Assembly (NCBI GenBank): GCA_965217895.1
Contig: CBDCJV010000002.1
Span: 2,048,001-2,112,000 of the forward strand
Length of the DNA stretch: 64,000 nucleotides
DNA from: Waterburya sp.
GTDB lineage: Bacteria > Cyanobacteriota > Cyanobacteriia > Cyanobacteriales > Xenococcaceae
Reading direction: 5' to 3'
Below the pieces are notes generated by a model. The model did no database searches. It had not been told where the DNA came from and was given only the letters and a program-made list of their open reading frames with translations. Below are positions 1 to 64,000 of the stretch, piece by piece. Each line of letters starts with the position of its first letter. The first letter of the stretch is position 1. Position numbers and translations under genes: made by a program.

Positions 1-605
1 GTAAGCACAGAGCGATCGCCCGCAAAGGCATCAGCTTGTTTGGTTTCAATTAGCCGTAATGCTTTTTGATAAGACTCTACACCAATTAAAGTGGCATTAG
101 GTAGTTTATTTCTGACTACGGCAATAGTTGCCGAATTTTCTAGTACAGCTATCCTGCTATTATTCAAACCATTAATATTTTTAATTTCAGTGTTTTTGGT
201 AATGAGACCTGTGCCATCGAGATAATAATAAGGGCTAAAATCGACTATTCTACTACGGGAAGAAGTAACGGCGACTCTAGCGATCGCCATATCTACTCGA
301 TTGTTGAGAACTACTTGCAAACGTTCTTTATTAGTTACAGGTAAAAACTCTATCGCTTCAGCGTCACCGAGTAATTCTTCGGCTAATTTATGAGCAATAT
401 CAATTTCTAGCCCAACTAAATTCCCCTTTTTATTGATAAAGCCCAAAGGACGCAAATTATCTTTGACAGCGATTTTCAATTCTCCTCTTGAGGCAATTTC
501 TGACCATTCCTCTGCAAGTATTAGTTGCGGGTTAGTTGTTAGAAAAGCGATCGCCAAGCTAGTCGAAGATATTGCCGTAACCAGACTTAAAAGCCGTTGT
601 TTCAT
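1..605 (-). CDS. ABC transporter amino-acid-type substrate-binding protein (SBP family 3); runs off the window
   Basis: Not in the ORF track. Manual translation from ATG at 605: MKQRLLSLVTAISSTSLAIAFL...RGELKIAVKDNLRPLGF...GLEIDIAHKLAEELLGD...VDFSPYYYLDGTGLI. Confidence 0.85.
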   Translation of the reverse strand, partial: MKQRLLSLVTAISSTSLAIAFLTTNPQLILAEEWSEIASRGELKIAVKDNLRPLGFINKKGNLVGLEIDIAHKLAEELLGDAEAIEFLPVTNKERLQVVLNNRVDMAIARVAVTSSRSRIVDFSPYYYLDGTGLITKNTEIKNINGLNNSRIAVLENSATIAVVRNKLPNATLIGVESYQKALRLIETKQADAFAGDRSVL

Positions 606-958
606 TCTGCTATTGCATTTGTTTGCTGAAGCAAATCTAACACTCGATGGTAATTTTGTTGAACAACTCAAGTTTCAATTTCTCAATCCAGTAAAATTAA
701 AAACTATTAGAAGGAATGATGAAAGTTTTTTGTACGTCAAATAATAAGCTAATTAGGAGGCTTGACTACTTCTCCTTTTATCCCTTTTATATTTTTAATA
801 TCTTTGACGATTTCTAATGTTGAACGCCAACCTACTGGTAACAGCAGCCAATTGGACAGACAAATAAAAATAGAAAATTGAGATAGGATTTTTAAAGATG
901 CGATCGCTAACCTAACTTGAAAAGTATTTAATGTGAATTCCTACATTTACTAATGTTT

Positions 959-2002
959 TTAATTTTTAAATAGGAATTTTAGGTGATTTTGTTCTTGCTC
1001 AGAAAAAATAGATGCCAAACGACGCGGAATACTCTCAGAAATTTTCGAGATCATAAATGTCCAAAATTCCCAGTCAAAATCGATTGTCGCTAAACAGTTT
1101 CTTAAGTCACCTTTTTTTAGAGGTTCAACAAAACGATAGTATTTCAACCATCGGCGCGTTTGTCGGTCTTTTTCTTGAATGGCAGCTAAAACATCGGGAT
1201 TATTTTGCAGATAATCTTGATAAAGAAAGAAGTTGGCGATCGCTCTACATTCATCTTCTAAACGTCGTATTTTATCAGTGTAGATACCAGAATTTTGCCG
1301 AGAACGATAATAATAGTAAGGCTCAGGAACTAAACAATATTTAGCTCCATGGGCAAAACATTCCATATCAAACCAAAAATCTTGAGTAACTTTGAGGGTT
1401 TCATCATATTGAATGTGATGATTTACCAGAAAATCCCTGTTAAATAGAGGTTTAGTAAATCCAAGATGTAAACCTTCTTTGCCTGGAATGTCAGAGTTAA
1501 CAAAATTAGCTGCGTCTATTTTCTGAATTGAATTTATTGACTCTTGATGTTTACCGATCAAAGTCCCCCAGGGAACAGTTGTCCCATCATCAATCAAATA
1601 TAGATCATCAGCAACTAAATCAGCATTTTCCTCGGTTGCTACTTTGACTAATCTTTCTAGTCTATTAGGATCATACCAATCATCAGCATCTAGAACAGCT
1701 ATCCACTTACCCTGAGCTTCTCTTAAAGCTCGGTTGCGCGTTCCTCCAACACCGAGATTTTGCTGATTAATAAACAATTTCAAACGAGCGTCGTCAATTT
1801 GCCGAATAGTTTCTAGACTATTATCCTGAGAAACATCATCGACGACAATAACCTCAATTTCTTGTAGGGTTTGATCGAGAGCAGATTTAATTGCTTTATA
1901 TATGTACTTAGCTGTATTATAGGAGGGGATAATGACCGAAACAATTACCGACTGATCTTGAAAAACATCTGATTCTTGAAAATTTTCCTGACAAGCAGAC
2001 AT
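959..2002 (-). CDS. Glycosyltransferase family 2
   Basis: VSVIIPSYN, VVDDVSQD, GKWIAVLDADD (DxD) motifs. Confidence 0.9.
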   Translation of the reverse strand: MSACQENFQESDVFQDQSVIVSVIIPSYNTAKYIYKAIKSALDQTLQEIEVIVVDDVSQDNSLETIRQIDDARLKLFINQQNLGVGGTRNRALREAQGKWIAVLDADDWYDPNRLERLVKVATEENADLVADDLYLIDDGTTVPWGTLIGKHQESINSIQKIDAANFVNSDIPGKEGLHLGFTKPLFNRDFLVNHHIQYDETLKVTQDFWFDMECFAHGAKYCLVPEPYYYYRSRQNSGIYTDKIRRLEDECRAIANFFLYQDYLQNNPDVLAAIQEKDRQTRRWLKYYRFVEPLKKGDLRNCLATIDFDWEFWTFMISKISESIPRRLASIFSEQEQNHLKFLFKN

Positions 2003-2263
2003 AGCACTCTACGTTTTTGCTAAATTACTAATTTATTTTTATTAGATTCCATTTTTGTTGTTGCTAGAGTCTATAAACATCACTCTGGCAATTCTCACAA
2101 ATTAACTCTTGTTGATTATGAGATCTTTGCAGAGGTTTGTATCGGCTGATGCTATCTCTCCAGTGATTACAGAACTTATTTTGAGTTAAATTGAGATATT
2201 GTAAGTATAATACTTTTTGTTTTTATAATACCAATTTGAATGATCAATAGTGCTAGTAATTTT

Positions 2264-2944
2264 TTAATTTAGTTTATGTTTATATTCAATGCGAAAGCGT
2301 CTGACTGGTTTAGATCCCTGGTCTAGATAATCTTCAAATCTAATTTGTTCCAAGCCGAGTTGTTCACAATAAGCCAATTCTTCTTTCGTAAGCGGAAAAG
2401 GTAAGCTTGTAGCTGGCTCATTTATATCTCTTCCACGGCAGATGATTAACAACCTTCCTTGAGGAGCAAGAAGTTTGCTAATCGACTCAATTCCTTGAGG
2501 TCTAACGTTAGCAGGTAAAGCTTGAAGGGTATAAGACTCTAAAATAAAATCAAAGTCGCGATTGTTAATTACGGTAGGATTTAACAGATCATCGATGACG
2601 TAGTTAACCTGTGAATCGGGAAAACGCTTTTGACACCAGGCGATCGCAGTTGATGAAATATCAAATCCTACAACTTTAAAACCCGTATTTGCCAAAGCTT
2701 CTGCATCATCTCCTAAACCACAGCCAACCACTAAGGCAGTTTTTCCTTGTCCTGTAATTTTTTGTTTTTTGAGCCAACTGGCTAAGTTAGGGTTAACAGT
2801 CAAATTTGCCCAAGGAATAGCTGATTCATTTCCTTGAGCGGTATTATATAGCTCTTCAAACCATCCTGTTGGATCGTTACGAGCATAAGACTGTTGCGCA
2901 AGCTTTTCAACTTTACTTATATTTGCTTCTGTCATCATCCTCAC
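2264..2944 (-). CDS. Class I SAM-dependent methyltransferase (TPMT-like)
   Basis: ALVVGCGLGDDA SAM motif I; GFDIS. Confidence 0.85.
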   Translation of the reverse strand: MRMMTEANISKVEKLAQQSYARNDPTGWFEELYNTAQGNESAIPWANLTVNPNLASWLKKQKITGQGKTALVVGCGLGDDAEALANTGFKVVGFDISSTAIAWCQKRFPDSQVNYVIDDLLNPTVINNRDFDFILESYTLQALPANVRPQGIESISKLLAPQGRLLIICRGRDINEPATSLPFPLTKEELAYCEQLGLEQIRFEDYLDQGSKPVRRFRIEYKHKLN

Positions 2945-2966
2945 AATGCTTTAATTGTTCATTGAT

Positions 2967-3773
2967 TTAAGTTTCCGAATCTGAGGTAGGAGGTTGGGCA
3001 AATGAGGGCGACAGAAAGGCGACAACTGCCCCTAAAGCAAAACCAATTATGTTGCGGAACAATGGTAGAAATTCGGGTGTACGAGTCACAACAGGACCCA
3101 TGCCAAAGGCAATAAAAAGAATTCCCCACAGAGGCGACATAATCAGACCCCACTGCCAAGCAATAAACTGTTTTTCTGTGCGAGGTATGACAGCAACCCC
3201 CAAAATTACTCCTCCAACAATCGAGCTAATCAAGGTCAAGATCCATAGCTCTTGAGATAGTCCAGGTACACTATTACAGCCTTGGTTAATTAAACAACCT
3301 TTTACTGATTCCAATGCCTCAACTATGGCGTTGTTTTCCCCGTGTTCGCGGATATAGTACATATTGCCAAAGCGAGTTTGCAGTTCTATCCAGAAGTTAC
3401 GGGGTAATAATTCATAAACATCATCACCAATACTAAAAGCTAACAGGTTTCCACCTCTGCCGTCTGCTACCAGTAAAATGCTTTTATCATCTAGACCCCA
3501 GAATTTCTTAACCGCACGACCAGGAGAGCGATCGTATTGAGTCAAGACTCTCATCTTCCAGCCCGTCTCTGCTTCAAAATTCTCTAGGTTTTTAATCAAA
3601 GATTCTTCTTGCAGCGTAGGTAAGAAGTTGGCTAAATCAACCACAGGGGTTTCTATATCGGGTAGTAATTCTGGATTATTAACCGCCAAGGCAGCAGGAG
3701 TAAAGCAAGTAGTTAAAATCAATAAGCAAGCCCCAACGGTAATTAGGAAACGCTGTATAAATTTATTTACCAT
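2967..3773 (-). CDS. TPM-domain membrane/thylakoid-lumen protein
   Basis: Signal peptide, PVVDLANFL...FEAETGWKMRVLT TPM-like segment, C-terminal TM helices. Confidence 0.75.
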   Translation of the reverse strand: MVNKFIQRFLITVGACLLILTTCFTPAALAVNNPELLPDIETPVVDLANFLPTLQEESLIKNLENFEAETGWKMRVLTQYDRSPGRAVKKFWGLDDKSILLVADGRGGNLLAFSIGDDVYELLPRNFWIELQTRFGNMYYIREHGENNAIVEALESVKGCLINQGCNSVPGLSQELWILTLISSIVGGVILGVAVIPRTEKQFIAWQWGLIMSPLWGILFIAFGMGPVVTRTPEFLPLFRNIIGFALGAVVAFLSPSFAQPPTSDSET

Positions 3774-3846
3774 AGTCTTTATAGTCTTTTTATTTAAAAA
3801 TTTTTATGTACACAACTTTGATTTTATTAAAATCGTGCTTATTTTT

Positions 3847-3864
3847 GTTACATTTATTTACTTT
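3847..3864. promoter_or_regulatory. Possible HLR1 (RpaB-binding) direct repeat upstream of the TPM gene
   Basis: GTTACATT-TA-TTTACTTT; one mismatch to (G/T)TTACA(T/A)(T/A)-N2 repeat. Confidence 0.45.
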
Positions 3865-3938
3865 AACTTAAGATTATCAGTAATTAGTAGCACTGAAAAC
3901 TTTCTCTTCTAGAAAAACAGCAAATATTATTCTGGCAT

Positions 3939-4367
3939 TTAAGATTTAGGTTCTTTATATTGTTTGGAGCTGTTAGCAGAATTTGGCAGAATATTGTTAC
4001 GATTGGGATTTTGCCATACTTTCCAGGCAGTTTTGACCCCTGCTACCAGACCGCGACTATTTTTCTGAACCTGCTGCACCTGTTGCTTGGCTTTAACTAA
4101 ACCTTGGTCTACTTGTTTGACTACTCCTGTGGCACTATTAACTCCCTGATTTATTTCGTCAGTTAATTCTCCTACTTCTCTTCCTGTCAAGCGGATAGCT
4201 TCAAGAGTTGGCGGAAATTCACGATTGAGAGTATCAAACAATTTTTCGGCAGTGCGAGCAGCTTTTGCTACTTCTTGCAGAGTCGGAATGGTCACAAGCA
4301 AGACGGCAAACAAACTAAAAGAGACTAAAAATAGAGATAGTCCTAGCCAAAATAACGGGTCTATCAT
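3939..4367 (-). CDS. DUF948-like membrane-anchored protein
   Basis: N-terminal TM helix, ARTAEKLFDTLNREFPPTLEAIRLTG; paired with a YtxH gene. Confidence 0.75.
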   Translation of the reverse strand: MIDPLFWLGLSLFLVSFSLFAVLLVTIPTLQEVAKAARTAEKLFDTLNREFPPTLEAIRLTGREVGELTDEINQGVNSATGVVKQVDQGLVKAKQQVQQVQKNSRGLVAGVKTAWKVWQNPNRNNILPNSANSSKQYKEPKS

Positions 4368-4401
4368 AAAAAAATAAGCGTTTTTTTCGCACCTTCTAAT
4401 T

Positions 4402-4746
4402 TTAGAAGCGATCGGTAATAGACGAATTTAAATCTTTTTGAGGATTTGATTGAGCAGCACGATTAGTTTCTCGACTAGTTTCAATACCAGCAGCGATCGC
4501 TTTACGCAATCTACTCAGTGTACCTTCCCAATTTTCTAAAGTAGATGCAGACAAACGATCTGCCTGCATCTGAAGACTAGTGGCTAAATCTTCAGTTATC
4601 TCTGGCAGTGCATCAGCAGACTTTTTGATTACTTTTCGAGTATCTTTTCCTGTGCGAGGAGCAATTAACAATCCCAATGCTGTCCCTACTGCGCTACCAA
4701 TAATTAGTCCACCAATAAATACTCCTGTTGATTTTGGTTTAGACAT
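4402..4746 (-). CDS. YtxH-domain protein
   Basis: FIGGLIIGSAVGTALGLLIAPRTGKDTR signature. Confidence 0.85.
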   Translation of the reverse strand: MSKPKSTGVFIGGLIIGSAVGTALGLLIAPRTGKDTRKVIKKSADALPEITEDLATSLQMQADRLSASTLENWEGTLSRLRKAIAAGIETSRETNRAAQSNPQKDLNSSITDRF

Positions 4747-4913
4747 AGCTCTATCTACTCTTCTCTATTTTGTTTAGTTTAAGCTTATCAACAGAACAGT
4801 TTTTTGAAGCATGATGAAGGAGTAAGAAAGATTGCTATTATCTAATCGCTCATCTAAAAACTATTGATAAACAAAGCTTATATATGTGATGATTAATAAC
4901 AATGTAATATTCC

Positions 4914-4942
4914 TTGATATTTCTTAAACATTTAGCTACTAT
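4914..4942 (+). promoter_or_regulatory. Putative sigma70-type promoter of psbA
   Basis: TTGATA (4914-4919), 17 bp spacer, TACTAT (4937-4942), about 100 bp upstream of the ATG. Confidence 0.55.
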
Positions 4943-5038
4943 GTTTATATAGGCAAAAAAGCAAATTATTAATTTATCTAGCTTTCAGTCTCGTTCTTAA
5001 CAGAACCTTGAAAAACAAATAAAGCAATTATCTAACAC

Positions 5039-6121
5039 ATGACAACTACCTTACAACAACGCGAAACACGCGGAGCTTGGGAGAACTTCTGTCAGTGGAT
5101 CACCAGCACCAACAACCGCATCTATGTCGGTTGGTTTGGAGTCCTAATGATCCCGACACTCCTAGCAGCAACAACCTGTTTCCTAATCGCCTTCGTCGCA
5201 GCACCCCCTGTAGACATCGACGGCATCCGTGAACCTGTAGCAGGTTCGCTACTATACGGAAACAACATCATCTCAGGTGCAGTAGTACCTAGCTCCAATG
5301 CAATTGGTCTTCACTTCTACCCAATTTGGGAAGCAGCATCACTTGACGAATGGTTATATAACGGTGGACCATACCAACTGATAATCTTTCACTTCCTGAT
5401 CGGCGTATTCTCATACCTGGGTCGTCAGTGGGAACTATCATTCAGATTAGGAATGCGTCCTTGGATATGTGTAGCCTACTCAGCACCAGTATCAGCAGCC
5501 ACAGCAGTATTTCTAATCTATCCCCTAGGACAAGGTTCATTCTCTGATGGTATGCCGCTGGGTATCTCTGGAACATTCAACTTCATGTTAGTCTTCCAAG
5601 CAGAACACAACATCCTGATGCACCCGTTCCACATGTTAGGAGTAGCAGGAGTATTCGGTGGAGCATTATTCTCTGCCATGCACGGTTCGTTGGTAACATC
5701 ATCCTTGGTACGTGAAACAACCGAAAGCGAATCACAAAACTACGGCTACAAATTCGGACAAGAAGAAGAAACATACAACATCGTCGCAGCCCACGGCTAC
5801 TTCGGTCGTCTAATCTTCCAGTACGCAAGTTTCAACAACTCACGTGCCTTGCACTTCTTCTTAGGAGCATGGCCAGTAATCGGCATCTGGTTCACAGCAA
5901 TGGGAATATCCACCATGGCGTTCAACCTGAATGGATTTAACTTCAACCAGTCGGTAATGGATTCACAAGGTCGTGTAGTCAACACATGGGCAGACATCTT
6001 GAACCGAGCCAACCTAGGTTTTGAGGTCATGCACGAACGTAACGCTCACAACTTCCCGCTTGACTTAGCCAGTGGCGATATTGCTCCTGTAGCACTAACT
6101 GCTCCTGCTATCAACGGTTAA
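5039..6121 (+). CDS. psbA: Photosystem II reaction centre D1 protein, standard form with Gln130
   Basis: 360 aa D1 sequence; RQWELS (Q130); G80, F158 and T286 are standard; [15 protein letters not shown]-terminus. Confidence 0.99.
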
Positions 6122-6168
6122 ATTGACCCTGATTACAGTTCTGTAATTGATTAATTGAAAAACAGTTT

Positions 6169-6206
6169 AAAAAGCGCTCTCCAGCGATGGAGAGCGCTTT
6201 TTTTTT
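6169..6206 (+). terminator. Rho-independent terminator of psbA
   Basis: AAAGCGCTCTCCA-GCGA-TGGAGAGCGCTTT followed by a T tract. Confidence 0.9.
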
Positions 6207-6260
6207 GGCTAAACTCTCGAAAAGGCGATCGCTAAAATTAGATTGGTTACCACTGCACGC

Positions 6261-6530
6261 TCATATTAGAAAAGATCCCGATGCGTCGATTGCACATGGT
6301 CGGGAAACCCGACTGTGCCTCGACCTCATATTGCGTCTTGGTTTGGCAAAAAACTGAATACCAAACCAAAATTCTTCAAGTAGTTTTTTGGCAAGAGGTT
6401 GAGATACATATCCACGGTCGGGATAGAAATGTTTGAAATTGCGAGTCAGCGCGTTGCGGGTCTGTGACCCGTTGTAGCGACTAACGAGGGTACGATAATG
6501 ATAAGAGTGAAATGCAACTAAAATTGTCAT
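6261..6530 (-). pseudogene. IS982-family transposase remnant, internally deleted, with a small repeat inserted
   Basis: MTILVAFH..HYR/NFKHFY N-terminal motif joined directly to DRGYVSQ..LLEEF..FFAKPRRNM. Confidence 0.7.
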
Positions 6531-6610
6531 GATTTCGCGATTGCCTTTTCATTAGCAACCTCGCCAAACTATTCAGCCCTATAATAAATCCATAATTAAC
6601 AACTAAAACA

Positions 6611-7183
6611 ATGCAAGTTCCTACCAAAGCCTATTATTCTCCAGAAGAATATTTAGAACTAGAAACTGCTGCCGAATACAGAAGCGAATATCTTAATGGT
6701 CAAATTATACCAATGGCAGGCGGAAAACCCAATCACAATCAACTGATAATCAATTTGACTAGTGCAATTAACTACAAAATACGCAAGAAATTATATCGAG
6801 TTTTCATGAGCGATCTGCGTTTATCAATTCCTAATTGTCGCCTATATACTTACCCCGACGTGATGGTAGCTGAGACTCCCTTGATATTTGCTGAAAATAG
6901 AGAGGATACTATTACAAATCCGATTTTAATTGCCGAAATTCTATCAGATTCTACGGAAAAATACGATAGAGGCGATAAATTCAGAATGTATCGCACCATT
7001 CCCAGTTTTAGAGAATATCTTCTGATCAGTCAGATAGCAATGCAGGTGGAGAAATTTGCTAAAAATGAGGTTAATCAATGGGTACTGTCGGAATATGCAG
7101 AAAAAGATGCCAAAATAAGCTTTGAATCCTTTGACTTTGAGATTAGCTTAGATGAACTCTACGATCGCGTTGATTTTGCTTAA
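6611..7183 (+). CDS. Uma2 (DUF820) family putative endonuclease
   Basis: YSPEEYLELE..RSEYLNGQIIPMAGG, YPDVMV, IAEILSDSTEKYDRGDKF. Confidence 0.92.
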   Translation: MQVPTKAYYSPEEYLELETAAEYRSEYLNGQIIPMAGGKPNHNQLIINLTSAINYKIRKKLYRVFMSDLRLSIPNCRLYTYPDVMVAETPLIFAENREDTITNPILIAEILSDSTEKYDRGDKFRMYRTIPSFREYLLISQIAMQVEKFAKNEVNQWVLSEYAEKDAKISFESFDFEISLDELYDRVDFA

Positions 7184-7298
7184 AAGACTCATAATAGAAG
7201 ATAAAATATTGAACATTAGTTAAAAATATAATGCGATCGCGCTTTTAACAAACTGAGTATTATTGAGGTTATATGCTGCATCTAATCTAGAAAAAATC

Positions 7299-7432
7299 AT
7301 AGCTAAATTTAGCAGAACCTGGTGGGGTCAAGTTTTTATTGAAGCGTTAGAGTCTTTTACTGATGCTGGTAGATTGGAACGGGGACGTTCCTACGCCAAC
7401 GGCAACAAAGTAAAAAGCTTTGACATTAATGG
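7299..7432 (+). pseudogene. 5' fragment of a SWIM zinc-finger family gene
   Basis: AKFSRTWWGQVFIEALESFTDAGRLERGRSYA; presumed start codon reads ATA; truncated at the junction with the tnsA fragment. Confidence 0.6.
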
Positions 7433-7439
7433 AAGAACT

Positions 7440-7567
7440 ATACCTCTAGAAGGGAAATCTTGAATAGTTATCCAAGGCTTGTAGTCTTTTCCTCTACCTT
7501 TACCTCTTTCTTCTTTTATATATGGCTCAAACTTAGCTTGAGTCCAATCGTATATGCTTCTTACCAT
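7440..7567 (-). pseudogene. tnsA: 5' fragment of a second tnsA (older Tn7-like element)
   Basis: MVRSIYDWTQAKFEPYIKEERGKGRGKDYKPWITIQDFPSRG aligns with the N-terminus of the TnsA at 32255..33055 (DWTKTKFERFVKEGRGKGSGKNYKPWITIQDFPSQG). Confidence 0.85.
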
Positions 7568-7641
7568 AAAAAAACTGTACAATACAGGATTACTATTAGT
7601 GTACAGCTTTAGTTACCAACTTTATGGTTATTCTACAAAAA

Positions 7642-7727
7642 TGTAAAATCATAATTCGGTTGAACAATTTTAATTTACATAAAGCTATTAAAATCGTTAG
7701 CTTAATAATAATTTGAGCGAACAATTT
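7642..7727 (+). repeat. Tn7 left end with two putative TnsB-binding sites
   Basis: TAATTCGGTTGAACAATT (7652-7669) and TAATTTGAGCGAACAATT (7709-7726); consensus TAATTYG-N5-ACAATT shared with the right end. Confidence 0.8.
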
Positions 7728-8110
7728 ACTTTTTAAGAATTAAACCATGTTAATTGTGACCTCAAAGCTGTAATAACACGAGGGGACAATTTTTATGACG
7801 CTTGCTACGAAAGACTTTTGCATATCAAGTGCGGATGATTCGTTTTTTGCTTCAGTATACTATTTTCAAAAAAAGTATGGCGATTGCCTGTTTTTCGTTT
7901 CACCAAAACTGTGCAAGACCCTAATTAATTCATCACCATACCAGCTATATTTTTGGGGACTCCATTCTTCTTCAAGTCGTTTGGACAAGCTGCTTGAGAA
8001 GCAGCGTCCCCCGACTTCTATCTCTGCGTTGAAATCTGGTTTGAAATTAATCTAAGTAGACAAAAGAGCGTGTTGATCTGCTCGGTTTTTGTCCTGTACT
8101 TAGAACTAAT

Positions 8111-8131
8111 TCAACTTTTTGCCACACTGCC
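8111..8131 (-). repeat. Possible solo IS6-family terminal inverted repeat
   Basis: Minus strand GGCAGTGTGGCAAAAAGTTGA resembles IS6-type ends (GGCWCTGTTGCAAA); no transposase seen. Confidence 0.3.
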
Positions 8132-8175
8132 GTACTCATCGTTATGGTAGATTTACTTAAAAAATAAATATAAAA

Positions 8176-11100
8176 ATGCCTAATATAAATCGTCAATCTA
8201 AAACTAAAGCCACTCTTTCAGCGATCGCGGTTGTGGGGATGAGTTGTCAATATCCAGGGGCCAAAGACATTAGGCAACTTTGGTCGAATATCTTGGCAAA
8301 ACGACAGCAATTTCGACAAATTCCCGATGTACGCCTACCAATAGCTGAATATTACGATCGCGATCGCTCTGTCCCCGATAAGACTTATGGCGATCGCGCT
8401 GCGGTAATTGATGGTTTTGAGTTTGATTGGATTGGGCGACGCATTCCTCAGCAAACAGTACAGACTACAGATATCGTACATTGGCTGGCGTTGGAAACTG
8501 CCAATGAAGCTTTAAAAGATGCAGGCTTTAATCGCCAAAATGTGAATACAGCCAAAACGGGGGTAATTTTAGGCAACACCTTAACTGGAGAGCAAACTCG
8601 TGCCAGTACCTTACGTTTGCGCTGGCCTTACGTCAGACGAGCTTTAATCGCATCTGCCCAAGCTAGAAAAATGAGCGATCGAGTAATTGAAGCTTTGGTT
8701 GAAACAATGGAGCAGTTTTATAAATCTGTTTTTGCTCCCGTCAACGAAGATTCTTTGGCAGGAGGACTTTCTAACACTATTGCTGGTAGGATTTGCAACT
8801 TTTTCAATTTTGATGGTGGAGGATACACGGTTGATGGGGCTTGTGCTTCTTCCTTAATTGCTACAGCTACAGCTTGCAGCAAATTAGTTAGTGGCGATCT
8901 AGATTTGGCTTTGGCGGGAGGAGTAGACGTTAGTTTAGATACCTTTGAGCTAATTGGTTTTGCTAAAACTGGAGCTTTGACTGCGGGCGATATGGCAGTT
9001 TACGATCGCCGTGCTAGTGGTTTTATTCCAGGAGAAGGCTGTGGTTTTGTCGTTCTCAAACGATTAGCAGACGCAAGAGCAGCAGGAGATTATGTTTATG
9101 GCGTAATTCGAGGCTGGGGCATTTCTTCTGACGGTAAAGGCGGAATCACTGCACCTTCTGGGATAGGACAAAGCAAAGCTATACTCAGAGCCTATGAAAA
9201 AGCAGGTTATCATCCATCAGAATTAGATTTCATTGAAGGACATGGTACGGGAACTCCTGTAGGCGATCGCGTAGAATTAGAAGGGATTGCTTTAGCCATT
9301 TCTCAAGGAGAAGCCCAGATTAAACTCCGCTCGGTAGGCATTACTTCATTCAAATCTTTAGTCGGACATACCAAAGCAGCAGCAGGGGTTGGTGGTTTGA
9401 TTAAAGCTGTTATGGCAGTCAACCAGAGAATAATTCCTCCTACTGCTGGCTGTGCTGAAGCAAATCCTTTATTTGCCACTACTGCCCAATCTATTTATCC
9501 TGTTTTAACGGGAAAAGTTTGTCAGCCAAATACGACTCTTCGGGCTGGAGTTTCGGCAATGGGTTTTGGGGGAATTAATTCTCACCTTACTTTAGAGTCG
9601 GGCGATCATGCAGCCGAGCATTTGAAAACCGATTTGTTTCCTAAAGCTTTGCTAGTTTCGGCTCAAGACAGCGAAGTATTTATTTTAAGTGCCATTTCTG
9701 TTGAGAAATTATTAGAGCGCATTGAAAGACTAATCGATCTGGCAAGGGGAATTAGTCTGGCAGAGATGGTAGATTTAGCTGCCCTGCTAACAAGGCAAAT
9801 AGATTCCCAGCAACAGGTAAGAGCAGCAATAATTGTGACGACACCCAAGCAGTTAGCTGAAATTCTCCAGAAAATCAAACAGATTTTAGCAGATTCGCCA
9901 CCAGCGAAAGGAGAACTGACAACATCTCCCACTCAAGATTTTTGGCTGGCAAATACAGTTAACCATTCTAAAGTAGCCTTTATCTTTCCAGGACAAGGTT
10001 CGCAAAGATTGAACATGGCGAGTACTTTAGTGGAGCGTTATGACTGGGCGCAGCAGTTAGTTAGACAAGCAGACAAATGGTTAGAGGAAGTTAGTTGTCA
10101 GCCAGTTAGCCCTTTAATCTATTGTTGTTTAGAACAAGCAGCAGACGAAAGCGAAATAACTAATTGGTTTAGGGATCTATCTCGTGCTGAAATTGCTTCT
10201 CCTGCTATTTGCTTGGTTTCTTTATTGTGGCTGCGCTATCTCCAAGAACTAGGAATTGAACCCGTGGCAGTCGGTGGACATAGCTTAGGCGAATTGACGG
10301 CTTTTTATCAAATAGGAGCTTTTGACGCTAAGACTTTAATTCAGTTTGCAGCAATTAGAGGTCGAGCTTTAGCCAATTCTGGCAAAGAAACAGGAGCTAT
10401 GGCTAGTCTGGGTTGCGATCGCGCCTTTGCTGACCAAATCATTCAACAGGCATCGGGCTATGTGGTTATTGCTAATTTAAATAGTCCCAGCCAAACGGTT
10501 GTTTCAGGGGAATCTGAGAGTATTGACTCAGTTGTAAAAATAGCGGTTGCTCGAGGAATTCAAGTTAAAAAATTGCCTGTAGCTAATGCTTTTCATTCTG
10601 AGATAGTCAGAGAAGCAGCTAAATATATTACAAATAATGCTGCAGTTCCCGCCAAGCTAGTAGACACTGCGACTCCTTTATTTTCCAGTATCGATGGCAA
10701 ACAAATTCAACCAGAAGTTAAATTAAGCCACCATTTTGGCAAACAGATAGTTTCTGCGGTAGATTTTGTAGCTTTAACAACAAATATTTACCAGCATTGC
10801 GATTTAATACTAGAGGTTGGTTCTGGTCGAGTTTTAGCTAACCTAATTAATACAACTATCAACTCTAAACAGCCCGTTGGCTTTTGTACTGAAGGCAAAC
10901 CGACAACAAGTAAAAATCTTAACTGCTTTTTAGGCAGATTATTCGTTGCCAATCAAGAAATAAACTGGCAAGCACTATATAAAAATCGTTTAGTACATTC
11001 TTTTATTCCACCGTCGGAAAAATTATTTATTGATAATCCTTGCGAACGTCCTTTTAAAGTACCTGAAACTTATTTATCTCAATTAACACCAATTTTGACT

Positions 11101-14100
11101 GAGAATCAACCACCAAACAGTTTAAATAAACTAGAAAGCCTAGATAAAATTATGGCTGCTAATCAACACGACTTTAAAGAAATATTATCTCAGTATTTTA
11201 GCGATCGCAGTTCCTTTTTAGCTGAAATAATTAAAGCAGATCTGGCAACTCTACCAAAGCAATTATTAAATTTAGAAAGCAGAAGCGATCGGGATTTAGT
11301 ACCTATGCTATCTCGGTATTTCCAGATCAGAGGCTCGTTTCTAGGGCAAATCATTAATTCAGACCTAAAATCTTTAAACTATCTCGATGGGTTAAAAACG
11401 CGATCGCCCTACCAAGAATTAGAGTTGAGCAATGCTATAAAATCAAATCTCAATTATCTCAATGGCAATAGTAATAATCATCAACAAGCCGAGCAAAATT
11501 ATGTTAACAAAGCTGTTTCATTGAAGCCAGAAGTAAAGCATCAAGCCGAAGCAGCTAATAATTTGCGATCGCATATCGAACAATTTTTATTAAACTCAGT
11601 TGTCGAGAAAACAGGTTATCCCCTAGAAAGTATCGACCTAAGTTTAAAATTATTAGATGACTTAAATTTAGACTCGATTAAAGCAGGAGAACTAATTGCT
11701 ATAACTGCTAAGAAGTTTGGTGTAGCTGGGCAATTACAGCCCTCTAGTTTGGCTAACGGTACTCTCAAGCAGATAGCAGAAGAAATTGTCTTATCAATTT
11801 CTGGAGATTCAAAAGTAGTCAATGACAATCCTAAAGCTGAAGGCGCGGTACTAGCCAACAAAAATCAGAAAATCGTTCCAAATATTGTAGTTAGATCGTC
11901 AACTTCTACCTGGGTGCGTAATTTTGCGATCGCCTATGTCGAGCAAAAAATACCTCAACGGGATAAAGATTGGTTACAAGCCAAAGTTTTAGTTGTTACT
12001 GACAAGACTCATTTAATTGCTGATGTGGTAGCCGAACAGCTTGGTAATTTAGGTGCGCGAGTTGATCGCATTACTTATCAAGAAATAGATGATAATCTGA
12101 CTGTAACTGCTAACTATTCTGATTATTTTGCGTTGCTACCCCAGACGAGTAGCTCTTTACCATTAAAGACAATGGTAGAAAGGCTTAAAAGCATTGTTAC
12201 GGCTAGTAAAAACAGTCTTACTCCCAATATTGCTTATATTCAGTTTGGCGGTGGTTATTTCGGCGAGCGACCCCGCGCGCGGTCAACGCGCAAGGGAACC
12301 CGCGAGCTTGGACAGGGAAAACAAGCAATATCTCCAGAAGTATGTTGCGCTGCTGCTTTTGCTCGAAGCTGGCATTTAGAGCGTTCGGATTTGCGAGTGC
12401 GAGTTATCGATCTGGCTACAGAAATTGAACCCAATGATGCTGCTCAATTAGCGATCGCCGAACTAGCAGGAAATGAAGCGATTGTTACTGTAGGCTATGA
12501 TGCAAATAAGAGACGTTTAGTTCCCAGACCCCTATTACAGCAACCAGTTCACTACCAAAAGCGCGATCGCTCATGGTCGGAACAAGATGTGATTTTAGTT
12601 ACGGGAGGCGCGAAAGGAATCACCGCCGAGTGTGCTTTAGCTTTAGCGCAGTCAATTGATGTAAGAATGGCAATAGTGGGACGTTCTAACCAATCAAAGG
12701 TAGCTCAAACCTTAGAACGATTTCCTAAGCAAGATCGAATCCGCTACTATACCTGCGATATTACCGATGCTGATGCAGTCAAACGATTAATTACTACGAT
12801 TACTGCCGACTTAGGTACAGTTACTGGCGTAATTCATGGTGCGGGAGTCAATCAGCCTCAAAGAGTTGAAGAAGTCAGTGTTGAAGCTGCGGTTGAAGAA
12901 GTGTCGCCCAAGCTACTAGGAGCATATAACCTCTTGCAATCCTTGGCAGCAACTCCACCAAAGTTATTTATGGCGTTTAGCTCGATCATCGGCGTAACGG
13001 GAATGCCTGGTAATGCTTGGTATGGATTTTCTAACGAATCTCTAGCCATCTTACTGCGCCAGTTTAACCGCCATCACCCAGAAACTCAAACTCTTTCTTT
13101 GGCTTACAGCGTTTGGGGTGAGGTAGGCATGGGAGCGCGTTTGGGTAGTCTCAAAAATCTAGAGCGCATGGGCATTGATGCTATTCCTACCCAAGAAGGA
13201 GTAAATCGCTTTGTTCAGCTTTTTCATTACGATCCAGGAGTACAGCAGATAATTATTGCTGCACGTTTGGGTGGTTTGGATACCTGGCTACCAGATTTTT
13301 CTCCACCAACCAAATTACGTTTTATCGAGTCAGTTTTGCACCTCGAACCCGAAGTAGAATTGACCGCTCGCACTCATCTTAGTTTAGAACGGGATTTATA
13401 CTTACAAGACCATCTCTGGCGCGGGTCTTATCTCTTTCCCACCGTATTCGGTTTAGAAGCAATGGCTCAAGCAACTGCCTACGTTCTGGGGGAAGAAAAA
13501 CCTGCGATCGCAGCAATTGAAGATATTTCTTTGAAACAGCCAATTGTCGTCGATCCAGATCGGGGAGTGGCTATAGAAATTTATGCTGAGGTGTTAGAAG
13601 TCGATCTTCAGGGAGAACGACGAGTCAAAGTCGCAATTCGCAGCGAACAGAGTAACTTTACTAGCGATTGCTTTACCGCCACATTAGTTATTAAAGAGGC
13701 AAAAGCACCAGTAAAACTAGATTTGAAACTAGATCGAGCCTTAGAATTAAATCCCCAAACCGATCTTTATGGCGACTTACTCTTTCAGGGTTCGCGTTTT
13801 CAAAGAATGGGTAAAATTTTTACTCTGACTTCTACAAATTGTGTTTTCCAGGCTGAAATGCGATCGCCAGACGAACTAATAGCAGATAGCTTTACTACTT
13901 ATGAAGATAGCTATCTAATTTTGGGCGATCCTTACTTGAGAGATGTATTACTCCAGTCAGTCCAGCTTACTATTCCCCGCGATATTTCCTTGCCCGTTAA
14001 GATCGGTAAGATTGAACTGTTTAATAATTCTTCAAGTCGCAATAATTCTAACAAAATCGTAACGGCTCATTTGCAACCGCGGTCAGGAAATGAATATTTA

Positions 14101-15951
14101 AGTGAAGTTTTGCTTACCGACGACTCAGGCCTTGTTTTAGAAAAATTGACTAGCTATCGTCTGCGGATTCTCGAAGAACATCCTGATAACCCAACTGCGG
14201 TCGAATTGGCTTTTCCTGAAACTCGCGATCGCCAGCTACTCGATCGGGCTTTAAAATCTGTTACAGATAAGTTCGATCTAAATTTACCTGCTATAGCTCT
14301 GGGAGTTACGCCCAATATACACAAAGTCAGCAAAGAACAACGCCGTCAAATAGAAAAACCGATTGTAGCTGATGCTCTAAATACTAAACTAGGTTTATCC
14401 TCCACAGCAGAAATTGAATTTGAGATTGAGTCTTTAGCTTCTGGGAAACCACAGCTGAAGGGGGCGGAAACCGCAGGATTAGAACTGTCTCTATCTCACT
14501 GCGATCGCTATTGTTTGGCTGTAATAGATAAAACGCCACAAGGATGCGACATTGAGCCAATTACTCTTCGTTTGACAGAAGATTGGCAAGCCCTTTTAGG
14601 AAACTCCCAAAGCGAGATTATTGCAGAATTAATTCAACAAGGAGACAGCCTAGACATGGCTGGTACTAGAATTTGGTCGGCAGGTGAAGCAATTAATAAA
14701 GCCTTCAACGACACTGATGCCCAATTTTCAATTAGCAATCGCGATGGCGATGCGGTGTTGTTAAAGTGTTTGACTCCTACAGGCAAATACTATGTCGTTA
14801 CATTTCCTATTAAATTAACTCGTCCTCTAGAAAGAATCATTGCGATCGCCGTTTCCTTACCTGGAACTGATTCAATCCCTGTAGTTTCTGCCCTCTCAAC
14901 TGATATTGCCGAAAATCGCAGCCATCGCTCCCGTTATACCAGAGACAATCCCCAAGGACAATTAGTTTACGAACAGCGTTTTCAAGCCAGCTTTAAAGAT
15001 AGTGGCAGTATTAGTCGTCACGTCTATTTCTCCCAGTATTTTCGCTGGATTGGTAAAATTCGCGAAATACCGATGGAAAGCATTGCCAACCAAATTTTAA
15101 GAGACTTCTTAACTGGAGAATGGGGCATGGTAACTAATACCGTTAGTCTGCGGGTATTGGGTGAAGCCACTGCTTATGATGTGATTCAAGCCCGCGCTTG
15201 GGTAGGTAATATTGTTGATTCTTCTTTTACTACTTATATTGAATTTTGCCAAGTGCTGCCTGACGAATCTTTAAGCAGACTGGCGATCGCTGAAGTTAAA
15301 GCTACCTGGGTACGTCTAGTTAGCTATGGTGTTCCTTCTCCTATGACTTTTCCAGACTATCTACAAGAATACCTCGACCGATTCGCGACCAAAAAACCAG
15401 CCACTCTCGATCTTAAACAACCCGATTCTTTACCCCTGCCACCATTACCTGCTAGTCTGAAGGAAATAAACTTAGGTCATTTACTACAACAGGCTTCTTC
15501 TCAGGAGCGTTATGGACAGCTAATCTACTCCGAAGTTTTTCAGACAACTCTAGAAGAATCAAATTTAGTCGGTAATGTTTATTACGGCAACTACTTTATC
15601 TGGCAAGGTCGGATTCTCGATCTGTTTCTCTACTCAATCGCTCCTGAATATTTACGGGTTTCAAACCCTCGCGGGGAAATGATTTGTCTGTACAGTCGTA
15701 TGGACTATCTAAAAGAAGCAATGCCTTTTGACAAAATTCGCGTCGATCTTTATGTCAGCTCGGTTTTTGAATCTGGAGCAAAATTTAACTTTGAATTCTT
15801 TCGAGAACAACCAGACGGAAAAAGAGAAAAACTTCACATTGGTCAGCAAGAGGTGGCATGGGTAAAACGGCTAGAAAATGGTACTCCTGTATCTACATCG
15901 TTGCCTCCGATATTGAGACAAAAGCTTTTAAAATCATTTAGCAAAAACTAA
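8176..15951 (+). CDS. pksE: Enediyne-type iterative type I PKS (KS-AT-ACP-KR-DH-PPTase) with two fused C-terminal hot-dog thioesterase domains
   Basis: KS GGGYTVDGACASSL, EGHGTGT, GHTKAAAG; AT FPGQGSQ, GHSLG, NAFHS; ACP DDLNLDSI; KR VTGGAKGIT; DH DHLWRGSYLFP; PPTase SHC..GCDIE..RIWSAGEA; TE HVYFSQYFRWIGKIRE and EESNLVGNVYYGNYFIWQGR. Confidence 0.9.
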   Translation: MPNINRQSKTKATLSAIAVVGMSCQYPGAKDIRQLWSNILAKRQQFRQIPDVRLPIAEYYDRDRSVPDKTYGDRAAVIDGFEFDWIGRRIPQQTVQTTDIVHWLALETANEALKDAGFNRQNVNTAKTGVILGNTLTGEQTRASTLRLRWPYVRRALIASAQARKMSDRVIEALVETMEQFYKSVFAPVNEDSLAGGLSNTIAGRICNFFNFDGGGYTVDGACASSLIATATACSKLVSGDLDLALAGGVDVSLDTFELIGFAKTGALTAGDMAVYDRRASGFIPGEGCGFVVLKRLADARAAGDYVYGVIRGWGISSDGKGGITAPSGIGQSKAILRAYEKAGYHPSELDFIEGHGTGTPVGDRVELEGIALAISQGEAQIKLRSVGITSFKSLVGHTKAAAGVGGLIKAVMAVNQRIIPPTAGCAEANPLFATTAQSIYPVLTGKVCQPNTTLRAGVSAMGFGGINSHLTLESGDHAAEHLKTDLFPKALLVSAQDSEVFILSAISVEKLLERIERLIDLARGISLAEMVDLAALLTRQIDSQQQVRAAIIVTTPKQLAEILQKIKQILADSPPAKGELTTSPTQDFWLANTVNHSKVAFIFPGQGSQRLNMASTLVERYDWAQQLVRQADKWLEEVSCQPVSPLIYCCLEQAADESEITNWFRDLSRAEIASPAICLVSLLWLRYLQELGIEPVAVGGHSLGELTAFYQIGAFDAKTLIQFAAIRGRALANSGKETGAMASLGCDRAFADQIIQQASGYVVIANLNSPSQTVVSGESESIDSVVKIAVARGIQVKKLPVANAFHSEIVREAAKYITNNAAVPAKLVDTATPLFSSIDGKQIQPEVKLSHHFGKQIVSAVDFVALTTNIYQHCDLILEVGSGRVLANLINTTINSKQPVGFCTEGKPTTSKNLNCFLGRLFVANQEINWQALYKNRLVHSFIPPSEKLFIDNPCERPFKVPETYLSQLTPILTENQPPNSLNKLESLDKIMAANQHDFKEILSQYFSDRSSFLAEIIKADLATLPKQLLNLESRSDRDLVPMLSRYFQIRGSFLGQIINSDLKSLNYLDGLKTRSPYQELELSNAIKSNLNYLNGNSNNHQQAEQNYVNKAVSLKPEVKHQAEAANNLRSHIEQFLLNSVVEKTGYPLESIDLSLKLLDDLNLDSIKAGELIAITAKKFGVAGQLQPSSLANGTLKQIAEEIVLSISGDSKVVNDNPKAEGAVLANKNQKIVPNIVVRSSTSTWVRNFAIAYVEQKIPQRDKDWLQAKVLVVTDKTHLIADVVAEQLGNLGARVDRITYQEIDDNLTVTANYSDYFALLPQTSSSLPLKTMVERLKSIVTASKNSLTPNIAYIQFGGGYFGERPRARSTRKGTRELGQGKQAISPEVCCAAAFARSWHLERSDLRVRVIDLATEIEPNDAAQLAIAELAGNEAIVTVGYDANKRRLVPRPLLQQPVHYQKRDRSWSEQDVILVTGGAKGITAECALALAQSIDVRMAIVGRSNQSKVAQTLERFPKQDRIRYYTCDITDADAVKRLITTITADLGTVTGVIHGAGVNQPQRVEEVSVEAAVEEVSPKLLGAYNLLQSLAATPPKLFMAFSSIIGVTGMPGNAWYGFSNESLAILLRQFNRHHPETQTLSLAYSVWGEVGMGARLGSLKNLERMGIDAIPTQEGVNRFVQLFHYDPGVQQIIIAARLGGLDTWLPDFSPPTKLRFIESVLHLEPEVELTARTHLSLERDLYLQDHLWRGSYLFPTVFGLEAMAQATAYVLGEEKPAIAAIEDISLKQPIVVDPDRGVAIEIYAEVLEVDLQGERRVKVAIRSEQSNFTSDCFTATLVIKEAKAPVKLDLKLDRALELNPQTDLYGDLLFQGSRFQRMGKIFTLTSTNCVFQAEMRSPDELIADSFTTYEDSYLILGDPYLRDVLLQSVQLTIPRDISLPVKIGKIELFNNSSSRNNSNKIVTAHLQPRSGNEYLSEVLLTDDSGLVLEKLTSYRLRILEEHPDNPTAVELAFPETRDRQLLDRALKSVTDKFDLNLPAIALGVTPNIHKVSKEQRRQIEKPIVADALNTKLGLSSTAEIEFEIESLASGKPQLKGAETAGLELSLSHCDRYCLAVIDKTPQGCDIEPITLRLTEDWQALLGNSQSEIIAELIQQGDSLDMAGTRIWSAGEAINKAFNDTDAQFSISNRDGDAVLLKCLTPTGKYYVVTFPIKLTRPLERIIAIAVSLPGTDSIPVVSALSTDIAENRSHRSRYTRDNPQGQLVYEQRFQASFKDSGSISRHVYFSQYFRWIGKIREIPMESIANQILRDFLTGEWGMVTNTVSLRVLGEATAYDVIQARAWVGNIVDSSFTTYIEFCQVLPDESLSRLAIAEVKATWVRLVSYGVPSPMTFPDYLQEYLDRFATKKPATLDLKQPDSLPLPPLPASLKEINLGHLLQQASSQERYGQLIYSEVFQTTLEESNLVGNVYYGNYFIWQGRILDLFLYSIAPEYLRVSNPRGEMICLYSRMDYLKEAMPFDKIRVDLYVSSVFESGAKFNFEFFREQPDGKREKLHIGQQEVAWVKRLENGTPVSTSLPPILRQKLLKSFSKN

Positions 15952-16011
15952 TTATGGATCTAGGTCTGTAAAATTAGCTGTAGTTTGAAACAATTTTGAG
16001 GAGCAATTGAT

Positions 16012-16989
16012 ATGGACAATATGGAATTTATTATTAATGCAGTCAGTGGTACTGATGCCAATGACTTTCTCTTGGGCAGTCCTAACAATGATGCGATCGA
16101 GGGAAACGGTGGTAATGATTTGCTACTTGCTAATCTTGGAGATGACGCTTTAGTAGGTGGCAACGGTAACGATGCCATGTTTGGTGGTCCTGGGGTTGAT
16201 GTTTTAGATGGAGGCCCTGACGAGGATACGATCTTTGGTCAAGACGGTCTTGACGCGCTCAACGGTGGTGATGGCAACGATGCCATATTTGGTGGTGCAG
16301 ACCAAGATGCGCTCAACGGTGGCAATGGCGACGACGCTTTGTTTGGTGAGGGCGGTCTTAACTCGATTGACGGTGGTGATGGTCGCGATGCCCTATTTGG
16401 TGGTGAAGATAACGATATTTTAAATGGCGGTGCTGGGGATGATGGTTTATTAGGTAACGGCGGTAATGATGTCTTATTTGGCGAACTGGGCAACGATGTG
16501 ATGTCTGGCGGTGACGGCGACGATCGCATGAATGGCGATAAAAACAACGATGCTATGTTTGGTGGCAACGGTGACGATATCTTAATTGGTGGCGATGATA
16601 ACGACGTGCTTTCTGGAGATGACGGTAGCGATCTTTTAATTGGTGGCGCGGGAATAGACCAAATTACAGGCGGTGCTGGTGCCGATTTCTTTGGTTTGAC
16701 TACCGAAACAGGAGCCAACATTATTACCGATTTTGTAGTTGAAGATGATACTCTCTTTGTCTCCGCTGCGGATTTTGGTGGAGGCTTAACCCCAGGTGCG
16801 CTGATTCAACCAGAGAGTTTTGTCCTGGGAACGTCAGCTACTACGGAGAGCGATCGCTTTATTTACAATGATGCGGACGGTTCTCTATTCTTTGATGTAG
16901 ATGGAGTTGGCGCAAGCGAACAGATTCAAATAGCAAGCTTATCAACAGGACTTGAATTGACTAATAACGATATTTTCGTTTTTGCTTAA
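16012..16989 (+). CDS. RTX (hemolysin-type Ca-binding repeat) protein
   Basis: Many GGxGxDxL nonapeptides; C-terminal DRFIYN..GSLFFDVDG..DIFVFA typical of type I secreted proteins. Confidence 0.9.
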   Translation: MDNMEFIINAVSGTDANDFLLGSPNNDAIEGNGGNDLLLANLGDDALVGGNGNDAMFGGPGVDVLDGGPDEDTIFGQDGLDALNGGDGNDAIFGGADQDALNGGNGDDALFGEGGLNSIDGGDGRDALFGGEDNDILNGGAGDDGLLGNGGNDVLFGELGNDVMSGGDGDDRMNGDKNNDAMFGGNGDDILIGGDDNDVLSGDDGSDLLIGGAGIDQITGGAGADFFGLTTETGANIITDFVVEDDTLFVSAADFGGGLTPGALIQPESFVLGTSATTESDRFIYNDADGSLFFDVDGVGASEQIQIASLSTGLELTNNDIFVFA

Positions 16990-17039
16990 TTCATATAAAC
17001 CGCACCTCTATATTACCGAGAATAGAAAAGGAGACAATA

Positions 17040-17417
17040 ATGAAAATTCTCAGCCCTAAAATTCATGGATATCTAGACTATTTAGTAGTTGTCTGGTTTT
17101 TAGCTGCACCGACGTTATTCGGCTTGACTGACGTTGCTGCTAATATTTCTTATGCTCTGGCGATTATTCATCTAGGGTTAACTGTTTTGACGGCTTTTCC
17201 CTTGGGTGTAATTAAAGTAATTCCCTTGCAGTTTCACGGCGCGATCGAATTTATTGTCTCTTTTGCTTTGATTGCTTTGCCCTGGGTACTAGGATTTGCT
17301 TCAGTGGCATCGGCGCGTAATTTTTATATCGCTTCAGGAATTGCCATCTTTATAGTTTGGCTGATTACTCGCTATCAAAGTGCAGGAGTTAAAACAAAAA
17401 CAATCAATCAACCATAA
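17040..17417 (+). CDS. Small 4-TM membrane protein (SPW-repeat-like)
   Basis: HGYLDY..AAPTLFG, HGAIEF..LPWVLGF; four hydrophobic helices. Confidence 0.7.
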   Translation: MKILSPKIHGYLDYLVVVWFLAAPTLFGLTDVAANISYALAIIHLGLTVLTAFPLGVIKVIPLQFHGAIEFIVSFALIALPWVLGFASVASARNFYIASGIAIFIVWLITRYQSAGVKTKTINQP

Positions 17418-17542
17418 AGATTATCTAGTTAAGAAGTTAAGCAATCGCATTTAATTCTCGAATAGAAATACCGATCTATCATTAGAACACAGTTAAATAC
17501 TCACAATAATAATCTTTCGTCTTTAATCGATCAAAATAAATA

Positions 17543-19300
17543 ATGCTTACTGCTAAATTATTAGAATACGACGTAGTAATTATGGGTGCGGGTTTTGCTG
17601 GACTCTGCCAAGCTCGGCACTTAATGCTTAATGTTCCAGGAGTAAAAGTTGCTTTAGTCGATCCGCGACCCGAAAAGCGATCTCATAAAGATCTGAAAAT
17701 TGGTGAATCGACGATCGAAATTGCGGCTCTTTTTCTGTCCAAAGAATTAGGTCTGCACGAATACTTAATTGAAAACCACGCACCCAAAAAAGGCTTGAAT
17801 TTTCACTGGGCAAAAAACGGAGGCGCGGGTAAAACCAACGCTATAGAAGACTACTACCACGTTTGGTCAAACCGACAAGTACCAATTCCTTCTTTTCAAA
17901 TTAATCGAGCGAGGTTTGAAGAGGACTTGCTGGCTATGAATCAAGAAATGGGGGCTGTATTCTATCACGGGCGAGTAGTTGATGCCGATCTTACTCCCAA
18001 AGATGTAGTTAAAATCGTCACGATCAAAACTGGTGGAGAAAACTTGGAACTAAAAGCCAAGCACGTTATTGATGCTGCTGGTCGCAAGTTTATCATTGGG
18101 CGCAAAACAGACAATCTAATTTTTGAACCAGAAAATCTGATGGGATTGAATACTGGTTCTGCCTGGATGCGGATTAAAAACGCCGACCGCACTATTTTCC
18201 ACGACGGATATGACCCAACGGGAGCATCAACCAGTCATTACTACTCTACTAATCATTTTTTTGGGCGCGGTCATTGGCTGTGGATGATTCCTACCGATAC
18301 TGAATCTGGAGAATTATCTATTGGCATGATTCACCATCATCAAGAGTTACCAGCTAGCCAAGTTAATACCCAAGAAAAATTCCGTACTTTTCTGCAAAAT
18401 AACCATGCCATCTTAGATCGGTTGATTGAAAGTGGCGAACCAGTAGATTTTCAGTATCGATCGCGTTTGGCACACACTAGTAAAACCATGTTCTCAGAAG
18501 ACAACTGGTACGTACTCGGCGATGCTGCCTATATCTTCGATGCCTTTTATTCCTTTGGCACAACAACCGTTGCTTTAGCTATTGAAGCAATCACCGAAAT
18601 CGTGCGGGCTAAACTTGCTCAAGAACCAGATGCCGAAGCCAAACGTGCTGCATACAATGAGTTTAACTTGGCTTATGCCCGTAGCGTTAACTGTCTCTAT
18701 CGGGGTCACGATAAACAGCTAGGTCATGCCAGCGTCATGAGCTGGCGCATTTACTTTGAGTATATGTGGTGGTTTGGGGTTCAAGTCCCGATGTACGTTG
18801 GTAAATGGCATTTGGATCTCACCTTCATCTCGATATATGTCAAAACTTTAAATAGTAATGTAGATGGGCTGTTTGCCGATGTATGCCAACAGTTCGAGCA
18901 GTTGGTAGAACAAGATGTCAACCTTGGTTTAATGGACTGTTACCGCGCCGATGGATTGCTGGGTAACTATCACACCCTCAAGCACTTTGATCGCTTCTTA
19001 GAAAATACTAAACTCGAACCCAGACACTGCAACGTTTTTGCAGGTCTAAAATCTACTTGTTTTTATGCTGCTATTTGGTATGCCAAGTTTCAGTGGAAGG
19101 GTTTTGGCGTGCGGGGATTGTTAAGACCCCTCAGTCTTTATCATTTTGGTAGGTTATTAGCACTATCGGCTCAAGGAGCAATAGGCGAACTGGTCTACAA
19201 ATCTAAAACTAGAAATTTACCTGCTAACAGTCAAGTCGAACAAATGCAGCGAGAGTTTGAGTCTTACCAATACCAAACCGAACTACAGCCTTGGATTTAA
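17543..19300 (+). CDS. Flavin-dependent halogenase-like enzyme 1
   Basis: GAGFAG FAD motif, LKIGEST (putative catalytic Lys), WLWMIP (WxWxIP), GDAA..FDAFYSFG. Confidence 0.8.
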   Translation: MLTAKLLEYDVVIMGAGFAGLCQARHLMLNVPGVKVALVDPRPEKRSHKDLKIGESTIEIAALFLSKELGLHEYLIENHAPKKGLNFHWAKNGGAGKTNAIEDYYHVWSNRQVPIPSFQINRARFEEDLLAMNQEMGAVFYHGRVVDADLTPKDVVKIVTIKTGGENLELKAKHVIDAAGRKFIIGRKTDNLIFEPENLMGLNTGSAWMRIKNADRTIFHDGYDPTGASTSHYYSTNHFFGRGHWLWMIPTDTESGELSIGMIHHHQELPASQVNTQEKFRTFLQNNHAILDRLIESGEPVDFQYRSRLAHTSKTMFSEDNWYVLGDAAYIFDAFYSFGTTTVALAIEAITEIVRAKLAQEPDAEAKRAAYNEFNLAYARSVNCLYRGHDKQLGHASVMSWRIYFEYMWWFGVQVPMYVGKWHLDLTFISIYVKTLNSNVDGLFADVCQQFEQLVEQDVNLGLMDCYRADGLLGNYHTLKHFDRFLENTKLEPRHCNVFAGLKSTCFYAAIWYAKFQWKGFGVRGLLRPLSLYHFGRLLALSAQGAIGELVYKSKTRNLPANSQVEQMQREFESYQYQTELQPWI

Positions 19301-19338
19301 TAAATAGCTTTCCTGAAGGATACCGCCTTCTTATATTC

Positions 19339-19366
19339 GTAGAGGCGAACAATTGTTCGCCTCTAC
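19339..19366. repeat. Perfect 28-bp GTAG-type REP-like palindrome between the halogenase genes
   Basis: GTAGAGGCGAACAA|TTGTTCGCCTCTAC; degenerate relative near 48795-48822. Confidence 0.75.
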
Positions 19367-19393
19367 CTTTCTACTTTTTTAATAAAACCAACT

Positions 19394-21190
19394 ATGAATT
19401 CTCTTACCACTCAGACATTAGAATACGACGTTGCCATTATGGGGGCGGGATTTGCTGGTGTTTGCCAAGCCCGACATCTGCTGCTAAATATTCCTAATAT
19501 TCGAGTGGCGATAATTGACCCTCGCCCCATGCTGCGATCGCAGAAAGATTTAAAACTCGGTGAATCGTTAATTGAAGTCGCTGCTCTTTTTCTAGCTAAA
19601 GAATTAGGACTTAATGATTATCTAATCGAAAACCACACGCCCAAATCTGGGTTAAACTTTCACTGGCCCAAACAAAGCGATCGCACCGAAACTCTCGATG
19701 ACTACTATCACGTTTGGGCAAATCGACAGACCCCCATTGCTTCATACCACTTACACCGAGCTAAATTCGAGCAGGATCTGCTCAAAATGAACGCAGACAT
19801 GGGAGCAATTTTTTATCACGGTCGCGTTACCGATGTAGATCTAACCGAGGGAGACGCGCTTAAAAATATTGAAGTTAAACAAGGCAAAGAAACTTTAAAC
19901 ATCAAAGCCAAGCACGTTATCGATGCTGCTGGTCGTCGATTTCTCATCGGACAGAAAACCGATAATCTATTGTTTGGTGCCGAAAATCTCCTTGGAGTTA
20001 ATAACGGTTCTGCTTGGCTGCGAGTTAAAAACGTTGATCGCCAGATCTTTGATGAGGGATACGATCCTACGGGAACAACGAGCAGCCGTTACTATGCTAC
20101 CAATCACTATTTTGGTTCGGGACATTGGCTGTGGATGATTCCTATCGATAAACATTCCAACGAGCTATCAATTGGGGTGGTTCACCATCACAATGTTATT
20201 GCAGCTAAAGAAATTAATACCCAAGAGAAATTTTTTGGGTTTCTCGAAGCAAATCACAAGCTTTTGGCACGTCTGATTGATAGTGGTGAAATTGTTGATT
20301 TTCACTATTGGTCGAAGCTAGCTTATAAAAGTAAAACTCTGTTTTCCCCAGATAATTGGTATGTCCTGGGGGATGCAGCGCAAATCTTTGATGGTTTCTA
20401 TTCCTATGGAACGACGATGATTGCTTTTGCGGTAGAAAGCACCACAGAAATTATTCGCGCCAAGCTAGCGGGAGAGGCTGATGCTGAAATCAAGCGATCG
20501 GCATACAATGACTTTAATCTTGCTTACGGTCGCAGCGTTAACTGTCTCTATCGAGGTCATGATAAACAATTAGGTCATGCCAGCGTTATGAGTTGGCGTA
20601 TTTACTTTGAGTATATGTGGTGGTTTGGGGTACATATACCAATGTATATCGGTAAATGGCATCTCAACCTGAAGTTTGTTGACAAATACGTAGACATTGC
20701 TAATGCCAACGTCGATGGGCTTTTTGCCGATCTTTCTCAGCAATTTGATCGCTTAGTAGAACAAAGAGCGAATATCGGCTTGATGGATCCTTACCGAGCC
20801 GATCGCCTGTTTGGATATAGCACATTACAGCACTTTGATGACTTTTTAGAAAATACTAAATTCGAGCCAATGCGGTGTAATGTTTTCGCCAGCATGAAAA
20901 ATGCTTATTTTTACATCGCGCTGTGGTATGTACTGTTTCAGTGGAAAGGGTTTGGTATTGCTGGGTTAATCAATCCCCGTCATCTATATCACTTCGGTCG
21001 TTTGTTAGCACTATCGGTTAAAGCAGTTATCGGTGAAATAATTTATAAATTCAAAACCAGAGGTTTGCCCGACAATAGCCAAGTCGAACAGATTCGTCAA
21101 GAGTTTGAGAGTTACCGATACCGACCACAGCAGTTGATGCCAACAAAAGCGGTGCAACAGGAGCAGGAGGAGTTTGCCAAACAGCGATAA
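19394..21190 (+). CDS. Flavin-dependent halogenase-like enzyme 2 (paralog of enzyme 1)
   Basis: GAGFAG, LKLGESL, WLWMIP, GDAAQIFDGFYSYG; colinear with 17543..19300. Confidence 0.8.
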   Translation: MNSLTTQTLEYDVAIMGAGFAGVCQARHLLLNIPNIRVAIIDPRPMLRSQKDLKLGESLIEVAALFLAKELGLNDYLIENHTPKSGLNFHWPKQSDRTETLDDYYHVWANRQTPIASYHLHRAKFEQDLLKMNADMGAIFYHGRVTDVDLTEGDALKNIEVKQGKETLNIKAKHVIDAAGRRFLIGQKTDNLLFGAENLLGVNNGSAWLRVKNVDRQIFDEGYDPTGTTSSRYYATNHYFGSGHWLWMIPIDKHSNELSIGVVHHHNVIAAKEINTQEKFFGFLEANHKLLARLIDSGEIVDFHYWSKLAYKSKTLFSPDNWYVLGDAAQIFDGFYSYGTTMIAFAVESTTEIIRAKLAGEADAEIKRSAYNDFNLAYGRSVNCLYRGHDKQLGHASVMSWRIYFEYMWWFGVHIPMYIGKWHLNLKFVDKYVDIANANVDGLFADLSQQFDRLVEQRANIGLMDPYRADRLFGYSTLQHFDDFLENTKFEPMRCNVFASMKNAYFYIALWYVLFQWKGFGIAGLINPRHLYHFGRLLALSVKAVIGEIIYKFKTRGLPDNSQVEQIRQEFESYRYRPQQLMPTKAVQQEQEEFAKQR

Positions 21191-21236
21191 CCATTTAGAT
21201 CTGCTGTCAATTTTAATAACTTAAATTTAAATAGAT

Positions 21237-22253
21237 ATGTTATTGGAATTAGCTAAATATATACTCGCAGGTGCGATCGCCTTGCTTTTATTCTTGATAG
21301 TGATAGGAAGGGTCTACCAAGCCACTGCTACTGCAAGAGATTGCTCCAAATATCCGCCTCCAGGTAAGCTAATATATATCGGCGGGTATAAACTTCACCT
21401 TGATTGTCAGGGAGAAGGCGAGATTACCGTAGTTATGGATTATGGTTTGGGGGGCTTATCTTCCCTTTGGAGTCTGGTACAGTCAAAAGTAGCAAAATTT
21501 ACTCAGGTCTGTACCTATGACCGTGCTGGTTATGGTTGGAGCGATCGCAGTCCTTATCCTCGTACGAGTCAGCAGCTAGTTCGAGAACTGCATTTATTGT
21601 TAACTAAAGCCGAAATTAAACCTCCCTACATCTTGGTGGGTCATTCTTTAGGAGGCTTGAATATGCGTTTATTCGCCAGTCAATATCCCGATGAAGTTAG
21701 AGCAATAGTATTGGTAGATGCCGTACCCGCTAATATTTATTCTCGCTTAAATCCTCAGTTTCAGAAATATATGGCCAAAACCAACCAGATGTTTTTTTGG
21801 TTGTCTATTCTGTCGCGATTTGGTTTGTTGCGCTTGGGAACTCAACTGCTAGGGAATAAAGTCGCTCCAGATTTTGTCCGTAAGCTACCTGCTGAAATTC
21901 AACCAATAGTTCTGGCTCAGTTTTGCCCTAAGACTTTTAATACAGCGATCGCCGAAAGTCTGTTAATGGAAGATAGTGCCAAGCAAGTTAGCCAGACAAA
22001 ATTACCAGAAGATTTGCCCTTAATATTGCTATCTCACGGAATCAATATGTTTTCTAACCTTTCAGTTTCAGAAGCAGAAAAAGCTGGGTCGGTTTGGCAG
22101 AAACTGCAAGCAGAAACGGCATTGACTTCAAAAGGTATGTTAAACCAGGCTCAAACAAGCGGTCATGATATTCATATCGATTGCCCTCAGCTAGTAATAG
22201 ATGGGATTCGTCAAGCGATTTTATTGTCCGAAGGGCGATCGCGCGATCAATAA
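21237..22253 (+). CDS. Alpha/beta hydrolase with N-terminal membrane anchor
   Basis: YDRAGYGWS, GHSLG nucleophile elbow, C-terminal SGHDIH. Confidence 0.88.
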   Translation: MLLELAKYILAGAIALLLFLIVIGRVYQATATARDCSKYPPPGKLIYIGGYKLHLDCQGEGEITVVMDYGLGGLSSLWSLVQSKVAKFTQVCTYDRAGYGWSDRSPYPRTSQQLVRELHLLLTKAEIKPPYILVGHSLGGLNMRLFASQYPDEVRAIVLVDAVPANIYSRLNPQFQKYMAKTNQMFFWLSILSRFGLLRLGTQLLGNKVAPDFVRKLPAEIQPIVLAQFCPKTFNTAIAESLLMEDSAKQVSQTKLPEDLPLILLSHGINMFSNLSVSEAEKAGSVWQKLQAETALTSKGMLNQAQTSGHDIHIDCPQLVIDGIRQAILLSEGRSRDQ

Positions 22254-22326
22254 GATAAAAGCTCGAAAAAATATTTAAATTAATAGAAAAGAGTAGACAC
22301 AATTTAGTCAACCCAAAATACTATTT

Positions 22327-24339
22327 ATGATTCGCATTCTGCTAGTAGACGATTGCAACATGATACGGCAAGGACTTCAAGCATTGCTCGAACTCAGAGC
22401 GAAACTAAAAGTAGTGGGTACTGCCGAAGATGGTCACAGCGTAATAGAACAGGTAAAGAATCTCCAACCTGATATTGTGTTGATGGATATCGAGATGCCA
22501 GGAATGAGTGGCATAACTGCCACCGAAAAAATTTGTCAGCAATTTCCCCAGACAAAAGTTATCGTTCTCAGCAGCCACGAAGAGCAAGAATATGTTATTC
22601 AAGCTTTAAAAGCGGGAGCAGAAGGCTATTTACTAAAAAATGCTCATGCTGATGATCTAGAACAGGCAATTTTCGCAGTATATCGAGGTCAGTGCCAGAT
22701 AGAGTCAAAATTATTTAAAGAAGTATTCGCCAAATCTTCTATTTTGCGATCTCTTGAATCATCAGAACTAAACACATCTACTTCGATAGGCGAGCGATCG
22801 CCTGAGTTAGAAAGGGATCTCAACCAGGCGTTTAATTATACGGAGAACAGTAAAAATGGCTCATCGTCAAAGATTAGCAAGACGATTCCAAAACTAGTAA
22901 ATGAACGATCGTCATCTGAGATTGACGAAGTAAACGCTAGCTCTGCTTCAAAACGAGATACTGTTTATCAGCCATTAGCTTGGGGTTTAGAAACATCGGC
23001 GTTAAACTCTGACTCGATTGAGGAAAAACCAAAATTGCAGCCTAAAAAAACCATATTTTTCCAGTATTTGTGGTGGTGGATTATCGGCTTAGGGGTCTTT
23101 TCCATCTTATTGATTGCTATAATTACTTTTGTTTATTTACGAGCTAGCAAAAATTCTCCTCAACCAGTTGTAGAAACTCGCGTCGTACCCCAAGCAGTTT
23201 CAGCAATTGGTTATTTAGAACCACAAGGAGAAGCAATTAAACTATCTGCACCTGCTTTTTTGGAAGGGGCGCGTATCGAGCAGTTGCTGGTCAAACGAGG
23301 AGAAAAGGTTAAAACTGGGCAAGTAGTAGCAATTTTAGATAATCGCGATCGCTTACAGGCTGCTCTCCAACAAGCACAAGCAGAAGTAAAAACGGCTCAA
23401 GCTCGTCTGGCACAAGTCAAAGCAGGAGCCAAACAAGGAGAAATCCAATCGCAAAACGCTAAACTTCAAGAGACAAAAGCCGAATTAGCTGGGCAAATTG
23501 CTACCCAAACCGCCAACATTGCTAATTTAAAAGCTCAACTTGAAGGACAAACTAATTCTCAACGGGCAACTATTGCCAGATTAAAGGCTGAATTAAACAA
23601 CGCGACTAAAGAATGTCAGCGATACGAATTTCTCTTAGCCGATGGTGCGATCGCTGCTTCCAAACGCGATCGGATCTGCTTGCAGCAAGAAACTACTCAA
23701 AAACAACTCCAAGCTGCAAATGTAAATTTAATTGAAACTAAAGCGACCCTACAACAACAAATCGGTGAAGCCCAAGCTAATTTGAAACGTACTAAAGCAA
23801 CTTTAGCTAACCAAATTAATGAAGCCGAAGCTAGTTTTAAAGCCGTAGCCGAAGTCCGCCCTGTAGATGTAGCCGTCGCTCAATCCGAATTAGCAACTGC
23901 GATCGCTGCTGTTAAAAAGGGACAAGCAGACTTAGATTTAGCCTCTGTAAAATCGCCAATAAACGGTCAGATCTTAGAGATTAATACTTGGCCAGGAGAA
24001 TTTGTTGACAATGCCAAAGGTATAGTGGTGATGGGCGATACCCAGAATATGTACGTAGTCGCAGAAGTCTACGAAACCGATATAGATCGCGTTCACATCG
24101 GTCAAAGCGCAACCATTACTAGCGATGGAATTACTCAAAAACTAGCTGGAACTGTCGATGATGTTGGTTGGCAAATTGGCACTAAAGACGTTCTTGGTAC
24201 TGATCCTGTAGCAGATACAGACGCTAGAGTTGTCAAAGTCAAAATTCGCTTAAACGCCAAATCTAGCCAGCGAGTAAAGCATTTAACTAACCTAGAAGTT
24301 AACGCCATTATCAATACATCCAAACAGATTCAAAAATAG
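22327..24339 (+). CDS. Receiver domain fused to a DevB/HlyD-family membrane fusion protein
   Basis: N-terminal NarL-type REC (LLVDD, LMDIEMP, VLSS, YLLKN), low-complexity linker, TM helix, then AVSAIGYLEPQGE, coiled coil, VAEVYETDI, DARVVKVKIRL. Confidence 0.88.
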   Translation: MIRILLVDDCNMIRQGLQALLELRAKLKVVGTAEDGHSVIEQVKNLQPDIVLMDIEMPGMSGITATEKICQQFPQTKVIVLSSHEEQEYVIQALKAGAEGYLLKNAHADDLEQAIFAVYRGQCQIESKLFKEVFAKSSILRSLESSELNTSTSIGERSPELERDLNQAFNYTENSKNGSSSKISKTIPKLVNERSSSEIDEVNASSASKRDTVYQPLAWGLETSALNSDSIEEKPKLQPKKTIFFQYLWWWIIGLGVFSILLIAIITFVYLRASKNSPQPVVETRVVPQAVSAIGYLEPQGEAIKLSAPAFLEGARIEQLLVKRGEKVKTGQVVAILDNRDRLQAALQQAQAEVKTAQARLAQVKAGAKQGEIQSQNAKLQETKAELAGQIATQTANIANLKAQLEGQTNSQRATIARLKAELNNATKECQRYEFLLADGAIAASKRDRICLQQETTQKQLQAANVNLIETKATLQQQIGEAQANLKRTKATLANQINEAEASFKAVAEVRPVDVAVAQSELATAIAAVKKGQADLDLASVKSPINGQILEINTWPGEFVDNAKGIVVMGDTQNMYVVAEVYETDIDRVHIGQSATITSDGITQKLAGTVDDVGWQIGTKDVLGTDPVADTDARVVKVKIRLNAKSSQRVKHLTNLEVNAIINTSKQIQK

Positions 24340-24351
24340 GGGATTAAATTA

Positions 24352-25524
24352 ATGTTCGATCGCTTGTTTACTGCTTGGCTACAGCTAAAATATCAAAAAA
24401 TTCGGTTTTTAATTGCACTTTCGGGGGTAATTTTTGCCGTTGTCATTGTTTTTATGCAATTGGGTATTCGCGATGCCTTATTTAACAGTGCGGTTCGTTT
24501 TCACCAAGGTTTACAAGGAGACTGCTTTATTATTAGTCCTCGCTCGACATCTTTAATCGCCATGGAAAGTTTTTCTCAACGCCGTTTGGTGCAAGCCTTA
24601 GCTTTTGAAGAAGTAGAATTTGTTAATCCGATTTATCTTGATTTTGTCCAGTGGAAAAATCCCGAATCTAGAAAATACTGGCGTAATATTTTTGTAATAG
24701 GTTTCGATCTTCGACACCAAACTTTCGACTTACCTGGAGTTAAAGCAAGTCTCAATCAACTTCAACTTCCAGATACTATTTTATTTGATCGCACTTCGAG
24801 AACTGAATTTGGACCAGTAGCCGAACAATTTGAGGAAAAAGGTTCGGTGATTACCGAACTGGGAAGTAATAGCGGTTCTAATTGTCGAGTTAAAGTAGTA
24901 GGATTATTTGAGTTAGGAACTTCTTTTGGTTCTGATGGCAACATTATTACCAGCGACGTTAACTTTTTGCGGATCTCAAATACTCGTCAAAAAGGCTTTA
25001 TTGATGTTGGTTTAATTAAATTAAAATCGGCTGTCAATCCAGAACTTTTTAAAACTAAGCTGCAAAAATATTTAGCCCAAGATGTCAGAATTTTTACCAA
25101 ACAGGGATTTATTAACTTTGAAAAAAGCTATTGGCAAAGCAGCACTGCCATTGGCTTTATTTTTAATTTGGGTGTCGCTTTGGGCCTAATCGTCGGCATT
25201 GTCGTGGTTTATCAAATACTTTATACCAACATTTCCGACCACTTGCAGGAATACGCCACTTTAAAAGCGATCGGTTACAGTCGAAGATATATGTTAAATA
25301 TAGTTTTTCAACAAGCTTTAATTATCGGAATTTTGGGTTATATTCCAGGATTATTAATTACTATTATTCAATATGAGTTTACCAAACAGGCAACTTTGCT
25401 ACCAATTGAGATGACTTGGCAAAGAGCGGCGTATGTCTTGGTAGCAACCATAATTATGTGTTCGATCTCTGGGGTTTCGGCGATGAATAAGCTGAAGTCT
25501 GCCAACCCTGCCGATATCTTTTAA
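24352..25524 (+). CDS. devC: DevC-family ABC exporter permease
   Basis: AWLQL..FAVVIVFMQLG, YQILYTNISDHLQEYATLKAIGY, C-terminal ANPADIF. Confidence 0.9.
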   Translation: MFDRLFTAWLQLKYQKIRFLIALSGVIFAVVIVFMQLGIRDALFNSAVRFHQGLQGDCFIISPRSTSLIAMESFSQRRLVQALAFEEVEFVNPIYLDFVQWKNPESRKYWRNIFVIGFDLRHQTFDLPGVKASLNQLQLPDTILFDRTSRTEFGPVAEQFEEKGSVITELGSNSGSNCRVKVVGLFELGTSFGSDGNIITSDVNFLRISNTRQKGFIDVGLIKLKSAVNPELFKTKLQKYLAQDVRIFTKQGFINFEKSYWQSSTAIGFIFNLGVALGLIVGIVVVYQILYTNISDHLQEYATLKAIGYSRRYMLNIVFQQALIIGILGYIPGLLITIIQYEFTKQATLLPIEMTWQRAAYVLVATIIMCSISGVSAMNKLKSANPADIF

Positions 25525-25535
25525 TCTTTTTAGCG

Positions 25536-26219
25536 ATGAACCCAATTGTGATCCGCAATTTAAATCATTATTTTGGCGAACAAGCTTTAGTCAAACAAAC
25601 CTTATTTGACATCAATATAGAAATCAAAGCGGGTGAGATTATAATCCTAACTGGTCCTTCAGGATCTGGTAAAACTACCTTGCTAACTTTAATCGGTGGA
25701 CTGCGATCGGTTCAATCTGGCAGCTTGCTAACTTTAAATCGAGAATTATGCGGGGCAAGTGAAGCCGACTTAGTCCAACTCAGACGCAAAATTGGCTATA
25801 TCTTTCAGGCACACAATTTATTACCCTTTATGACCGCACAACAAAACGTGCAGATGTCTTTAGAACTAGATAATAATTTAAGTAGTCGTCAAGCTGCTGT
25901 AAAAGCCATGGAAATGCTGGCAGCAGTAGGCTTAGAAGCAAGAGCTAAATACTATCCCCAAAAACTTTCAGGGGGACAAAAACAACGGGTGGCGATCGCC
26001 AGAGCTTTAGCCAGCAATCCTGAGTTAGTTTTAGCCGATGAACCAACTGCTGCTTTAGATAGTAAAACAGGTCGAGAAGTTGTCAATATAATGCGTCGCT
26101 TGGTCAAAGAAAAAAACTCGACGATCCTTTTAGTAACTCATGACAATCGTATTTTAGACACAGCCGATCAAGTTATCCATCTAGAGGATGGTCGCTCGAT
26201 CGGGATAAGTGGTAACTAA
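25536..26219 (+). CDS. devA: DevA-family ABC exporter ATPase
   Basis: GPSGSGKT, LSGGQKQR, LADEPTAALD, VTHD. Confidence 0.9.
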   Translation: MNPIVIRNLNHYFGEQALVKQTLFDINIEIKAGEIIILTGPSGSGKTTLLTLIGGLRSVQSGSLLTLNRELCGASEADLVQLRRKIGYIFQAHNLLPFMTAQQNVQMSLELDNNLSSRQAAVKAMEMLAAVGLEARAKYYPQKLSGGQKQRVAIARALASNPELVLADEPTAALDSKTGREVVNIMRRLVKEKNSTILLVTHDNRILDTADQVIHLEDGRSIGISGN

Positions 26220-26325
26220 CCTATCCTACTAATATAATAGTAGTGGGGGTTTGAGTAGCAACTGATACTGAGCCACGAACTTAACATTTAGACGAAAGGC
26301 GATCGCCAGCAAAAATAGCCAAAGT

Positions 26326-26866
26326 TAATCAGGAGCTAACTTAGCAAAAGAAGATACGCGAGTTTTTGCAAAAGGGATACCCTCAAACCACGCAAACAGA
26401 CGAACCGCATTCATCGCAGCCACTGTAAGTATGTATTGTAAATGAACTTTATCCAATTGATTCGACATTATGTTGTTGCTTACTCTTAACTAATAAAGTG
26501 CCATCTACATAACCCGCATCAATCAAATGCTCAGATGGTAATAATTCTTTGTCAGCTAAAGATTGATGAATTGATTCAGTTTGGTCTACATCACTTAAGT
26601 GGGCTTGTATTGTTTGAACATTGGTAATTAAATGAACTTGCCTTTTCTCACAAGTTTCAGTTAGATGTACCTTTCAAGGCTAAACTGCCAGGACGCAGGA
26701 CTGGCTGACCTTCAGATGAATAAAGTTCGGCAAAATCTTCATCATCGTAAAATGTTCCCAATTTATCTCTCAGGCTTATATAAAGATTCCCTTTGGGAAA
26801 AGCTTGGTGGGCTATTTCTTTAGTGAGAGATGGGATGGGTTTGATTGATTTACGATGTAGAACCAT
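26326..26866 (-). pseudogene. IS1182-family transposase remnant (three joined pieces)
   Basis: N-terminal AFPKGNLYISLRDKLG; middle LITNVQT..LLPSEHLIDAGY; C-terminal KVHLQYILTVAAMNAVRLFAW..TRVSSFAKLA (manual translation). Confidence 0.75.
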
Positions 26867-26983
26867 AATTAATGACTCTCCCAGAACTTTTTTAATTACC
26901 TATAAGCTCAATTTAGGTCATTTTGTGAAACTAAATTATTAAAGATTGCGACCGCTTTTCGTCTAAATGTTAAGTTCGTCAGC

Positions 26984-27782
26984 CTGTGGGGGCGACACAA
27001 GAGGGATAAAAGCAAGCCAGGAGTGAGATTGAGAAAAGTAGTCTCCCAAAAGATGAGAGACTATTATCAATAATCTTTTTTGTTGAAAACGGAATGATTC
27101 TGTCTTGGTCAGCGTTCCCTTGCGTCTTACGCCGACGCGGGGTCTGACCGCAACTACCCGAATTATATAGCAAACATCTCAAAAAACAATTTAGTTGTTC
27201 TCAGTATCTAATCTTCGTAATCCTAATCAACTTACTTCAAGATTTACACACAGTCCGATTAGAAGAATTAGCCCGTCGTTTTCCTATATCCATTCAATTA
27301 AGAAGCAGAGTCAAGAAAATACAACGATTTTTATCTCTTCCTCTATTTAATATTCAAAATCTTTGGTTTCCCATTTTAGAAACTTGGCTAAAAACAGAGT
27401 GGCAAGGCAAGCAAACAATTTATTTAGCCATTGATCGTAGTCAGTGGAGAACTATAAATTTACTGATGGTTAGTATGATTTATAATAATCGAGCGATTCC
27501 AGTATATTTTTTTCTCTTACCTAAGAAGGGAAATAGTAACTTAGCACAGCAAAAACAAGTTTTAGAACCAACACTAAAACTGTTACAAGACTATCAAATT
27601 GTTGTGCTAGGAGATCGAGAATTTTGCGGAGTAGAGTTAGCTCGATGGCTTTCAGATTTTTCCAAGATGTCGTTCAAGAATTGATCCGTTTTTCAACTGC
27701 CAAACACGATTATTATCGAAAAGGTATGAGGGCTAAAGCCTTGATTCAGCAAGCTTTCTGATTCGTTCTGTTGCCCCTACAG
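26984..27782 (+). mobile_element. Internally deleted IS4-family element with both inverted repeats
   Basis: IRL CTGTGGGGGCGACAC; IRR on minus strand CTGTAGGGGCAACAG; transposase pieces LPELYSKHLK..YLAIDRSQW..VLGDREFCG and C-terminal YYRKGMRAKALIQQAF*. Confidence 0.75.
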
Positions 27783-28455
27783 GGCTAATTTATCAACCTT
27801 TTCTTCGAGTTTAAGATTAGAACTATTGACTATGGTTTTTACTTTTTTACGAAATTTCAAGAAATTCTCCTTAGATGGAGTGCTTCTGAATTTGCCGTTG
27901 CTTTGAACCTTGAAGTTCCAGCCTAAAAAGTCAAATCCATCTGTCGAGGCTGTTAGCTTTGTTTTCTTCTCGCTTATTTCCATTCCTCTTTCGGCTAAAA
28001 ATTCTTTTACTTTGTTTAATAACTCTTTAGCATTGTCTTTGGATTTTAAGAAGAAAATCATATCATCTGCATATCTAACGCATATTGATTGCATTTTTCT
28101 TTTGGCTTTGATTTCGCCTATTCTTTCAATACCGTTTAATGCTATGTTGACAAGTAATGGGCTAACCACCCCGCCTTGAGGAGTTCCTTGTTCTGGAAAT
28201 TGAACGTTTGTCCCCGCTTTAAGACATCTGAAAATGCCTAGACTTAAGTTTCGGGGGCAGAGAAGTTCGTCCATTATGGCTTTGTGGCTAATCCTATCGA
28301 AGCATTTGCTGATATCAAGTTCTAGGACTCTTTTATCCATTCCTTTTACTCGGCTGTTTAGATTTTGAAAGATTATCTTTTGGGCATCGTGACACCATCT
28401 AGCTGGTCTGAATCCGTAGCTTTGGGCATGAAATGTAGCTTCATGTGCTGGTTCT
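27783..28455 (-). pseudogene. Group II intron reverse transcriptase fragment
   Basis: SYGFRP, LDISKCFDRI, GTPQGGVVSPLL, RYADD, FDFLGW; cut on both sides by IS remnants. Confidence 0.88.
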
Positions 28456-28645
28456 AGAGTTGGCGCGAACAAAACCAATAAACTGAGTCTCCCCTGGAAA
28501 TGGTAGATAATCCATCATTAGAGCCAGATAGAGCCAGAGTCATAATTTCGCTGTCACTCATTTCTGGCTTTACCCCAGGACATTTACGCTCGCTTGATTT
28601 CTCTAGCTGATACCAATCGTCTACAAGAACGAAAACTATCACTCT
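28456..28645 (-). pseudogene. IS982-family transposase 5' fragment, frameshifted
   Basis: FVLVDDWYQ..PGVKPEMSDSEIMTLAL, then MDYLPFPGETQFIGFVRAN in another frame. Confidence 0.7.
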
Positions 28646-28699
28646 TTTGGCTTTCAAAGTCTATGCTATTCATGAGGAAAGATATTTAGATGGGCAGCT

Positions 28700-28936
28700 T
28701 GATAACTTTCATCTTCTGTCTTTTCCTCACTTTTTCCTAATTCACACTAGACGTACAATATTGAAAATTTTATTATTTGTAACAGTGCTTGATACTCCAT
28801 TAATATCTATTTCTTTGGCAATCTCTAGTACGCGATCGGCGATCGCGATTGGTACTTTTATTGTTTTTGTTTTCCCAGACTTCCACTTTGGCTAATATTT
28901 AACCAAAGAAGATTCATTACCTTTTTTATTAGCCAT
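28700..28936 (-). pseudogene. Small basic protein remnant with an in-frame stop
   Basis: Manual translation MANKKGNESSLVKY*PKWKSGKTKTIKVPIAIADRVLEIAKEID; resembles small ribbon-helix-type proteins of cyanobacterial mobile DNA. 3' boundary approximate. Confidence 0.4.
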
Positions 28937-29069
28937 GATTCACTTGATACACTGTACTAACCATAACAAATTTCCATATTTAAATAACTTGTGTCAAGTG
29001 ATTAACTAATAATCGCGGTCTTTATTTTGTACAGTTAGTTTGTGTTGTAGGTTTATCTTTTTTGCTCAT

Positions 29070-29936
29070 CTACCACCTAAATCTAGCTACACAATCTAGA
29101 AAATAGGCTTCGTTTGTACCTACTCTTACTACTGGAACTCCAATAATGTTATCCATTTTTACCAAAAAGTTAAGTAAGTCATCTTTGCTTCTTCTAGCAT
29201 TAACCAAGTTTTGCATCTCATCAATAACTAACATCCCTAAGTGATGAGTATGAGCTAGTTGAGCTACCTGAGCCAACATATAATCTTCAGAGTTACGAGT
29301 TGAGCCAAATTTTTTAAAATAATTCGTGCCAAGCAAGAGATCGATTTCCTTGAAAATATCGATACATAATCCTTTTAGCGAACCAACGTGAGGACAATCT
29401 ACTTTAATCCATACAAGCTGATAAACGTTATATTCTGAATGGGCAATAACTTGAGGGTATAGATTGAGAATATTCTTTAAATTAGTGGATTTACCCATTC
29501 CTGAAGGACCGATTAGCGTAAAACCAGAAGCAGAGGTTGGTACATTGACATAATCTTCAATAGTTTTACCATTTCCTGTTTTGATGGCTTCATAGATTTG
29601 ATTGGCACGGCGAGCGTATTCTGGCTCGATAGGATTGCGAGCTAAGTAGCCTTGCATCAATAGAACGCTAACAATTCTTTGTAGTTCAAAAGTTTGATTC
29701 AAAGGAAAAAAATATCTTGATAATCTTTCAACGCAATGAAACCTAAATTGCGAGTCGAAAAATCTTTCCTCTTCCGCAAAATTAGGCATTCGAGTGACGC
29801 GATCGACAAATTCTTCATTAGAAAAAATTGCTGGTAATGCCCTAATCATGAGATTAGCATTGTACTCAGCAAGTTTTTGGTCGTTATAATCAGCAATTGC
29901 TGCTATTGTACCGTTTGAAATTTGTATTTGAGCCAT
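29070..29936 (-). pseudogene. tnsC: TnsC AAA+ ATPase, C-terminally truncated
   Basis: Walker A GPSGMGKS, Walker B LVIDEMQNL; sequence turns unrelated after VRVGTNEA; only 288 aa. Confidence 0.85.
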
Positions 29937-30092
29937 TTTAAATTATTATTTTTCTCTGTTTTTTTGCTCTCTGCGTTTTCTCGCGATCAGATTTAAATTT
30001 TTGCGTTTTACCGACTTGGAACTCGAATTTTCAGAATTTTCAGAAGATTGATGAGTAATCTTATGCTTTGATAGCCTGTTTTTTTCTAAATC

Positions 30093-32225
30093 TTAAGAAC
30101 GTTTATCTGCTTTTATCTTGACAGTGGCTTGCGACTCTTCTTGGCGGTCGCTTAATTCAAAACCTTCTTGTTCGCGTCGTTTTTCTTTTTCAAAGGCGCG
30201 ATTATCACGAATTCCTTTAACTCGTTCGTTTTTACTTAAGGTTTTATCTTTAACTACATCAGTTAAAGTTGTGGCTTGCTTCACTACCGATTCAATTTCA
30301 GACATCAAATTTATTTCCTGTTGAATTTGCTTACCCTGATATTTCTGATGTTGATAATTTTCATAAGCAAATAAATATTCTATGTCATCAAAAGGCTTTC
30401 CCTTATATTTATTATCAGGATCGATAATGAAACATTTTTCGTACTCTCTACCATTAGGCGAACGAAGATAAATAAAGTCTGGCTTTCTTGGATCGTATGA
30501 AATGTTTAATGATTTCTCATCTTTAGTTAGCAGTTTATTTCTAGCTCTTTCAAACCACTGCTCTTTGATAGCTTTGTCACATATATAGTAAAGATCTTTT
30601 TTAAACTTAATTCCCTTTGCAGTAATAGTTGCTTTTTCCGCAGGCATTAAATTCAGTTTGACAATATCCTCACTAAAAGTTTTGAGTTTTCCAGAACGAT
30701 TGCTAATTCCCCATTTCCAAAGTTCTCGAGGAATTGGTTCGATATCGTCCGTTATCATCATTTCTTCTCGATCATAGTTTTCTAAGAAATGATGATTATT
30801 GTGATGTCTAATTAAGTGAATAATGATTTCGGTAAATTGATTTGTGTCAAGTTTGGCATCCAAGCGATAGTCTTTTCCGCCTCTTTGTGTAAAGTTAATA
30901 TCTACATAACCTGGTAAAAATGGCTTGACTCGATCGTGAATAATACGAAAGTGTCTTTCCACTAAACCTTTCCAATCGGCTCGATAGGGAGCAGCATTTT
31001 CAATGCGAATTCCCAGATTGCTGATTAAAGTTTCGACTTTTTTACCTGCTAGTTCGCCACGATCGCCCAGAATAGCATCTGGTATATGATGTGCCAACCA
31101 TTCTTCTTCCTCAATCTCTATTCCATATTCAGCACAATATTCAACCTTATTTCTAGCAGCATTGACCAAAGCCATCATCATTCCGACCCACGAAGGTCCT
31201 TCCAAGCCAACATACACGCCAGTTATCATGCGACTAAAAACATCTATAACCACGTACACTACTGGTCTGCCACTAATCCAATTGCGATTGTAAGGTGAAA
31301 CTAAATAAACATCAGCAACAGTGGCATCGATTTGATAGCGAGAACCAGGACCAATTGATTCTTGTTTAGAGTTTCCTAAAATAGCTCGATGTTTGAGTGC
31401 AAAAGTTCTACTTGCTTTTCTAGAAGAAATAGTTTTTTTAATATCATTTTGTTCCTTATTATACCAATATCTAAATTGATTTAATGTTGGTCTTTTTTCG
31501 GGAGGAATCAGAATTGTTTTTTTAACACCGCGATTGTCAAATGTAATTTCTTCTGTATAGTATTCCTTGAGCATTAGCTTATATGCTGTAGTTAAAGAAT
31601 TTTTTTTGCGATTATTATAAAATTTGGTTATTGCTGTTCGGAAAGTTCTTCTATCTTCTTCTGTAATATTTATACCTTTACCTATTTCTGGAACAATACC
31701 GTACTTTCTAGGTCTACCTCTCTTTACACTATTCGATTTTCGCGTTGTACCTTTTCCCGCAGAATTAACATGATCTGGGATTAAGGCATTTTTGATCTTT
31801 CCTCGCTGCCAATATCTTCTTAGGTAACCGTATACTGTTTTTTCTACTACTTTTCCTTTAGTTTTTCCTTGATTATATTTTTCTACAACTTCTTTTACTA
31901 AAGAGCCTCGTAAATGTCTATAGTATATATCTGGTTCTTGAGTTACTAGTGATGAAATGATATTCCAGGCTTTATTTCTAATATCTATTTCTCTCTCTAA
32001 TAAATTTTCATCTTGAATTATCCTTGCCCAAGGATCGTTAGAATATTTTGAAGCTATTTCATTTAAGATCGCCTCTTCAATTTCAGCAATTGATTTTGGA
32101 TAGGGAAACCCTTTGTTAGCTTCAATCTCAAAAAGAAAAGCAATTGAATAGTCATCATCAATCCACACAACTCGTTCTATCGAGCCATCATTCCATTTAA
32201 TTAAATCGTTAACATATAAATTCAT
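30093..32225 (-). CDS. tnsB: TnsB DDE transposase (probable premature stop 48 codons early)
   Basis: GPGSRYQIDATVAD, VIDVFSRMITG, LGDRGE, KGLVERHF; the frame stays open past the stop to 29946. Confidence 0.92.
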   Translation of the reverse strand: MNLYVNDLIKWNDGSIERVVWIDDDYSIAFLFEIEANKGFPYPKSIAEIEEAILNEIASKYSNDPWARIIQDENLLEREIDIRNKAWNIISSLVTQEPDIYYRHLRGSLVKEVVEKYNQGKTKGKVVEKTVYGYLRRYWQRGKIKNALIPDHVNSAGKGTTRKSNSVKRGRPRKYGIVPEIGKGINITEEDRRTFRTAITKFYNNRKKNSLTTAYKLMLKEYYTEEITFDNRGVKKTILIPPEKRPTLNQFRYWYNKEQNDIKKTISSRKASRTFALKHRAILGNSKQESIGPGSRYQIDATVADVYLVSPYNRNWISGRPVVYVVIDVFSRMITGVYVGLEGPSWVGMMMALVNAARNKVEYCAEYGIEIEEEEWLAHHIPDAILGDRGELAGKKVETLISNLGIRIENAAPYRADWKGLVERHFRIIHDRVKPFLPGYVDINFTQRGGKDYRLDAKLDTNQFTEIIIHLIRHHNNHHFLENYDREEMMITDDIEPIPRELWKWGISNRSGKLKTFSEDIVKLNLMPAEKATITAKGIKFKKDLYYICDKAIKEQWFERARNKLLTKDEKSLNISYDPRKPDFIYLRSPNGREYEKCFIIDPDNKYKGKPFDDIEYLFAYENYQHQKYQGKQIQQEINLMSEIESVVKQATTLTDVVKDKTLSKNERVKGIRDNRAFEKEKRREQEGFELSDRQEESQATVKIKADKRS

Positions 32226-32254
32226 AGCTATCTTAGATTTAATTCAAATTAATA

Positions 32255-33055
32255 TCAAATAACTTGTTTGATAATATTTGTATATGAGTTGTTAAAGACT
32301 TTTGCTTCTTCCATTTCAATTACAATTTCTTTTCTGGCAATTAAATGTTTAAATAATGACAAACAAGTATCAGCCTCAAGATCCATATCTCGATCTAATT
32401 TTGATGTAATTGTACTAATTCTTGATTTTTTGCTATTTAATATATCTTTCAAAATATTGTTAATGTAATAGCGATTTTCGCTATTTTTTTCAACTGGTAG
32501 TTCCCAATGATAATTTGGATGAACCCACTTGACGTTATCAGCCAAAATTTTAGATATTTCTTGTTCTGTTACTAATGCCCAATCAACATTTTGTCTTTCC
32601 CAATACAGTTTTTCTATTGTCCTCTTCTTTTCCAATTCTTTAGTCATTTTTATTGTGCGGGAAATTTTAACTAATTTACCACCCTGCTTGATTATCAACA
32701 TAAAATCAGTGGTTAGTACATAGGGAACATCTGTGTTTTTATCTTTGGGATATTCAATTCCTATCTCATCAGCAATACAAAATGCCAGATCCAAATCGAT
32801 CAATGGATATTGTTCTTGTATATCTTGAACTGCATCACTCCATTCAAGTAAATAAAAAAACCTTAATTCCCAATCAGACATAAAATGATGTACGCGATCG
32901 CTTCTCCATCCAGGCGTTCTTGAAACTCTGCCTTGTGAGGGGAAATCTTGAATGGTTATCCAGGGTTTATAATTTTTTCCACTACCTTTTCCTCTTCCCT
33001 CTTTTACAAATCGCTCGAATTTCGTTTTTGTCCAATCCTGCTTGCGTCTACCCAT
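32255..33055 (-). CDS. tnsA: TnsA endonuclease subunit
   Basis: EGRGKG..YKPWI..DFPSQGR, HHFMSDWE, DIQEQYPL, LTTDFM, RTIK. Confidence 0.92.
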   Translation of the reverse strand: MGRRKQDWTKTKFERFVKEGRGKGSGKNYKPWITIQDFPSQGRVSRTPGWRSDRVHHFMSDWELRFFYLLEWSDAVQDIQEQYPLIDLDLAFCIADEIGIEYPKDKNTDVPYVLTTDFMLIIKQGGKLVKISRTIKMTKELEKKRTIEKLYWERQNVDWALVTEQEISKILADNVKWVHPNYHWELPVEKNSENRYYINNILKDILNSKKSRISTITSKLDRDMDLEADTCLSLFKHLIARKEIVIEMEEAKVFNNSYTNIIKQVI

Positions 33056-33115
33056 AAAAACAAAGCATAAAAAACAGTACAGTCTTATTAGTTAAGATTG
33101 TACTATTTTATGACA

Positions 33116-33164
33116 TAATTGTCGCGTCGAATTATAAATTGTTTAACCGAATTACCATTGTACA
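33116..33164 (-). repeat. Tn7 right end with two adjacent putative TnsB-binding sites
   Basis: Minus strand TGTACAATGG-TAATTCGGTTAAACAATT-TA-TAATTCGACGCGACAATT. Confidence 0.8.
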
Positions 33165-33190
33165 CAAAAAACGATAAAAAAGCAAATTCG

Positions 33191-35098
33191 CTATTCAACA
33201 GTGACGCTTTTTGCGAGATTTCTCGGTTGATCCACATCTAATCCTTTAATCGCTGCAATGTGATATGACAACATCTGCAAAGGAACAACCGCCAACACAG
33301 GGGAAATCAACTCATCTACCTCTGGGACAGTCAAAATATCATCAAAGGTGTGTGCTGCTTCCGTAGCATTCATGGCAGTAGTGACACCAATTAAACGAGC
33401 ATCTCTAGCTTTTGCTTCTTGGGCGTTAGAAATCACTTTATCATAAACACTTCCAGGCATAGCAACTGCTACTACGGGTACTTTGTTATCCAATAAAGCG
33501 ATCGGTCCATGCTTCATTTCACCAGCGGGATATGCCTCTGCATGGATGTAAGAGATTTCTTTGAGCTTTAATGCACCTTCGAGAGCAATAGGAAAGTTAA
33601 TACCTCTGCCAATAAAGATAAAGTCTTCGGTTTCGGTAGTAAAGTCGTGTGCCAATTCTTCGATCGCTTCGGCTTGAGTATCTAAGATAGTTTCTATCTG
33701 ACTAGGAATATGGCGCAAGCCTTCGAGTATCTCTTCAATTCTGGTGTTGGGTATAGCCTGACGGCGATAAGCCAAGTCTAGAGATAGGAAATAAAAGCTC
33801 ATGGTTTGAGCGACAAAAGTTTTGGTAGCAGCCACACCAATTTCAATACCTGCGTGGGTGTCGATAATGCGATCGCATATTTGCGCAATACTGCTTTCGG
33901 CGCGGTTGGTAATAGCCAATAGTTTTGCCTGGAATTTAGGTTCTAAATTAGCTCTTCTGGCTCTTTCTGATTCTAAAGCAGCAATGGTATCAGCAGTTTC
34001 CCCAGATTGGGTTACACCGATGGTTAAAGTGTTAGGAATTATAGGTTTAGGAGAATAGCGAAACTCAGAAGCATAATCTACTGTAGTGGGGATACCTGCC
34101 ACTTGTTCTAATAAATATTTGCCAATCAAAGCAGCGTGCCAACTCGTACCACAGGCTAATATTTGAATATGTTGGAGATCATCCGTTAGATTGGGAGATA
34201 AACCGATATTTACAGGGCTATAATCAGGATTTTCCTCGGCGTGCCAGTTAGGATTAATATATGTATCCAAACAAGTTCTAACTACTGCTGGCTGCTCATA
34301 GATTTCCTTGAGCATATAGTGACGGAAGCCTTGTTTTTCTGTCTGTACGGGATTCCAATCTAGGGTGCGAGGAAAGCGAGAAACGCGATCGCCAGCAAAA
34401 TTGTAAATTTCCACTCCTAATGGCGTAAGCTTGGCTATTTCGCCATTTTCCAAACCAAGAACGGCACGAGTATGGGGCAGCAATGCTGTAATATCAGAGT
34501 TACAAAAAAATTCTCCTTGTCCAAAACCGATGGCTAAGGGGGCTTGTTGTCTTACGGCGATTATTTCTTCGGGATAATCAGCGCAAATAATAGCTAGCGC
34601 AAATGCTCCTTTTAATCTATTTACTGTTTTTTGAACTGCTGCCAGCAAACGAGCGTAACGAGGTAAAAAATCTTCCTCAGCGGTTTTGAGAACTTCAGCA
34701 ATCAAATTGGGAATAACTTCTGTATCTGTTTCCGAGCAAAACTCGTATCCTTTGATTTTTAATTCGTCTTTTATTTCCTGATAGTTTTCAATAATTCCAT
34801 TTTGAACCACAGCAATCCGCTTTTCCATGTCCAGATGCGGATGAGCATTGTGTTCTTCTGGTTTACCGTGAGTTGCCCAACGAGTGTGTCCAATTCCTAT
34901 TTGAGCAGGATTAACGTCCCGTTCTATTTTTTCCCGCAGATTATAAAGTTTGCCTTTTGCTTTGATGCAATTAATATCTCCTTCTAGTACCGTGGCTACT
35001 CCTGCTGAGTCGTAACCCCGATACTCTAATCTTTCTAGACCAGAAATTAAAATGTCTGTAGCAGCTTGAGTACCTATATAGCCGACAATTCCACACAT
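33191..35098 (-). CDS. glmS: Glutamine--fructose-6-phosphate aminotransferase
   Basis: MCGIVG, GHTRWATHG, C-terminal DQPRNLAKSVTVE (the attTn7 recognition region). Confidence 0.99.
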   Translation of the reverse strand: MCGIVGYIGTQAATDILISGLERLEYRGYDSAGVATVLEGDINCIKAKGKLYNLREKIERDVNPAQIGIGHTRWATHGKPEEHNAHPHLDMEKRIAVVQNGIIENYQEIKDELKIKGYEFCSETDTEVIPNLIAEVLKTAEEDFLPRYARLLAAVQKTVNRLKGAFALAIICADYPEEIIAVRQQAPLAIGFGQGEFFCNSDITALLPHTRAVLGLENGEIAKLTPLGVEIYNFAGDRVSRFPRTLDWNPVQTEKQGFRHYMLKEIYEQPAVVRTCLDTYINPNWHAEENPDYSPVNIGLSPNLTDDLQHIQILACGTSWHAALIGKYLLEQVAGIPTTVDYASEFRYSPKPIIPNTLTIGVTQSGETADTIAALESERARRANLEPKFQAKLLAITNRAESSIAQICDRIIDTHAGIEIGVAATKTFVAQTMSFYFLSLDLAYRRQAIPNTRIEEILEGLRHIPSQIETILDTQAEAIEELAHDFTTETEDFIFIGRGINFPIALEGALKLKEISYIHAEAYPAGEMKHGPIALLDNKVPVVAVAMPGSVYDKVISNAQEAKARDARLIGVTTAMNATEAAHTFDDILTVPEVDELISPVLAVVPLQMLSYHIAAIKGLDVDQPRNLAKSVTVE

Positions 35099-35165
35099 AT
35101 TAATGGTTTTTATATATAAAGTTGTTTTATCGCCTCTAGTTTAGACCAAATGTTTCAAATAGTCC

Positions 35166-35744
35166 TTAGAAATTGTCTGATTCTGGTAACGCTCCTGATT
35201 GCCCATTTTGTAAAAATAAATTTCCCGCAGCATCGTTTTGATAAACACAGTCGATTTTAGGCTTTCCTTCTAATGGCCCGATAAACCCAAAAGTATTCAT
35301 GCGTCTCTTGCAATCTCTTTCCTGTTCGGAACTGACTAATTTTCTTTGCTCTAAAATAGACCAATTAGTACGCCGTAGAACACACCCAGGCTGCATACTA
35401 GGTTGGGTTAAATAGACGCTAAAGGGGTTCAAGGTCAAAAACACCCGCATATCTGTGACGATCGCACTAGCTCCAAATTGCTGACAGAGTTCGGGGTTTG
35501 GTGCTGCGCGATCTATTTGTAAACTAGAATCGACCGATTCATTACCGCTCGAGCCACTAGAGAGGTTTAAAGATAATCCAATAACTATACCAACGACAAA
35601 AACACTGGCGATAATTGCAGCTTTAGCTACATCTATAGGACTTTTTTTGGGAGAAGGGGTAGGAGGAGTTGAGCGATAATCCTGAGGATCGTAGCGATCG
35701 CCAGGATTATCGTAACTATTTCGATTGCGATTTCTGCGAGCCAT
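35166..35744 (-). CDS. DUF3172-family protein
   Basis: APNPELCQQFGASA..PGCVLRRTNW..CKRRMNTFGF. Confidence 0.8.
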   Translation of the reverse strand: MARRNRNRNSYDNPGDRYDPQDYRSTPPTPSPKKSPIDVAKAAIIASVFVVGIVIGLSLNLSSGSSGNESVDSSLQIDRAAPNPELCQQFGASAIVTDMRVFLTLNPFSVYLTQPSMQPGCVLRRTNWSILEQRKLVSSEQERDCKRRMNTFGFIGPLEGKPKIDCVYQNDAAGNLFLQNGQSGALPESDNF

Positions 35745-35895
35745 AAATAATTACTGATAAAGTTTTAAGCAATATTGATTGTTTATATATTAATATTTTA
35801 AAAGTTTTAGTTAGTGAATCACCACAATCGGCATAAATAGGCAGAAGAATAAGACCCAGCATAAAAGCTATAGACTCTCAGAAATAATAGCTAGA

Positions 35896-36210
35896 AGCGA
35901 TGCATCGCGGTCTTTGCGAGAGGAAATGCCCTGAGTTAAAGGGCTGTCTTGGTGAGCATTCCCTTGCGCCCAGCCCTGGAGGGCTGCGACTTTCCTTCGG
36001 AAAGGCGGCGAACTCCAGTTCGCGCGACGCGGGGTCTCACCGCTATTCCACTCTCGCGGTGTTGATTTCCAAAGGCGGCTTTTGAGACAGAGTATTCTTT
36101 CTCAACCTCGACAGTTTGCTCACCCTCGACAATAACCTCAACGGGTCATAGACCCGCAACGGTTTTGTCTCGCAAAACGCGCCGTACAAAGAGCGAATGC
36201 GCCAAGAAGC
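35896..36210. repeat. Cluster of nested small GC-rich dispersed repeats
   Basis: GTCTTGGTGAGCATTCCC..GGGGTCTCACCG (35946-36042) shared with 27102-27150, 43366-43405 and 48615-48710; an internal 39-mer recurs inverted near 62084-62122; 36140-36161 recurs near 6452-6473. Confidence 0.75.
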
Positions 36211-36262
36211 TTATAGCTACAGCAGTTTGATCGGTGACTAATACCGGCAAGCCTGCAACACT

Positions 36263-37168
36263 TTATGGATGAATTGAACCATCGGGTAAAGTAGCACCAG
36301 TTAATTTAACAGCGGTGATTTTTACCATTATTTTATTGTTAAAGCCAACTTTTGCACCGTTTAGGTTAGCACCGCTTAAGTCTGAACCGCTCAAGTCTGC
36401 ACCAATTAGGTTAGCATCTTGCAGATTGGCGTTTCTCAGGTTTGCCTGAAGTAAGTTAGCACCTTTTAAGTTCGCCCCCTGAAGATTAGCACCCTCCAGA
36501 ATTATCTTGTGCAAGAAAGTATCACTCAGATCGGCGTAGGAGAGATTTGCCTCGGATAGATCTCTACAAGAAAAATCCTTTTCTTTAAAGTTAGATCTGC
36601 TCAAATCCGCACCGCGAAGGTCTTTGAAGTATGGTCTTGTACAGCTATTTTCTGCTGGACGAGGTGAACTATAGCTTTTTCCAGCCTGATGGAAGTCTTG
36701 ATAACCGTCGCTGCCACTAGTTTTGCGATCGCTTGGATTACTGGATGTAGAATAATATGCCCGATAGTCCCAAGGGCGACTTTGCTGGTAGTTTCCTGAG
36801 TAGTAGCTGGATTTAGCATAAGCCTGTTGCTGATTGGCTGTATCAGCAGAGGTACGATTGCTCTTAGAGTAAGCCTGTGTATTACGAGAATAGGCTCTAG
36901 CTTGAGATCTATCGTAATAGGTTTTTGATTCAGGCTGATGTTTGGCAGTCTTTTTGTGCTGACGATGATACGAACGCAAGGAGTCTCGCGCCTCATTTAT
37001 CTGCTGCAATTTCTCAACAGATTTCTGGATCAACCGCTCATTTTCTTGTGGAAGGCGATCGGGATGCCAAATAAATACCAAATCTTTATATGCCTGATTA
37101 ACCTCTTCAAGAGATGCGCCTGGGTTTAATCCCAAGACTTTGTAGTGCTGATCTAGGTTTTGAATCAC
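36263..37168 (-). CDS. DnaJ-domain plus pentapeptide-repeat protein
   Basis: J domain with WHPDR; C-terminal A(N/D)LxG repeats. Confidence 0.9.
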   Translation of the reverse strand: MIQNLDQHYKVLGLNPGASLEEVNQAYKDLVFIWHPDRLPQENERLIQKSVEKLQQINEARDSLRSYHRQHKKTAKHQPESKTYYDRSQARAYSRNTQAYSKSNRTSADTANQQQAYAKSSYYSGNYQQSRPWDYRAYYSTSSNPSDRKTSGSDGYQDFHQAGKSYSSPRPAENSCTRPYFKDLRGADLSRSNFKEKDFSCRDLSEANLSYADLSDTFLHKIILEGANLQGANLKGANLLQANLRNANLQDANLIGADLSGSDLSGANLNGAKVGFNNKIMVKITAVKLTGATLPDGSIHP

Positions 37169-37614
37169 TATGGCAATCCTTCCTCAACTGTACCTAAGTT
37201 TTACTCAAACATTTGGCGATGTAAGTGCCTAATTTTACTAATTAATTTTTATTTTAGAATAATTGTTTTCAGAATCGAAAACCCTAAATAATTTCCTTAT
37301 TATTATAGATATTAACTTTATTCATGTAAGCTTCTAATTAGATTTGTAAACCAAGCTGTCATCTAAATTAACTATAATTGGCAAGTTGTTCAACATAAAA
37401 GTCGCTATTTCACTAATTAAAATACGGTTAACTTCAATTCTAAAGGATTAATAATGCAATTGAAGCGAATAATCTGGAGAATCGAAAAGGTTTCAATTTT
37501 TAATCGTCTTTTGGAGCGATCGCAACTATTGTTCCCACCAATGACTAATTTTAAAGATGATACCTATGATTTTGAGATAGATTTGGAGAAAGGGCAGATA
37601 ACTTATTTAAAGCT

Positions 37615-38040
37615 ATGGAAGAGTTGCTGGAGTTAAGGAAATACATAGAGGAGAAAAACTACGCTAAGGCGTTAGAAATTGTTGGCGAATTAGAGGAAAT
37701 GTCAAAAGAGGATAAGTTAAATAAAATTTACAGTTACGCTGTAATCCTCTTAATTCATCTAATTAAGCAAGAGGTAGAAAAACGCACTACTAGATCTTGG
37801 AATGTATCTATTAAAAATTCGGTGCGCGAAATTGATCGTGTCAACAAAAGGAGGAAATCAGGGGGTTATTATGCCTCTGATGTCGAACTGTTAGACATTA
37901 TCAGTGAAGCAATGCCAGCAGCCGTCGATCGCTCATCTTTAGAAGTTTGCGAGGGACTTTATGAGTCCAGGGATCTGATATCTCTATTTGACCAAAATTT
38001 GATTATTAAACGAGCTTTCAAGCTGATAAAAAACTCTTGA
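37615..38040 (+). CDS. DUF29-family protein
   Basis: ELEEMSKEDKLNKIYSY..LLIHLIKQ..TRSW; paralog at 62535..62957. Confidence 0.8.
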   Translation: MEELLELRKYIEEKNYAKALEIVGELEEMSKEDKLNKIYSYAVILLIHLIKQEVEKRTTRSWNVSIKNSVREIDRVNKRRKSGGYYASDVELLDIISEAMPAAVDRSSLEVCEGLYESRDLISLFDQNLIIKRAFKLIKNS

Positions 38041-38057
38041 AAACGATCGCTTGCTTA

Positions 38058-39134
38058 TTAACTGACAGTTATCTTTATCTGACGGCTGTTAATAATTTCT
38101 GTAAACAGTTCGGTAGACAAAGCTTGTTCTACGGGATAAATACCTGGCTGCTTCAGCTTACCCTCTAAGATTAATTGGACTATCGCACCTGTGCCTATTC
38201 CCGCAGCGATCGCGGTATTTTCATGTACCATAGTGGCATAATATGTTTGAGTTTTGCCCTCTTTTTCTCCTGTAATCTCCGCCCGCATTGCCACGCCGAT
38301 ACCGCTAAATCTGTCTGTAATATTAGTCATCAGATAACTGACGCGAGCGAAAAATTCGATTCCCTGGGGACTACTTACCCAAGCTTCAGGAAATATATGC
38401 GCCGTAATCCAGGTTAAATGGTTATACCAGTCAGGAATTGAGCCAAATTTGGTAATTACGGTATCTACACCAAAAGAATCAGCAAAAGTATAGGTTTCTG
38501 GCACATCAAACCAATATACTCCAGTCTTTCCATAGGGCTGAGGAAACTCAACTACTTCTCTGTCGGTATAGGGTAAAGTGTCCTGCCATTTGCCGTTAAT
38601 CCAGGCAGAGAATTTGTTTCTCAAGCCCAAGAAGGTAGTCCGCATCACGGTTAATCCTGCACCCCCCGATCCTCCTACCACATAGCTTAAATGAATCTTC
38701 TGAGGTTGATCGAACTGTTCAACGCCTTGTTTGACCATGCTGTTGGAAATACCAGGAAAAATGCCCGTATTGAGTATCGCTGTGACTCCAGAGGCGATCG
38801 CTCTATCCTGATATTTGATTGCCCGTTCATAAAAAGAGCGGTGATCGCTCACGTCAACGTAATCTATCCCTGCCTCGATACAAGCATCTAAGACTCTACC
38901 ATCTCGATGATGAAAAGGCCCTGCACAGTGAACCACCAAATCTTGAGGAGAGATCGCCTTTTTTAGCTTTTCTAGATCTGCCAAATCTAAAGTCAAGAAT
39001 TGAAAGGGTGAATTAATCTGTTGAGGTTTACGAGAGGTTATAGTAACTTCTGCATCGGTATGATTAGCGATATCTTGAGCAACACTATTACCAATTCTGC
39101 CACTACCTCCAATTACTAAAACTTTTTTGGTCAT
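38058..39134 (-). CDS. Saccharopine dehydrogenase-like oxidoreductase
   Basis: VLVIGGSGRIG, HCAGPF, YVDVSD, GIFPGISN. Confidence 0.85.
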   Translation of the reverse strand: MTKKVLVIGGSGRIGNSVAQDIANHTDAEVTITSRKPQQINSPFQFLTLDLADLEKLKKAISPQDLVVHCAGPFHHRDGRVLDACIEAGIDYVDVSDHRSFYERAIKYQDRAIASGVTAILNTGIFPGISNSMVKQGVEQFDQPQKIHLSYVVGGSGGAGLTVMRTTFLGLRNKFSAWINGKWQDTLPYTDREVVEFPQPYGKTGVYWFDVPETYTFADSFGVDTVITKFGSIPDWYNHLTWITAHIFPEAWVSSPQGIEFFARVSYLMTNITDRFSGIGVAMRAEITGEKEGKTQTYYATMVHENTAIAAGIGTGAIVQLILEGKLKQPGIYPVEQALSTELFTEIINSRQIKITVS

Positions 39135-39226
39135 ACTGCGATCCTCTTTGGTGCGTACAAGTCACGGGTAACACGGGTAACAATTGAGCAACTAATAAAA
39201 TTATATTTATTTTCAAAAATAAAATT

Positions 39227-40087
39227 ATGACCGAGCTTTATTTTTTAACAGTTAATTACAATTCTAGTAGTTTGATAGCTCGTTTGCTTGAATCTTTGCC
39301 CGAACAAGATAATTGTAAATACCAGGTAGTTATTGTTAATAATTCTCCTGAAGATATAGATTTGTTAAAACTAGAGAACCAGCATATAAAAAGAATAGAA
39401 GCAAACTCTAATTTGGGTTTTGGGAAAGCCTGTAATTTAGGTTTAAATTGGATTAATAATCAAAATAATAAAGCCATTGTTTGGTTGATCAATCCTGATG
39501 CCTACTTTAAAGAGGACATTGTTAAAACCATCTTACCTTTTTTCAAAAAATATTCTGAAATCTCTATTTTGGGAACTTTAGTTAACAACTCTATCGGAGA
39601 AATAACTTCTGCTGGTGGAACATTTACCTCTGGTAGTGCTGCTATATCTATTATTAATACATTGCCAAAAGATCTAAGCCAGGACTATATCAAAACTGAT
39701 TGGGTAAGCGGCTGTAGTTTGTTGATTAACTTTAAAAACTTTTCCCAATGTCCTCAATTTTGCGATCGCTATTTTTTATATTACGAAGATTTAGATTTTT
39801 GTCTGCGCTATGGTCAGCAAGGACATCAAATAGCCGTAACTCCTTTAATAGAAGTTATACACGATACATCTTCAATTACTAATCGTGATACATTTCAAAA
39901 ATACAAACACATTACCCATAGCTATTTAATTCACATTGAGAACTATGGTAACTATTCTACTTTTCTAATAACTAATATCCGAATCTTGCTTAACACCTTA
40001 AGATTGCTTGTAATCAAACCTCACCAGGGTTGGGGAAAGCTGACTGGTTTTTATAACTACTGGCGAACAAGAATTAGTAATAATTGA
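39227..40087 (+). CDS. Glycosyltransferase family 2
   Basis: NLGFGKACNLG, INPD, WVSGCS, FLYYEDLD. Confidence 0.9.
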   Translation: MTELYFLTVNYNSSSLIARLLESLPEQDNCKYQVVIVNNSPEDIDLLKLENQHIKRIEANSNLGFGKACNLGLNWINNQNNKAIVWLINPDAYFKEDIVKTILPFFKKYSEISILGTLVNNSIGEITSAGGTFTSGSAAISIINTLPKDLSQDYIKTDWVSGCSLLINFKNFSQCPQFCDRYFLYYEDLDFCLRYGQQGHQIAVTPLIEVIHDTSSITNRDTFQKYKHITHSYLIHIENYGNYSTFLITNIRILLNTLRLLVIKPHQGWGKLTGFYNYWRTRISNN

Positions 40088-40119
40088 TTAATGATTAAGT
40101 AGTGCCAAAGACTATTGAT

Positions 40120-40887
40120 TTACGGTTTTGGGAGCAGTTGTTTAAGATTTTTTTTCTGCTTCTTATAGTAGGATAGTCCCCAAAAACTACCGACTATTAA
40201 TAATCCTAAAGTTGGTGAAAATTCAAAAGGAACGGCAGTGGCACTTAGATTACCAATTCCTACCGCAGAATTATCATATTTTGTAAGAATACCAGCAACG
40301 TCGGGAGCTTCTAGAAGAGTTGCTTGTATAGTATAGCTATCAATTGGTAATCCTCCATCAATTATGAATGAATTATTACGCTTGTAACTATAAGTATTGG
40401 TTAATTGCAAATTAGAATCGAGATCGACATCAACAGTTAATGGATTTGCTCCAGTTCCCACAACAGCTACTACAAAAGTATCTAAGTTTAAACCCAAAAT
40501 GCTTTTTTGATTACCTTGAAATATCCAGTCAAATTCTATGGCTATATCTTTATTTTGATTTTCTTCTGTAATTTCAATTCCCCCAAATATTGCTGTATTT
40601 AGCACATCAATATTTATTAGTGAATTGCCATTATCAGAAATAGCCTTATCCTCTTTTGCTCCCAAAAGCACAAAAGGGCTATCAAAAAAATCATCTGTAG
40701 AATTATTGTAATTTCCAAAACCGTCAGGTGTATTTGTCTGATTTATGTTACTACTGGCAGGAACATTATTATATACCTCTCCTATACTGCTATCAAAAGT
40801 AATTTCAAATGCGTCAGCAGGTAGAGGAATAGTCAATGATAATAAGCAAAATATTGTCCAATAATTTTTGTTTTTTATTATCTTCAT
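40120..40887 (-). CDS. Exported protein with PEP-CTERM-like (PFE variant) sorting signal
   Basis: Signal peptide; C-terminal VPFEFSPTLGLL, TM helix, KKQKK. Confidence 0.8.
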   Translation of the reverse strand: MKIIKNKNYWTIFCLLSLTIPLPADAFEITFDSSIGEVYNNVPASSNINQTNTPDGFGNYNNSTDDFFDSPFVLLGAKEDKAISDNGNSLINIDVLNTAIFGGIEITEENQNKDIAIEFDWIFQGNQKSILGLNLDTFVVAVVGTGANPLTVDVDLDSNLQLTNTYSYKRNNSFIIDGGLPIDSYTIQATLLEAPDVAGILTKYDNSAVGIGNLSATAVPFEFSPTLGLLIVGSFWGLSYYKKQKKNLKQLLPKP

Positions 40888-41019
40888 ATAACTAGTATCT
40901 TGATAGTTATTTTTATAACAATGATAAAAATAATATTTAATAAATATAACCGTGTAAATAACTAAGTGGTGAAGTCTATAAATTTAGTACTTGATTGCAT
41001 TTAAAATTAGCAATTTTTA

Positions 41020-41058
41020 ATGTAATCTATTTTACATTCAATGTAAAATAGATTACAT
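41020..41058. promoter_or_regulatory. Perfect 19-bp inverted repeat; each arm matches the NtcA consensus
   Basis: ATGTAATCTATTTTACATT-C-AATGTAAAATAGATTACAT; TGTA-N8-TACA twice. Confidence 0.45.
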
Positions 41059-41147
41059 ATTTGTTATTGGAGACAAAAAATATTAATTTGTTTTGTATAT
41101 TTATTTTGATTTGACTAACAGCAAACATTAAGTTTACTGATTACTGA

Positions 41148-41945
41148 TTACCTAAAAAACTTTTGTTCGTAAAGATGCTTAACTATCGTTGCATCGGTAA
41201 GATTATATTGCAGAGGCGTAATGGTAATATAGCGATCGCGAATTGCCTGAACATCTGTCAAAATATGAGGCGGTAAATTAATATCTTCTGGCTGTTCAAT
41301 ATCTTCAATAATTTCTCCTTCTAGCCAATAATAGCTTTTGCCACGAGGATCTAGTCTTTTGGCAAACTTTTCAATGTAGCGACGTAAACCCTGACGGGTA
41401 ACTAATACCCCCGTTATTTCTGAGGTTGGCACAGGAGGAATATTAACGCTTAATAATGGTGGTTTAGGATAATCTTGAGCTGCCATCTGCTGCACCAGCT
41501 TAAGGGCAAAATCTGCTGCGGGTTGAAACTCTAAAGTAGAAAAGCTTGCCAAACTAAAAGCAACGCTAGGGATACCTTCTAATACTCCTTCCATTGCTGC
41601 TGATACCGTACCAGAATATAAAACGTCTGTACCCAAATTAGGACCATGATTAATTCCCGAATAAACAACATCTGGTCGAGTTTTGAGAACGGCACTAAGG
41701 GCAAACTTAACGCAGTCAGCAGGAGTTCCCGAACAAGACCAAGCAATCACGTTATCATCAAAGACAGAATCAACTTCTTTAGCCCTAATTGGTTGATGAA
41801 GAGTTAACCCATGTCCAGTAGCCGAACGTTCGCGATCTGGACAGACAACCGTTACCTGATGACCAGCCTGTGCCAATGTATTAGCTAAAGTACGCACACC
41901 TAAAGCAAAAATACCATCATCGTTACTAATTAAGATATTGCTCAT
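41148..41945 (-). CDS. surE: 5'/3'-nucleotidase SurE
   Basis: [34 protein letters not shown]. Confidence 0.95.
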
Positions 41946-42050
41946 CGATCAGTTATTGGGTTGAAGTTGGTTATTACTACAAACCAAACCATAGCAAAAA
42001 ATAGCTTTTAAAATGATATTATGCCCTAATCTAACTTTGCACGGCTATGA

Positions 42051-43316
42051 GTGATGGTTGAACTGTACTTAGGCATCGATTTTGGTACTTCAGGTGCTAG
42101 AGCAATAGTTATTGATCGAGAAACAAACATTTTTGCCAGCACTAGTGCCAAATTTACTAATATTGCAGCTACCAAATTAGCTCAGACTTGGCAAGCAGCA
42201 TTAGATAACTTGATTTTGCAGCTACCAGTTGAGATTAGAAAACAGTTAAAGGCGATCGCAATTAACGGAACTTCTTCTACAGTCTTACTAGGCGATGCTA
42301 CAGGTAAACCTATTACTGCGCCACTGCTATATAACGACTCAAAAGGTAAAGAAGTACTAGCAGAAATTAAAGCTATTGCTCCAAAAGATCATGTAGTAAT
42401 CAGTGCGACTTCCAGTTTAGCAAAACTACTCTGGTGGCAACAGCAGCCTTATTTCACCCAAGCTCGCTATTTACTGCATCAGGCTGACTGGTTAGCTTAC
42501 TTATTACATGGCAAACTAGGCGTTAGCGATTATCATAATGCCCTCAAGCTTGGTTACGATGTAGACAATTTTAATTATCCTGACTGGCTACAAAATTTGC
42601 CCTTTAGTAACTTGTATCCTCAAGTACTTGCTCCTGGCGCGCCTGTAGGGGAAATAACGTCAGAAAATGGCGATCGCTTTGATATTGCTCCTAATTGCGT
42701 TATATGTACAGGTACTACCGACAGCATTGCAGCTTTTCTTGCCAGTGGTGCTAGTCAGCCAGGCGAAGCGGTTACTTCCCTTGGTTCAACCTTAGTTTTA
42801 AAATTGTTGAGTAAAACCAAAGTCACCGCGTCTAAATATGGCATTTATAGTCATCGCTTAGGGCAATTATGGCTGACTGGCGGTGCTTCTAATACAGGTG
42901 GTGCTGTTTTAAAGCATTTTTTCTCTGAGCAACAGTTAGAAGATTTATCAAAGCAAATAAATCCTGATATTATAAGTCCTCTAGAATACTATCCTTTATT
43001 AAAGCCAGGCGATCGCTTTCCCGTTAATAATCCTAATTTACCACCTCAGCTAACACCTCGCCCGACAAACTCCGTCGAGTTTTTACATGGCTTACTAGAA
43101 AGTATGTCCCGTATTGAACAGTTAGGTTATCAAAAGTTACAAGAATTAGGTGCTAGTCAGTTAACTCATATTTATACCGCAGGTGGAGGCGCGGAAAATG
43201 CAGTATGGCGTAAAATTCGTCAACGACACTTAAAAGTACCAGTCAGCAAAGCTACTAACACTCAAGCAGCCTATGGCACAGCTTTGTTAGCTGCGAGGAA
43301 ATCTATTTTATTATAA
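42051..43316 (+). CDS. FGGY-family carbohydrate kinase
   Basis: LGIDFGTSGAR, GTTDSIAA, TAGGGA. Confidence 0.9.
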   Translation: MMVELYLGIDFGTSGARAIVIDRETNIFASTSAKFTNIAATKLAQTWQAALDNLILQLPVEIRKQLKAIAINGTSSTVLLGDATGKPITAPLLYNDSKGKEVLAEIKAIAPKDHVVISATSSLAKLLWWQQQPYFTQARYLLHQADWLAYLLHGKLGVSDYHNALKLGYDVDNFNYPDWLQNLPFSNLYPQVLAPGAPVGEITSENGDRFDIAPNCVICTGTTDSIAAFLASGASQPGEAVTSLGSTLVLKLLSKTKVTASKYGIYSHRLGQLWLTGGASNTGGAVLKHFFSEQQLEDLSKQINPDIISPLEYYPLLKPGDRFPVNNPNLPPQLTPRPTNSVEFLHGLLESMSRIEQLGYQKLQELGASQLTHIYTAGGGAENAVWRKIRQRHLKVPVSKATNTQAAYGTALLAARKSILL

Positions 43317-43536
43317 AAGGATGCAAGCGTCCGACACGAGGGCATCCCTAGAAAAGCCACGCGAACTTGGGAATGCTGACTTAGCAAAGGAATGCTCACC
43401 AAGACGCTTCGTTCAGATTCATTGGTTTCTAGCTCTTCGCTACTAGATGCTTTAACTGATTTTAATAATAAGTTTACAAAAAAGAAGCCGATATTTTTAA
43501 TGGTAACTACTACCTGATGCAACCGACTCTTCTTAT

Positions 43537-44277
43537 CTACGCTGTAACTTGATCTTCAGGAACAAGCATTTGCTCCGCGCTAGGCAACTCTAAGCAATAT
43601 CCTGCACCATAAACAGTTTTGATATAGCTAGGATGACGAGGATCTGGTTCTAGCTTAGTCCGTAGGTGGCGAATATGAACCCTAATAGTTTCAATATCGT
43701 CATCAGGATCGTAACCCCAAACTTCCTTCAAGATCTCTGGAGGCGCGACAGTTTGTCCGTGACGCTGCAATAGACAATGGAGTAATTCAAACTCTAAATG
43801 AGTTAGTTTAACAGTTTTCTCAAACCAAATTGCTTCAAAACGTTCGGGAATTAAGGTCAAAGGTCCAAAGTTAAGAATTTCTGAGTGCTTGGCTGCCTGG
43901 GGTATGCGGTCTGTACGACGTAACAAAGCCCTTACCCTGGCTAGCATTTCTTCTACTTCAAAGGGTTTGGTTAAGTAGTCATCTGCGCCTGCATTAAAGC
44001 CTTCTACCTTATCTTGGGTTTGCCCCAAAGCACTCAACATTAAAACTGGAATGTCAGAGGTGCGATTATCTCGGCGTAATCTTTGACAGACGGTAAAGCC
44101 ATCGACTTTTGGCAACATCAGATCGAGCATTACTAAATCTGGCTGAAGCTGCACAGCTAAAGCTTGACCCTTGATTCCGTCTTCTGCTTGGTTGACATCA
44201 TAGCCAGCCATCTCCAAGTTGATAGAGACTAATTCAGAGATTGCGGGGTCATCGTCAATTACAAGTATTCTGGGCAT
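43537..44277 (-). CDS. rpaA: OmpR-family response regulator RpaA
   Basis: [55 protein letters not shown]. Confidence 0.95.
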
Positions 44278-44533
44278 ATCAAATATCTGGTAAATATTAT
44301 TTTTTGGTAACAGGGCAATAAGCCCAAAGGCATTGCATCGCCACGCTTAACTTTTTATTAAACACAATTGTTAAGGAATATGTAACAAACCTTATCATGA
44401 TTATAAGCAAAAATGCTTATTGTGTTAATTTCGCTTATTTTACATTAAACATTTATAAAGTTTAATTTCTGATATGAGCGTACTTTTATGGCTATTGACT
44501 TATATAAATTAAAGATTATCTTTGACGAGGATA

Positions 44534-45091
44534 CTAATTGTTAAATTGCAAAATATAGTCTGTTGATACATTATTAACCAACCATACACCGTTTTCAGAA
44601 CAGTAGAATTGAAACCCTTCTAAAACCATTCTCTCTGCATCTATTTCTAAGACAATTGGTTTTCCTCTTCTAGCACCAACTTTTTGCGCCGTCGGCCAAT
44701 CTGATGATAGGTGAACATGATGGCGCGACATTTTTCTCAAACCCTGTTGCAAAATTGATTGCAGTGCTGCTTCATAAGTACCGTGATATAAAACTGATGG
44801 TGGAGTTGATGGCTGTAGCTCTAAATCTACAACAACGCTGTGTCCTTGATTGGCTCGAATTAATTTGTCAGTCCGATCAAAAGAGAAACGCTGCTTATCG
44901 CTTTGAGCAACTACAGTTTTTAATTCAGCCAAGCTGAGAGTAAATTTATTTTTCTCTGCTGCTGCCAATAAACTATCAACCTCAACCCAACCACCAGGAG
45001 AAAGTTCTAAGCCGAGTAGATCAGGACGATGACGCAAATGATAGCTCAGAAATTTACTAATTTTAAGCAGACGACTAGAAGATATGTTCAC
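44534..45091 (-). CDS. kptA: RNA 2'-phosphotransferase (Tpt1/KptA)
   Basis: SKFLSYHLRH, DKQRF, IRANQGHS, LYHGT, HVHLS. Confidence 0.92.
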   Translation of the reverse strand: MNISSSRLLKISKFLSYHLRHRPDLLGLELSPGGWVEVDSLLAAAEKNKFTLSLAELKTVVAQSDKQRFSFDRTDKLIRANQGHSVVVDLELQPSTPPSVLYHGTYEAALQSILQQGLRKMSRHHVHLSSDWPTAQKVGARRGKPIVLEIDAERMVLEGFQFYCSENGVWLVNNVSTDYILQFNN

Positions 45092-45365
45092 AACTTTAAG
45101 CTTCCGTAAGTCTCAGAAATTAAATAGTGTAACGCTAGAAAAGGAAAAAGCTAGGTAATACACAAGCGTGACAACTATGTATCTCAATCTTTAGAAGCAG
45201 CTTCTGGGTGACAGGAAAGATTTTAAATATTATCTTGGATGTAAGAATTCTTAATAACAATTCTCATTAATTCAGTTTAATCTAAAAAATTAGGCAGTAT
45301 TATTAGATCTTTTGTAAAAAATATAGATCGAATAAGTTAATCATAAAAAAGCGGGAAATTTTAGT

Positions 45366-46082
45366 ATGAGCGTAAATTTAGCCACTATGTTACGTGAAGG
45401 GACGAAAAAGTCTCACACAATGGCAGAGAATGTTGGTTTTGTTAAATGTTTTCTTAAAGGAGTAGTCGAGAAAAAGTCTTATCGGAAGCTAGTCACTAGT
45501 CTTTACTTTGTCTATTCGGCAATGGAAGAGGAAATGGAGAATTTGAAAGATCATCCTGTAGTTTCTAAAATTTATTTTCCTGAACTTAATCGTAAAGAGA
45601 GTTTAGAACAGGATTTGCATTTTTACTACGGTGCAAACTGGCGCGAAGAAGCTAAAAATTCTCAAGCAGGAAAAGCTTATGTAGCTCGCATTAGAGAAAT
45701 AGCAAAATCTCAGCCAGAATTGTTAGTGGCTCACTGCTACACGCGCTACCTAGGAGATCTTTCTGGAGGACAAATCCTCAAGAAAATTTCTCAAAGAGCG
45801 ATGAATTTAACTGATGGCGAAGGAACAGCTTTTTATGAGTTTGAAGACATTGCCGACGAAAAAGCATTTAAAGACAAATACCGTCAAGCAATGAACGAAT
45901 TGCCTATTGACCAGGCTACTGCCGAAAAGATAGTTGATGAAGCTAATGATGCTTTTGCCATGAACATGGAGTTGTTCCAAGAGCTTGAAGGTAACTTAAT
46001 CAAAGCAGTTGGGGTTATGTTATTTAACACTTTAACTCGTCGTCGCGTTCGCGGTAGTACAGAGCTTGCCACTGCTGAATAA
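45366..46082 (+). CDS. ho1: Heme oxygenase (biliverdin-producing)
   Basis: LREGTKKSHTMAEN, YTRYLGDLSGGQIL. Confidence 0.95.
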   Translation: MSVNLATMLREGTKKSHTMAENVGFVKCFLKGVVEKKSYRKLVTSLYFVYSAMEEEMENLKDHPVVSKIYFPELNRKESLEQDLHFYYGANWREEAKNSQAGKAYVARIREIAKSQPELLVAHCYTRYLGDLSGGQILKKISQRAMNLTDGEGTAFYEFEDIADEKAFKDKYRQAMNELPIDQATAEKIVDEANDAFAMNMELFQELEGNLIKAVGVMLFNTLTRRRVRGSTELATAE

Positions 46083-46243
46083 TCAATGTAAGCTTTTGAG
46101 CTTGATAATTCAAAAAAATTAATATCACCAAGAACAACCTCAAAAGCTGGGTTGCGGTTATTAGACTTAAATTCTAAGGCGATCGCTTTCTAGCTCTTGA
46201 GGTTGTTTGGTGTTTTAAAAGATTACAGAAAAATTATCTGTTG

Positions 46244-46477
46244 TTATGCTTTGGGAAGGTTTTGGCTAGCGTAAGTGTCTAAAGCAAAGGCGGGAATGCG
46301 ATCACTATAATCTGTACTTTTGCCAGTAAAAGTTCTAGCCAATTGCTCAAAAGATTCTGATTTGAGGTTGCGCTCATGAATTGGCTTAGTTTGTTCCCCC
46401 AGATAATAAGCCTGTGTACCAATAACTGCTGCTGCTACCCAACCCATAAAAAATACGCCGATTAATAAAGCGATCAT
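46244..46477 (-). CDS. Small single-helix membrane protein, Psb35-like
   Basis: GWVAAAVIGTQAY..GEQTKPIHERN; family assignment is from memory. Confidence 0.6.
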   Translation of the reverse strand: MIALLIGVFFMGWVAAAVIGTQAYYLGEQTKPIHERNLKSESFEQLARTFTGKSTDYSDRIPAFALDTYASQNLPKA

Positions 46478-46520
46478 AATAAACCTCTGCTACTTTTACT
46501 ATGTAAATTTTTATGTTGTT

Positions 46521-46538
46521 TATGTAAATAAATGTAAC
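46521..46538 (-). promoter_or_regulatory. HLR1 (RpaB-binding) site upstream of the Psb35-like gene
   Basis: Minus strand GTTACATT-TA-TTTACATA, exact HLR1 match; extra half-site at 46500-46507. Confidence 0.65.
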
Positions 46539-46642
46539 AGAATTTTGTTTATATTCGCAATATATGACTTTACGGCTTTACTCATTATCTGGCGAAAAAA
46601 CCGAACTTACGAAGCGAAATTATGCCGTAAAAAATTGCCAAA

Positions 46643-47392
46643 TCAGCTAATTTTTTTGCCGAAACGGCGATCGCGCTTTTGATATGATTGTAAAGCCCGA
46701 TCGAACTGCTGATGATTAAAATCGGGCCAAAGTGTATCAGTGACGTAAATTTCTGTATAGGCTAGCTGCCACAGCAAGAAATTACTCAAGCGCATTTCTC
46801 CACTGGTGCGAATTAGCAGATCGGGATCGGCACTGGCAGAAGTATAAAGGTGCTGAGCGATCGTCTCTTCGTTAATCGAATCTGGAGATAGTTCTCCTTG
46901 CTGCACCTTCTCGGCAATTGTGCGACAGGCTTTTACCATTTCATGACGACTACCATAGTTAATTGCTACGTTAAAAAACACTCCTTGATTATTCTTAGTC
47001 CGCTCCATCGAATGACGCATTTCCTGCTGCAAAGATGTGGGCAAAGGCGATAAATCACCAATAAAGTTGATACATACCTCTTCGGCTTCCATTTCTTTTA
47101 ATTCTTTCTGTAACAGCCTTTCAAATAATGCCATCAAAAAATTAACTTCAACCGTCGGGCGACCCCAATTTTCAGTCGAAAAGGCATAGGCGGTTAGAGT
47201 TTTAATACCCAAATCTTTGCAATAGCGCAGCATTTCCTTGAGAGTTTTTGCCCCTTGCCGATGTCCTTCAATGCGGGGTAGACCTTTTTGTTTTGCCCAG
47301 CGACCATTGCCATCCATAATTACAGCTACGTGGTGAGGCAATTTTGCTAAATTCAGTTCGGTGGATAAAGTGGTTAATAGTTGGGCTGTCAT
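46643..47392 (-). CDS. uppS: cis-Prenyltransferase (UppS family)
   Basis: [36 protein letters not shown]. Confidence 0.92.
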
Positions 47393-47443
47393 GGGAATTA
47401 TCTTAAATTAAGGACGTTAAATTAAAAATTTTAGTATTACTGC

Positions 47444-48493
47444 TTAGAAAATGCTGATTTCAAGGCAATCATCCTCAAAGCTATTATTCCCAAAAAATTC
47501 TGGGGTTGCACAGCATGATTGTAAATATTCTGGTGTCAATTGGCTACTCCAGTGCCACATAGGTTTTAATACCCAAATAAAAGTGTAAATTAATTCGCCT
47601 CTAGATAAGATTGACCAAGACTGCCAATCTAAAACTGACATCATACGTTGGAAGGTTGATTTCAACAACTCGATTGGGTCTGGCGAGGTTTCCTCGCCAC
47701 CCCTCTCGTTCAAATTTGACTGAGATTGTAAACTTACTTCACAGGATATAGGCAAGATGGTATGAATTTGGCTAAGAAGATACTGAATTAGGTGTTTTGT
47801 ACCATGAGGATATAACCACATTCCCATCCCCCAAAACTTAACTAGATGATTAACTTCATCCTTTAATAATTCTGCTAATATCTGTTGAATTGTGCCTGTA
47901 GTATGGGACATCAGCCACAAATATAAACAAGCTGCGCTGTATTCTGTAGCTACGCGGTGTAATCCGTGTTTGTAGAGGTCTTGATAAGGATTTTCCCAGG
48001 CTTGATAGCTTTTTGCCGTTCGGAGTTGGGGAATAATTTTTTGATTGGTAAGCTGCTGATAAATTTTAGCTAGGGCTGGAGTGTGTCGTCGCTCTTCTTT
48101 TTCCCATAAGCCCAATTCAATTATTTTGCCATTTTCGCCTACTTCCCCACCGACAAATTTTGCCATAGAAGGATGAATAGGTTCAAGATATTGTCTACTG
48201 GTTTGGGTGTAGTCTCTGATTGGTGCTTCTGTGTCTAACGCACCTTTTATAATCGACAAAAAAATATCTAGTTCAAGACCAACGACTTGTTCTGGATTTA
48301 TATCCTGCCAATTTATAGTAGCCCATTGTCGAGGTTGGGGATTCTTAAACTGTTGGGGTAAATCTTCTAGGCGATCGCCCAATTCTTCCAAACTTAAATA
48401 TTGATCAATTAAATAATTAATTCTGGCTTTGGTTTGAAAAAAGTTGGGGCGAAAACAAACTTCTCCCGCTAAATCTCTGGCTGGTTGGTACAT
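47444..48493 (-). CDS. Ferritin-like (diiron) domain protein
   Basis: EERRH and DEVNH ExxH motifs, each with an upstream Glu (TEAP, TEYS). Confidence 0.75.
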   Translation of the reverse strand: MYQPARDLAGEVCFRPNFFQTKARINYLIDQYLSLEELGDRLEDLPQQFKNPQPRQWATINWQDINPEQVVGLELDIFLSIIKGALDTEAPIRDYTQTSRQYLEPIHPSMAKFVGGEVGENGKIIELGLWEKEERRHTPALAKIYQQLTNQKIIPQLRTAKSYQAWENPYQDLYKHGLHRVATEYSAACLYLWLMSHTTGTIQQILAELLKDEVNHLVKFWGMGMWLYPHGTKHLIQYLLSQIHTILPISCEVSLQSQSNLNERGGEETSPDPIELLKSTFQRMMSVLDWQSWSILSRGELIYTFIWVLKPMWHWSSQLTPEYLQSCCATPEFFGNNSFEDDCLEISIF

Positions 48494-48604
48494 ATTACTC
48501 CCAAAAACTGTGTTTTATTTGTATGACTTACAGCTTATGTAAATTCCCGTAGTTTGTCTGTCGGGGAAAGTAGGGAGTTTTTGTCTTAGATTAAGTCGGA
48601 AAAA

Positions 48605-48822
48605 GTAGGGGCGTGTCTTGGTCAGCATTCCCAAGTCCATGTCGCCTGGGGAGACCCCAGGCGTTTATACTGGACGTTTGCGCCTTCGAACCCTTTAGGG
48701 GGTCTGACCGCTTCGCAAAACAGTCAGGTAGGGTGGGCAAGCTCAAAATGAAGTGTGTCAATTTATATCAAAACTAAGTTTGCCCACCTTACAAGTAAGG
48801 GCGAACGGTCGTTTTCCCCTAT
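48605..48822. repeat. Cluster of REP-like and modular repeats
   Basis: GTAGGGGCG interrupted by the GTCTTGGTCAGC..GGTCTGACCG unit; GTAGGGTGGGCA..TGCCCACCTTAC; GTAAGGGCGAACGGTCGTT. Confidence 0.65.
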
Positions 48823-48823
48823 A

Positions 48824-50449
48824 TCAGTAATTAGTAATTATCTCCTGTAATTTGGCGGGAGTTAGAGAACGGATCAGAGAAAACTCAAACGCATCATTAG
48901 TCAATAGGTCTAGGCGATCGCTTTGTAGATAGTTTTTATATTTTTGTTGATGAGCAAGATAGGCTTCAAAAAAAGCAGTGCTTAGTGCTTTTAGCCCAGG
49001 ATAAGCTGAAGTTGGGCTTGGGCCTACTATGCCTTCAGGAACAGGTAAAACTCCCAAACCTTCTTGCAAAAAACTAAAGTGTGTTCCTGGTTTGACTAGC
49101 ACAAGATATTTATCAAGATCTCGATCCAGCCAAGTAAAAGGTTTTAGTTGCTCCTCAACAGAAGGCGTAACCAAATCATGAGTTCCCGAAATTAGCATAG
49201 TCGGAATTTTGATTGCACCCATTCCCTCTTGACCAAATATTTTGCCTAAGGGGTTGATGGCAACTACCGCTTTAATTCTCGGATCTCGTAACTGATAGTG
49301 AGAATCTTTTAGATCGTCAAAAGTACATTTAGCTAGAGAAGATAAATCCAGCAAAACATCTCGATAGTTTTCTGACTGACATTCCTCAGCCGTTTTATCG
49401 GCAGTTAGTTTTCCGCCAGCTAAGGCTAAAGACGTATAACCCCCTATCGATTGTCCAAGTACTCCTACCTCTTGCAAATTCAATTTATTTCGCAGCCAAG
49501 GATTTGTGGCTGACTCTTGTTCTAAACGATCTAGAACAGATTTAACATCTAAAGGTTGATCGATTAAGTTATTAGGTTCAGGAAATCTTTCTGTTCCTGA
49601 TAGAACGCGATCAAATTTATTTAAGCTAATATCATCATGCTCCACTACGGCAACAGCAAAACCATAAGAGGCGAAATGTTCAGCCAAGTAGGCAAATGTT
49701 TGACGATCGGAAGCAAGACCATGAGAAATAACGATCAAAGGAACAGGCTGCTTTACCTTTGGCTGATACAGATCGAAATATCCTTGGCGATCGCGATGAG
49801 GATTTTTATAGCTGAAAGTACGCTTGTTCCAGGTATACGTCCCTTGAGTTTGTAGCCTTTGAAGTTCGGGTTGAGCTTTGCTGCTGGTTTTTTGAGCATG
49901 GTTAAAAAAAGCGCGATCGAGTACTGCTCTATTTTTAAGCAGCGTCGATCCTCGCTTAATATACTGCTCTATCACCTCTGAATCTATATATACAGTTTCT
50001 GAAGGAAATTGACGCAGCAGGTTCATAATCGTTAATCCTCGGTCATCAAATGCAGCAGCAATAATCGCGCCTCTAAGAGCAAAAAGACCGTTGATATTAG
50101 CATCGGCTCTTATTCCTTTGCCAAAGTTTCTAATCACTGCTTCGCCTACAGTTGAGTTACTAAAATTAGAGATGCTCAAAGGATTAACTTCTAGGGGAGT
50201 AGACAATAGCTTGGGTAATTTTTTTACCTGCTGAGGAGGTAAACGATTAAGGTAGTAAGCAAGCTCAGGAGATACTTCTCTAGTATTTACAAACCTTTCT
50301 AGGTCATCAACTTGGATATTAAACCGACCAAAGGGAGATAAGTTAAAGGTAATTCTTTCGGCTGCTATTGCTGCAACTGGAAATACAGTTGTAAATGTAC
50401 CTAAAATGAAAGACGCGATCGCCAGCCTAGCAGATTGAGCAAAATTCAC
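48824..50449 (-). CDS. DUF1400-domain alpha/beta hydrolase
   Basis: N-terminal AAERI..DUF1400-like region; ISHGLAS, GQSIGG, GTHFS. Confidence 0.85.
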   Translation of the reverse strand: MNFAQSARLAIASFILGTFTTVFPVAAIAAERITFNLSPFGRFNIQVDDLERFVNTREVSPELAYYLNRLPPQQVKKLPKLLSTPLEVNPLSISNFSNSTVGEAVIRNFGKGIRADANINGLFALRGAIIAAAFDDRGLTIMNLLRQFPSETVYIDSEVIEQYIKRGSTLLKNRAVLDRAFFNHAQKTSSKAQPELQRLQTQGTYTWNKRTFSYKNPHRDRQGYFDLYQPKVKQPVPLIVISHGLASDRQTFAYLAEHFASYGFAVAVVEHDDISLNKFDRVLSGTERFPEPNNLIDQPLDVKSVLDRLEQESATNPWLRNKLNLQEVGVLGQSIGGYTSLALAGGKLTADKTAEECQSENYRDVLLDLSSLAKCTFDDLKDSHYQLRDPRIKAVVAINPLGKIFGQEGMGAIKIPTMLISGTHDLVTPSVEEQLKPFTWLDRDLDKYLVLVKPGTHFSFLQEGLGVLPVPEGIVGPSPTSAYPGLKALSTAFFEAYLAHQQKYKNYLQSDRLDLLTNDAFEFSLIRSLTPAKLQEIITNY

Positions 50450-50564
50450 TTAATTTGAGTGATTTATCGAAACTTGGATATTTTCTAGTTTAAACTATTA
50501 TTTATCACCTGCTGTTTGCTATTTGAGCTTGAACACTGGAATTAAAGTGCAATATGTCAAATAT

Positions 50565-51218
50565 TTAAATTTTACGCTCAAGCAATTTCCACAAAACCTC
50601 ATCATTAAAATCTTTGATCGTCATCCTTGCTCCTGCATCCATTAAATACTCTGAAGGATAGCTAGACGTGATACCAATAGTGTATATTCCAGCACTAACA
50701 GCGGAGTTTATACCTGCTGGCGAATCTTCAAAAGCGATCGCTCTTTTATTTTTCACTCCTAAACTTTTTAAAGCTAACCTATAAGGAGCAGGATCTGGTT
50801 TTCCTGGAGGTGCATCCTTTGCCATAATTACCGTGGGAAACGTCCCTGTTAAACGCAGTATTTTGAGCATATAAACGGCATTTTCTTCGGGCGCATTGGT
50901 CACAACAGCACGTTTTAACGAGGCGGTGTCTGTCAAACTGATTAACCTATCCAACCCAGGAGTTGGTCGCAGAGAATTAGCAAGTCGCCGATAAGTTTCT
51001 TCTTTTTCTGTAGCCAGTTTCCAAGCCTCTTCTAAAGTTAGCTGGGGAATAATATCTTTAATTATCTTCGAGTTGGTTCTACCAGATATTCTTTGGCGAT
51101 AAAAGGTGCGATCAATATCAAGCTCAAACCTAACCAATAAATCTTGCCAGACGGCAAAGTGAATTGAGTCAGTATCAGCCAAAGTACCATCTAAATCGAA
51201 TAAAATCGCTTTTAACAT
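50565..51218 (-). CDS. HAD-family phosphatase
   Basis: FDLDGTL, KPDP, FEDS. Confidence 0.92.
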   Translation of the reverse strand: MLKAILFDLDGTLADTDSIHFAVWQDLLVRFELDIDRTFYRQRISGRTNSKIIKDIIPQLTLEEAWKLATEKEETYRRLANSLRPTPGLDRLISLTDTASLKRAVVTNAPEENAVYMLKILRLTGTFPTVIMAKDAPPGKPDPAPYRLALKSLGVKNKRAIAFEDSPAGINSAVSAGIYTIGITSSYPSEYLMDAGARMTIKDFNDEVLWKLLERKI

Positions 51219-51349
51219 TAACCTTACACCACGTTTTTGTCTGTAATCAATACTGATATTTCACCAGTAGCATTTCTATTTAAGACTTTAATTCATTTAC
51301 TGTAGGGGCGACACCACAGGGTTAGAAATTGTAGAATCAAACGAAATAT

Positions 51350-53875
51350 TTAAAATCCAATAATTATCTGCCACATAGCTACAGCTAAAACTATGGTGGC
51401 TAGATGCTGGGGTAATAGATACTTGAATTGTTGACGAGCAATCTTTTGGGTCAACAAAATAGATAACAATACGCCAAAAATTAAAGAGCATCCTTGCAAA
51501 AAAGCAATTACTGCGGGATCGGCAATCAAGATCGGAAAACCTGCACCATCTAAGCCAAAGGTTGCCATCGTTACGGGTAATATTTTTCCTCCTTCTGCTA
51601 AACCCAAGCGGAGATAATGAGCTAAGTTACCTGCCAACACCAAAGGTAAATAACCATAAGCCAGTTCAACAAACTTGCGGGGTTTATATTTATTATTTAA
51701 TTTACCCACAAGTTCGGATGCGATTTGCGCCAGCAGAGGCACAGCCAGGGGTAGACTCAAAGCAATAACGGATACTAAAGCATGATTGCCAAATTGCTCA
51801 AGGTGTAGGCTAGTACCTAGTCGAGCTGATATTTCTGGTAAACGGTGTAAAAAAACCACGTTTAACAAGAGGAACAACAAAGCTACTTCATAACTGTGGG
51901 GAATGTGGGTTGTCCATAGTTCAATTCCAGGGGGACGCAGGTTAACTTCGACTGAGCGATGGGGACAGGCTTTTAAACAAGTCATACACAATACACAGTC
52001 TTTGTTATCCATTAGCTGTGCAGGATGGGAGTACAAAGGACAGCCATTGGTTTCTTGTCCCTCTCCTTTGGCTGGGCCTCCTTTGTAGCATTGATAGGTA
52101 GTGCATTCTGCCGAGCAAGTACCCTGTTGCGCTCGCAATTCCGTCATGGAAAGTTTGGCAAACAAGCCATTCATCCCGCCGATAGGACAAAGATAGCGAC
52201 ACCAAAAACGACGTTCAAAGATGGCAGAAAAGATCATTGCTCCTGCGGTAATTAGTAGCAGTAAGCAAGCGGAAAGATAGGCGGTGTTTTCTAAATTCCA
52301 TAGTTCTTCCCAAAGCAAAATTAGGGCAAACAAACCAAATAAAAACCAGCCACCCCATTTTTCCGCAGTATTTCTTGGCCATCTTTTAAGCTGTCGTGGA
52401 AACAGAATTAGCGATAGCTTTTGGGTGATTTCGCCATAAATCATAAAAGGACATACGGCGCACCATAATCTTCCCACAAAGGGAAAAGCAACTAAAATTA
52501 GGGGCCACCACCAAGCCCAAAATAAGTTTAGAGCAAAGTTATGCTGACGGTTTTGGGGAGCTAGAAAAAGGACTAAAACAATAAAGGCAAAGAAGCTGGC
52601 GGTAAAGCCATAATTAATCTTGTCAGGATACCAGTCGCTACGCAGGAAGTAACGTAGCTTGGGATATTTATTAAGGAGATTTAGGCGATACTGTTTCTTT
52701 TTACTTTGAGAGTGCCAAACAACTTCTTCGGTAATGTCATCACAACCCTGTAGCTGAGTTAAAGCTCGCTCGATGAGACTTTCTAGTTCCCTGAGATTGT
52801 TAGGAAAATCATAAGCCTGAAGGTTTCTGATTGCTTCGGGAGTTATCTTGGTTTTTCGCAGACATTTGTTGCGTCCAATCAGATTTAGATAATAATTGAT
52901 CTGCTCATCTAAATCAGTTTTTCGGACTCTTAGGGGAGGAACTTTGATCAAATTGGCGACTACAGAGTCGATCGCCTGTACAGTTTGTTCAGAAATGAGA
53001 ATTATTCTGGCTTGGGAAGTTTGTACTTGCGGGATATCTCCCCCAGGACGCATTACAGGAGTATATTGATTATCTTTAATTAAAGTGGCGATCGCATCTA
53101 TTAATTCAGTAGGTAATAAATGTATATTATTTAAGACTAAAGTTCCTCTGTCTAAGCTGGCAATTAGTCCAGGCTTCCCACCGCTACGACCAAATAACTC
53201 TGCACCACTAGTTTGTAATTTTGCACAATCAACTTTAATAATTGGCTGACGACGATTGGCTGAACCAAAATGAATTAAAGCTGCTGTATTATCCTTTTCT
53301 AATCCTGGTTCACCAAAAATTAGTACCGAGTCTCTAGTTTGAGCAGCCGCTTTAATTTGCGATCGCAATCTAGCTGCATAACGGCTTTTACCAATTATTC
53401 CCCGTCTAGCTTTACTAACTAGATAAGGTCTTAAAGTTATCTGACGCTCTTGTTCAAACTGAAGCTTATCTGATAGTTCTCTAACCTCTGTAGCTAACTG
53501 CTGGGAAAAAGTCTGAGCAATTGCGGGGTATTGCTCAATTAATTTTTGAAACTCTGCCGCCTCTAGAAACCAAATCTTGGCTTCACTAACAGTCTCGACC
53601 GTATATTGCGTCGGCCGATCTAACAACAGAGCATATAAATTCAGTACTGTCCCTGATAATAAGCTGCTGGGACGTGACTCTGATTGACTATCGCTTAATA
53701 CTTTTCCTGTATGAATAATATACAGCCCATCAGGCTGGGTATCTTCAGTAATAACGATCTCGTCTGTGGCAATTGTTTGTTCAGATAACAAATATGCGAT
53801 CGCCTCTAAAACTTCTAATGATAAATTACCCAGACAAGTTTTCTGCTGTAGAAAAGAAACTAGATCAGAATTCAT
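51350..53875 (-). CDS. cNMP-binding + sigma54-interaction-type AAA + membrane 4Fe-4S-binding protein
   Basis: N-terminal CAP-like domain; SVLIFGEPGLEK, PPLRVR, YDFPNNLREL; CAVCP, CRYLCP, CVLCMTCLKACP; multiple TM helices. Confidence 0.85.
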   Translation of the reverse strand: MNSDLVSFLQQKTCLGNLSLEVLEAIAYLLSEQTIATDEIVITEDTQPDGLYIIHTGKVLSDSQSESRPSSLLSGTVLNLYALLLDRPTQYTVETVSEAKIWFLEAAEFQKLIEQYPAIAQTFSQQLATEVRELSDKLQFEQERQITLRPYLVSKARRGIIGKSRYAARLRSQIKAAAQTRDSVLIFGEPGLEKDNTAALIHFGSANRRQPIIKVDCAKLQTSGAELFGRSGGKPGLIASLDRGTLVLNNIHLLPTELIDAIATLIKDNQYTPVMRPGGDIPQVQTSQARIILISEQTVQAIDSVVANLIKVPPLRVRKTDLDEQINYYLNLIGRNKCLRKTKITPEAIRNLQAYDFPNNLRELESLIERALTQLQGCDDITEEVVWHSQSKKKQYRLNLLNKYPKLRYFLRSDWYPDKINYGFTASFFAFIVLVLFLAPQNRQHNFALNLFWAWWWPLILVAFPFVGRLWCAVCPFMIYGEITQKLSLILFPRQLKRWPRNTAEKWGGWFLFGLFALILLWEELWNLENTAYLSACLLLLITAGAMIFSAIFERRFWCRYLCPIGGMNGLFAKLSMTELRAQQGTCSAECTTYQCYKGGPAKGEGQETNGCPLYSHPAQLMDNKDCVLCMTCLKACPHRSVEVNLRPPGIELWTTHIPHSYEVALLFLLLNVVFLHRLPEISARLGTSLHLEQFGNHALVSVIALSLPLAVPLLAQIASELVGKLNNKYKPRKFVELAYGYLPLVLAGNLAHYLRLGLAEGGKILPVTMATFGLDGAGFPILIADPAVIAFLQGCSLIFGVLLSILLTQKIARQQFKYLLPQHLATIVLAVAMWQIIIGF

Positions 53876-53933
53876 ATTTTAGCCATCACAAGTTAGGTGA
53901 TACCAACCAGATTAGCTTATGCCAGTAAAACAA

Positions 53934-53971
53934 AGGGCGAAGAAATAAAATTTCTTTTTATTCTTTCGCCC
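53934..53971. terminator. Hairpin, likely terminator
   Basis: AGGGCGAAGAAATAAAA..TTTTATTCTTTCGCCCT, just downstream of ORF 54008..54592 (-). Confidence 0.5.
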
Positions 53972-54007
53972 TCAATCCTCATCCCTTATCCCTTAAGGTA
54001 AGTTTAG

Positions 54008-54487
54008 CTATTGCGCCAAACTCCAACCTCTAGTACATTTCACCTTGCCCTGAATCACAGTATTAAGGTATTGCAGTCTAATACCGTACTTATTGCCTAA
54101 TTCTTTGGCTGTGCAATGTTCAGATATATTTCTTTTTTCGTTTTTCCAGCTATAGGCATTTTGATCTAAAGGTATATCTGACCGTTTGGCGGTATTTACT
54201 TCAACGGTCGAAATTAGCTCGGCAACTGAGTTTTCAATTAAAATTACAGGAGCGGTTAGCTTACCGACTTCTGGGTTAGAAGCAGCCAAATTTAATCTTT
54301 TAGTACCATCTTTTACAGTTAGCTTCTTCATCCCAAATCGGCTTGTAGCACCATCAGTAGTAAAAATAATCGGCGAAGTTACACCAGATTGCAAAAGACT
54401 TTGGACTAATTCGGGGTCTGTATAATTTTCTGTGGGAACTAAAAGTGCCAGATCTTTGAGGGTAGCTTGATAGGTGATCTTTTTCAT
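54008..54487 (-). CDS. Hypothetical protein (likely start MKKITYQ at 54487)
   Basis: Open frame of 159 codons; C-terminus resembles NUMOD1-like DNA-binding tails. Confidence 0.55.
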   Translation of the reverse strand: MKKITYQATLKDLALLVPTENYTDPELVQSLLQSGVTSPIIFTTDGATSRFGMKKLTVKDGTKRLNLAASNPEVGKLTAPVILIENSVAELISTVEVNTAKRSDIPLDQNAYSWKNEKRNISEHCTAKELGNKYGIRLQYLNTVIQGKVKCTRGWSLAQ

Positions 54488-55421
54488 AGTTAACTTGTTT
54501 TTGTCACTATTGATTAAGAGAATGTTTACGCCAAATATTCTTAAGCGTGAAATTAATGATGATTGAATAGTACCTAATAGATTCAACATCAACTTTGCTT
54601 TCCTCTAAACAGCCTAATATAGGCGTTTTTTTGAGAAATTTATGATACTTAGATGAAGAAAACGATTTGCTGATTTGCTAAAGTTCACCAAGAAATTTAT
54701 CAGTTACTGCTCATCATACATTTAAGAATTTTCTAACTGTAAACTCTCCTAGGTGAGTGGATGTCCTTAGACACATTGTATTCATCTCAGCAATTTTACT
54801 CATCCGTATTTTTACTGTTTTTAAGTATTATTCGGCAACATTTGCTCAAAGACGACAGCCGTGATTTATAGAAAGCAAGCTTCTTGCTTGATAATCGACT
54901 TGTTTGATAATTAACAGCTAGATAGCAAAATCGAGATTAATTTCCATATATCTATAAAGTATACAAAGTATCTAGAGCAAAAATTAGTTCGGGCTTCAGA
55001 TAACAAGAAAAGCTGAGTATAATGATAAATCGCTCATTTGTACAACATTATTAGTACACTAAAAAACAAATTATGTACTAAAATGAATTTTGATCCATTT
55101 TAGCTATTGGTTAGGTTAAGTTTTCTTTTGATTGTCTATGACAAGCCGAATCTATACCTATTATTATAAAAATGCTATTGCCAGTCATTATATGCTATTA
55201 ATCTGCATTCATAAATAGCATTCACTAAATTTATTTGTCCTTTTAAGTATTGATTTTTTTAGTAACTAATCGAATGAACCTTGATTTTTTCATAAAGACT
55301 AATTGTTAATAAGAAGATTTTTATTGCCGATAGTAATTAAAGCATTTTTAAAATAAAAAATTGCCTAGTTGGTCTAATTTAGGAAATTGTCTTTTATCGC
55401 CAAAGTAAAAGGGAAATAATC

Positions 55422-57644
55422 ATGAAGTCTAAGAATCAAATTCTATGTTTAAAATCGCCTAAACAAAAGCTGATTCAAATCATACATAACGTGCCACTGT
55501 GCTTAGCAATAGCAGCACCAATTATTATTGATATCGGCATTACCTATAGCTTAATAAAATACTTTTCTTTTGATAGAGATCGACAAACCATAGAGAATAT
55601 AGCTAAACAAGCACAAAATCAAATTAGCGATCGCCTATTTTTACATCTGAATAAATACTTAAGTAAAAATAGGGATCGACGCTCAGAGATTATTTCTAAC
55701 TCAGATCTAACTAAGTCAAATTTACCCAAGATTTTGCAGCAGGTAGACGTTCCCTTTACGGCAAAAGTCCTGATTATCCGAAAAAATACGGTTGTAGCTA
55801 CTAATTTTCAGCAGCAAATTAACAGCAATCAAGCAATTATCAAGGCATTGAAACAATCGTTGTCTGAAATAGAAGATATTGAGGGTAAGCCTTTTAGGTT
55901 TACAGCTAAACAGCAGAATTTTTGGGGGCAGATATATCCTTGGCAGCATCAAGGTGGTCAAGACAAGCTAATAGTAGTAATACCTGAATTCTTGCTAGCT
56001 AGCTATGTTGCGATTAAGCCTGAAGAACAAACAAAGCAATATCAATATTTAGCTTATTTATTACCGACAATCTTATTAGGAATAATAGCCTATATTTGGA
56101 TTAAACACAGCTTCAATCGATTACAGCAAGTTTCACAGGTAGTAGGAGTAGATGCTGAATCTGACGACTTTTTTCAGACAAAACCTATTGTGAGCGTTGA
56201 TAAATCTTTAAAACAAATTGCTGCTCAACCAGAGGCAATATCTCAATCTACGACAAACTCTCTTTTGATAGATATGAGCCATGAGTTGCGATCGCCTTTA
56301 AATGCCATTTTAGGATTCGCGCAGATCATGCAGCAAGAATCATCCCTGACGCGATCGCAGCAAGAAAATATGACAATTATTAATCACAGTGGCAAGCGGA
56401 TGTTGTCAACGATTAATGACTTAGTAGACTTGTCTAAAATTGAAAATAATTGTCTGGTTTTAGCCAAAGATAGCTTCGATCTTTATCTTTGGCTTGATAG
56501 TTTTGAATGCAGCCTCAGACATAAAGCAAATAATCAAGGTTTAGACATTTCTCTAATTAAACATTCTCAGCTACCACAATATATTTGCGCCGACGAAAGG
56601 AGATTACGTCAGATCTTGACTAATTTAGTCAGCTATTGCTTAAAACACAATCAGAGCGAATCAATAATTGTTCAAATAAGTTCTTCTGCCATTGATTTAG
56701 ACTCGATTGAATCTAAGCTGCAAAATCTTCATTTTGTCATCGAAAATCTTAATTTCTCTTTTGCTTTACTAGAGCTTGTAGACTTATTCGATCCTCTCGT
56801 CAGCGTTCGCCAAAAAGGCAAGTTTTACGATCAAAGCCCCTTAAGTTTGCCTATTAGCCGTCAGCTAGCAAAACTAATGAAAGGGGACATAACCGTTGAG
56901 CATGACAACCATCGACAAGGAAGAATGATCTTTCGCTTAGATTTGGCGATTGAAGTAGTTACTAGTCAAGAAGTGGAGATTAAGGCTGAATCTTCTCCTC
57001 AAAAAGTTATTAGTCTAGAGGTAGAGCAGCCCCATTACCGAGTTCTAGTTGTGGATGATTCTAAAACCAACCGTAAAGTTTTGGCACAGATATTAGAAAA
57101 AGTAGGCTTTGAAATTCAAGAAGCAGCTAACGGCAAAGAAGCAGTTGATATCTGGCTGCGCTGGCAACCTCACATGATTTGGATGGATATCCAAATGCCC
57201 GTGATGAATGGTTATGAGGCTACAAAGCAAATTAAATCTTCCCCTCAGTCCAAAATACCGATTGTGGCATTTTCCGCTAGCAGCTTAGAAGAAGAGCGAT
57301 CGCTATACCAAGCTTCAGGATGTGATGACTTTGTAGAGAAACCTTTCTCAGAAAATATTATCTTTGAGAAGATTGCTCAACATTTAGGAGTGCGTTATGT
57401 TTATCAATCGATAACACCTTCACCCAGCAGCTTCAGATTAACTGCAAATGCTTTGAGAGTTATGCCCGATAGCTGGATCGAGCAGTTAGAAGACGCAGCA
57501 GCAGCATTAGACGACAAGTTATTAACTCAACTATTACAAGAAATTCCCCCAGAACATTCCAATCTGCAAGATGCACTGCAAAAACAGGTCAACAATTTTG
57601 ATTTTGATCGAATTCTTGATTTAGCTCAAGAGAAAAACTCATAG
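55422..57644 (+). CDS. Hybrid sensor histidine kinase/receiver with degenerate ATPase domain
   Basis: Two TM helices, H-box SHELRSPLNAILGF, REC VVDD..WMDIQMP..FVEKP; N, G1 and G2 boxes eroded. Confidence 0.85.
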   Translation: MKSKNQILCLKSPKQKLIQIIHNVPLCLAIAAPIIIDIGITYSLIKYFSFDRDRQTIENIAKQAQNQISDRLFLHLNKYLSKNRDRRSEIISNSDLTKSNLPKILQQVDVPFTAKVLIIRKNTVVATNFQQQINSNQAIIKALKQSLSEIEDIEGKPFRFTAKQQNFWGQIYPWQHQGGQDKLIVVIPEFLLASYVAIKPEEQTKQYQYLAYLLPTILLGIIAYIWIKHSFNRLQQVSQVVGVDAESDDFFQTKPIVSVDKSLKQIAAQPEAISQSTTNSLLIDMSHELRSPLNAILGFAQIMQQESSLTRSQQENMTIINHSGKRMLSTINDLVDLSKIENNCLVLAKDSFDLYLWLDSFECSLRHKANNQGLDISLIKHSQLPQYICADERRLRQILTNLVSYCLKHNQSESIIVQISSSAIDLDSIESKLQNLHFVIENLNFSFALLELVDLFDPLVSVRQKGKFYDQSPLSLPISRQLAKLMKGDITVEHDNHRQGRMIFRLDLAIEVVTSQEVEIKAESSPQKVISLEVEQPHYRVLVVDDSKTNRKVLAQILEKVGFEIQEAANGKEAVDIWLRWQPHMIWMDIQMPVMNGYEATKQIKSSPQSKIPIVAFSASSLEEERSLYQASGCDDFVEKPFSENIIFEKIAQHLGVRYVYQSITPSPSSFRLTANALRVMPDSWIEQLEDAAAALDDKLLTQLLQEIPPEHSNLQDALQKQVNNFDFDRILDLAQEKNS

Positions 57645-57692
57645 GCACTAGCCAATCTTACACACTTTCATCTTTTACACACACAAAAAACG

Positions 57693-59558
57693 ATGATTTC
57701 TTTTCCCACTCAAGACATCAATATTCTAATTGTGGATGACATGGCTGATAATTTGAAAGTTCTCGCCAATACTCTGAGTGAGCAAGGCTATCAAGTACGC
57801 TGTGCTAAAAATGGTTCGACAGCATTACGAGGTGCAAGTACAATTTTGCCCGATTTAATTTTGCTAGACATAAAAATGCCCGATCTAGATGGCTACGAAG
57901 TTTGTCAAAGACTTAAGGCAGATATTTTAACCTGTAATATACCCGTAATTTTCTTAAGTGCCTTAGATGACGTATTGGACAAGGTTAGAGCATTTGAAGT
58001 TGGGGGGGTAGACTTTATCAGTAAACCAATTCAGGTCAAAGAAGTACTGGTGCGGGTTAAAAATCAAATTGCCCTCCAGTTAGCCAACGCTAAAATATCT
58101 CAGTTAAACCAAGAGTTAGAAATAAGAGTTCAGCAGCGTACAATTGAGCTAAAAACAGTTAATCAAAGCCTCATTAGAGAAATCAATGAGCGTCAGAGAA
58201 TTCAGGAAAAGTTGGTTTACGATTCTCTCCACGATGGTTTGACGGGGTTGGGTAACCGTAGCTTATTAATGGAAAGAGTTGAGTGGACTATTAAACACGC
58301 CCAACGTCATCCAGATTATATGTATGCCCTATTATTTATCGATCTTGATCGCTTTAAAGTAATTAACGATAGCTTAGGTCATTCAACTGGCGATCAATTA
58401 TTAATTGCGGTGGCAAATTTACTGCAAAAATGTCTACGAGAAAATGACCTAGTAGCACGTTTAGGAGGAGATGAATTTGTTATTTTATTAGACGGCATTA
58501 GCAGTATTGAAGATGCAACGATGATCGGCGATCGCATTCAACGAAAATTGCGATCGCCTTTTGAACTGAAAGGTCAAAATATTTTTACTAGTGCCAGTAT
58601 TGGCATCGTCTTTAGTTCACCCAACTACAGTAACGCAGCGGAATTGCTGAGAGACGCTGATATTGCCATGTATCGTGCCAAAGCTAAAGGAAAATCGCGT
58701 TATGAAATTTTTGACATGGCTATGTACCAAGAGACTCTAAAGCTATTAGAGTTAGAAAATTGTTTGCGTCAGGCTGTCAAACGTAATGAATTTGTGCTTC
58801 ACTACCAGCCAATTATTTCTTTAAGCCATAGTAAATTAGTTGGCTTTGAAGCTTTAATTCGTTGGCAACATCCTACTAAGGGTTCTATTTCTCCTATTGA
58901 TTTTATTCCCATTGCCGAAGACACGGGCTTAATTTTAGAAATTGGCGAGTGGTTACTAAAAGAAGCTTGTCGACAGCTAAAGCAGTGGCAACAACAGTTT
59001 GCTCAGATTCCTCAAATTGCTTCTCTCAAAATGAATGTTAATATAGCCAGTCAGCAGTTACAACAACCAGAGTTTATTCAAAAGCTAGATCGCATACTAC
59101 AAGAAACTGGTTTAAACGGTAACTGTTTGCGTTTAGAGATTACAGAAAGCGTATTGATCGATCCAGAAGGAGGTATACAAGATACCCTTAAGCAAATTAG
59201 AGAGCGAAATATCAAGCTCAGTATTGATGATTTTGGGACTGGTTATTCATCTTTAAGTTATTTACGCCAATTTCCCATTGATAATTTAAAAATAGATCGC
59301 TCTTTTATCGAACAAATGAACTATGATTCAGAAAACTTGGAGATTGTTAGAGTAATTATTACTTTAGCCAAAACTTTAGGCATGGATGCTATTTCTGAGG
59401 GGGTAGAAACACCTCAGCAACTCCAGCAGCTAAAAGCCTTTGGATGCGAATTTGGTCAGGGATTTTTATTTTCTAGACCTTTACCCTCTATTGGAGTTGA
59501 ATCAATGCTAGCTCACTATCCAAGATCGTTTAATGAAAATTACCCTCATTTTAACTGA
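57693..59558 (+). CDS. REC-GGDEF-EAL protein
   Basis: IVDD..LLDIKMP; RLGGDEF; FEALIRW; IDDFGTGYSSL. Confidence 0.95.
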   Translation: MISFPTQDINILIVDDMADNLKVLANTLSEQGYQVRCAKNGSTALRGASTILPDLILLDIKMPDLDGYEVCQRLKADILTCNIPVIFLSALDDVLDKVRAFEVGGVDFISKPIQVKEVLVRVKNQIALQLANAKISQLNQELEIRVQQRTIELKTVNQSLIREINERQRIQEKLVYDSLHDGLTGLGNRSLLMERVEWTIKHAQRHPDYMYALLFIDLDRFKVINDSLGHSTGDQLLIAVANLLQKCLRENDLVARLGGDEFVILLDGISSIEDATMIGDRIQRKLRSPFELKGQNIFTSASIGIVFSSPNYSNAAELLRDADIAMYRAKAKGKSRYEIFDMAMYQETLKLLELENCLRQAVKRNEFVLHYQPIISLSHSKLVGFEALIRWQHPTKGSISPIDFIPIAEDTGLILEIGEWLLKEACRQLKQWQQQFAQIPQIASLKMNVNIASQQLQQPEFIQKLDRILQETGLNGNCLRLEITESVLIDPEGGIQDTLKQIRERNIKLSIDDFGTGYSSLSYLRQFPIDNLKIDRSFIEQMNYDSENLEIVRVIITLAKTLGMDAISEGVETPQQLQQLKAFGCEFGQGFLFSRPLPSIGVESMLAHYPRSFNENYPHFN

Positions 59559-59574
59559 AATTATATTTACTCTA

Positions 59575-60774
59575 TTATTCTCCATATAGAGGAACAAGCC
59601 CTGCTTTTCTAACTATTGCTTGACCTTCACGAGACAGTAACATCTGGGCATAGGCTTTCCCTGCCAACTGATCGGGAGTTCCATCTTGACGAATAACTAA
59701 GAACAATCTTCGCGTCAGGGGATAATTACCGCTTTTAAATATCCTTAAGTTAGGCTTTCCTGCTATCAAGGGATTCATGTAGTTGCTCGAATTTCCCTCA
59801 GCCAAACCAAATACTTTAATTAATTGCTGATTTTGGACTAAAGATGAAGAGGCAAAAGATATTGTCCCAGGCGTGGCGATTACTTTGCGCAAAGCAAGAG
59901 TATAGTTAGAGACATATTCAGTTGCTGAAGGAATCTTAGCAGCATTATCTAAGTTCAATAGCTCAATATCCTCTGGACTAAGTAAAACTGGAGTTATCGG
60001 CAGATCCTGGTTTCCTAACTGTTTCCAATTAGTAATTTTGCCAGTGAAAATATTCCTAACCTGGTCTAAACTCAAGCCTTTATTGGGAATCTGATTATTT
60101 CCAAAAATGACAATACCGTCAATAGCAATGGGAACTTGTTGTAGTTTCATGTCCCGTAAGCGTGCTTGAGAATATTCTTGATCGACTAAAGGGCGACCAT
60201 TAAAAGCAAAGCTGAGTTCGCCATCCAACAGCATCTTAATGCCATTGCTATAGCTTTGGTCATTGTTTCGAGGTTTAGTATACCTCAGATCAAAGTTAGG
60301 GTGTTCCAAGACCATGGCATCATTCATACCATGAGCCACTAAAGAAGCAAAATATAGTGCGCCTCCATAGCTAAACAATCCGTCGGGTACATCTGGTACT
60401 TGACTCATAGAGTCGTAAAGAGCCAGACTATCTCCCTGAGCAGAAGTGATGTAGCTAGGTTGGCGAGAAATAAAATAATTAACCCAAAGAGCGATCGCAA
60501 TTCCCAAAACCGCTAAACCACTAAGCACGCTTGGCTTTTGAAGCTCCTGCCTGAAACTATTTGCTGAGGACTTAGGTATATTTGCTCGTTGAGGCTTAAC
60601 TACGGGCGGTTTTGTAGCTAATGATTTATCAGCATTGGGTTCATCAATGCTTAAGGGATAAAAACAAATCTCACAATAAACGGCAGAATTATGATTTTCA
60701 AAACCGCATTTAGGACAAATATGCTTTTGGTTCTTAAGTGTAAAAGCTTTTCTTTGGTGATTATTTGACTGCAT
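59575..60774 (-). CDS. PstS-like substrate-binding protein with N-terminal zinc ribbon and TM anchor
   Basis: CPKC..CEIC; PIAIDGIV, IFTGKITNWKQLG, YPLTRRLF. Confidence 0.8.
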   Translation of the reverse strand: MQSNNHQRKAFTLKNQKHICPKCGFENHNSAVYCEICFYPLSIDEPNADKSLATKPPVVKPQRANIPKSSANSFRQELQKPSVLSGLAVLGIAIALWVNYFISRQPSYITSAQGDSLALYDSMSQVPDVPDGLFSYGGALYFASLVAHGMNDAMVLEHPNFDLRYTKPRNNDQSYSNGIKMLLDGELSFAFNGRPLVDQEYSQARLRDMKLQQVPIAIDGIVIFGNNQIPNKGLSLDQVRNIFTGKITNWKQLGNQDLPITPVLLSPEDIELLNLDNAAKIPSATEYVSNYTLALRKVIATPGTISFASSSLVQNQQLIKVFGLAEGNSSNYMNPLIAGKPNLRIFKSGNYPLTRRLFLVIRQDGTPDQLAGKAYAQMLLSREGQAIVRKAGLVPLYGE

Positions 60775-61792
60775 AAGCTTTGATAAAATTTTGATTAAAG
60801 ATTTTGGTTAAACTGGGCTTATTATCAATAGACTTTAATTTATTGACCAAAAAATCGGTGATTTTGAAGGCAGCATAGGGTAAATGTTTCATACTATCTC
60901 CTTCACTAAAAGCTTCCAAGTTCTCCTCAAGGGTAAATATTTTAGTTCCCTCTTTAAATAATTGAAATTCTTCATCGTTTACTCCAGCTCTATCTGCCAA
61001 AATTTTATCGGCTTGGGCAGAATGATCGGACATAAACTGCAAAATGTCAAACCAAGTATCGATTAAAGCCTGTACTTGTTCTGGCTGCTCTTTAATTAAC
61101 TCTTCGGTTACGACCAAAAGATCGGGAATTGCTCCAGGAAATTCTTTGGATGAGGCTATTTCCTTCGATCCTTTTCTTTGCAGCGCATTTAACCAAAAAG
61201 GAGGAAACGCGCCCACTGCATCAGCTTGCCCAGCAACAAAGGCTTCTGCTGCTGCACCAGTTTCAATATCGATGATTTGTACGTCATCCCGGGACATTCC
61301 CTCTTTTTCTAGTGCTAAAGTCAACAGAAAATCATCCACAACCCCCGCCTCAACCGCCACACGCTTATTTTTCAAGTCTTTGACTCCATTAATTCCCGCA
61401 GCAGCAACAATTTTGTCATTACCGGCTGAATTGTCGTTGACCAAAACTGCGACTTCTCCTTTTACTGCATCCACGGCAAAGCTAATTGTATCGTTGAGGG
61501 TTTGACAGTTGCCGTCTATGTAGCCAGAAGCCAAATCTTCCATCGATTTAGTATAGTTGTCGTACCATTTCAGTTCGACATTAGCTCCATTTTTGGTAAA
61601 TAATCCTTCAGATTCGGCGATCGCCCAGGGCCACCAGCCAGCCCAACTGCTATAACCAATTACCACTGCTGGTTTTGTATCCTGAGATGGATTATTAGAA
61701 GCCTTTGACGGTATTTTGTGCCAATTAGTTGTAATTACAAAGCTCAACAATAAAGAAATAGCTAAAAACCAAATTTTCTTTGCCATTTGCAA
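60761..61792 (-). CDS. NitT/TauT (NMT1-like) ABC substrate-binding protein
   Basis: GYSSWAGWWPWAIA..GLF, DNSAGNDKIV, PGAIPDLLV. Confidence 0.85.
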   Translation of the reverse strand: MQMAKKIWFLAISLLLSFVITTNWHKIPSKASNNPSQDTKPAVVIGYSSWAGWWPWAIAESEGLFTKNGANVELKWYDNYTKSMEDLASGYIDGNCQTLNDTISFAVDAVKGEVAVLVNDNSAGNDKIVAAAGINGVKDLKNKRVAVEAGVVDDFLLTLALEKEGMSRDDVQIIDIETGAAAEAFVAGQADAVGAFPPFWLNALQRKGSKEIASSKEFPGAIPDLLVVTEELIKEQPEQVQALIDTWFDILQFMSDHSAQADKILADRAGVNDEEFQLFKEGTKIFTLEENLEAFSEGDSMKHLPYAAFKITDFLVNKLKSIDNKPSLTKIFNQNFIKAYAVK

Positions 61793-61879
61793 GCGTCATT
61801 TGTCGTTATTTGTACTATTGCTTTTCAGAGCTATAGGCTATGAGCATCAATATGAGTTAATTTAGAGGCAATTAATTCA

Positions 61880-61910
61880 CAAGTAGCAAGTAGCAAGTAG
61901 CAAGTAGCAA
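61880..61910 (+). repeat. Heptamer tandem repeat (CAAGTAG)x4
   Basis: CAAGTAGCAAGTAGCAAGTAGCAAGTAGCAA. Confidence 0.9.
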
Positions 61911-62269
61911 TTTTACCTCTCGTTAAAACAAGAGGATTGAAACAAAGAAATGTGTTTTATTTTTTTTCGTCTTTAAAGAGCGCAACGCGCAAGCGTTGCC
62001 AGTCGTCTTCGACGACGATCTGAGCCTGAAAGGCTCTGCGCTTTAGACCAACTTCGGAGTTACTTAATTGCTATCTGTTATCTGCGCGAACTGGAGTTCG
62101 CCGCCTTTCCGAAGGAAAGTCGAGCCGCTCCACGCGGCTGCTACTTAACTCCGAAGGAGTTGGTAATTTAGTTAACAATTGCTTAGTTTCTGAATTAATT
62201 TTAAATTATAGTAATCATAAAGGAAAACGCAGCTTTTTCAAACCTTTAAATTATAAATATTTTGGCGAT

Positions 62270-62480
62270 AATTATGATTTTTGGTTATAAATCAAGCTTT
62301 TTATTTCTCTAATCAAACCAGAATTGCCAAATAAGAGTACCAAAACAAGAATTCCTGAAGCAACAGGCGCGATCGCCTATTTTGGCAAGATAGAATGACT
62401 AATAGCATCTCCTCGCAACGCTAATCTTTGTACCATCAGGTAACTACCAGCGATCGCTGCACAAAGCCGTATTACAAGGG
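62270..62480 (-). pseudogene. Mn/Zn ABC permease gene fragment
   Basis: Manual translation LCAAIAGSYLMVQRLALRGDAISHSILP* matches the GDAISH motif of metal ABC permeases; boundaries approximate. Confidence 0.65.
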
Positions 62481-62534
62481 TTCAAATATGGTTTCTGACA
62501 TTTAAAATAAGGGATAAGCAATTATAGATACAGC

Positions 62535-62957
62535 ATGGAAGAATTAATTAAGCTACGAAAAAGTATTGAAAATAAAAACTATTTAAAAGCTCTGCAAATT
62601 GTCGATGAACTAGAGGAAATGTCGGTAGAAGACAAGCTTAATAAGATATATAGCTACATGATTGTTATACTTCTACACCTTATCAAGCAATCTGCTGAAA
62701 ATAAGCTAACAAGATCTTGGGAGCTTTCGATTGCTAACTCAGTCAAGCAAATTAATAGAACAAATAAAAGACGTAAAGCTGGTGGATATTATGCCCAACA
62801 ACAAGATTTAGAAGAAATAATCAACGATGCTTTTGACATTGCTTTAAAGGGGGCAGCTATAGAAGCGTTTGATGGTGACTACAGCCAAGAAGAAATTTTG
62901 AAGTTAATCGATCCCAAAGAAATTAAAAGCCAAGCACTCTGTTTAATTGATTATTAA
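62535..62957 (+). CDS. DUF29-family protein
   Basis: Paralog of 37615..38040. Confidence 0.8.
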   Translation: MEELIKLRKSIENKNYLKALQIVDELEEMSVEDKLNKIYSYMIVILLHLIKQSAENKLTRSWELSIANSVKQINRTNKRRKAGGYYAQQQDLEEIINDAFDIALKGAAIEAFDGDYSQEEILKLIDPKEIKSQALCLIDY

Positions 62958-63265
62958 TAATGCTAGTTAAAAGATAATTGATGTAATAAGAGATGATACT
63001 AAATCCTGTTGAGATACAACATTTAAAACTTAGGTAAAGGCAGAGAGCAGACTGTAGAGGCAAATGATTTTAGACATTCTTAAGAGACTGTTTGTAAAAA
63101 TAAAATTCTCCTGCTGTTGGGTAGGTTAGGTTTTATATTTAATTCTGCTTACTTACTTATGATTAAAGAAATAATTCCCCTGATTTTTAGCTGTTTTGCA
63201 AAGCATTAGTAGTCATGGGCTCGAGATGCGATCGCTTAATTATAATTTTCGTAAAAGATTAATAG

Positions 63266-64000
63266 TTAAAATCTCAACTGTAAATTAAGTTTGAAATATA
63301 GTTTTCCATCACTTTCCATAATTACCTTGCCATATCTATGTCTAGTTGTGGAAGGAGTATCCAGCTTTATATTTTTAAATAAATAAGACTTTAGACTTTC
63401 CAAGTCAATAATATGAAATGCTACTTGTTCACCAGATTCTTTGACTATAATAGTTCCATTTGATTCATAACTACCATTCCATTTACTACCTGCAAAAAAG
63501 CCTAATAAAGCATCTACTAAAAGATTTTTTACTTTACTGATTAAAAAGTTTTTATCTTCATATTTAATTTTATTAATTAAATTAGTATTTTCATGAACAT
63601 GATTAATAATTTTAGAAATAGAAGAAATCCTATATTTATAAAAAGTAAGCAGTATACTACCAATAATTTCAGGCATAGAAGAATCAACCATTTTAAGATT
63701 ATATTGCATAGTTGATTTTTCTGGAGCAATGTATTTAAATAATCCTCCATATTTTTCAATTGCTTCAATCCTATCTTTCAACTTAGTTTTGGTATTAATA
63801 GAATTAATTTCGTCTACGTTTTCCTTGTTCATATTCTCGATCTCAAATATAAAATTGGTATTGCCAGAAGCATTAAGTAGCGTTGGTTTACTTCCTAAAT
63901 AAGACTTGATACCAAATCCTTCATTTTCTTTTACCAAAACATCATTTTGAATATCTAAAAAAATATCTGCCTTTTGATTGCTTGTTCCACCTTTGATTAA
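63266..64000 (-). CDS. HpaII-family type II restriction endonuclease (5' part outside window)
   Basis: KADI..GIKSYLGSKPTLLNAS..LDTPSTTRH..FKLNLQLRF; frame open to the window edge; very AT-rich. Confidence 0.8.
   Translation of the reverse strand, partial: LIKGGTSNQKADIFLDIQNDVLVKENEGFGIKSYLGSKPTLLNASGNTNFIFEIENMNKENVDEINSINTKTKLKDRIEAIEKYGGLFKYIAPEKSTMQYNLKMVDSSMPEIIGSILLTFYKYRISSISKIINHVHENTNLINKIKYEDKNFLISKVKNLLVDALLGFFAGSKWNGSYESNGTIIVKESGEQVAFHIIDLESLKSYLFKNIKLDTPSTTRHRYGKVIMESDGKLYFKLNLQLRF

Follow-up and report, generated by a model that had tools for sequence, protein, structure and literature searches.

Large biosynthetic gene clusters are spread patchily among cyanobacteria, and the region next to glmS in this Waterburya genome bears on how such a spread comes about. 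Within the window (the whole stretch of 64,000 nucleotides that was analysed), a polyketide synthase (PKS) cluster lies inside a Tn7-family element, and the preliminary description had concluded that a complete enediyne-type cluster was mobilised there as Tn7 cargo. Positions 7642-33164 very probably form one 25.5-kb Tn7-family insertion at glmS that encloses the cluster. The ends and target site are as follows.

7436..7567, minus strand: stub of tnsA (44 codons) of an older Tn7, outside the element; 68% amino acid identity to the TnsA of the window
7568..7637, minus strand: right end, shortened, of an element of the older Tn7 family with repeats of type ATAAAGTTGGTAAC; as reconstructed, the newer insertion displaced it
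7636..7641, no strand: target-site duplication, left copy (by comparison with 33165-33170 either 6 bp, or 5 bp with an additional T from a run)
7642..7818, plus strand: left end, with terminal TGT and three spaced putative TnsB-type sites (7652, 7709 and a degenerate one at 7774)
33056..33164, minus strand: right end, with terminal TGT, two close putative TnsB-type sites (33154, 33134) and further degenerate ones
33165..33170, no strand: target-site duplication, right copy
33191..35098, minus strand: glmS, the attachment-site gene (TIGR01135 above cut-off)

The inverted terminal 29-mers at 7642 and 33164 were found where the preliminary description had placed them; they are identical at 25 of 29 positions and are the sole two matches in the 5.29-Mb genome with up to six mismatches allowed. 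The repeat TAATTYG-N5-ACAATT, of which four copies had been reported, occurs five times genome-wide, four of these within the element ends (7652, 7709, 33154 and 33134), and so is not the common genomic motif that would have spoken against the earlier reading. The three-site layout of the left end, with its degenerate third TnsB-type site at 7774, is common to G342, G021, G007, L080 and L081. In its TGT...ACA termini and arrays of predicted TnsB sites, the element is Tn7-like. An alternative right end at 33166, 2 bp further out, gives a perfect 5-bp duplication, but it breaks the two-end alignment and was provisionally set aside. GC content does not distinguish the island from its surroundings, and a promoter scan gave counts at chance level.

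The right end was measured to lie 26 nt beyond the glmS stop codon, as previously claimed, with the right end and tnsA on the glmS-proximal side. The duplication sits in a T run and is one base off a 5-bp model; its position fits. In-silico removal of the element brings the older right end to 24 nt beyond the glmS stop, and in relatives the spacer is 23-25 nt in 10 of 20 glmS loci; a matching spacer is reported for AvCAST (PMC13251919). The older right end (7568..7637) aligns with glmS-site ends in L037, L045, L048 and L049, and the older tnsA stub shares 76-86% nucleotide identity with the glmS-adjacent tnsA starts of relatives. The target duplication and the displaced older right end just outside 7642 thus argue for a single 25.5-kb insertion at glmS. 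This arrangement shows the newer element, as reconstructed, to have landed 2 bp inside the older Tn7 right end, moving the remnant 25.5 kb off.

The glmS sites in this family are stacks of decayed elements. At glmS in G342 a left end of the 7642 family borders another cargo of 18 kb, G007 and G021 have orphan left ends of the 7642 type located outside other elements, and the glmS site of G020 holds an 18-bp stub of a 7642/33164-type end. An empty-site alignment of the psbA-glmS interval, as suggested earlier, is impossible, since close relatives have psbA and glmS at widely separated positions (the psbA-side block is 0.8-3.8 Mb from glmS in G019, G020 and G023).

Adjoining the right end is a tnsA/tnsB/tnsC core in which every gene is damaged; this damage, the lack of tnsD and the older right end with its tnsA stub outside 7642 went unremarked in the preliminary description.

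32255..33055, minus strand: tnsA, with 5 aa deleted in frame within a stretch that the G017 copy has
29946..32225, minus strand: tnsB, stopped prematurely after codon 710, beyond which its coding tail runs on in frame
29070..29936, minus strand: tnsC, truncated; homology extends to codon 278 (position 29103) out of about 561

Matches in Pfam, NCBIfam and PDB confirm the identities of these three genes and of glmS, and thereby the earlier placement of tnsABC at the glmS-proximal end. The tnsB tail past the stop matches the C-termini of homologues of 757-764 aa, and the DDE motifs are retained; TnsC is 78% identical to that of G017, limited to residues 1-278. No TnsD was found in the genome, either with PF15978 or with the TnsD of a sister element as query. 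The sister TniQ gave no hit for a TniQ of this element, one weak TniQ belonging to another element at C2:4.50 Mb; the TniQ and Cas proteins of G331 gave no genome hit, and the window contains no CRISPR repeat core. As judged from its genes, the element is predicted to be immobile in its present state. TnsB falls in one clade with those of the CAST-bearing G365 and G331 elements (SH-aLRT 100, quick tree), TnsC is 76% identical to that of G331, and five of the six sister elements examined carry TniQ and Cas6/8/7/5 and are type I-B1 CASTs. As no CAST gene or repeat is left here, CAST ancestry rests on these relatives; they suggest that the element descends from a cyanobacterial type I-B1 CAST lineage (tnsABC-tniQ-cas6/8/7/5-array-tnsD).

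The cargo is an operon of ~18 kb (8176-26219) whose position entirely between both ends was verified; all nine genes are intact.

8176..15951, plus strand: PksE-like iterative type I PKS, 2591 aa (Pfam)
16012..16989, plus strand: calcium-binding RTX-repeat protein, 325 aa (PF00353 alone)
17040..17417, plus strand: SPW-repeat membrane protein (PF03779)
17543..19300, plus strand: FAD-dependent halogenase-like enzyme 1 (best solved relative PltA, E 7e-17)
19394..21190, plus strand: FAD-dependent halogenase-like enzyme 2 (identity to enzyme 1, 67%)
21237..22253, plus strand: alpha/beta hydrolase (PF00561)
22327..24339, plus strand: response-regulator receiver fused to DevB membrane-fusion protein (PF00072 and TIGR02971)
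24352..25524, plus strand: DevC ABC permease (TIGR01185 above cut-off)
25536..26219, plus strand: DevA ABC ATPase (TIGR02982 above cut-off)

Values of dN/dS of 0.06-0.36 across all nine genes indicate purifying selection. The PKS has the domains KS-AT-ACP-KR-DH-PPTase-like followed by two fused hotdog thioesterase domains; the KS, AT, ACP and KR motifs are intact, while the PPTase match is weak and below the Pfam cut-off. Its C-terminus matches chains named ACP-polyene thioesterase, CalE7 and DynE7 (E 4e-15 to 4i4j, 2.5e-14 to CalE7), and both thioesterase motifs occur in at least 9 of 120 homologues, a floor set by a strict regular expression. Both halogenase-like enzymes possess GxGxxG and WxWxIP, with family scores under the NCBIfam cut-offs, and a PKK stretch of enzyme 1 aligns with PltA, which we take to mark the catalytic lysine position. 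No toxin domain was found in the RTX-repeat protein, toxin models scoring far under cut-off.

The description of this cluster as a complete enediyne-type one is not supported. E5 is presumably the DUF1702 protein, E4 the UnbV/ASPIC protein and E3 the product of an RnfD-like gene, an assignment that fits the G082 locus. Genome searches for E3, E4 and E5 (DUF1702 and UnbV/ASPIC families) gave no match although the same searches were positive in controls, and the E3-, E4- and E5-like proteins of G082 gave no tblastn hit in the genome; the cluster is therefore no enediyne cassette. That it nevertheless makes a true enediyne is most improbable: the PksE-like domain order, the E10-type thioesterase and the 40% identity of the KS-AT to PksE of the full cassette in G082 would favour it, but the E3, E4 and E5 searches speak against it, as does the account in PMC4480864 that an enediyne PKS and thioesterase alone yield a heptaene. 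The product is probably a halogenated polyketide, to judge from the encoded enzymes. The PKS would prime itself and iteratively build a polyene chain from malonyl-CoA, the two flavin enzymes would halogenate this chain, likely while it is carrier-bound, and release by the fused thioesterase or the hydrolase would be followed by export through DevBCA, giving a halogenated polyene-derived lipid and not an enediyne.

From the left end it is 534 bp to the start of the cluster, and no IS gene was recognised at this junction. Between its other side and tnsC lies debris.

26275..26979, minus strand: IS remnant, internally deleted, with 32-bp inverted repeats (26275-26306 and 26948-26979, 94% alike)
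27087..27684, plus strand: second IS fragment (multi-copy piece of 50-65 bp in the genome; phrog_15546 match)
27686..28660, minus strand: remnant of a group II intron, its reverse transcriptase truncated (RVT_1 and TIGR04416 under cut-off)

The first remnant, without a Pfam or PHROG match, is presumably IS1182-like, and the second we take to be IS4-like; the intron has three copies elsewhere in the genome, 69% identical. The IS and intron debris is a mark of rearrangement after insertion. A low-depth contig of run X2 joins 7432 to 26326 via unknown letters; because repeated or mobile sequence lies on both sides, this join was given no weight.

Among 401 genomes the cluster occurs in 19, patchily and with a tree discordant with taxonomy, and only 5 of the 38 other genomes of the genus have a halogenase match; G023, the nearest relative sampled, has none. 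In the sister species G017, G019 and G020 the cluster occupies other loci, three in all, where Tn7 ends are lacking and IS fragments adjoin it, and the site in G019 is a breakpoint without counterpart in G000, G020 and G023. The case that the preliminary description had named as contrary, the cluster at glmS without Tn7 ends in relatives, was thus not encountered. Fourfold-site divergence of the cluster from G017, G019 and G020 (0.24, 0.22 and 0.19) matches the core medians (0.19, 0.22 and 0.19), which argues that the cluster has long been resident in the species group; its per-gene distances are mosaic, which suggests exchange among lineages. In the DevC tree, built in quick mode, G042 joins this clade, which it does not do in the KR-DH tree; L001, L002, L004 and L014, being duplicates, were not entered in the trees, and the KR-DH stretch was missing from the G082 PKS region. 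In runs X1 and X2, which may represent the source sample, about 125 of some 305 contigs are just 90-99% alike, and much of the cluster is covered at ~2x the depth of the left junction, so that co-occurring relatives also carry the cluster.

The search for the same ends that had been proposed succeeded in 5 of 401 genomes, this one counted, and 13 metagenome stretches were matched, of which two (L080 and L081) align with the left end; no second case of the cluster with Tn7 was found. Cluster genes were present at 0 of 15 tested loci sharing the ends, and tns or glmS near 0 of 35 halogenase loci; these extend 10 kb to either side of the halogenase at most, hardly beyond the cluster. Longer stretches around the cluster in G013, G017, G019, G020, G042, G077, G107, G332 and a Gloeothece plasmid likewise gave no tns or glmS hit. 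Cluster and Tn7 are co-present in 5 of 401 genomes, on separate contigs in the other four.

How the cluster came to lie inside the element is a choice, at about even odds, between mobilisation by Tn7 and capture in place. That it was carried in by transposition has an even chance of being right. The newer element would have entered the glmS site by TnsD-guided transposition and would have acquired the cluster from the gene pool of the same species group, probably via IS-driven recombination; the cluster would have travelled in its last jump to glmS, and later deletions of the 3' part of tnsC, the Cas module and tnsD would have fixed it in place. The unique matched ends, the restored 24-nt spacer, the grouping of TnsB with the CAST-bearing clade, the left junction with no IS gene recognised, the different cargo behind the same end in G342, the missing halogenase match in G023 and in most other genomes of the genus, the patchy and discordant distribution of the cluster and its intact, constrained genes argue for this, and the lack of a second cluster-plus-Tn7 case, the Tn7-free loci of G017, G019 and G020, the core-like divergence, the tnsC-side debris, the imperfect duplication in a T run and the loss of every CAST gene and repeat argue against it. 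A real contender, if somewhat short of an even chance, is that Tn7 came first with other cargo and never transposed the cluster, the host's own copy having entered the decaying resident element via IS-mediated or homologous recombination, possibly in the same event as the deletion from 3' tnsC to tnsD. Core-like divergence, relocation without Tn7 in relatives (the G019 breakpoint; IS beside the cluster in G017, G019 and G020), the debris at the tnsC junction, the mosaic distances and the co-occurring carriers in X1/X2 fit such a capture; it is harder to reconcile with the 5' side of the cluster, where no IS gene or duplicated IS pair was found, with the search of this genome for a cluster scar or remnant elsewhere, which found none, and with the lack of a match in G023.

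It is very unlikely that the two ends stem from different insertions of one end family, brought around the cluster by deletions in a stacked array: the stacking of decayed elements at glmS, the orphan left ends in G007 and G021 and the low complexity of the duplication allow it, but the flanks rejoin exactly into the right end of the older element at the usual spacer. Of the earlier claim, enclosure of the cluster by Tn7 at glmS is upheld; with the element dead, no second copy and three relatives keeping the cluster elsewhere without Tn7, its movement by Tn7 is a candidate reading. A broader form of the transposition reading, which is improbable, is that a type I-B1 CAST delivered the whole 18-kb cluster to the species-group ancestor at glmS, this genome being the fossil and the G020 18-bp stub a remnant, and that in the sister species IS afterwards took the cluster to other places. 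If so, complete polyketide pathways of cyanobacteria would have natural carriers in CAST-lineage elements, and transposase loss would fix useful cargo.

At this locus a whole PKS cluster within a CAST-related element is resolved to the base, with a readable order of events, from an older Tn7 through a newer one with different ends to transposase decay with the cargo kept. It also provides a widespread orphan cluster in a compact form of nine genes, suited to heterologous expression. Its weight is limited by resting on one genome and a dead element with cargo transposition unproven, and because both the cluster type and biosynthetic Tn7 cargo are already published; in the main texts of the literature searched no paper places this cluster in Tn7 or names its product, and supplementary element tables could list such cargo.

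Compared with type I-B1 CASTs (AvCAST of Anabaena variabilis) and glmS-targeting cyanobacterial Tn7-like elements, as described in PMC9881144 and PMC13251919, the element is alike in its separate TnsA and TnsB, its Tn7-type TnsC, insertion about 24-26 bp past glmS and a right end with tnsA on the glmS side; it differs in lacking TniQ, Cas genes, an array and TnsD, in its damaged tns genes, in a distinct end-repeat sequence and in its large biosynthetic cargo. Prototype Tn7 (tnsABCDE, attTn7) is the best solved-structure match for TnsB (E 3e-114) and TnsC (E 3e-50) and shares the close right-end and spaced left-end sites, whereas the element here is immobile, with no TnsD found and an imperfect duplication.

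With the enediyne cassette E10/E/E5/E4/E3, as presented in PMC4480864 and PMC9682884, the cluster shares the PKS architecture and hotdog thioesterase family, but its thioesterase is fused and doubled and E3, E4 and E5 were not found. Also close are a PksE-like cluster with three halogenases described in 2008 from Microcystis aeruginosa PCC 7806 (PMC2442094) and the 'enediyne KS clade' of PMC4247773. By its description the Microcystis cluster is alike in an iterative PksE-like PKS followed by halogenases, while here there are a single unsplit PKS, two halogenases, a receiver-DevB fusion and a Tn7 location. Microcystis loci have the same gene order as here, including the hydrolase and DevBCA. 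Tn7 cargo is reported to include NRPS and siderophore genes, with few complete pathways carried in the survey as reported (bioRxiv 2021.08.23.457393); the bicyclomycin cluster is reported at attTn7 (PMC5930311) and, next to a Tn7-like element, the Pbo NRPS/PKS island (PMC8473136). Set against these cases as they are described, the present element, of a cyanobacterial lineage related to CASTs, has both ends and the duplication resolved on either side of an entire 18-kb cluster.

A preliminary description had placed a Tn7-family transposon at glmS in this 5.29 Mb, nearly complete cyanobacterial genome, and its boundaries were recovered as described. Both 29-mer termini lie at the positions claimed, agree at 25 of 29 nucleotides as inverted copies and have no other match genome-wide at up to six mismatches; the right end lies 26 nt beyond the glmS stop codon, followed by tnsA, tnsB and tnsC. 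The relevant features are:

7642-33164: Tn7-family element at glmS
8176-26219: nine-gene polyketide synthase (PKS)/halogenase cluster inside it
from 7637, minus strand: right end belonging to another Tn7 family, with a 44-codon tnsA piece, outside the left end

A 17-bp motif occurs five times in the genome, four copies being within the two ends; the sites are arranged as three spaced in the left end and two close together in the right. The left-end family exists beyond this genome, with three-site copies in G342, G021, G007 and two metagenome contigs. In G342 this left end is 18 kb from glmS and encloses a type III CRISPR-Cas locus (L094-L095, G342:C6:27006-45200) with Cas10, Csm4, RAMPs and two Cas6, one of which carries a sigma-70 region 4 domain as a fusion; the locus is bounded at glmS by a right end of the other Tn7 family, the one found outside 7642 in the window. 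Elsewhere (L081, 1412-1765), a left end of the family adjoins a tnsD 3' fragment, an arrangement resembling insertion into the tnsD of another element, and in L092 (6326-6576) and L093 (1974-2842) the left ends of two Tn7 families are stacked 250 and 870 bp apart, respectively, in the same orientation.

The older end type outside 7642 is present at glmS in many relatives, and a regular-expression search of 20 glmS loci showed an end 23-25 nt beyond the stop codon in 10. In silico removal of the element and one duplicated T-rich copy restores the older end to 24 nt beyond the glmS stop, indicating that the newer element inserted 2 bp within the older end, which was thereby pushed away from glmS. 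The target duplication is 5 bp plus one extra T, or 6 bp. The 24-nt position is also that reported for AvCAST, a type I-B1 CRISPR-associated transposon (CAST), in passages of PMC13251919. One contig of sequencing run X1 covers 6983-8088 with zero differences, so that assembly error does not account for the junction, although X1 may itself be the source sample. On the plus strand at 7303-7432, a truncated gene fragment is joined to the tnsA stub of the older element. It is presumably SWIM-domain-like. A contig of run X3 continues beyond 7432 into other sequence, marking a rearrangement breakpoint there.

The element itself is predicted to be dead. Five residues of the G017 TnsA are missing from the window copy, TnsC is cut at codon 278 of about 561, and TnsB stops after codon 710, its frame going on into a tail matching homologues of 757-764 amino acids; the TnsB C-terminal region has been reported to engage TnsC. 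No TnsD was found by profile search or with TnsD queries from sister elements, and the 2.9 kb from tnsC to the cluster are insertion sequence (IS) and group II intron debris. A reverse transcriptase fragment 65% identical to the intron remnant (27777-28460) lies between cas5 and tnsD of the G245 CAST, in a similar position.

TniQ and Cas6/8/7/5 were present in five of six relatives at glmS that are more complete than the window element, with TnsD visible within the fetched stretch in three of these five; the remaining one has a pair of TnsD-like genes and gave no Cas match. In a quick-mode tree of 21 rows, the window TnsB groups with those of the CAST-bearing G365 and G331 elements (SH-aLRT 100). 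Together these observations make descent from type I-B1 CASTs (as treated in sections of PMC9881144) most likely. No Cas gene in the genome and no CRISPR repeat in the window was found, so the element as it stands falls outside that type. At glmS of G019 (L038), a duplicated glmS 3' end precedes disrupted cas6 and cas8 genes left over from another CAST. An unrelated tnsB-tnsC-tniQ-like operon with an integrase nearby also occurs in the window genome (L129, G000:C2:4504800-4509600).

The nine cargo genes are intact and share one orientation, with dN/dS of 0.06-0.36 against three relatives by a simple counting method. In the PKS, the domains follow the PksE order and the KS, AT, ACP and KR motifs are intact; at its C-terminus is a pair of hotdog domains, and PDB matches to the second are all to enediyne-type thioesterases. 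The CalE7 arginine, a catalytic residue, is kept in the first and replaced by leucine in the second, which suggests that the two form one composite active site. A receiver domain fused to DevB (22327-24339) is an outlier in the window copy, at 76-77% identity versus 93-95% among three relatives; the fusion also occurs in G013, and the majority of distant loci match the DevB part only.

By definition, the enediyne cassette comprises E10/E/E5/E4/E3, and a PKS with thioesterase alone yields a heptaene (parts of PMC4480864 and PMC9682884). DUF1702 and UnbV/ASPIC had zero matches in the window genome (8 of 301 and 3 of 5 control genomes, respectively, gave matches), nor did tblastn match the E3-, E4- and E5-like proteins encoded beside PksE in cyanobacterial genome G082. 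The earlier designation as an enediyne-type pathway therefore does not hold. The G082 locus (L107, G082:C1:43000-57000), with DUF1702, UnbV/ASPIC, an RnfD-like gene and PksE beside devBC, looks like a complete cyanobacterial enediyne cassette. A variant in G368 (L108, G368:C1:1300000-1312000), with a PKS, two halogenases, aldehyde dehydrogenase, carotenoid oxygenase and two DUF1702 genes, is possibly intermediate between the window cluster type and such cassettes. Some cluster versions have added a carotenoid-oxygenase-family gene, which fits a polyene intermediate.

Of 401 genomes of the order, 19 contain the cluster. It is present in five of 38 other genomes of the genus, and on a Gloeothece plasmid, where Tn7 genes are absent nearby. 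The closest named copy is from Waterburya sp. (95% halogenase identity). In the sister species G017, G019 and G020, clusters of 87-92% nucleotide identity lie at other loci (about 165 kb from glmS in G020, 2.9 Mb in G019), homology stopping within about 30 bp of the first and last genes; IS fragments adjoin all three, and neither Tn7 ends nor Tn7 genes were found near them. The G019 site is a breakpoint not present in G000, G020 or G023, the nearest relative sampled. Fourfold-site distances of these clusters (0.24, 0.22 and 0.19) resemble core medians (0.19, 0.22 and 0.19; 53-62 sampled core orthologues), and in the PKS tree the window copy and these three make up a single tight clade with a long stem, outside which the other two congeners fall. 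The cluster is thus old in the species group and able to move without Tn7.

Whether Tn7 carried the cluster in its last jump is an even call. The cluster fills the usual cargo position of Tn7, no IS gene lies at its 5' junction, no cluster scar was found elsewhere in the genome, G023 has no cluster match, and G020 retains an 18-bp stub of the newer end type 25 nt past glmS, all speaking for carriage. A somewhat less probable alternative is that the cluster entered an already resident element, with no carriage by Tn7. Window-type TnsB occurs in 34 of the 401 genomes and together with the cluster in five, the two being adjacent only in the window genome. Carriage and capture have near-equal probability, and mobilisation by Tn7 does not stand as demonstrated.

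We regard the element as a real, well-resolved fossil Tn7 of a CAST-related lineage that encloses an intact orphan polyketide cluster of known type. This cluster type, an orphan, is already in print: parts of PMC2442094 describe a PksE-like PKS and three halogenases in Microcystis PCC 7806, passages of PMC4247773 an enediyne KS clade in cyanobacteria, and sections of bioRxiv 2022.10.12.511943 a cluster from a Microcystis bloom that carries an enediyne annotation. No report of it inside Tn7 was found in the article texts searched. Among known systems, Tn7 cargo includes NRPS and siderophore genes, complete pathways being rare (according to portions of bioRxiv 2021.08.23.457393); a bicyclomycin cluster is situated at attTn7 in Pseudomonas aeruginosa (PMC5930311, in part), and the Pbo island adjoins a Tn7-like element (PMC8473136, in part).

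Follow-up and report, generated by a model that had tools for sequence, protein, structure and literature searches.

The cluster type to which the locus studied here belongs is not new: it has been in the literature since 2008 and occurs in many genera of cyanobacteria. The available part of Frangeul et al. (2008, PMC2442094) already describes a Microcystis PksE together with three halogenases, and the 'enediyne-type' iterative PKS cluster of Microcystis aeruginosa PCC 7806 appears again in the accessible text of PMC4139720 and PMC4247773, the former also giving counts of Microcystis enediyne-type PKS transcripts in a bloom. Furthermore, an enediyne-type 'T1PKS 1' with transport genes has been reported (bioRxiv 2022.10.12.511943), while no matching passage was found in Humbert 2013 (PMC3741299). 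The sequence-only reading had named this Microcystis precedent correctly, and its statement that no product is assigned holds within the literature searched. With regard to chemistry, PKSE/TE pairs lead to a C15 heptaene according to the accessible part of PMC9992847. Solanimycin was considered as a further precedent and ruled out, since its synthase is a trans-AT PKS and not a PKSE (PMC10204066).

The window, i.e., the entire 64,000 nt stretch of Waterburya sp. DNA that was analyzed, contains nine co-directional genes between positions 8176 and 26219, all on the + strand and separated by gaps of 11–125 bp. They encode a PKSE-type synthase, an RTX protein, an SPW membrane protein, two halogenase-like flavoproteins (Hal1 and Hal2), a hydrolase, and DevB, DevC, and DevA. 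The claim of co-directional tailoring and export genes with short gaps was thus correct. Compared to two relatives, dN/dS lies between 0.07 and 0.29 for every one of the nine genes, which indicates purifying selection. A promoter scan delivered 27 sites where 39.6 were expected, and none of the sequencing runs searched was listed as an RNA data set carrying the locus.

The synthase (8176–15951; 2591 aa; dN/dS 0.18) shows the order KS-AT-ACP-KR-DH-PPTase-hotdog-hotdog. Pfam detected KS, AT, ACP, KR, and DH as well as a C-terminal 4HBT domain, and alignment with SgcE of C-1027 revealed agreeing catalytic motifs. The KS domain (8221–9609; C223/H356/H398) is 52% identical to that of SgcE and groups with it at an SH-aLRT of 100. 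It is followed by a malonyl-type AT domain (9979–10887; S703) with the AFH motif of SgcE, by a single ACP (11584–11784; S1167), of which most relatives possess two, and by the KR (12592–13119; Y1616) and DH domains (13351–14187; H1746/D1923). As the KR-DH half is only 27–30% identical to SgcE, something other than the heptaene may be formed. The PPTase-like domain (approximate bounds 14416–14856; D2125/E2171) received no Pfam call and was assigned by the SgcE motif alignment, with a tblastn match on the SgcE locus. With this qualification, the proposed PKSE domain order with intact catalytic motifs was confirmed. Between AT and ACP, a helical motif (RxSFL...IIxxDL) is repeated twice (11179–11385). 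Relatives with a split synthase carry one copy, either near the end of the KS-AT protein (L044) or near the start of the ACP-KR protein (L012, L025, L027), and the repeat is likely a relic of fusion.

The fused thioesterase proposed earlier was found as two C-terminal hot-dog domains, both of which match SgcE10 (E 3e-18 and 2e-6). The first (14938–15396) keeps R2296, which corresponds to R35 of EspE7, the catalytic arginine as taken from the R35A mutant in the PDB, and lacks the E-x-NLVGNVY loop. The second (15514–15933) is nearest to SgcE10/CalE7/DynE7 and keeps EESNLVGNVYY, while Leu2481 takes the place of the arginine. These complementary motifs suggest that both halves might form one common active site. 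An assembly artefact was ruled out as the origin of the fused synthase, since the fusion also occurs in L001 and L002 and a soil-metagenome contig spans positions 8347–12277.

Hal1 (17543–19300; 585 aa; dN/dS 0.07) and Hal2 (19394–21190; 598 aa; dN/dS 0.08) are 67% identical to each other, and both exceed the Pfam cut-off for Trp_halogenase. Both contain the FAD-binding GxGxxG and the WxWxIP motif (WLWMIP in Hal1). In a quick tree, the orthologs of Hal1 and Hal2 separate into a clade of 19 rows and another of 13, each with an SH-aLRT of 99 and spread across several families. In all 69 aligned rows, K82 of Hal1 (K84 in Hal2) and the W-x-W-x-I-P motif (W245, W247, I249, P250) remain invariant. 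K82 aligns to the K-x-G position of the PltA PKKFG segment, the lysine of which we take to be catalytic. The best eight fold matches of Hal1 and its top sequence matches are flavin halogenases (FasV, PltA, ChlB4, PltM, CtcP, Bmp2, CmlS, and CndH). Hal1 shares with PltA, ChlB4, FasV, Mpy16, Bmp2, CndH, and CmlS the fold (Foldseek E about 1e-20, TM 0.5–0.6), GxGxxG, the lysine position, and WxWxIP. However, it is only 15–22% identical to characterized two-component halogenases and comprises about 200 additional, mostly helical C-terminal residues. Sequence and fold features of halogenases are thus present. Our literature and database comparison revealed no characterized member of this 585–620-aa family, and the ESM Atlas returned generic Trp_halogenase clusters only.

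The family is found directly behind stand-alone ACPs in modular PKS clusters (L016, L053, L065, L068–L070), and in seven of nine other genomes obtained with the thioesterase as query it is encoded nearby on the same contig. Hal1 is 65% identical to P0101, a 588-aa protein of Moorena producens JHB, the ortholog of which stands in the gene order ACP-halogenase-PKS. When seven genomes were searched for a longer Moorena locus, one contained it, on a 4-kb contig. In L016, the published upjamD sequence is missing from the region upstream of the Moorena homolog. JamD is listed as a single-component halogenase in the available part of PMC11725856. Compared with JamD by description, Hal1 resembles two-component enzymes, and a JamD type was ruled out for it.

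Outside such clusters, DevBCA exports heterocyst glycolipids to the envelope. The last three genes of the cluster satisfy the same models, as DevB, DevC (22327–24339 and 24352–25524; TIGR01185 for the latter, an ABC permease), and DevA (25536–26219; ABC ATPase; TIGR02982) all score above NCBIfam cut-offs, which bears out the postulated exporter. In contrast to the heterocyst system, the genes are linked to a PKSE here, and the DevB-family membrane fusion protein carries an N-terminal response-regulator receiver domain, a fusion that recurs in L001 and L002. Two more DevB/DevC-like pairs are located at other sites of the genome. The remaining genes encode an RTX calcium-binding nonapeptide-repeat protein identified by Pfam (16012–16989; 325 aa), an accessory present in some relatives only, a likewise accessory SPW-repeat small membrane protein (17040–17417; 125 aa), and an alpha/beta hydrolase with a hydrophobic N-terminus and a GHSLG motif around S137 (21237–22253), which is absent from many related loci.

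A defective Tn7-like element located at glmS carries the cluster as its cargo. The distal end (7642–7670, + strand) starts with TGT and forms a 29-nt inverted repeat, 86% complementary, with the glmS-proximal end (33136–33164, − strand), which lies 26 bp from the glmS stop codon. A CAAAAA direct repeat flanks both outer ends. Besides these TGT...ACA inverted ends and the insertion just past glmS, tnsA, tnsB, and a short tnsC are present (29070–33055, − strand). A full-length tnsC was not found, the ORF comprising 288 aa, and neither was tnsD/tniQ within the element, while one TniQ match below cut-off exists elsewhere in the genome. This element, the RTX, SPW, and hydrolase genes, and the receiver domain of DevB had all gone unmentioned in the sequence-only reading.

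If compared to other cyanobacteria, the PksE-like iterative PKS beside two halogenases places the locus among the Microcystis-type orphan clusters, which combine such a PKS with two or three halogenases. The order PKS-halogenase-hydrolase-DevBCA is shared with Microcystis L010, L011, and L022 (PKS 57–62%, halogenase 73–75% identical). However, the synthase of the Microcystis loci is split in two and has two ACPs, whereas here it is one polypeptide with one ACP. In addition, the locus differs by its DevB receiver domain, its status as Tn7-like cargo, and the lack of a 120–130-aa Cys-rich protein. The PCC 7806 cluster, compared by its published description as far as available, likewise unites a PksE-like iterative PKS and multiple halogenases and has no assigned product, yet has three halogenases instead of two. 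In total, 40 distinct PKSE-like cyanobacterial loci were found, none with E4 or E5. In twelve of these, the halogenase family of Hal1 and Hal2 stands together with E3-like DUF1702 genes, and the thioesterase is mostly lacking; one pair (L045 and L085) contains a desaturase in addition. New in this study are the separate Hal1 and Hal2 ortholog clades, the invariant lysine, the complementary hot-dog motifs, the E3-like pairing in sister clusters, the purifying selection on nine genes, and the Tn7-like cargo status.

We consider it somewhat probable that the cluster yields a linear polyene lipid, chlorinated or brominated and destined for export, and not an enediyne. By analogy to SgcE/CalE8, the synthase would prime its own ACP and then run repeated cycles of malonyl condensation, ketoreduction, and dehydration, from which a conjugated polyene would result, perhaps in the range of C14–C18, a length that is not predictable. 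Hal1 and Hal2, with FADH2 from a reductase encoded elsewhere, might each halogenate a different position, probably on the ACP-bound chain. As the hosts live mostly in freshwater and soil, the halogen is probably chlorine. The two fused hot-dog domains would work together as a single pseudo-dimeric thioesterase with a common site and free the chain, possibly with decarboxylation-dehydration as for the terminal alkene in the enediyne case. DevBCA would then export the hydrophobic product, with the hydrolase, RTX, and SPW proteins as putative envelope accessories. We favor a halogenated polyene because the catalytic motifs are SgcE-like while E2, E3, and E4 are missing genome-wide, because Hal1 is halogenase-like by fold and sequence with K82 and WxWxIP invariant, because PKSE/TE pairs give the C15 heptaene, because the Hal1 and Hal2 orthologs form separate clades, because dN/dS is low for all nine genes, because flavin reductase genes are present elsewhere in the genome, and because the halogenase family recurs near PKSE-type thioesterases and behind stand-alone ACPs. 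Against it stand the low identity to the nearest characterized halogenases, which act mostly on aromatic rings, the best NCBIfam scores for LodB and geranylgeranyl-reductase, the PKSE-DevBCA clusters L054 and L056 without halogenase, and the lack of a flavin reductase gene within the cluster.

A true enediyne pathway that recruits E3/E4/E5 from elsewhere in the genome might be envisioned from the grouping of the KS with SgcE. The domain order and catalytic motifs are indeed those of SgcE/E10 of C-1027, CalE8/CalE7, and DynE8/DynE7, and the hot-dog thioesterase is 33% identical to SgcE10. However, compared to SgcE3/E4/E5 and the later tailoring genes of the actinomycete cassette, nothing corresponding is present here, while the thioesterase is doubled and fused and flavin halogenases and DevBCA are added. 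No ORF of the cluster resembles E3/E4/E5, as stated earlier, and the genome-wide search then proposed gave no match to E2/E3 in this 99.89%-complete genome. The E3 DUF1702 profile had zero matches there but was positive in three of five control genomes. For E4, neither tblastn with SgcE4 (E<=0.5) nor profile PF07593 found a match in the genome; the profile was positive in no control genome either, and the sole positive control is that the SgcE4 query, like that of SgcE5, recovers its own locus. E5 has a single match (C2:1579689-1580564; E 3e-6) with only 25% identity, which lies at a distance of about 475 kb and is surrounded by unrelated genes. Furthermore, E4 or E5 occurred in none of 46 PKSE-like locus rows. 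This enediyne scenario is therefore largely refuted and extremely improbable, and the sequence data support the view of a non-canonical pathway, i.e., that the cluster is not a canonical enediyne cluster. It is also rather improbable that halogenation is cryptic, with the halogens eliminated to alkynes, a linear enyne or polyyne as product, and the halogenases replacing part of the E3/E4/E5 role. The actinomycete cassette, reportedly in work by Gui and colleagues in 2024, gives an iodoheptaene and a diiodotetrayne, and the 12 DUF1702-halogenase loci, with the desaturases of L045 and L085, fit this idea. However, the cluster in the window encodes no DUF1702 protein, desaturase, or other candidate eliminase, and Hal1 and Hal2 do not belong to the single-component alkyne halogenases of the JamD type. 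Since nothing in it resembles a desaturase or alkyne-forming enzyme, the 'polyyne' option of the sequence-only reading is a minority reading.

Alternatively, Hal1 and Hal2 could be hydroxylases, epoxidases, or cyclases, and an oxygenated or cyclized polyene lipid would be exported to the envelope. According to the available part of PMC9682884, polyene polyols have been obtained from an enediyne cluster. Furthermore, weak matches to Lycopene_cycl and QhpG were obtained besides monooxygenase-type LodB and geranylgeranyl-reductase (the best NCBIfam scores, all far under cut-off), kynurenine monooxygenase appears from rank 29 of the fold search, and identity to characterized halogenases is low. 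However, the top fold and profile ranks belong to halogenases, and both the lysine at the PltA K-x-G position and WxWxIP are invariant, so that we regard this as unlikely. Family members also adjoin an aromatic ammonia lyase and a CoA ligase (L050) or a DAHP synthase and an NRPS (L018), and a polyene substrate is consequently not established. Together with the aromatic substrates of the nearest characterized relatives, this could mean that the substrate of Hal1 and Hal2 is a second, aromatic unit supplied by primary metabolism, which the hydrolase or hot-dog domains couple to an unhalogenated polyene. Yet the cluster contains no gene for aromatic supply, a ligase, or an acyltransferase, and the hydrolase is absent from many relatives, which makes such coupling very unlikely.

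Taken together, clusters of this type have long been orphans in bloom-forming and symbiotic cyanobacteria (Microcystis, Prochloron, Aetokthonos, Anabaena), and a PKSE gene by itself does not predict an enediyne. The copy described here is easy to test, since priming, chain building, and release are encoded in one gene that is followed by two tailoring enzymes. One might speculate, with considerable doubt, that cyanobacteria possess a parallel to early enediyne chemistry, in which halogenases acting on the non-aromatic PKSE polyene replace the halogen step of E3/E4/E5 and lead to a new class of halo-polyenes or linear enynes. Producers would then include bloom-forming Microcystis, and the E3-paired sister clusters would be natural intermediates that expose the role of E3. 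If the halogenated polyene proposed here is true, it would mean flavin halogenases that act on polyenes and a new class of metabolites.

The cluster at window positions 8176-26219 comprises nine open reading frames, all on the + strand and only 11-125 bp apart, which bears out the co-directional arrangement with short gaps described in the sequence-only reading. It opens with a PKS of 2591 aa and further encodes an RTX-repeat protein, an SPW protein, two flavoproteins of the Trp_halogenase family (Hal1, 17543-19300; Hal2, 19394-21190), an alpha/beta hydrolase, and a DevB with N-terminal receiver domain followed by DevC and DevA. Its GC content of 38-44% is close to that of the flanks, and the source genome G000 (window at C2:2048001-2112000; 5.29 Mb) is rated 99.89% complete. 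The closest named relative is locus L001 of a Waterburya MAG, with 91% identity for the PKS and 95-98% for the halogenases. Compared with L001 and locus L002, dN/dS is 0.07-0.29 in all nine genes; the window cluster is real, intact and under selection. Of the loci examined, the window (22327-22700), L001 and L002 alone have the receiver domain fused to DevB. Hal1 and Hal2 are separated by a 12-pair palindrome (19339-19366), which is replaced by 27 other nucleotides in strain variants from three sequencing runs.

For comparison of the synthase we used the annotated C-1027 locus, whose thioesterase is identical to PDB 4i4j; the names E2-E5 follow the order of its genes. The window KS shares 52% identity with that of SgcE and forms one group with it in a 39-row quick tree (SH-aLRT 100, long branches meeting at the join), while a PfaA-like KS and 13 other KS rows fall outside. 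All catalytic motifs align with SgcE (C223/H356/H398, S703, S1167, Y1616, H1746/D1923 and D2125/E2171), so that the earlier claim of an intact PKSE holds, and identity in the C-terminal half is just 27-30%. In many relatives the synthase is split after the AT and has two ACPs. In the window, L001 and L002 it is a single chain that has one ACP and, at the junction, two copies of a repeated motif; one soil-metagenome contig spans the junction of the window synthase. Further type I PKS genes, with 27-31% identity to the window synthase, lie near 4.74, 3.89, 1.62, 0.46 and 0.67 Mb of G000 contig C2.

A double hot-dog fold is predicted for the final 353 residues of the synthase (pLDDT 82.5). This model resembles FatA (Z 23.8, rmsd 2.8, 248 aligned) and its second half CalE7 (Z 18.3, rmsd 2.1, 140 aligned); all six PDB sequence matches of the region are thioesterases, including CalE7, DynE7 and SgcE10. 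In all 23 aligned relatives, domain 1 keeps the Arg equivalent to R35 of EspE7 (the Arg of 'CRE', from the R35A structure) and has lost the NLVGNVY loop. The loop persists in domain 2, as a variant in 3 of the 23 rows, and 18 of the 23, including the window, no longer have the Arg there. We infer that the two halves may share one active site.

A PKSE-like KR-DH region is present in 46 of the locus rows collected as relatives, and E4 and E5 are absent from every one. After removal of six rows repeating a genome or strain (L059, L071, L079, L083, L108, L110), 40 remained, including the window. The halogenase family occurs in 38 of these 40, a count biased by the fact that most loci were fetched with a halogenase query. 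In an unbiased test, the thioesterase query matched 10 of 401 cyanobacterial genomes, G000 included, and halogenases lie nearby in 7 of the other 9; the halogenase query itself matched 14 of 401. Among the matches listed, the PKS and halogenase genes had none in eight same-genus genomes. A hot-dog is present in 29 of the 40 loci, three of which also carry DUF1702. The other 11 have none in the fetched stretch, and nine of them carry a pair of DUF1702 (E2/E3-like) genes. Sister clusters of this kind, which have a PKSE and the same halogenase family and show no hot-dog in the fetched stretch, are L023, L026, L029, L046, L048, L051, L084, L086 and L088; many also encode either a carotenoid-cleavage oxygenase together with an aldehyde dehydrogenase or a GMC oxidoreductase. 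Across clusters, a DUF1702 pair and a thioesterase almost exclude each other. Two PKSE-like clusters with DevBCA, L054 (8077-17193) and L056 (8631-19129), have an oxidoreductase of the flavin amine-oxidase family where others have halogenases; L056 also encodes an aminotransferase and a stand-alone thioesterase. A Cys-rich protein of 117-132 aa lacking a Pfam match follows the halogenases in many relatives (e.g., L010:13891-14277) and is absent from the window cluster. Also recurrent are a hydrophobic ORF of 80 aa and a protein of about 300 aa whose N-terminus is signal-like.

In the available text of PMC4480864, every enediyne cluster under comparison shares a five-gene cassette. The absence of E3, E4 and E5 noted from the sequence alone extends to the whole genome for E3 and E4 and needs qualification for E5: tblastn of SgcE2, SgcE3 and SgcE4 against G000 gave no match at E<=0.5, while SgcE5 gave one of 25% identity, about 475 kb from the cluster among unrelated genes. 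A profile search for DUF1702 found no match in G000 and was positive in three of five control genomes. The window cluster falls outside the enediyne cassette, and a true enediyne as its product is barely conceivable, despite the grouping of its KS with SgcE. Its predicted activity resembles the opening stage of enediyne biosynthesis. The account we lean towards is that the PKS would build a polyene iteratively, two regiospecific halogenations would take place, probably on the ACP, the double hot-dog would free the chain and DevBCA would export the product. It builds on the domains, motifs, absences and conservation demonstrated here; the suggested product, halide and step order draw on PKSE/TE chemistry in the available parts of PMC9992847 and PMC8341276.

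By sequence, profile and fold, the top PDB matches of the flavoproteins are two-component halogenases (profile search, PltA, E 7e-24; Foldseek, FasV, PltA, ChlB4, PltM and CtcP), and all 69 aligned rows share K82 and WxWxIP without exception. Identity to these matches is 15-22%, and no flavin reductase lies within the window cluster; five genes with such a domain occur elsewhere in G000. That the flavoproteins act as oxygenase or cyclase appears rather unlikely. In a 69-row quick tree, Hal1 (19 rows) and Hal2 (13 rows) form separate clades (SH-aLRT 99 each), each taking in several families, which fits two distinct, long-retained predicted roles. Members of the halogenase family adjoin aromatic-pathway genes in L018 and L050, follow a stand-alone ACP in clusters of modular PKS genes, and occur alone in Verrucomicrobia and Myxococcota. 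Such varied settings indicate no single substrate class. An aromatic co-substrate seems highly improbable. The ACP-halogenase-modular PKS/NRPS cluster (L016:473-4361, L053:1404-16703, L065-L070) occurs in Moorena as well as in a number of loci from metagenomes and genomes; a suspected link of the family to JamD was tested and dropped. Cryptic halogenation leading to alkynes is unlikely for the window cluster. Gui et al. reportedly described a diiodotetrayne in 2024. L045 (2096-20000) and L085 represent a variant in which a fused double hot-dog and three halogenases are accompanied by a single DUF1702, a transferase and a fatty-acid desaturase; if any variant makes a polyyne, this is the likeliest one.

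The whole cluster is carried by a Tn7-like element. Inverted 29-nt ends (7642-7670 and 33136-33164), with CAAAAA outside both, enclose the cluster together with tnsA, tnsB and a short tnsC, and the latter end lies 26 bp downstream of the glmS stop. Remnants of mobile elements fill the stretch from 26.3 to 28.9 kb: an IS fragment that carries inverted repeats of 43 nt (26275-26979), a piece resembling a transposase (near 27148-27681) and part of a reverse transcriptase (27777-28478). Given this debris, and with no tniQ over the cut-off in a profile search of G000, the element looks defective. A tnsA remnant (7436-7572), with a possible older end within 7436-7641, points to an older element once at the same site. 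The Waterburya MAG carries the cluster at a distance of about 155 kb from glmS, with no tnsAB match, so that the transposon link is specific to the window's lineage. Just beyond the distal end (5039-7183) lie a psbA (D1) copy, a transposase fragment and a Uma2 gene.

The halogenase-bearing PKSE-like clusters that the sequence-only reading placed in Microcystis have a precedent in PCC 7806, for which the available text of PMC2442094 describes a PksE-similar iterative PKS with three halogenases and an unknown product. In the portions available, PMC4247773 places a cyanobacterial enediyne KS clade, a table in PMC4139720 counts transcripts of the Microcystis enediyne-type PKS in a bloom, bioRxiv 2022.10.12.511943 predicts enediynes from a Microcystis cluster, and PMC10308959 records enediyne KSs from cyanobacteria for which no compound had been reported. 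In line with the sequence-only reading, searches of freely available papers yielded no assigned product; subscription journals or supplements may hold one. The window cluster belongs to an already published orphan cluster type, to which its copy adds useful new detail.
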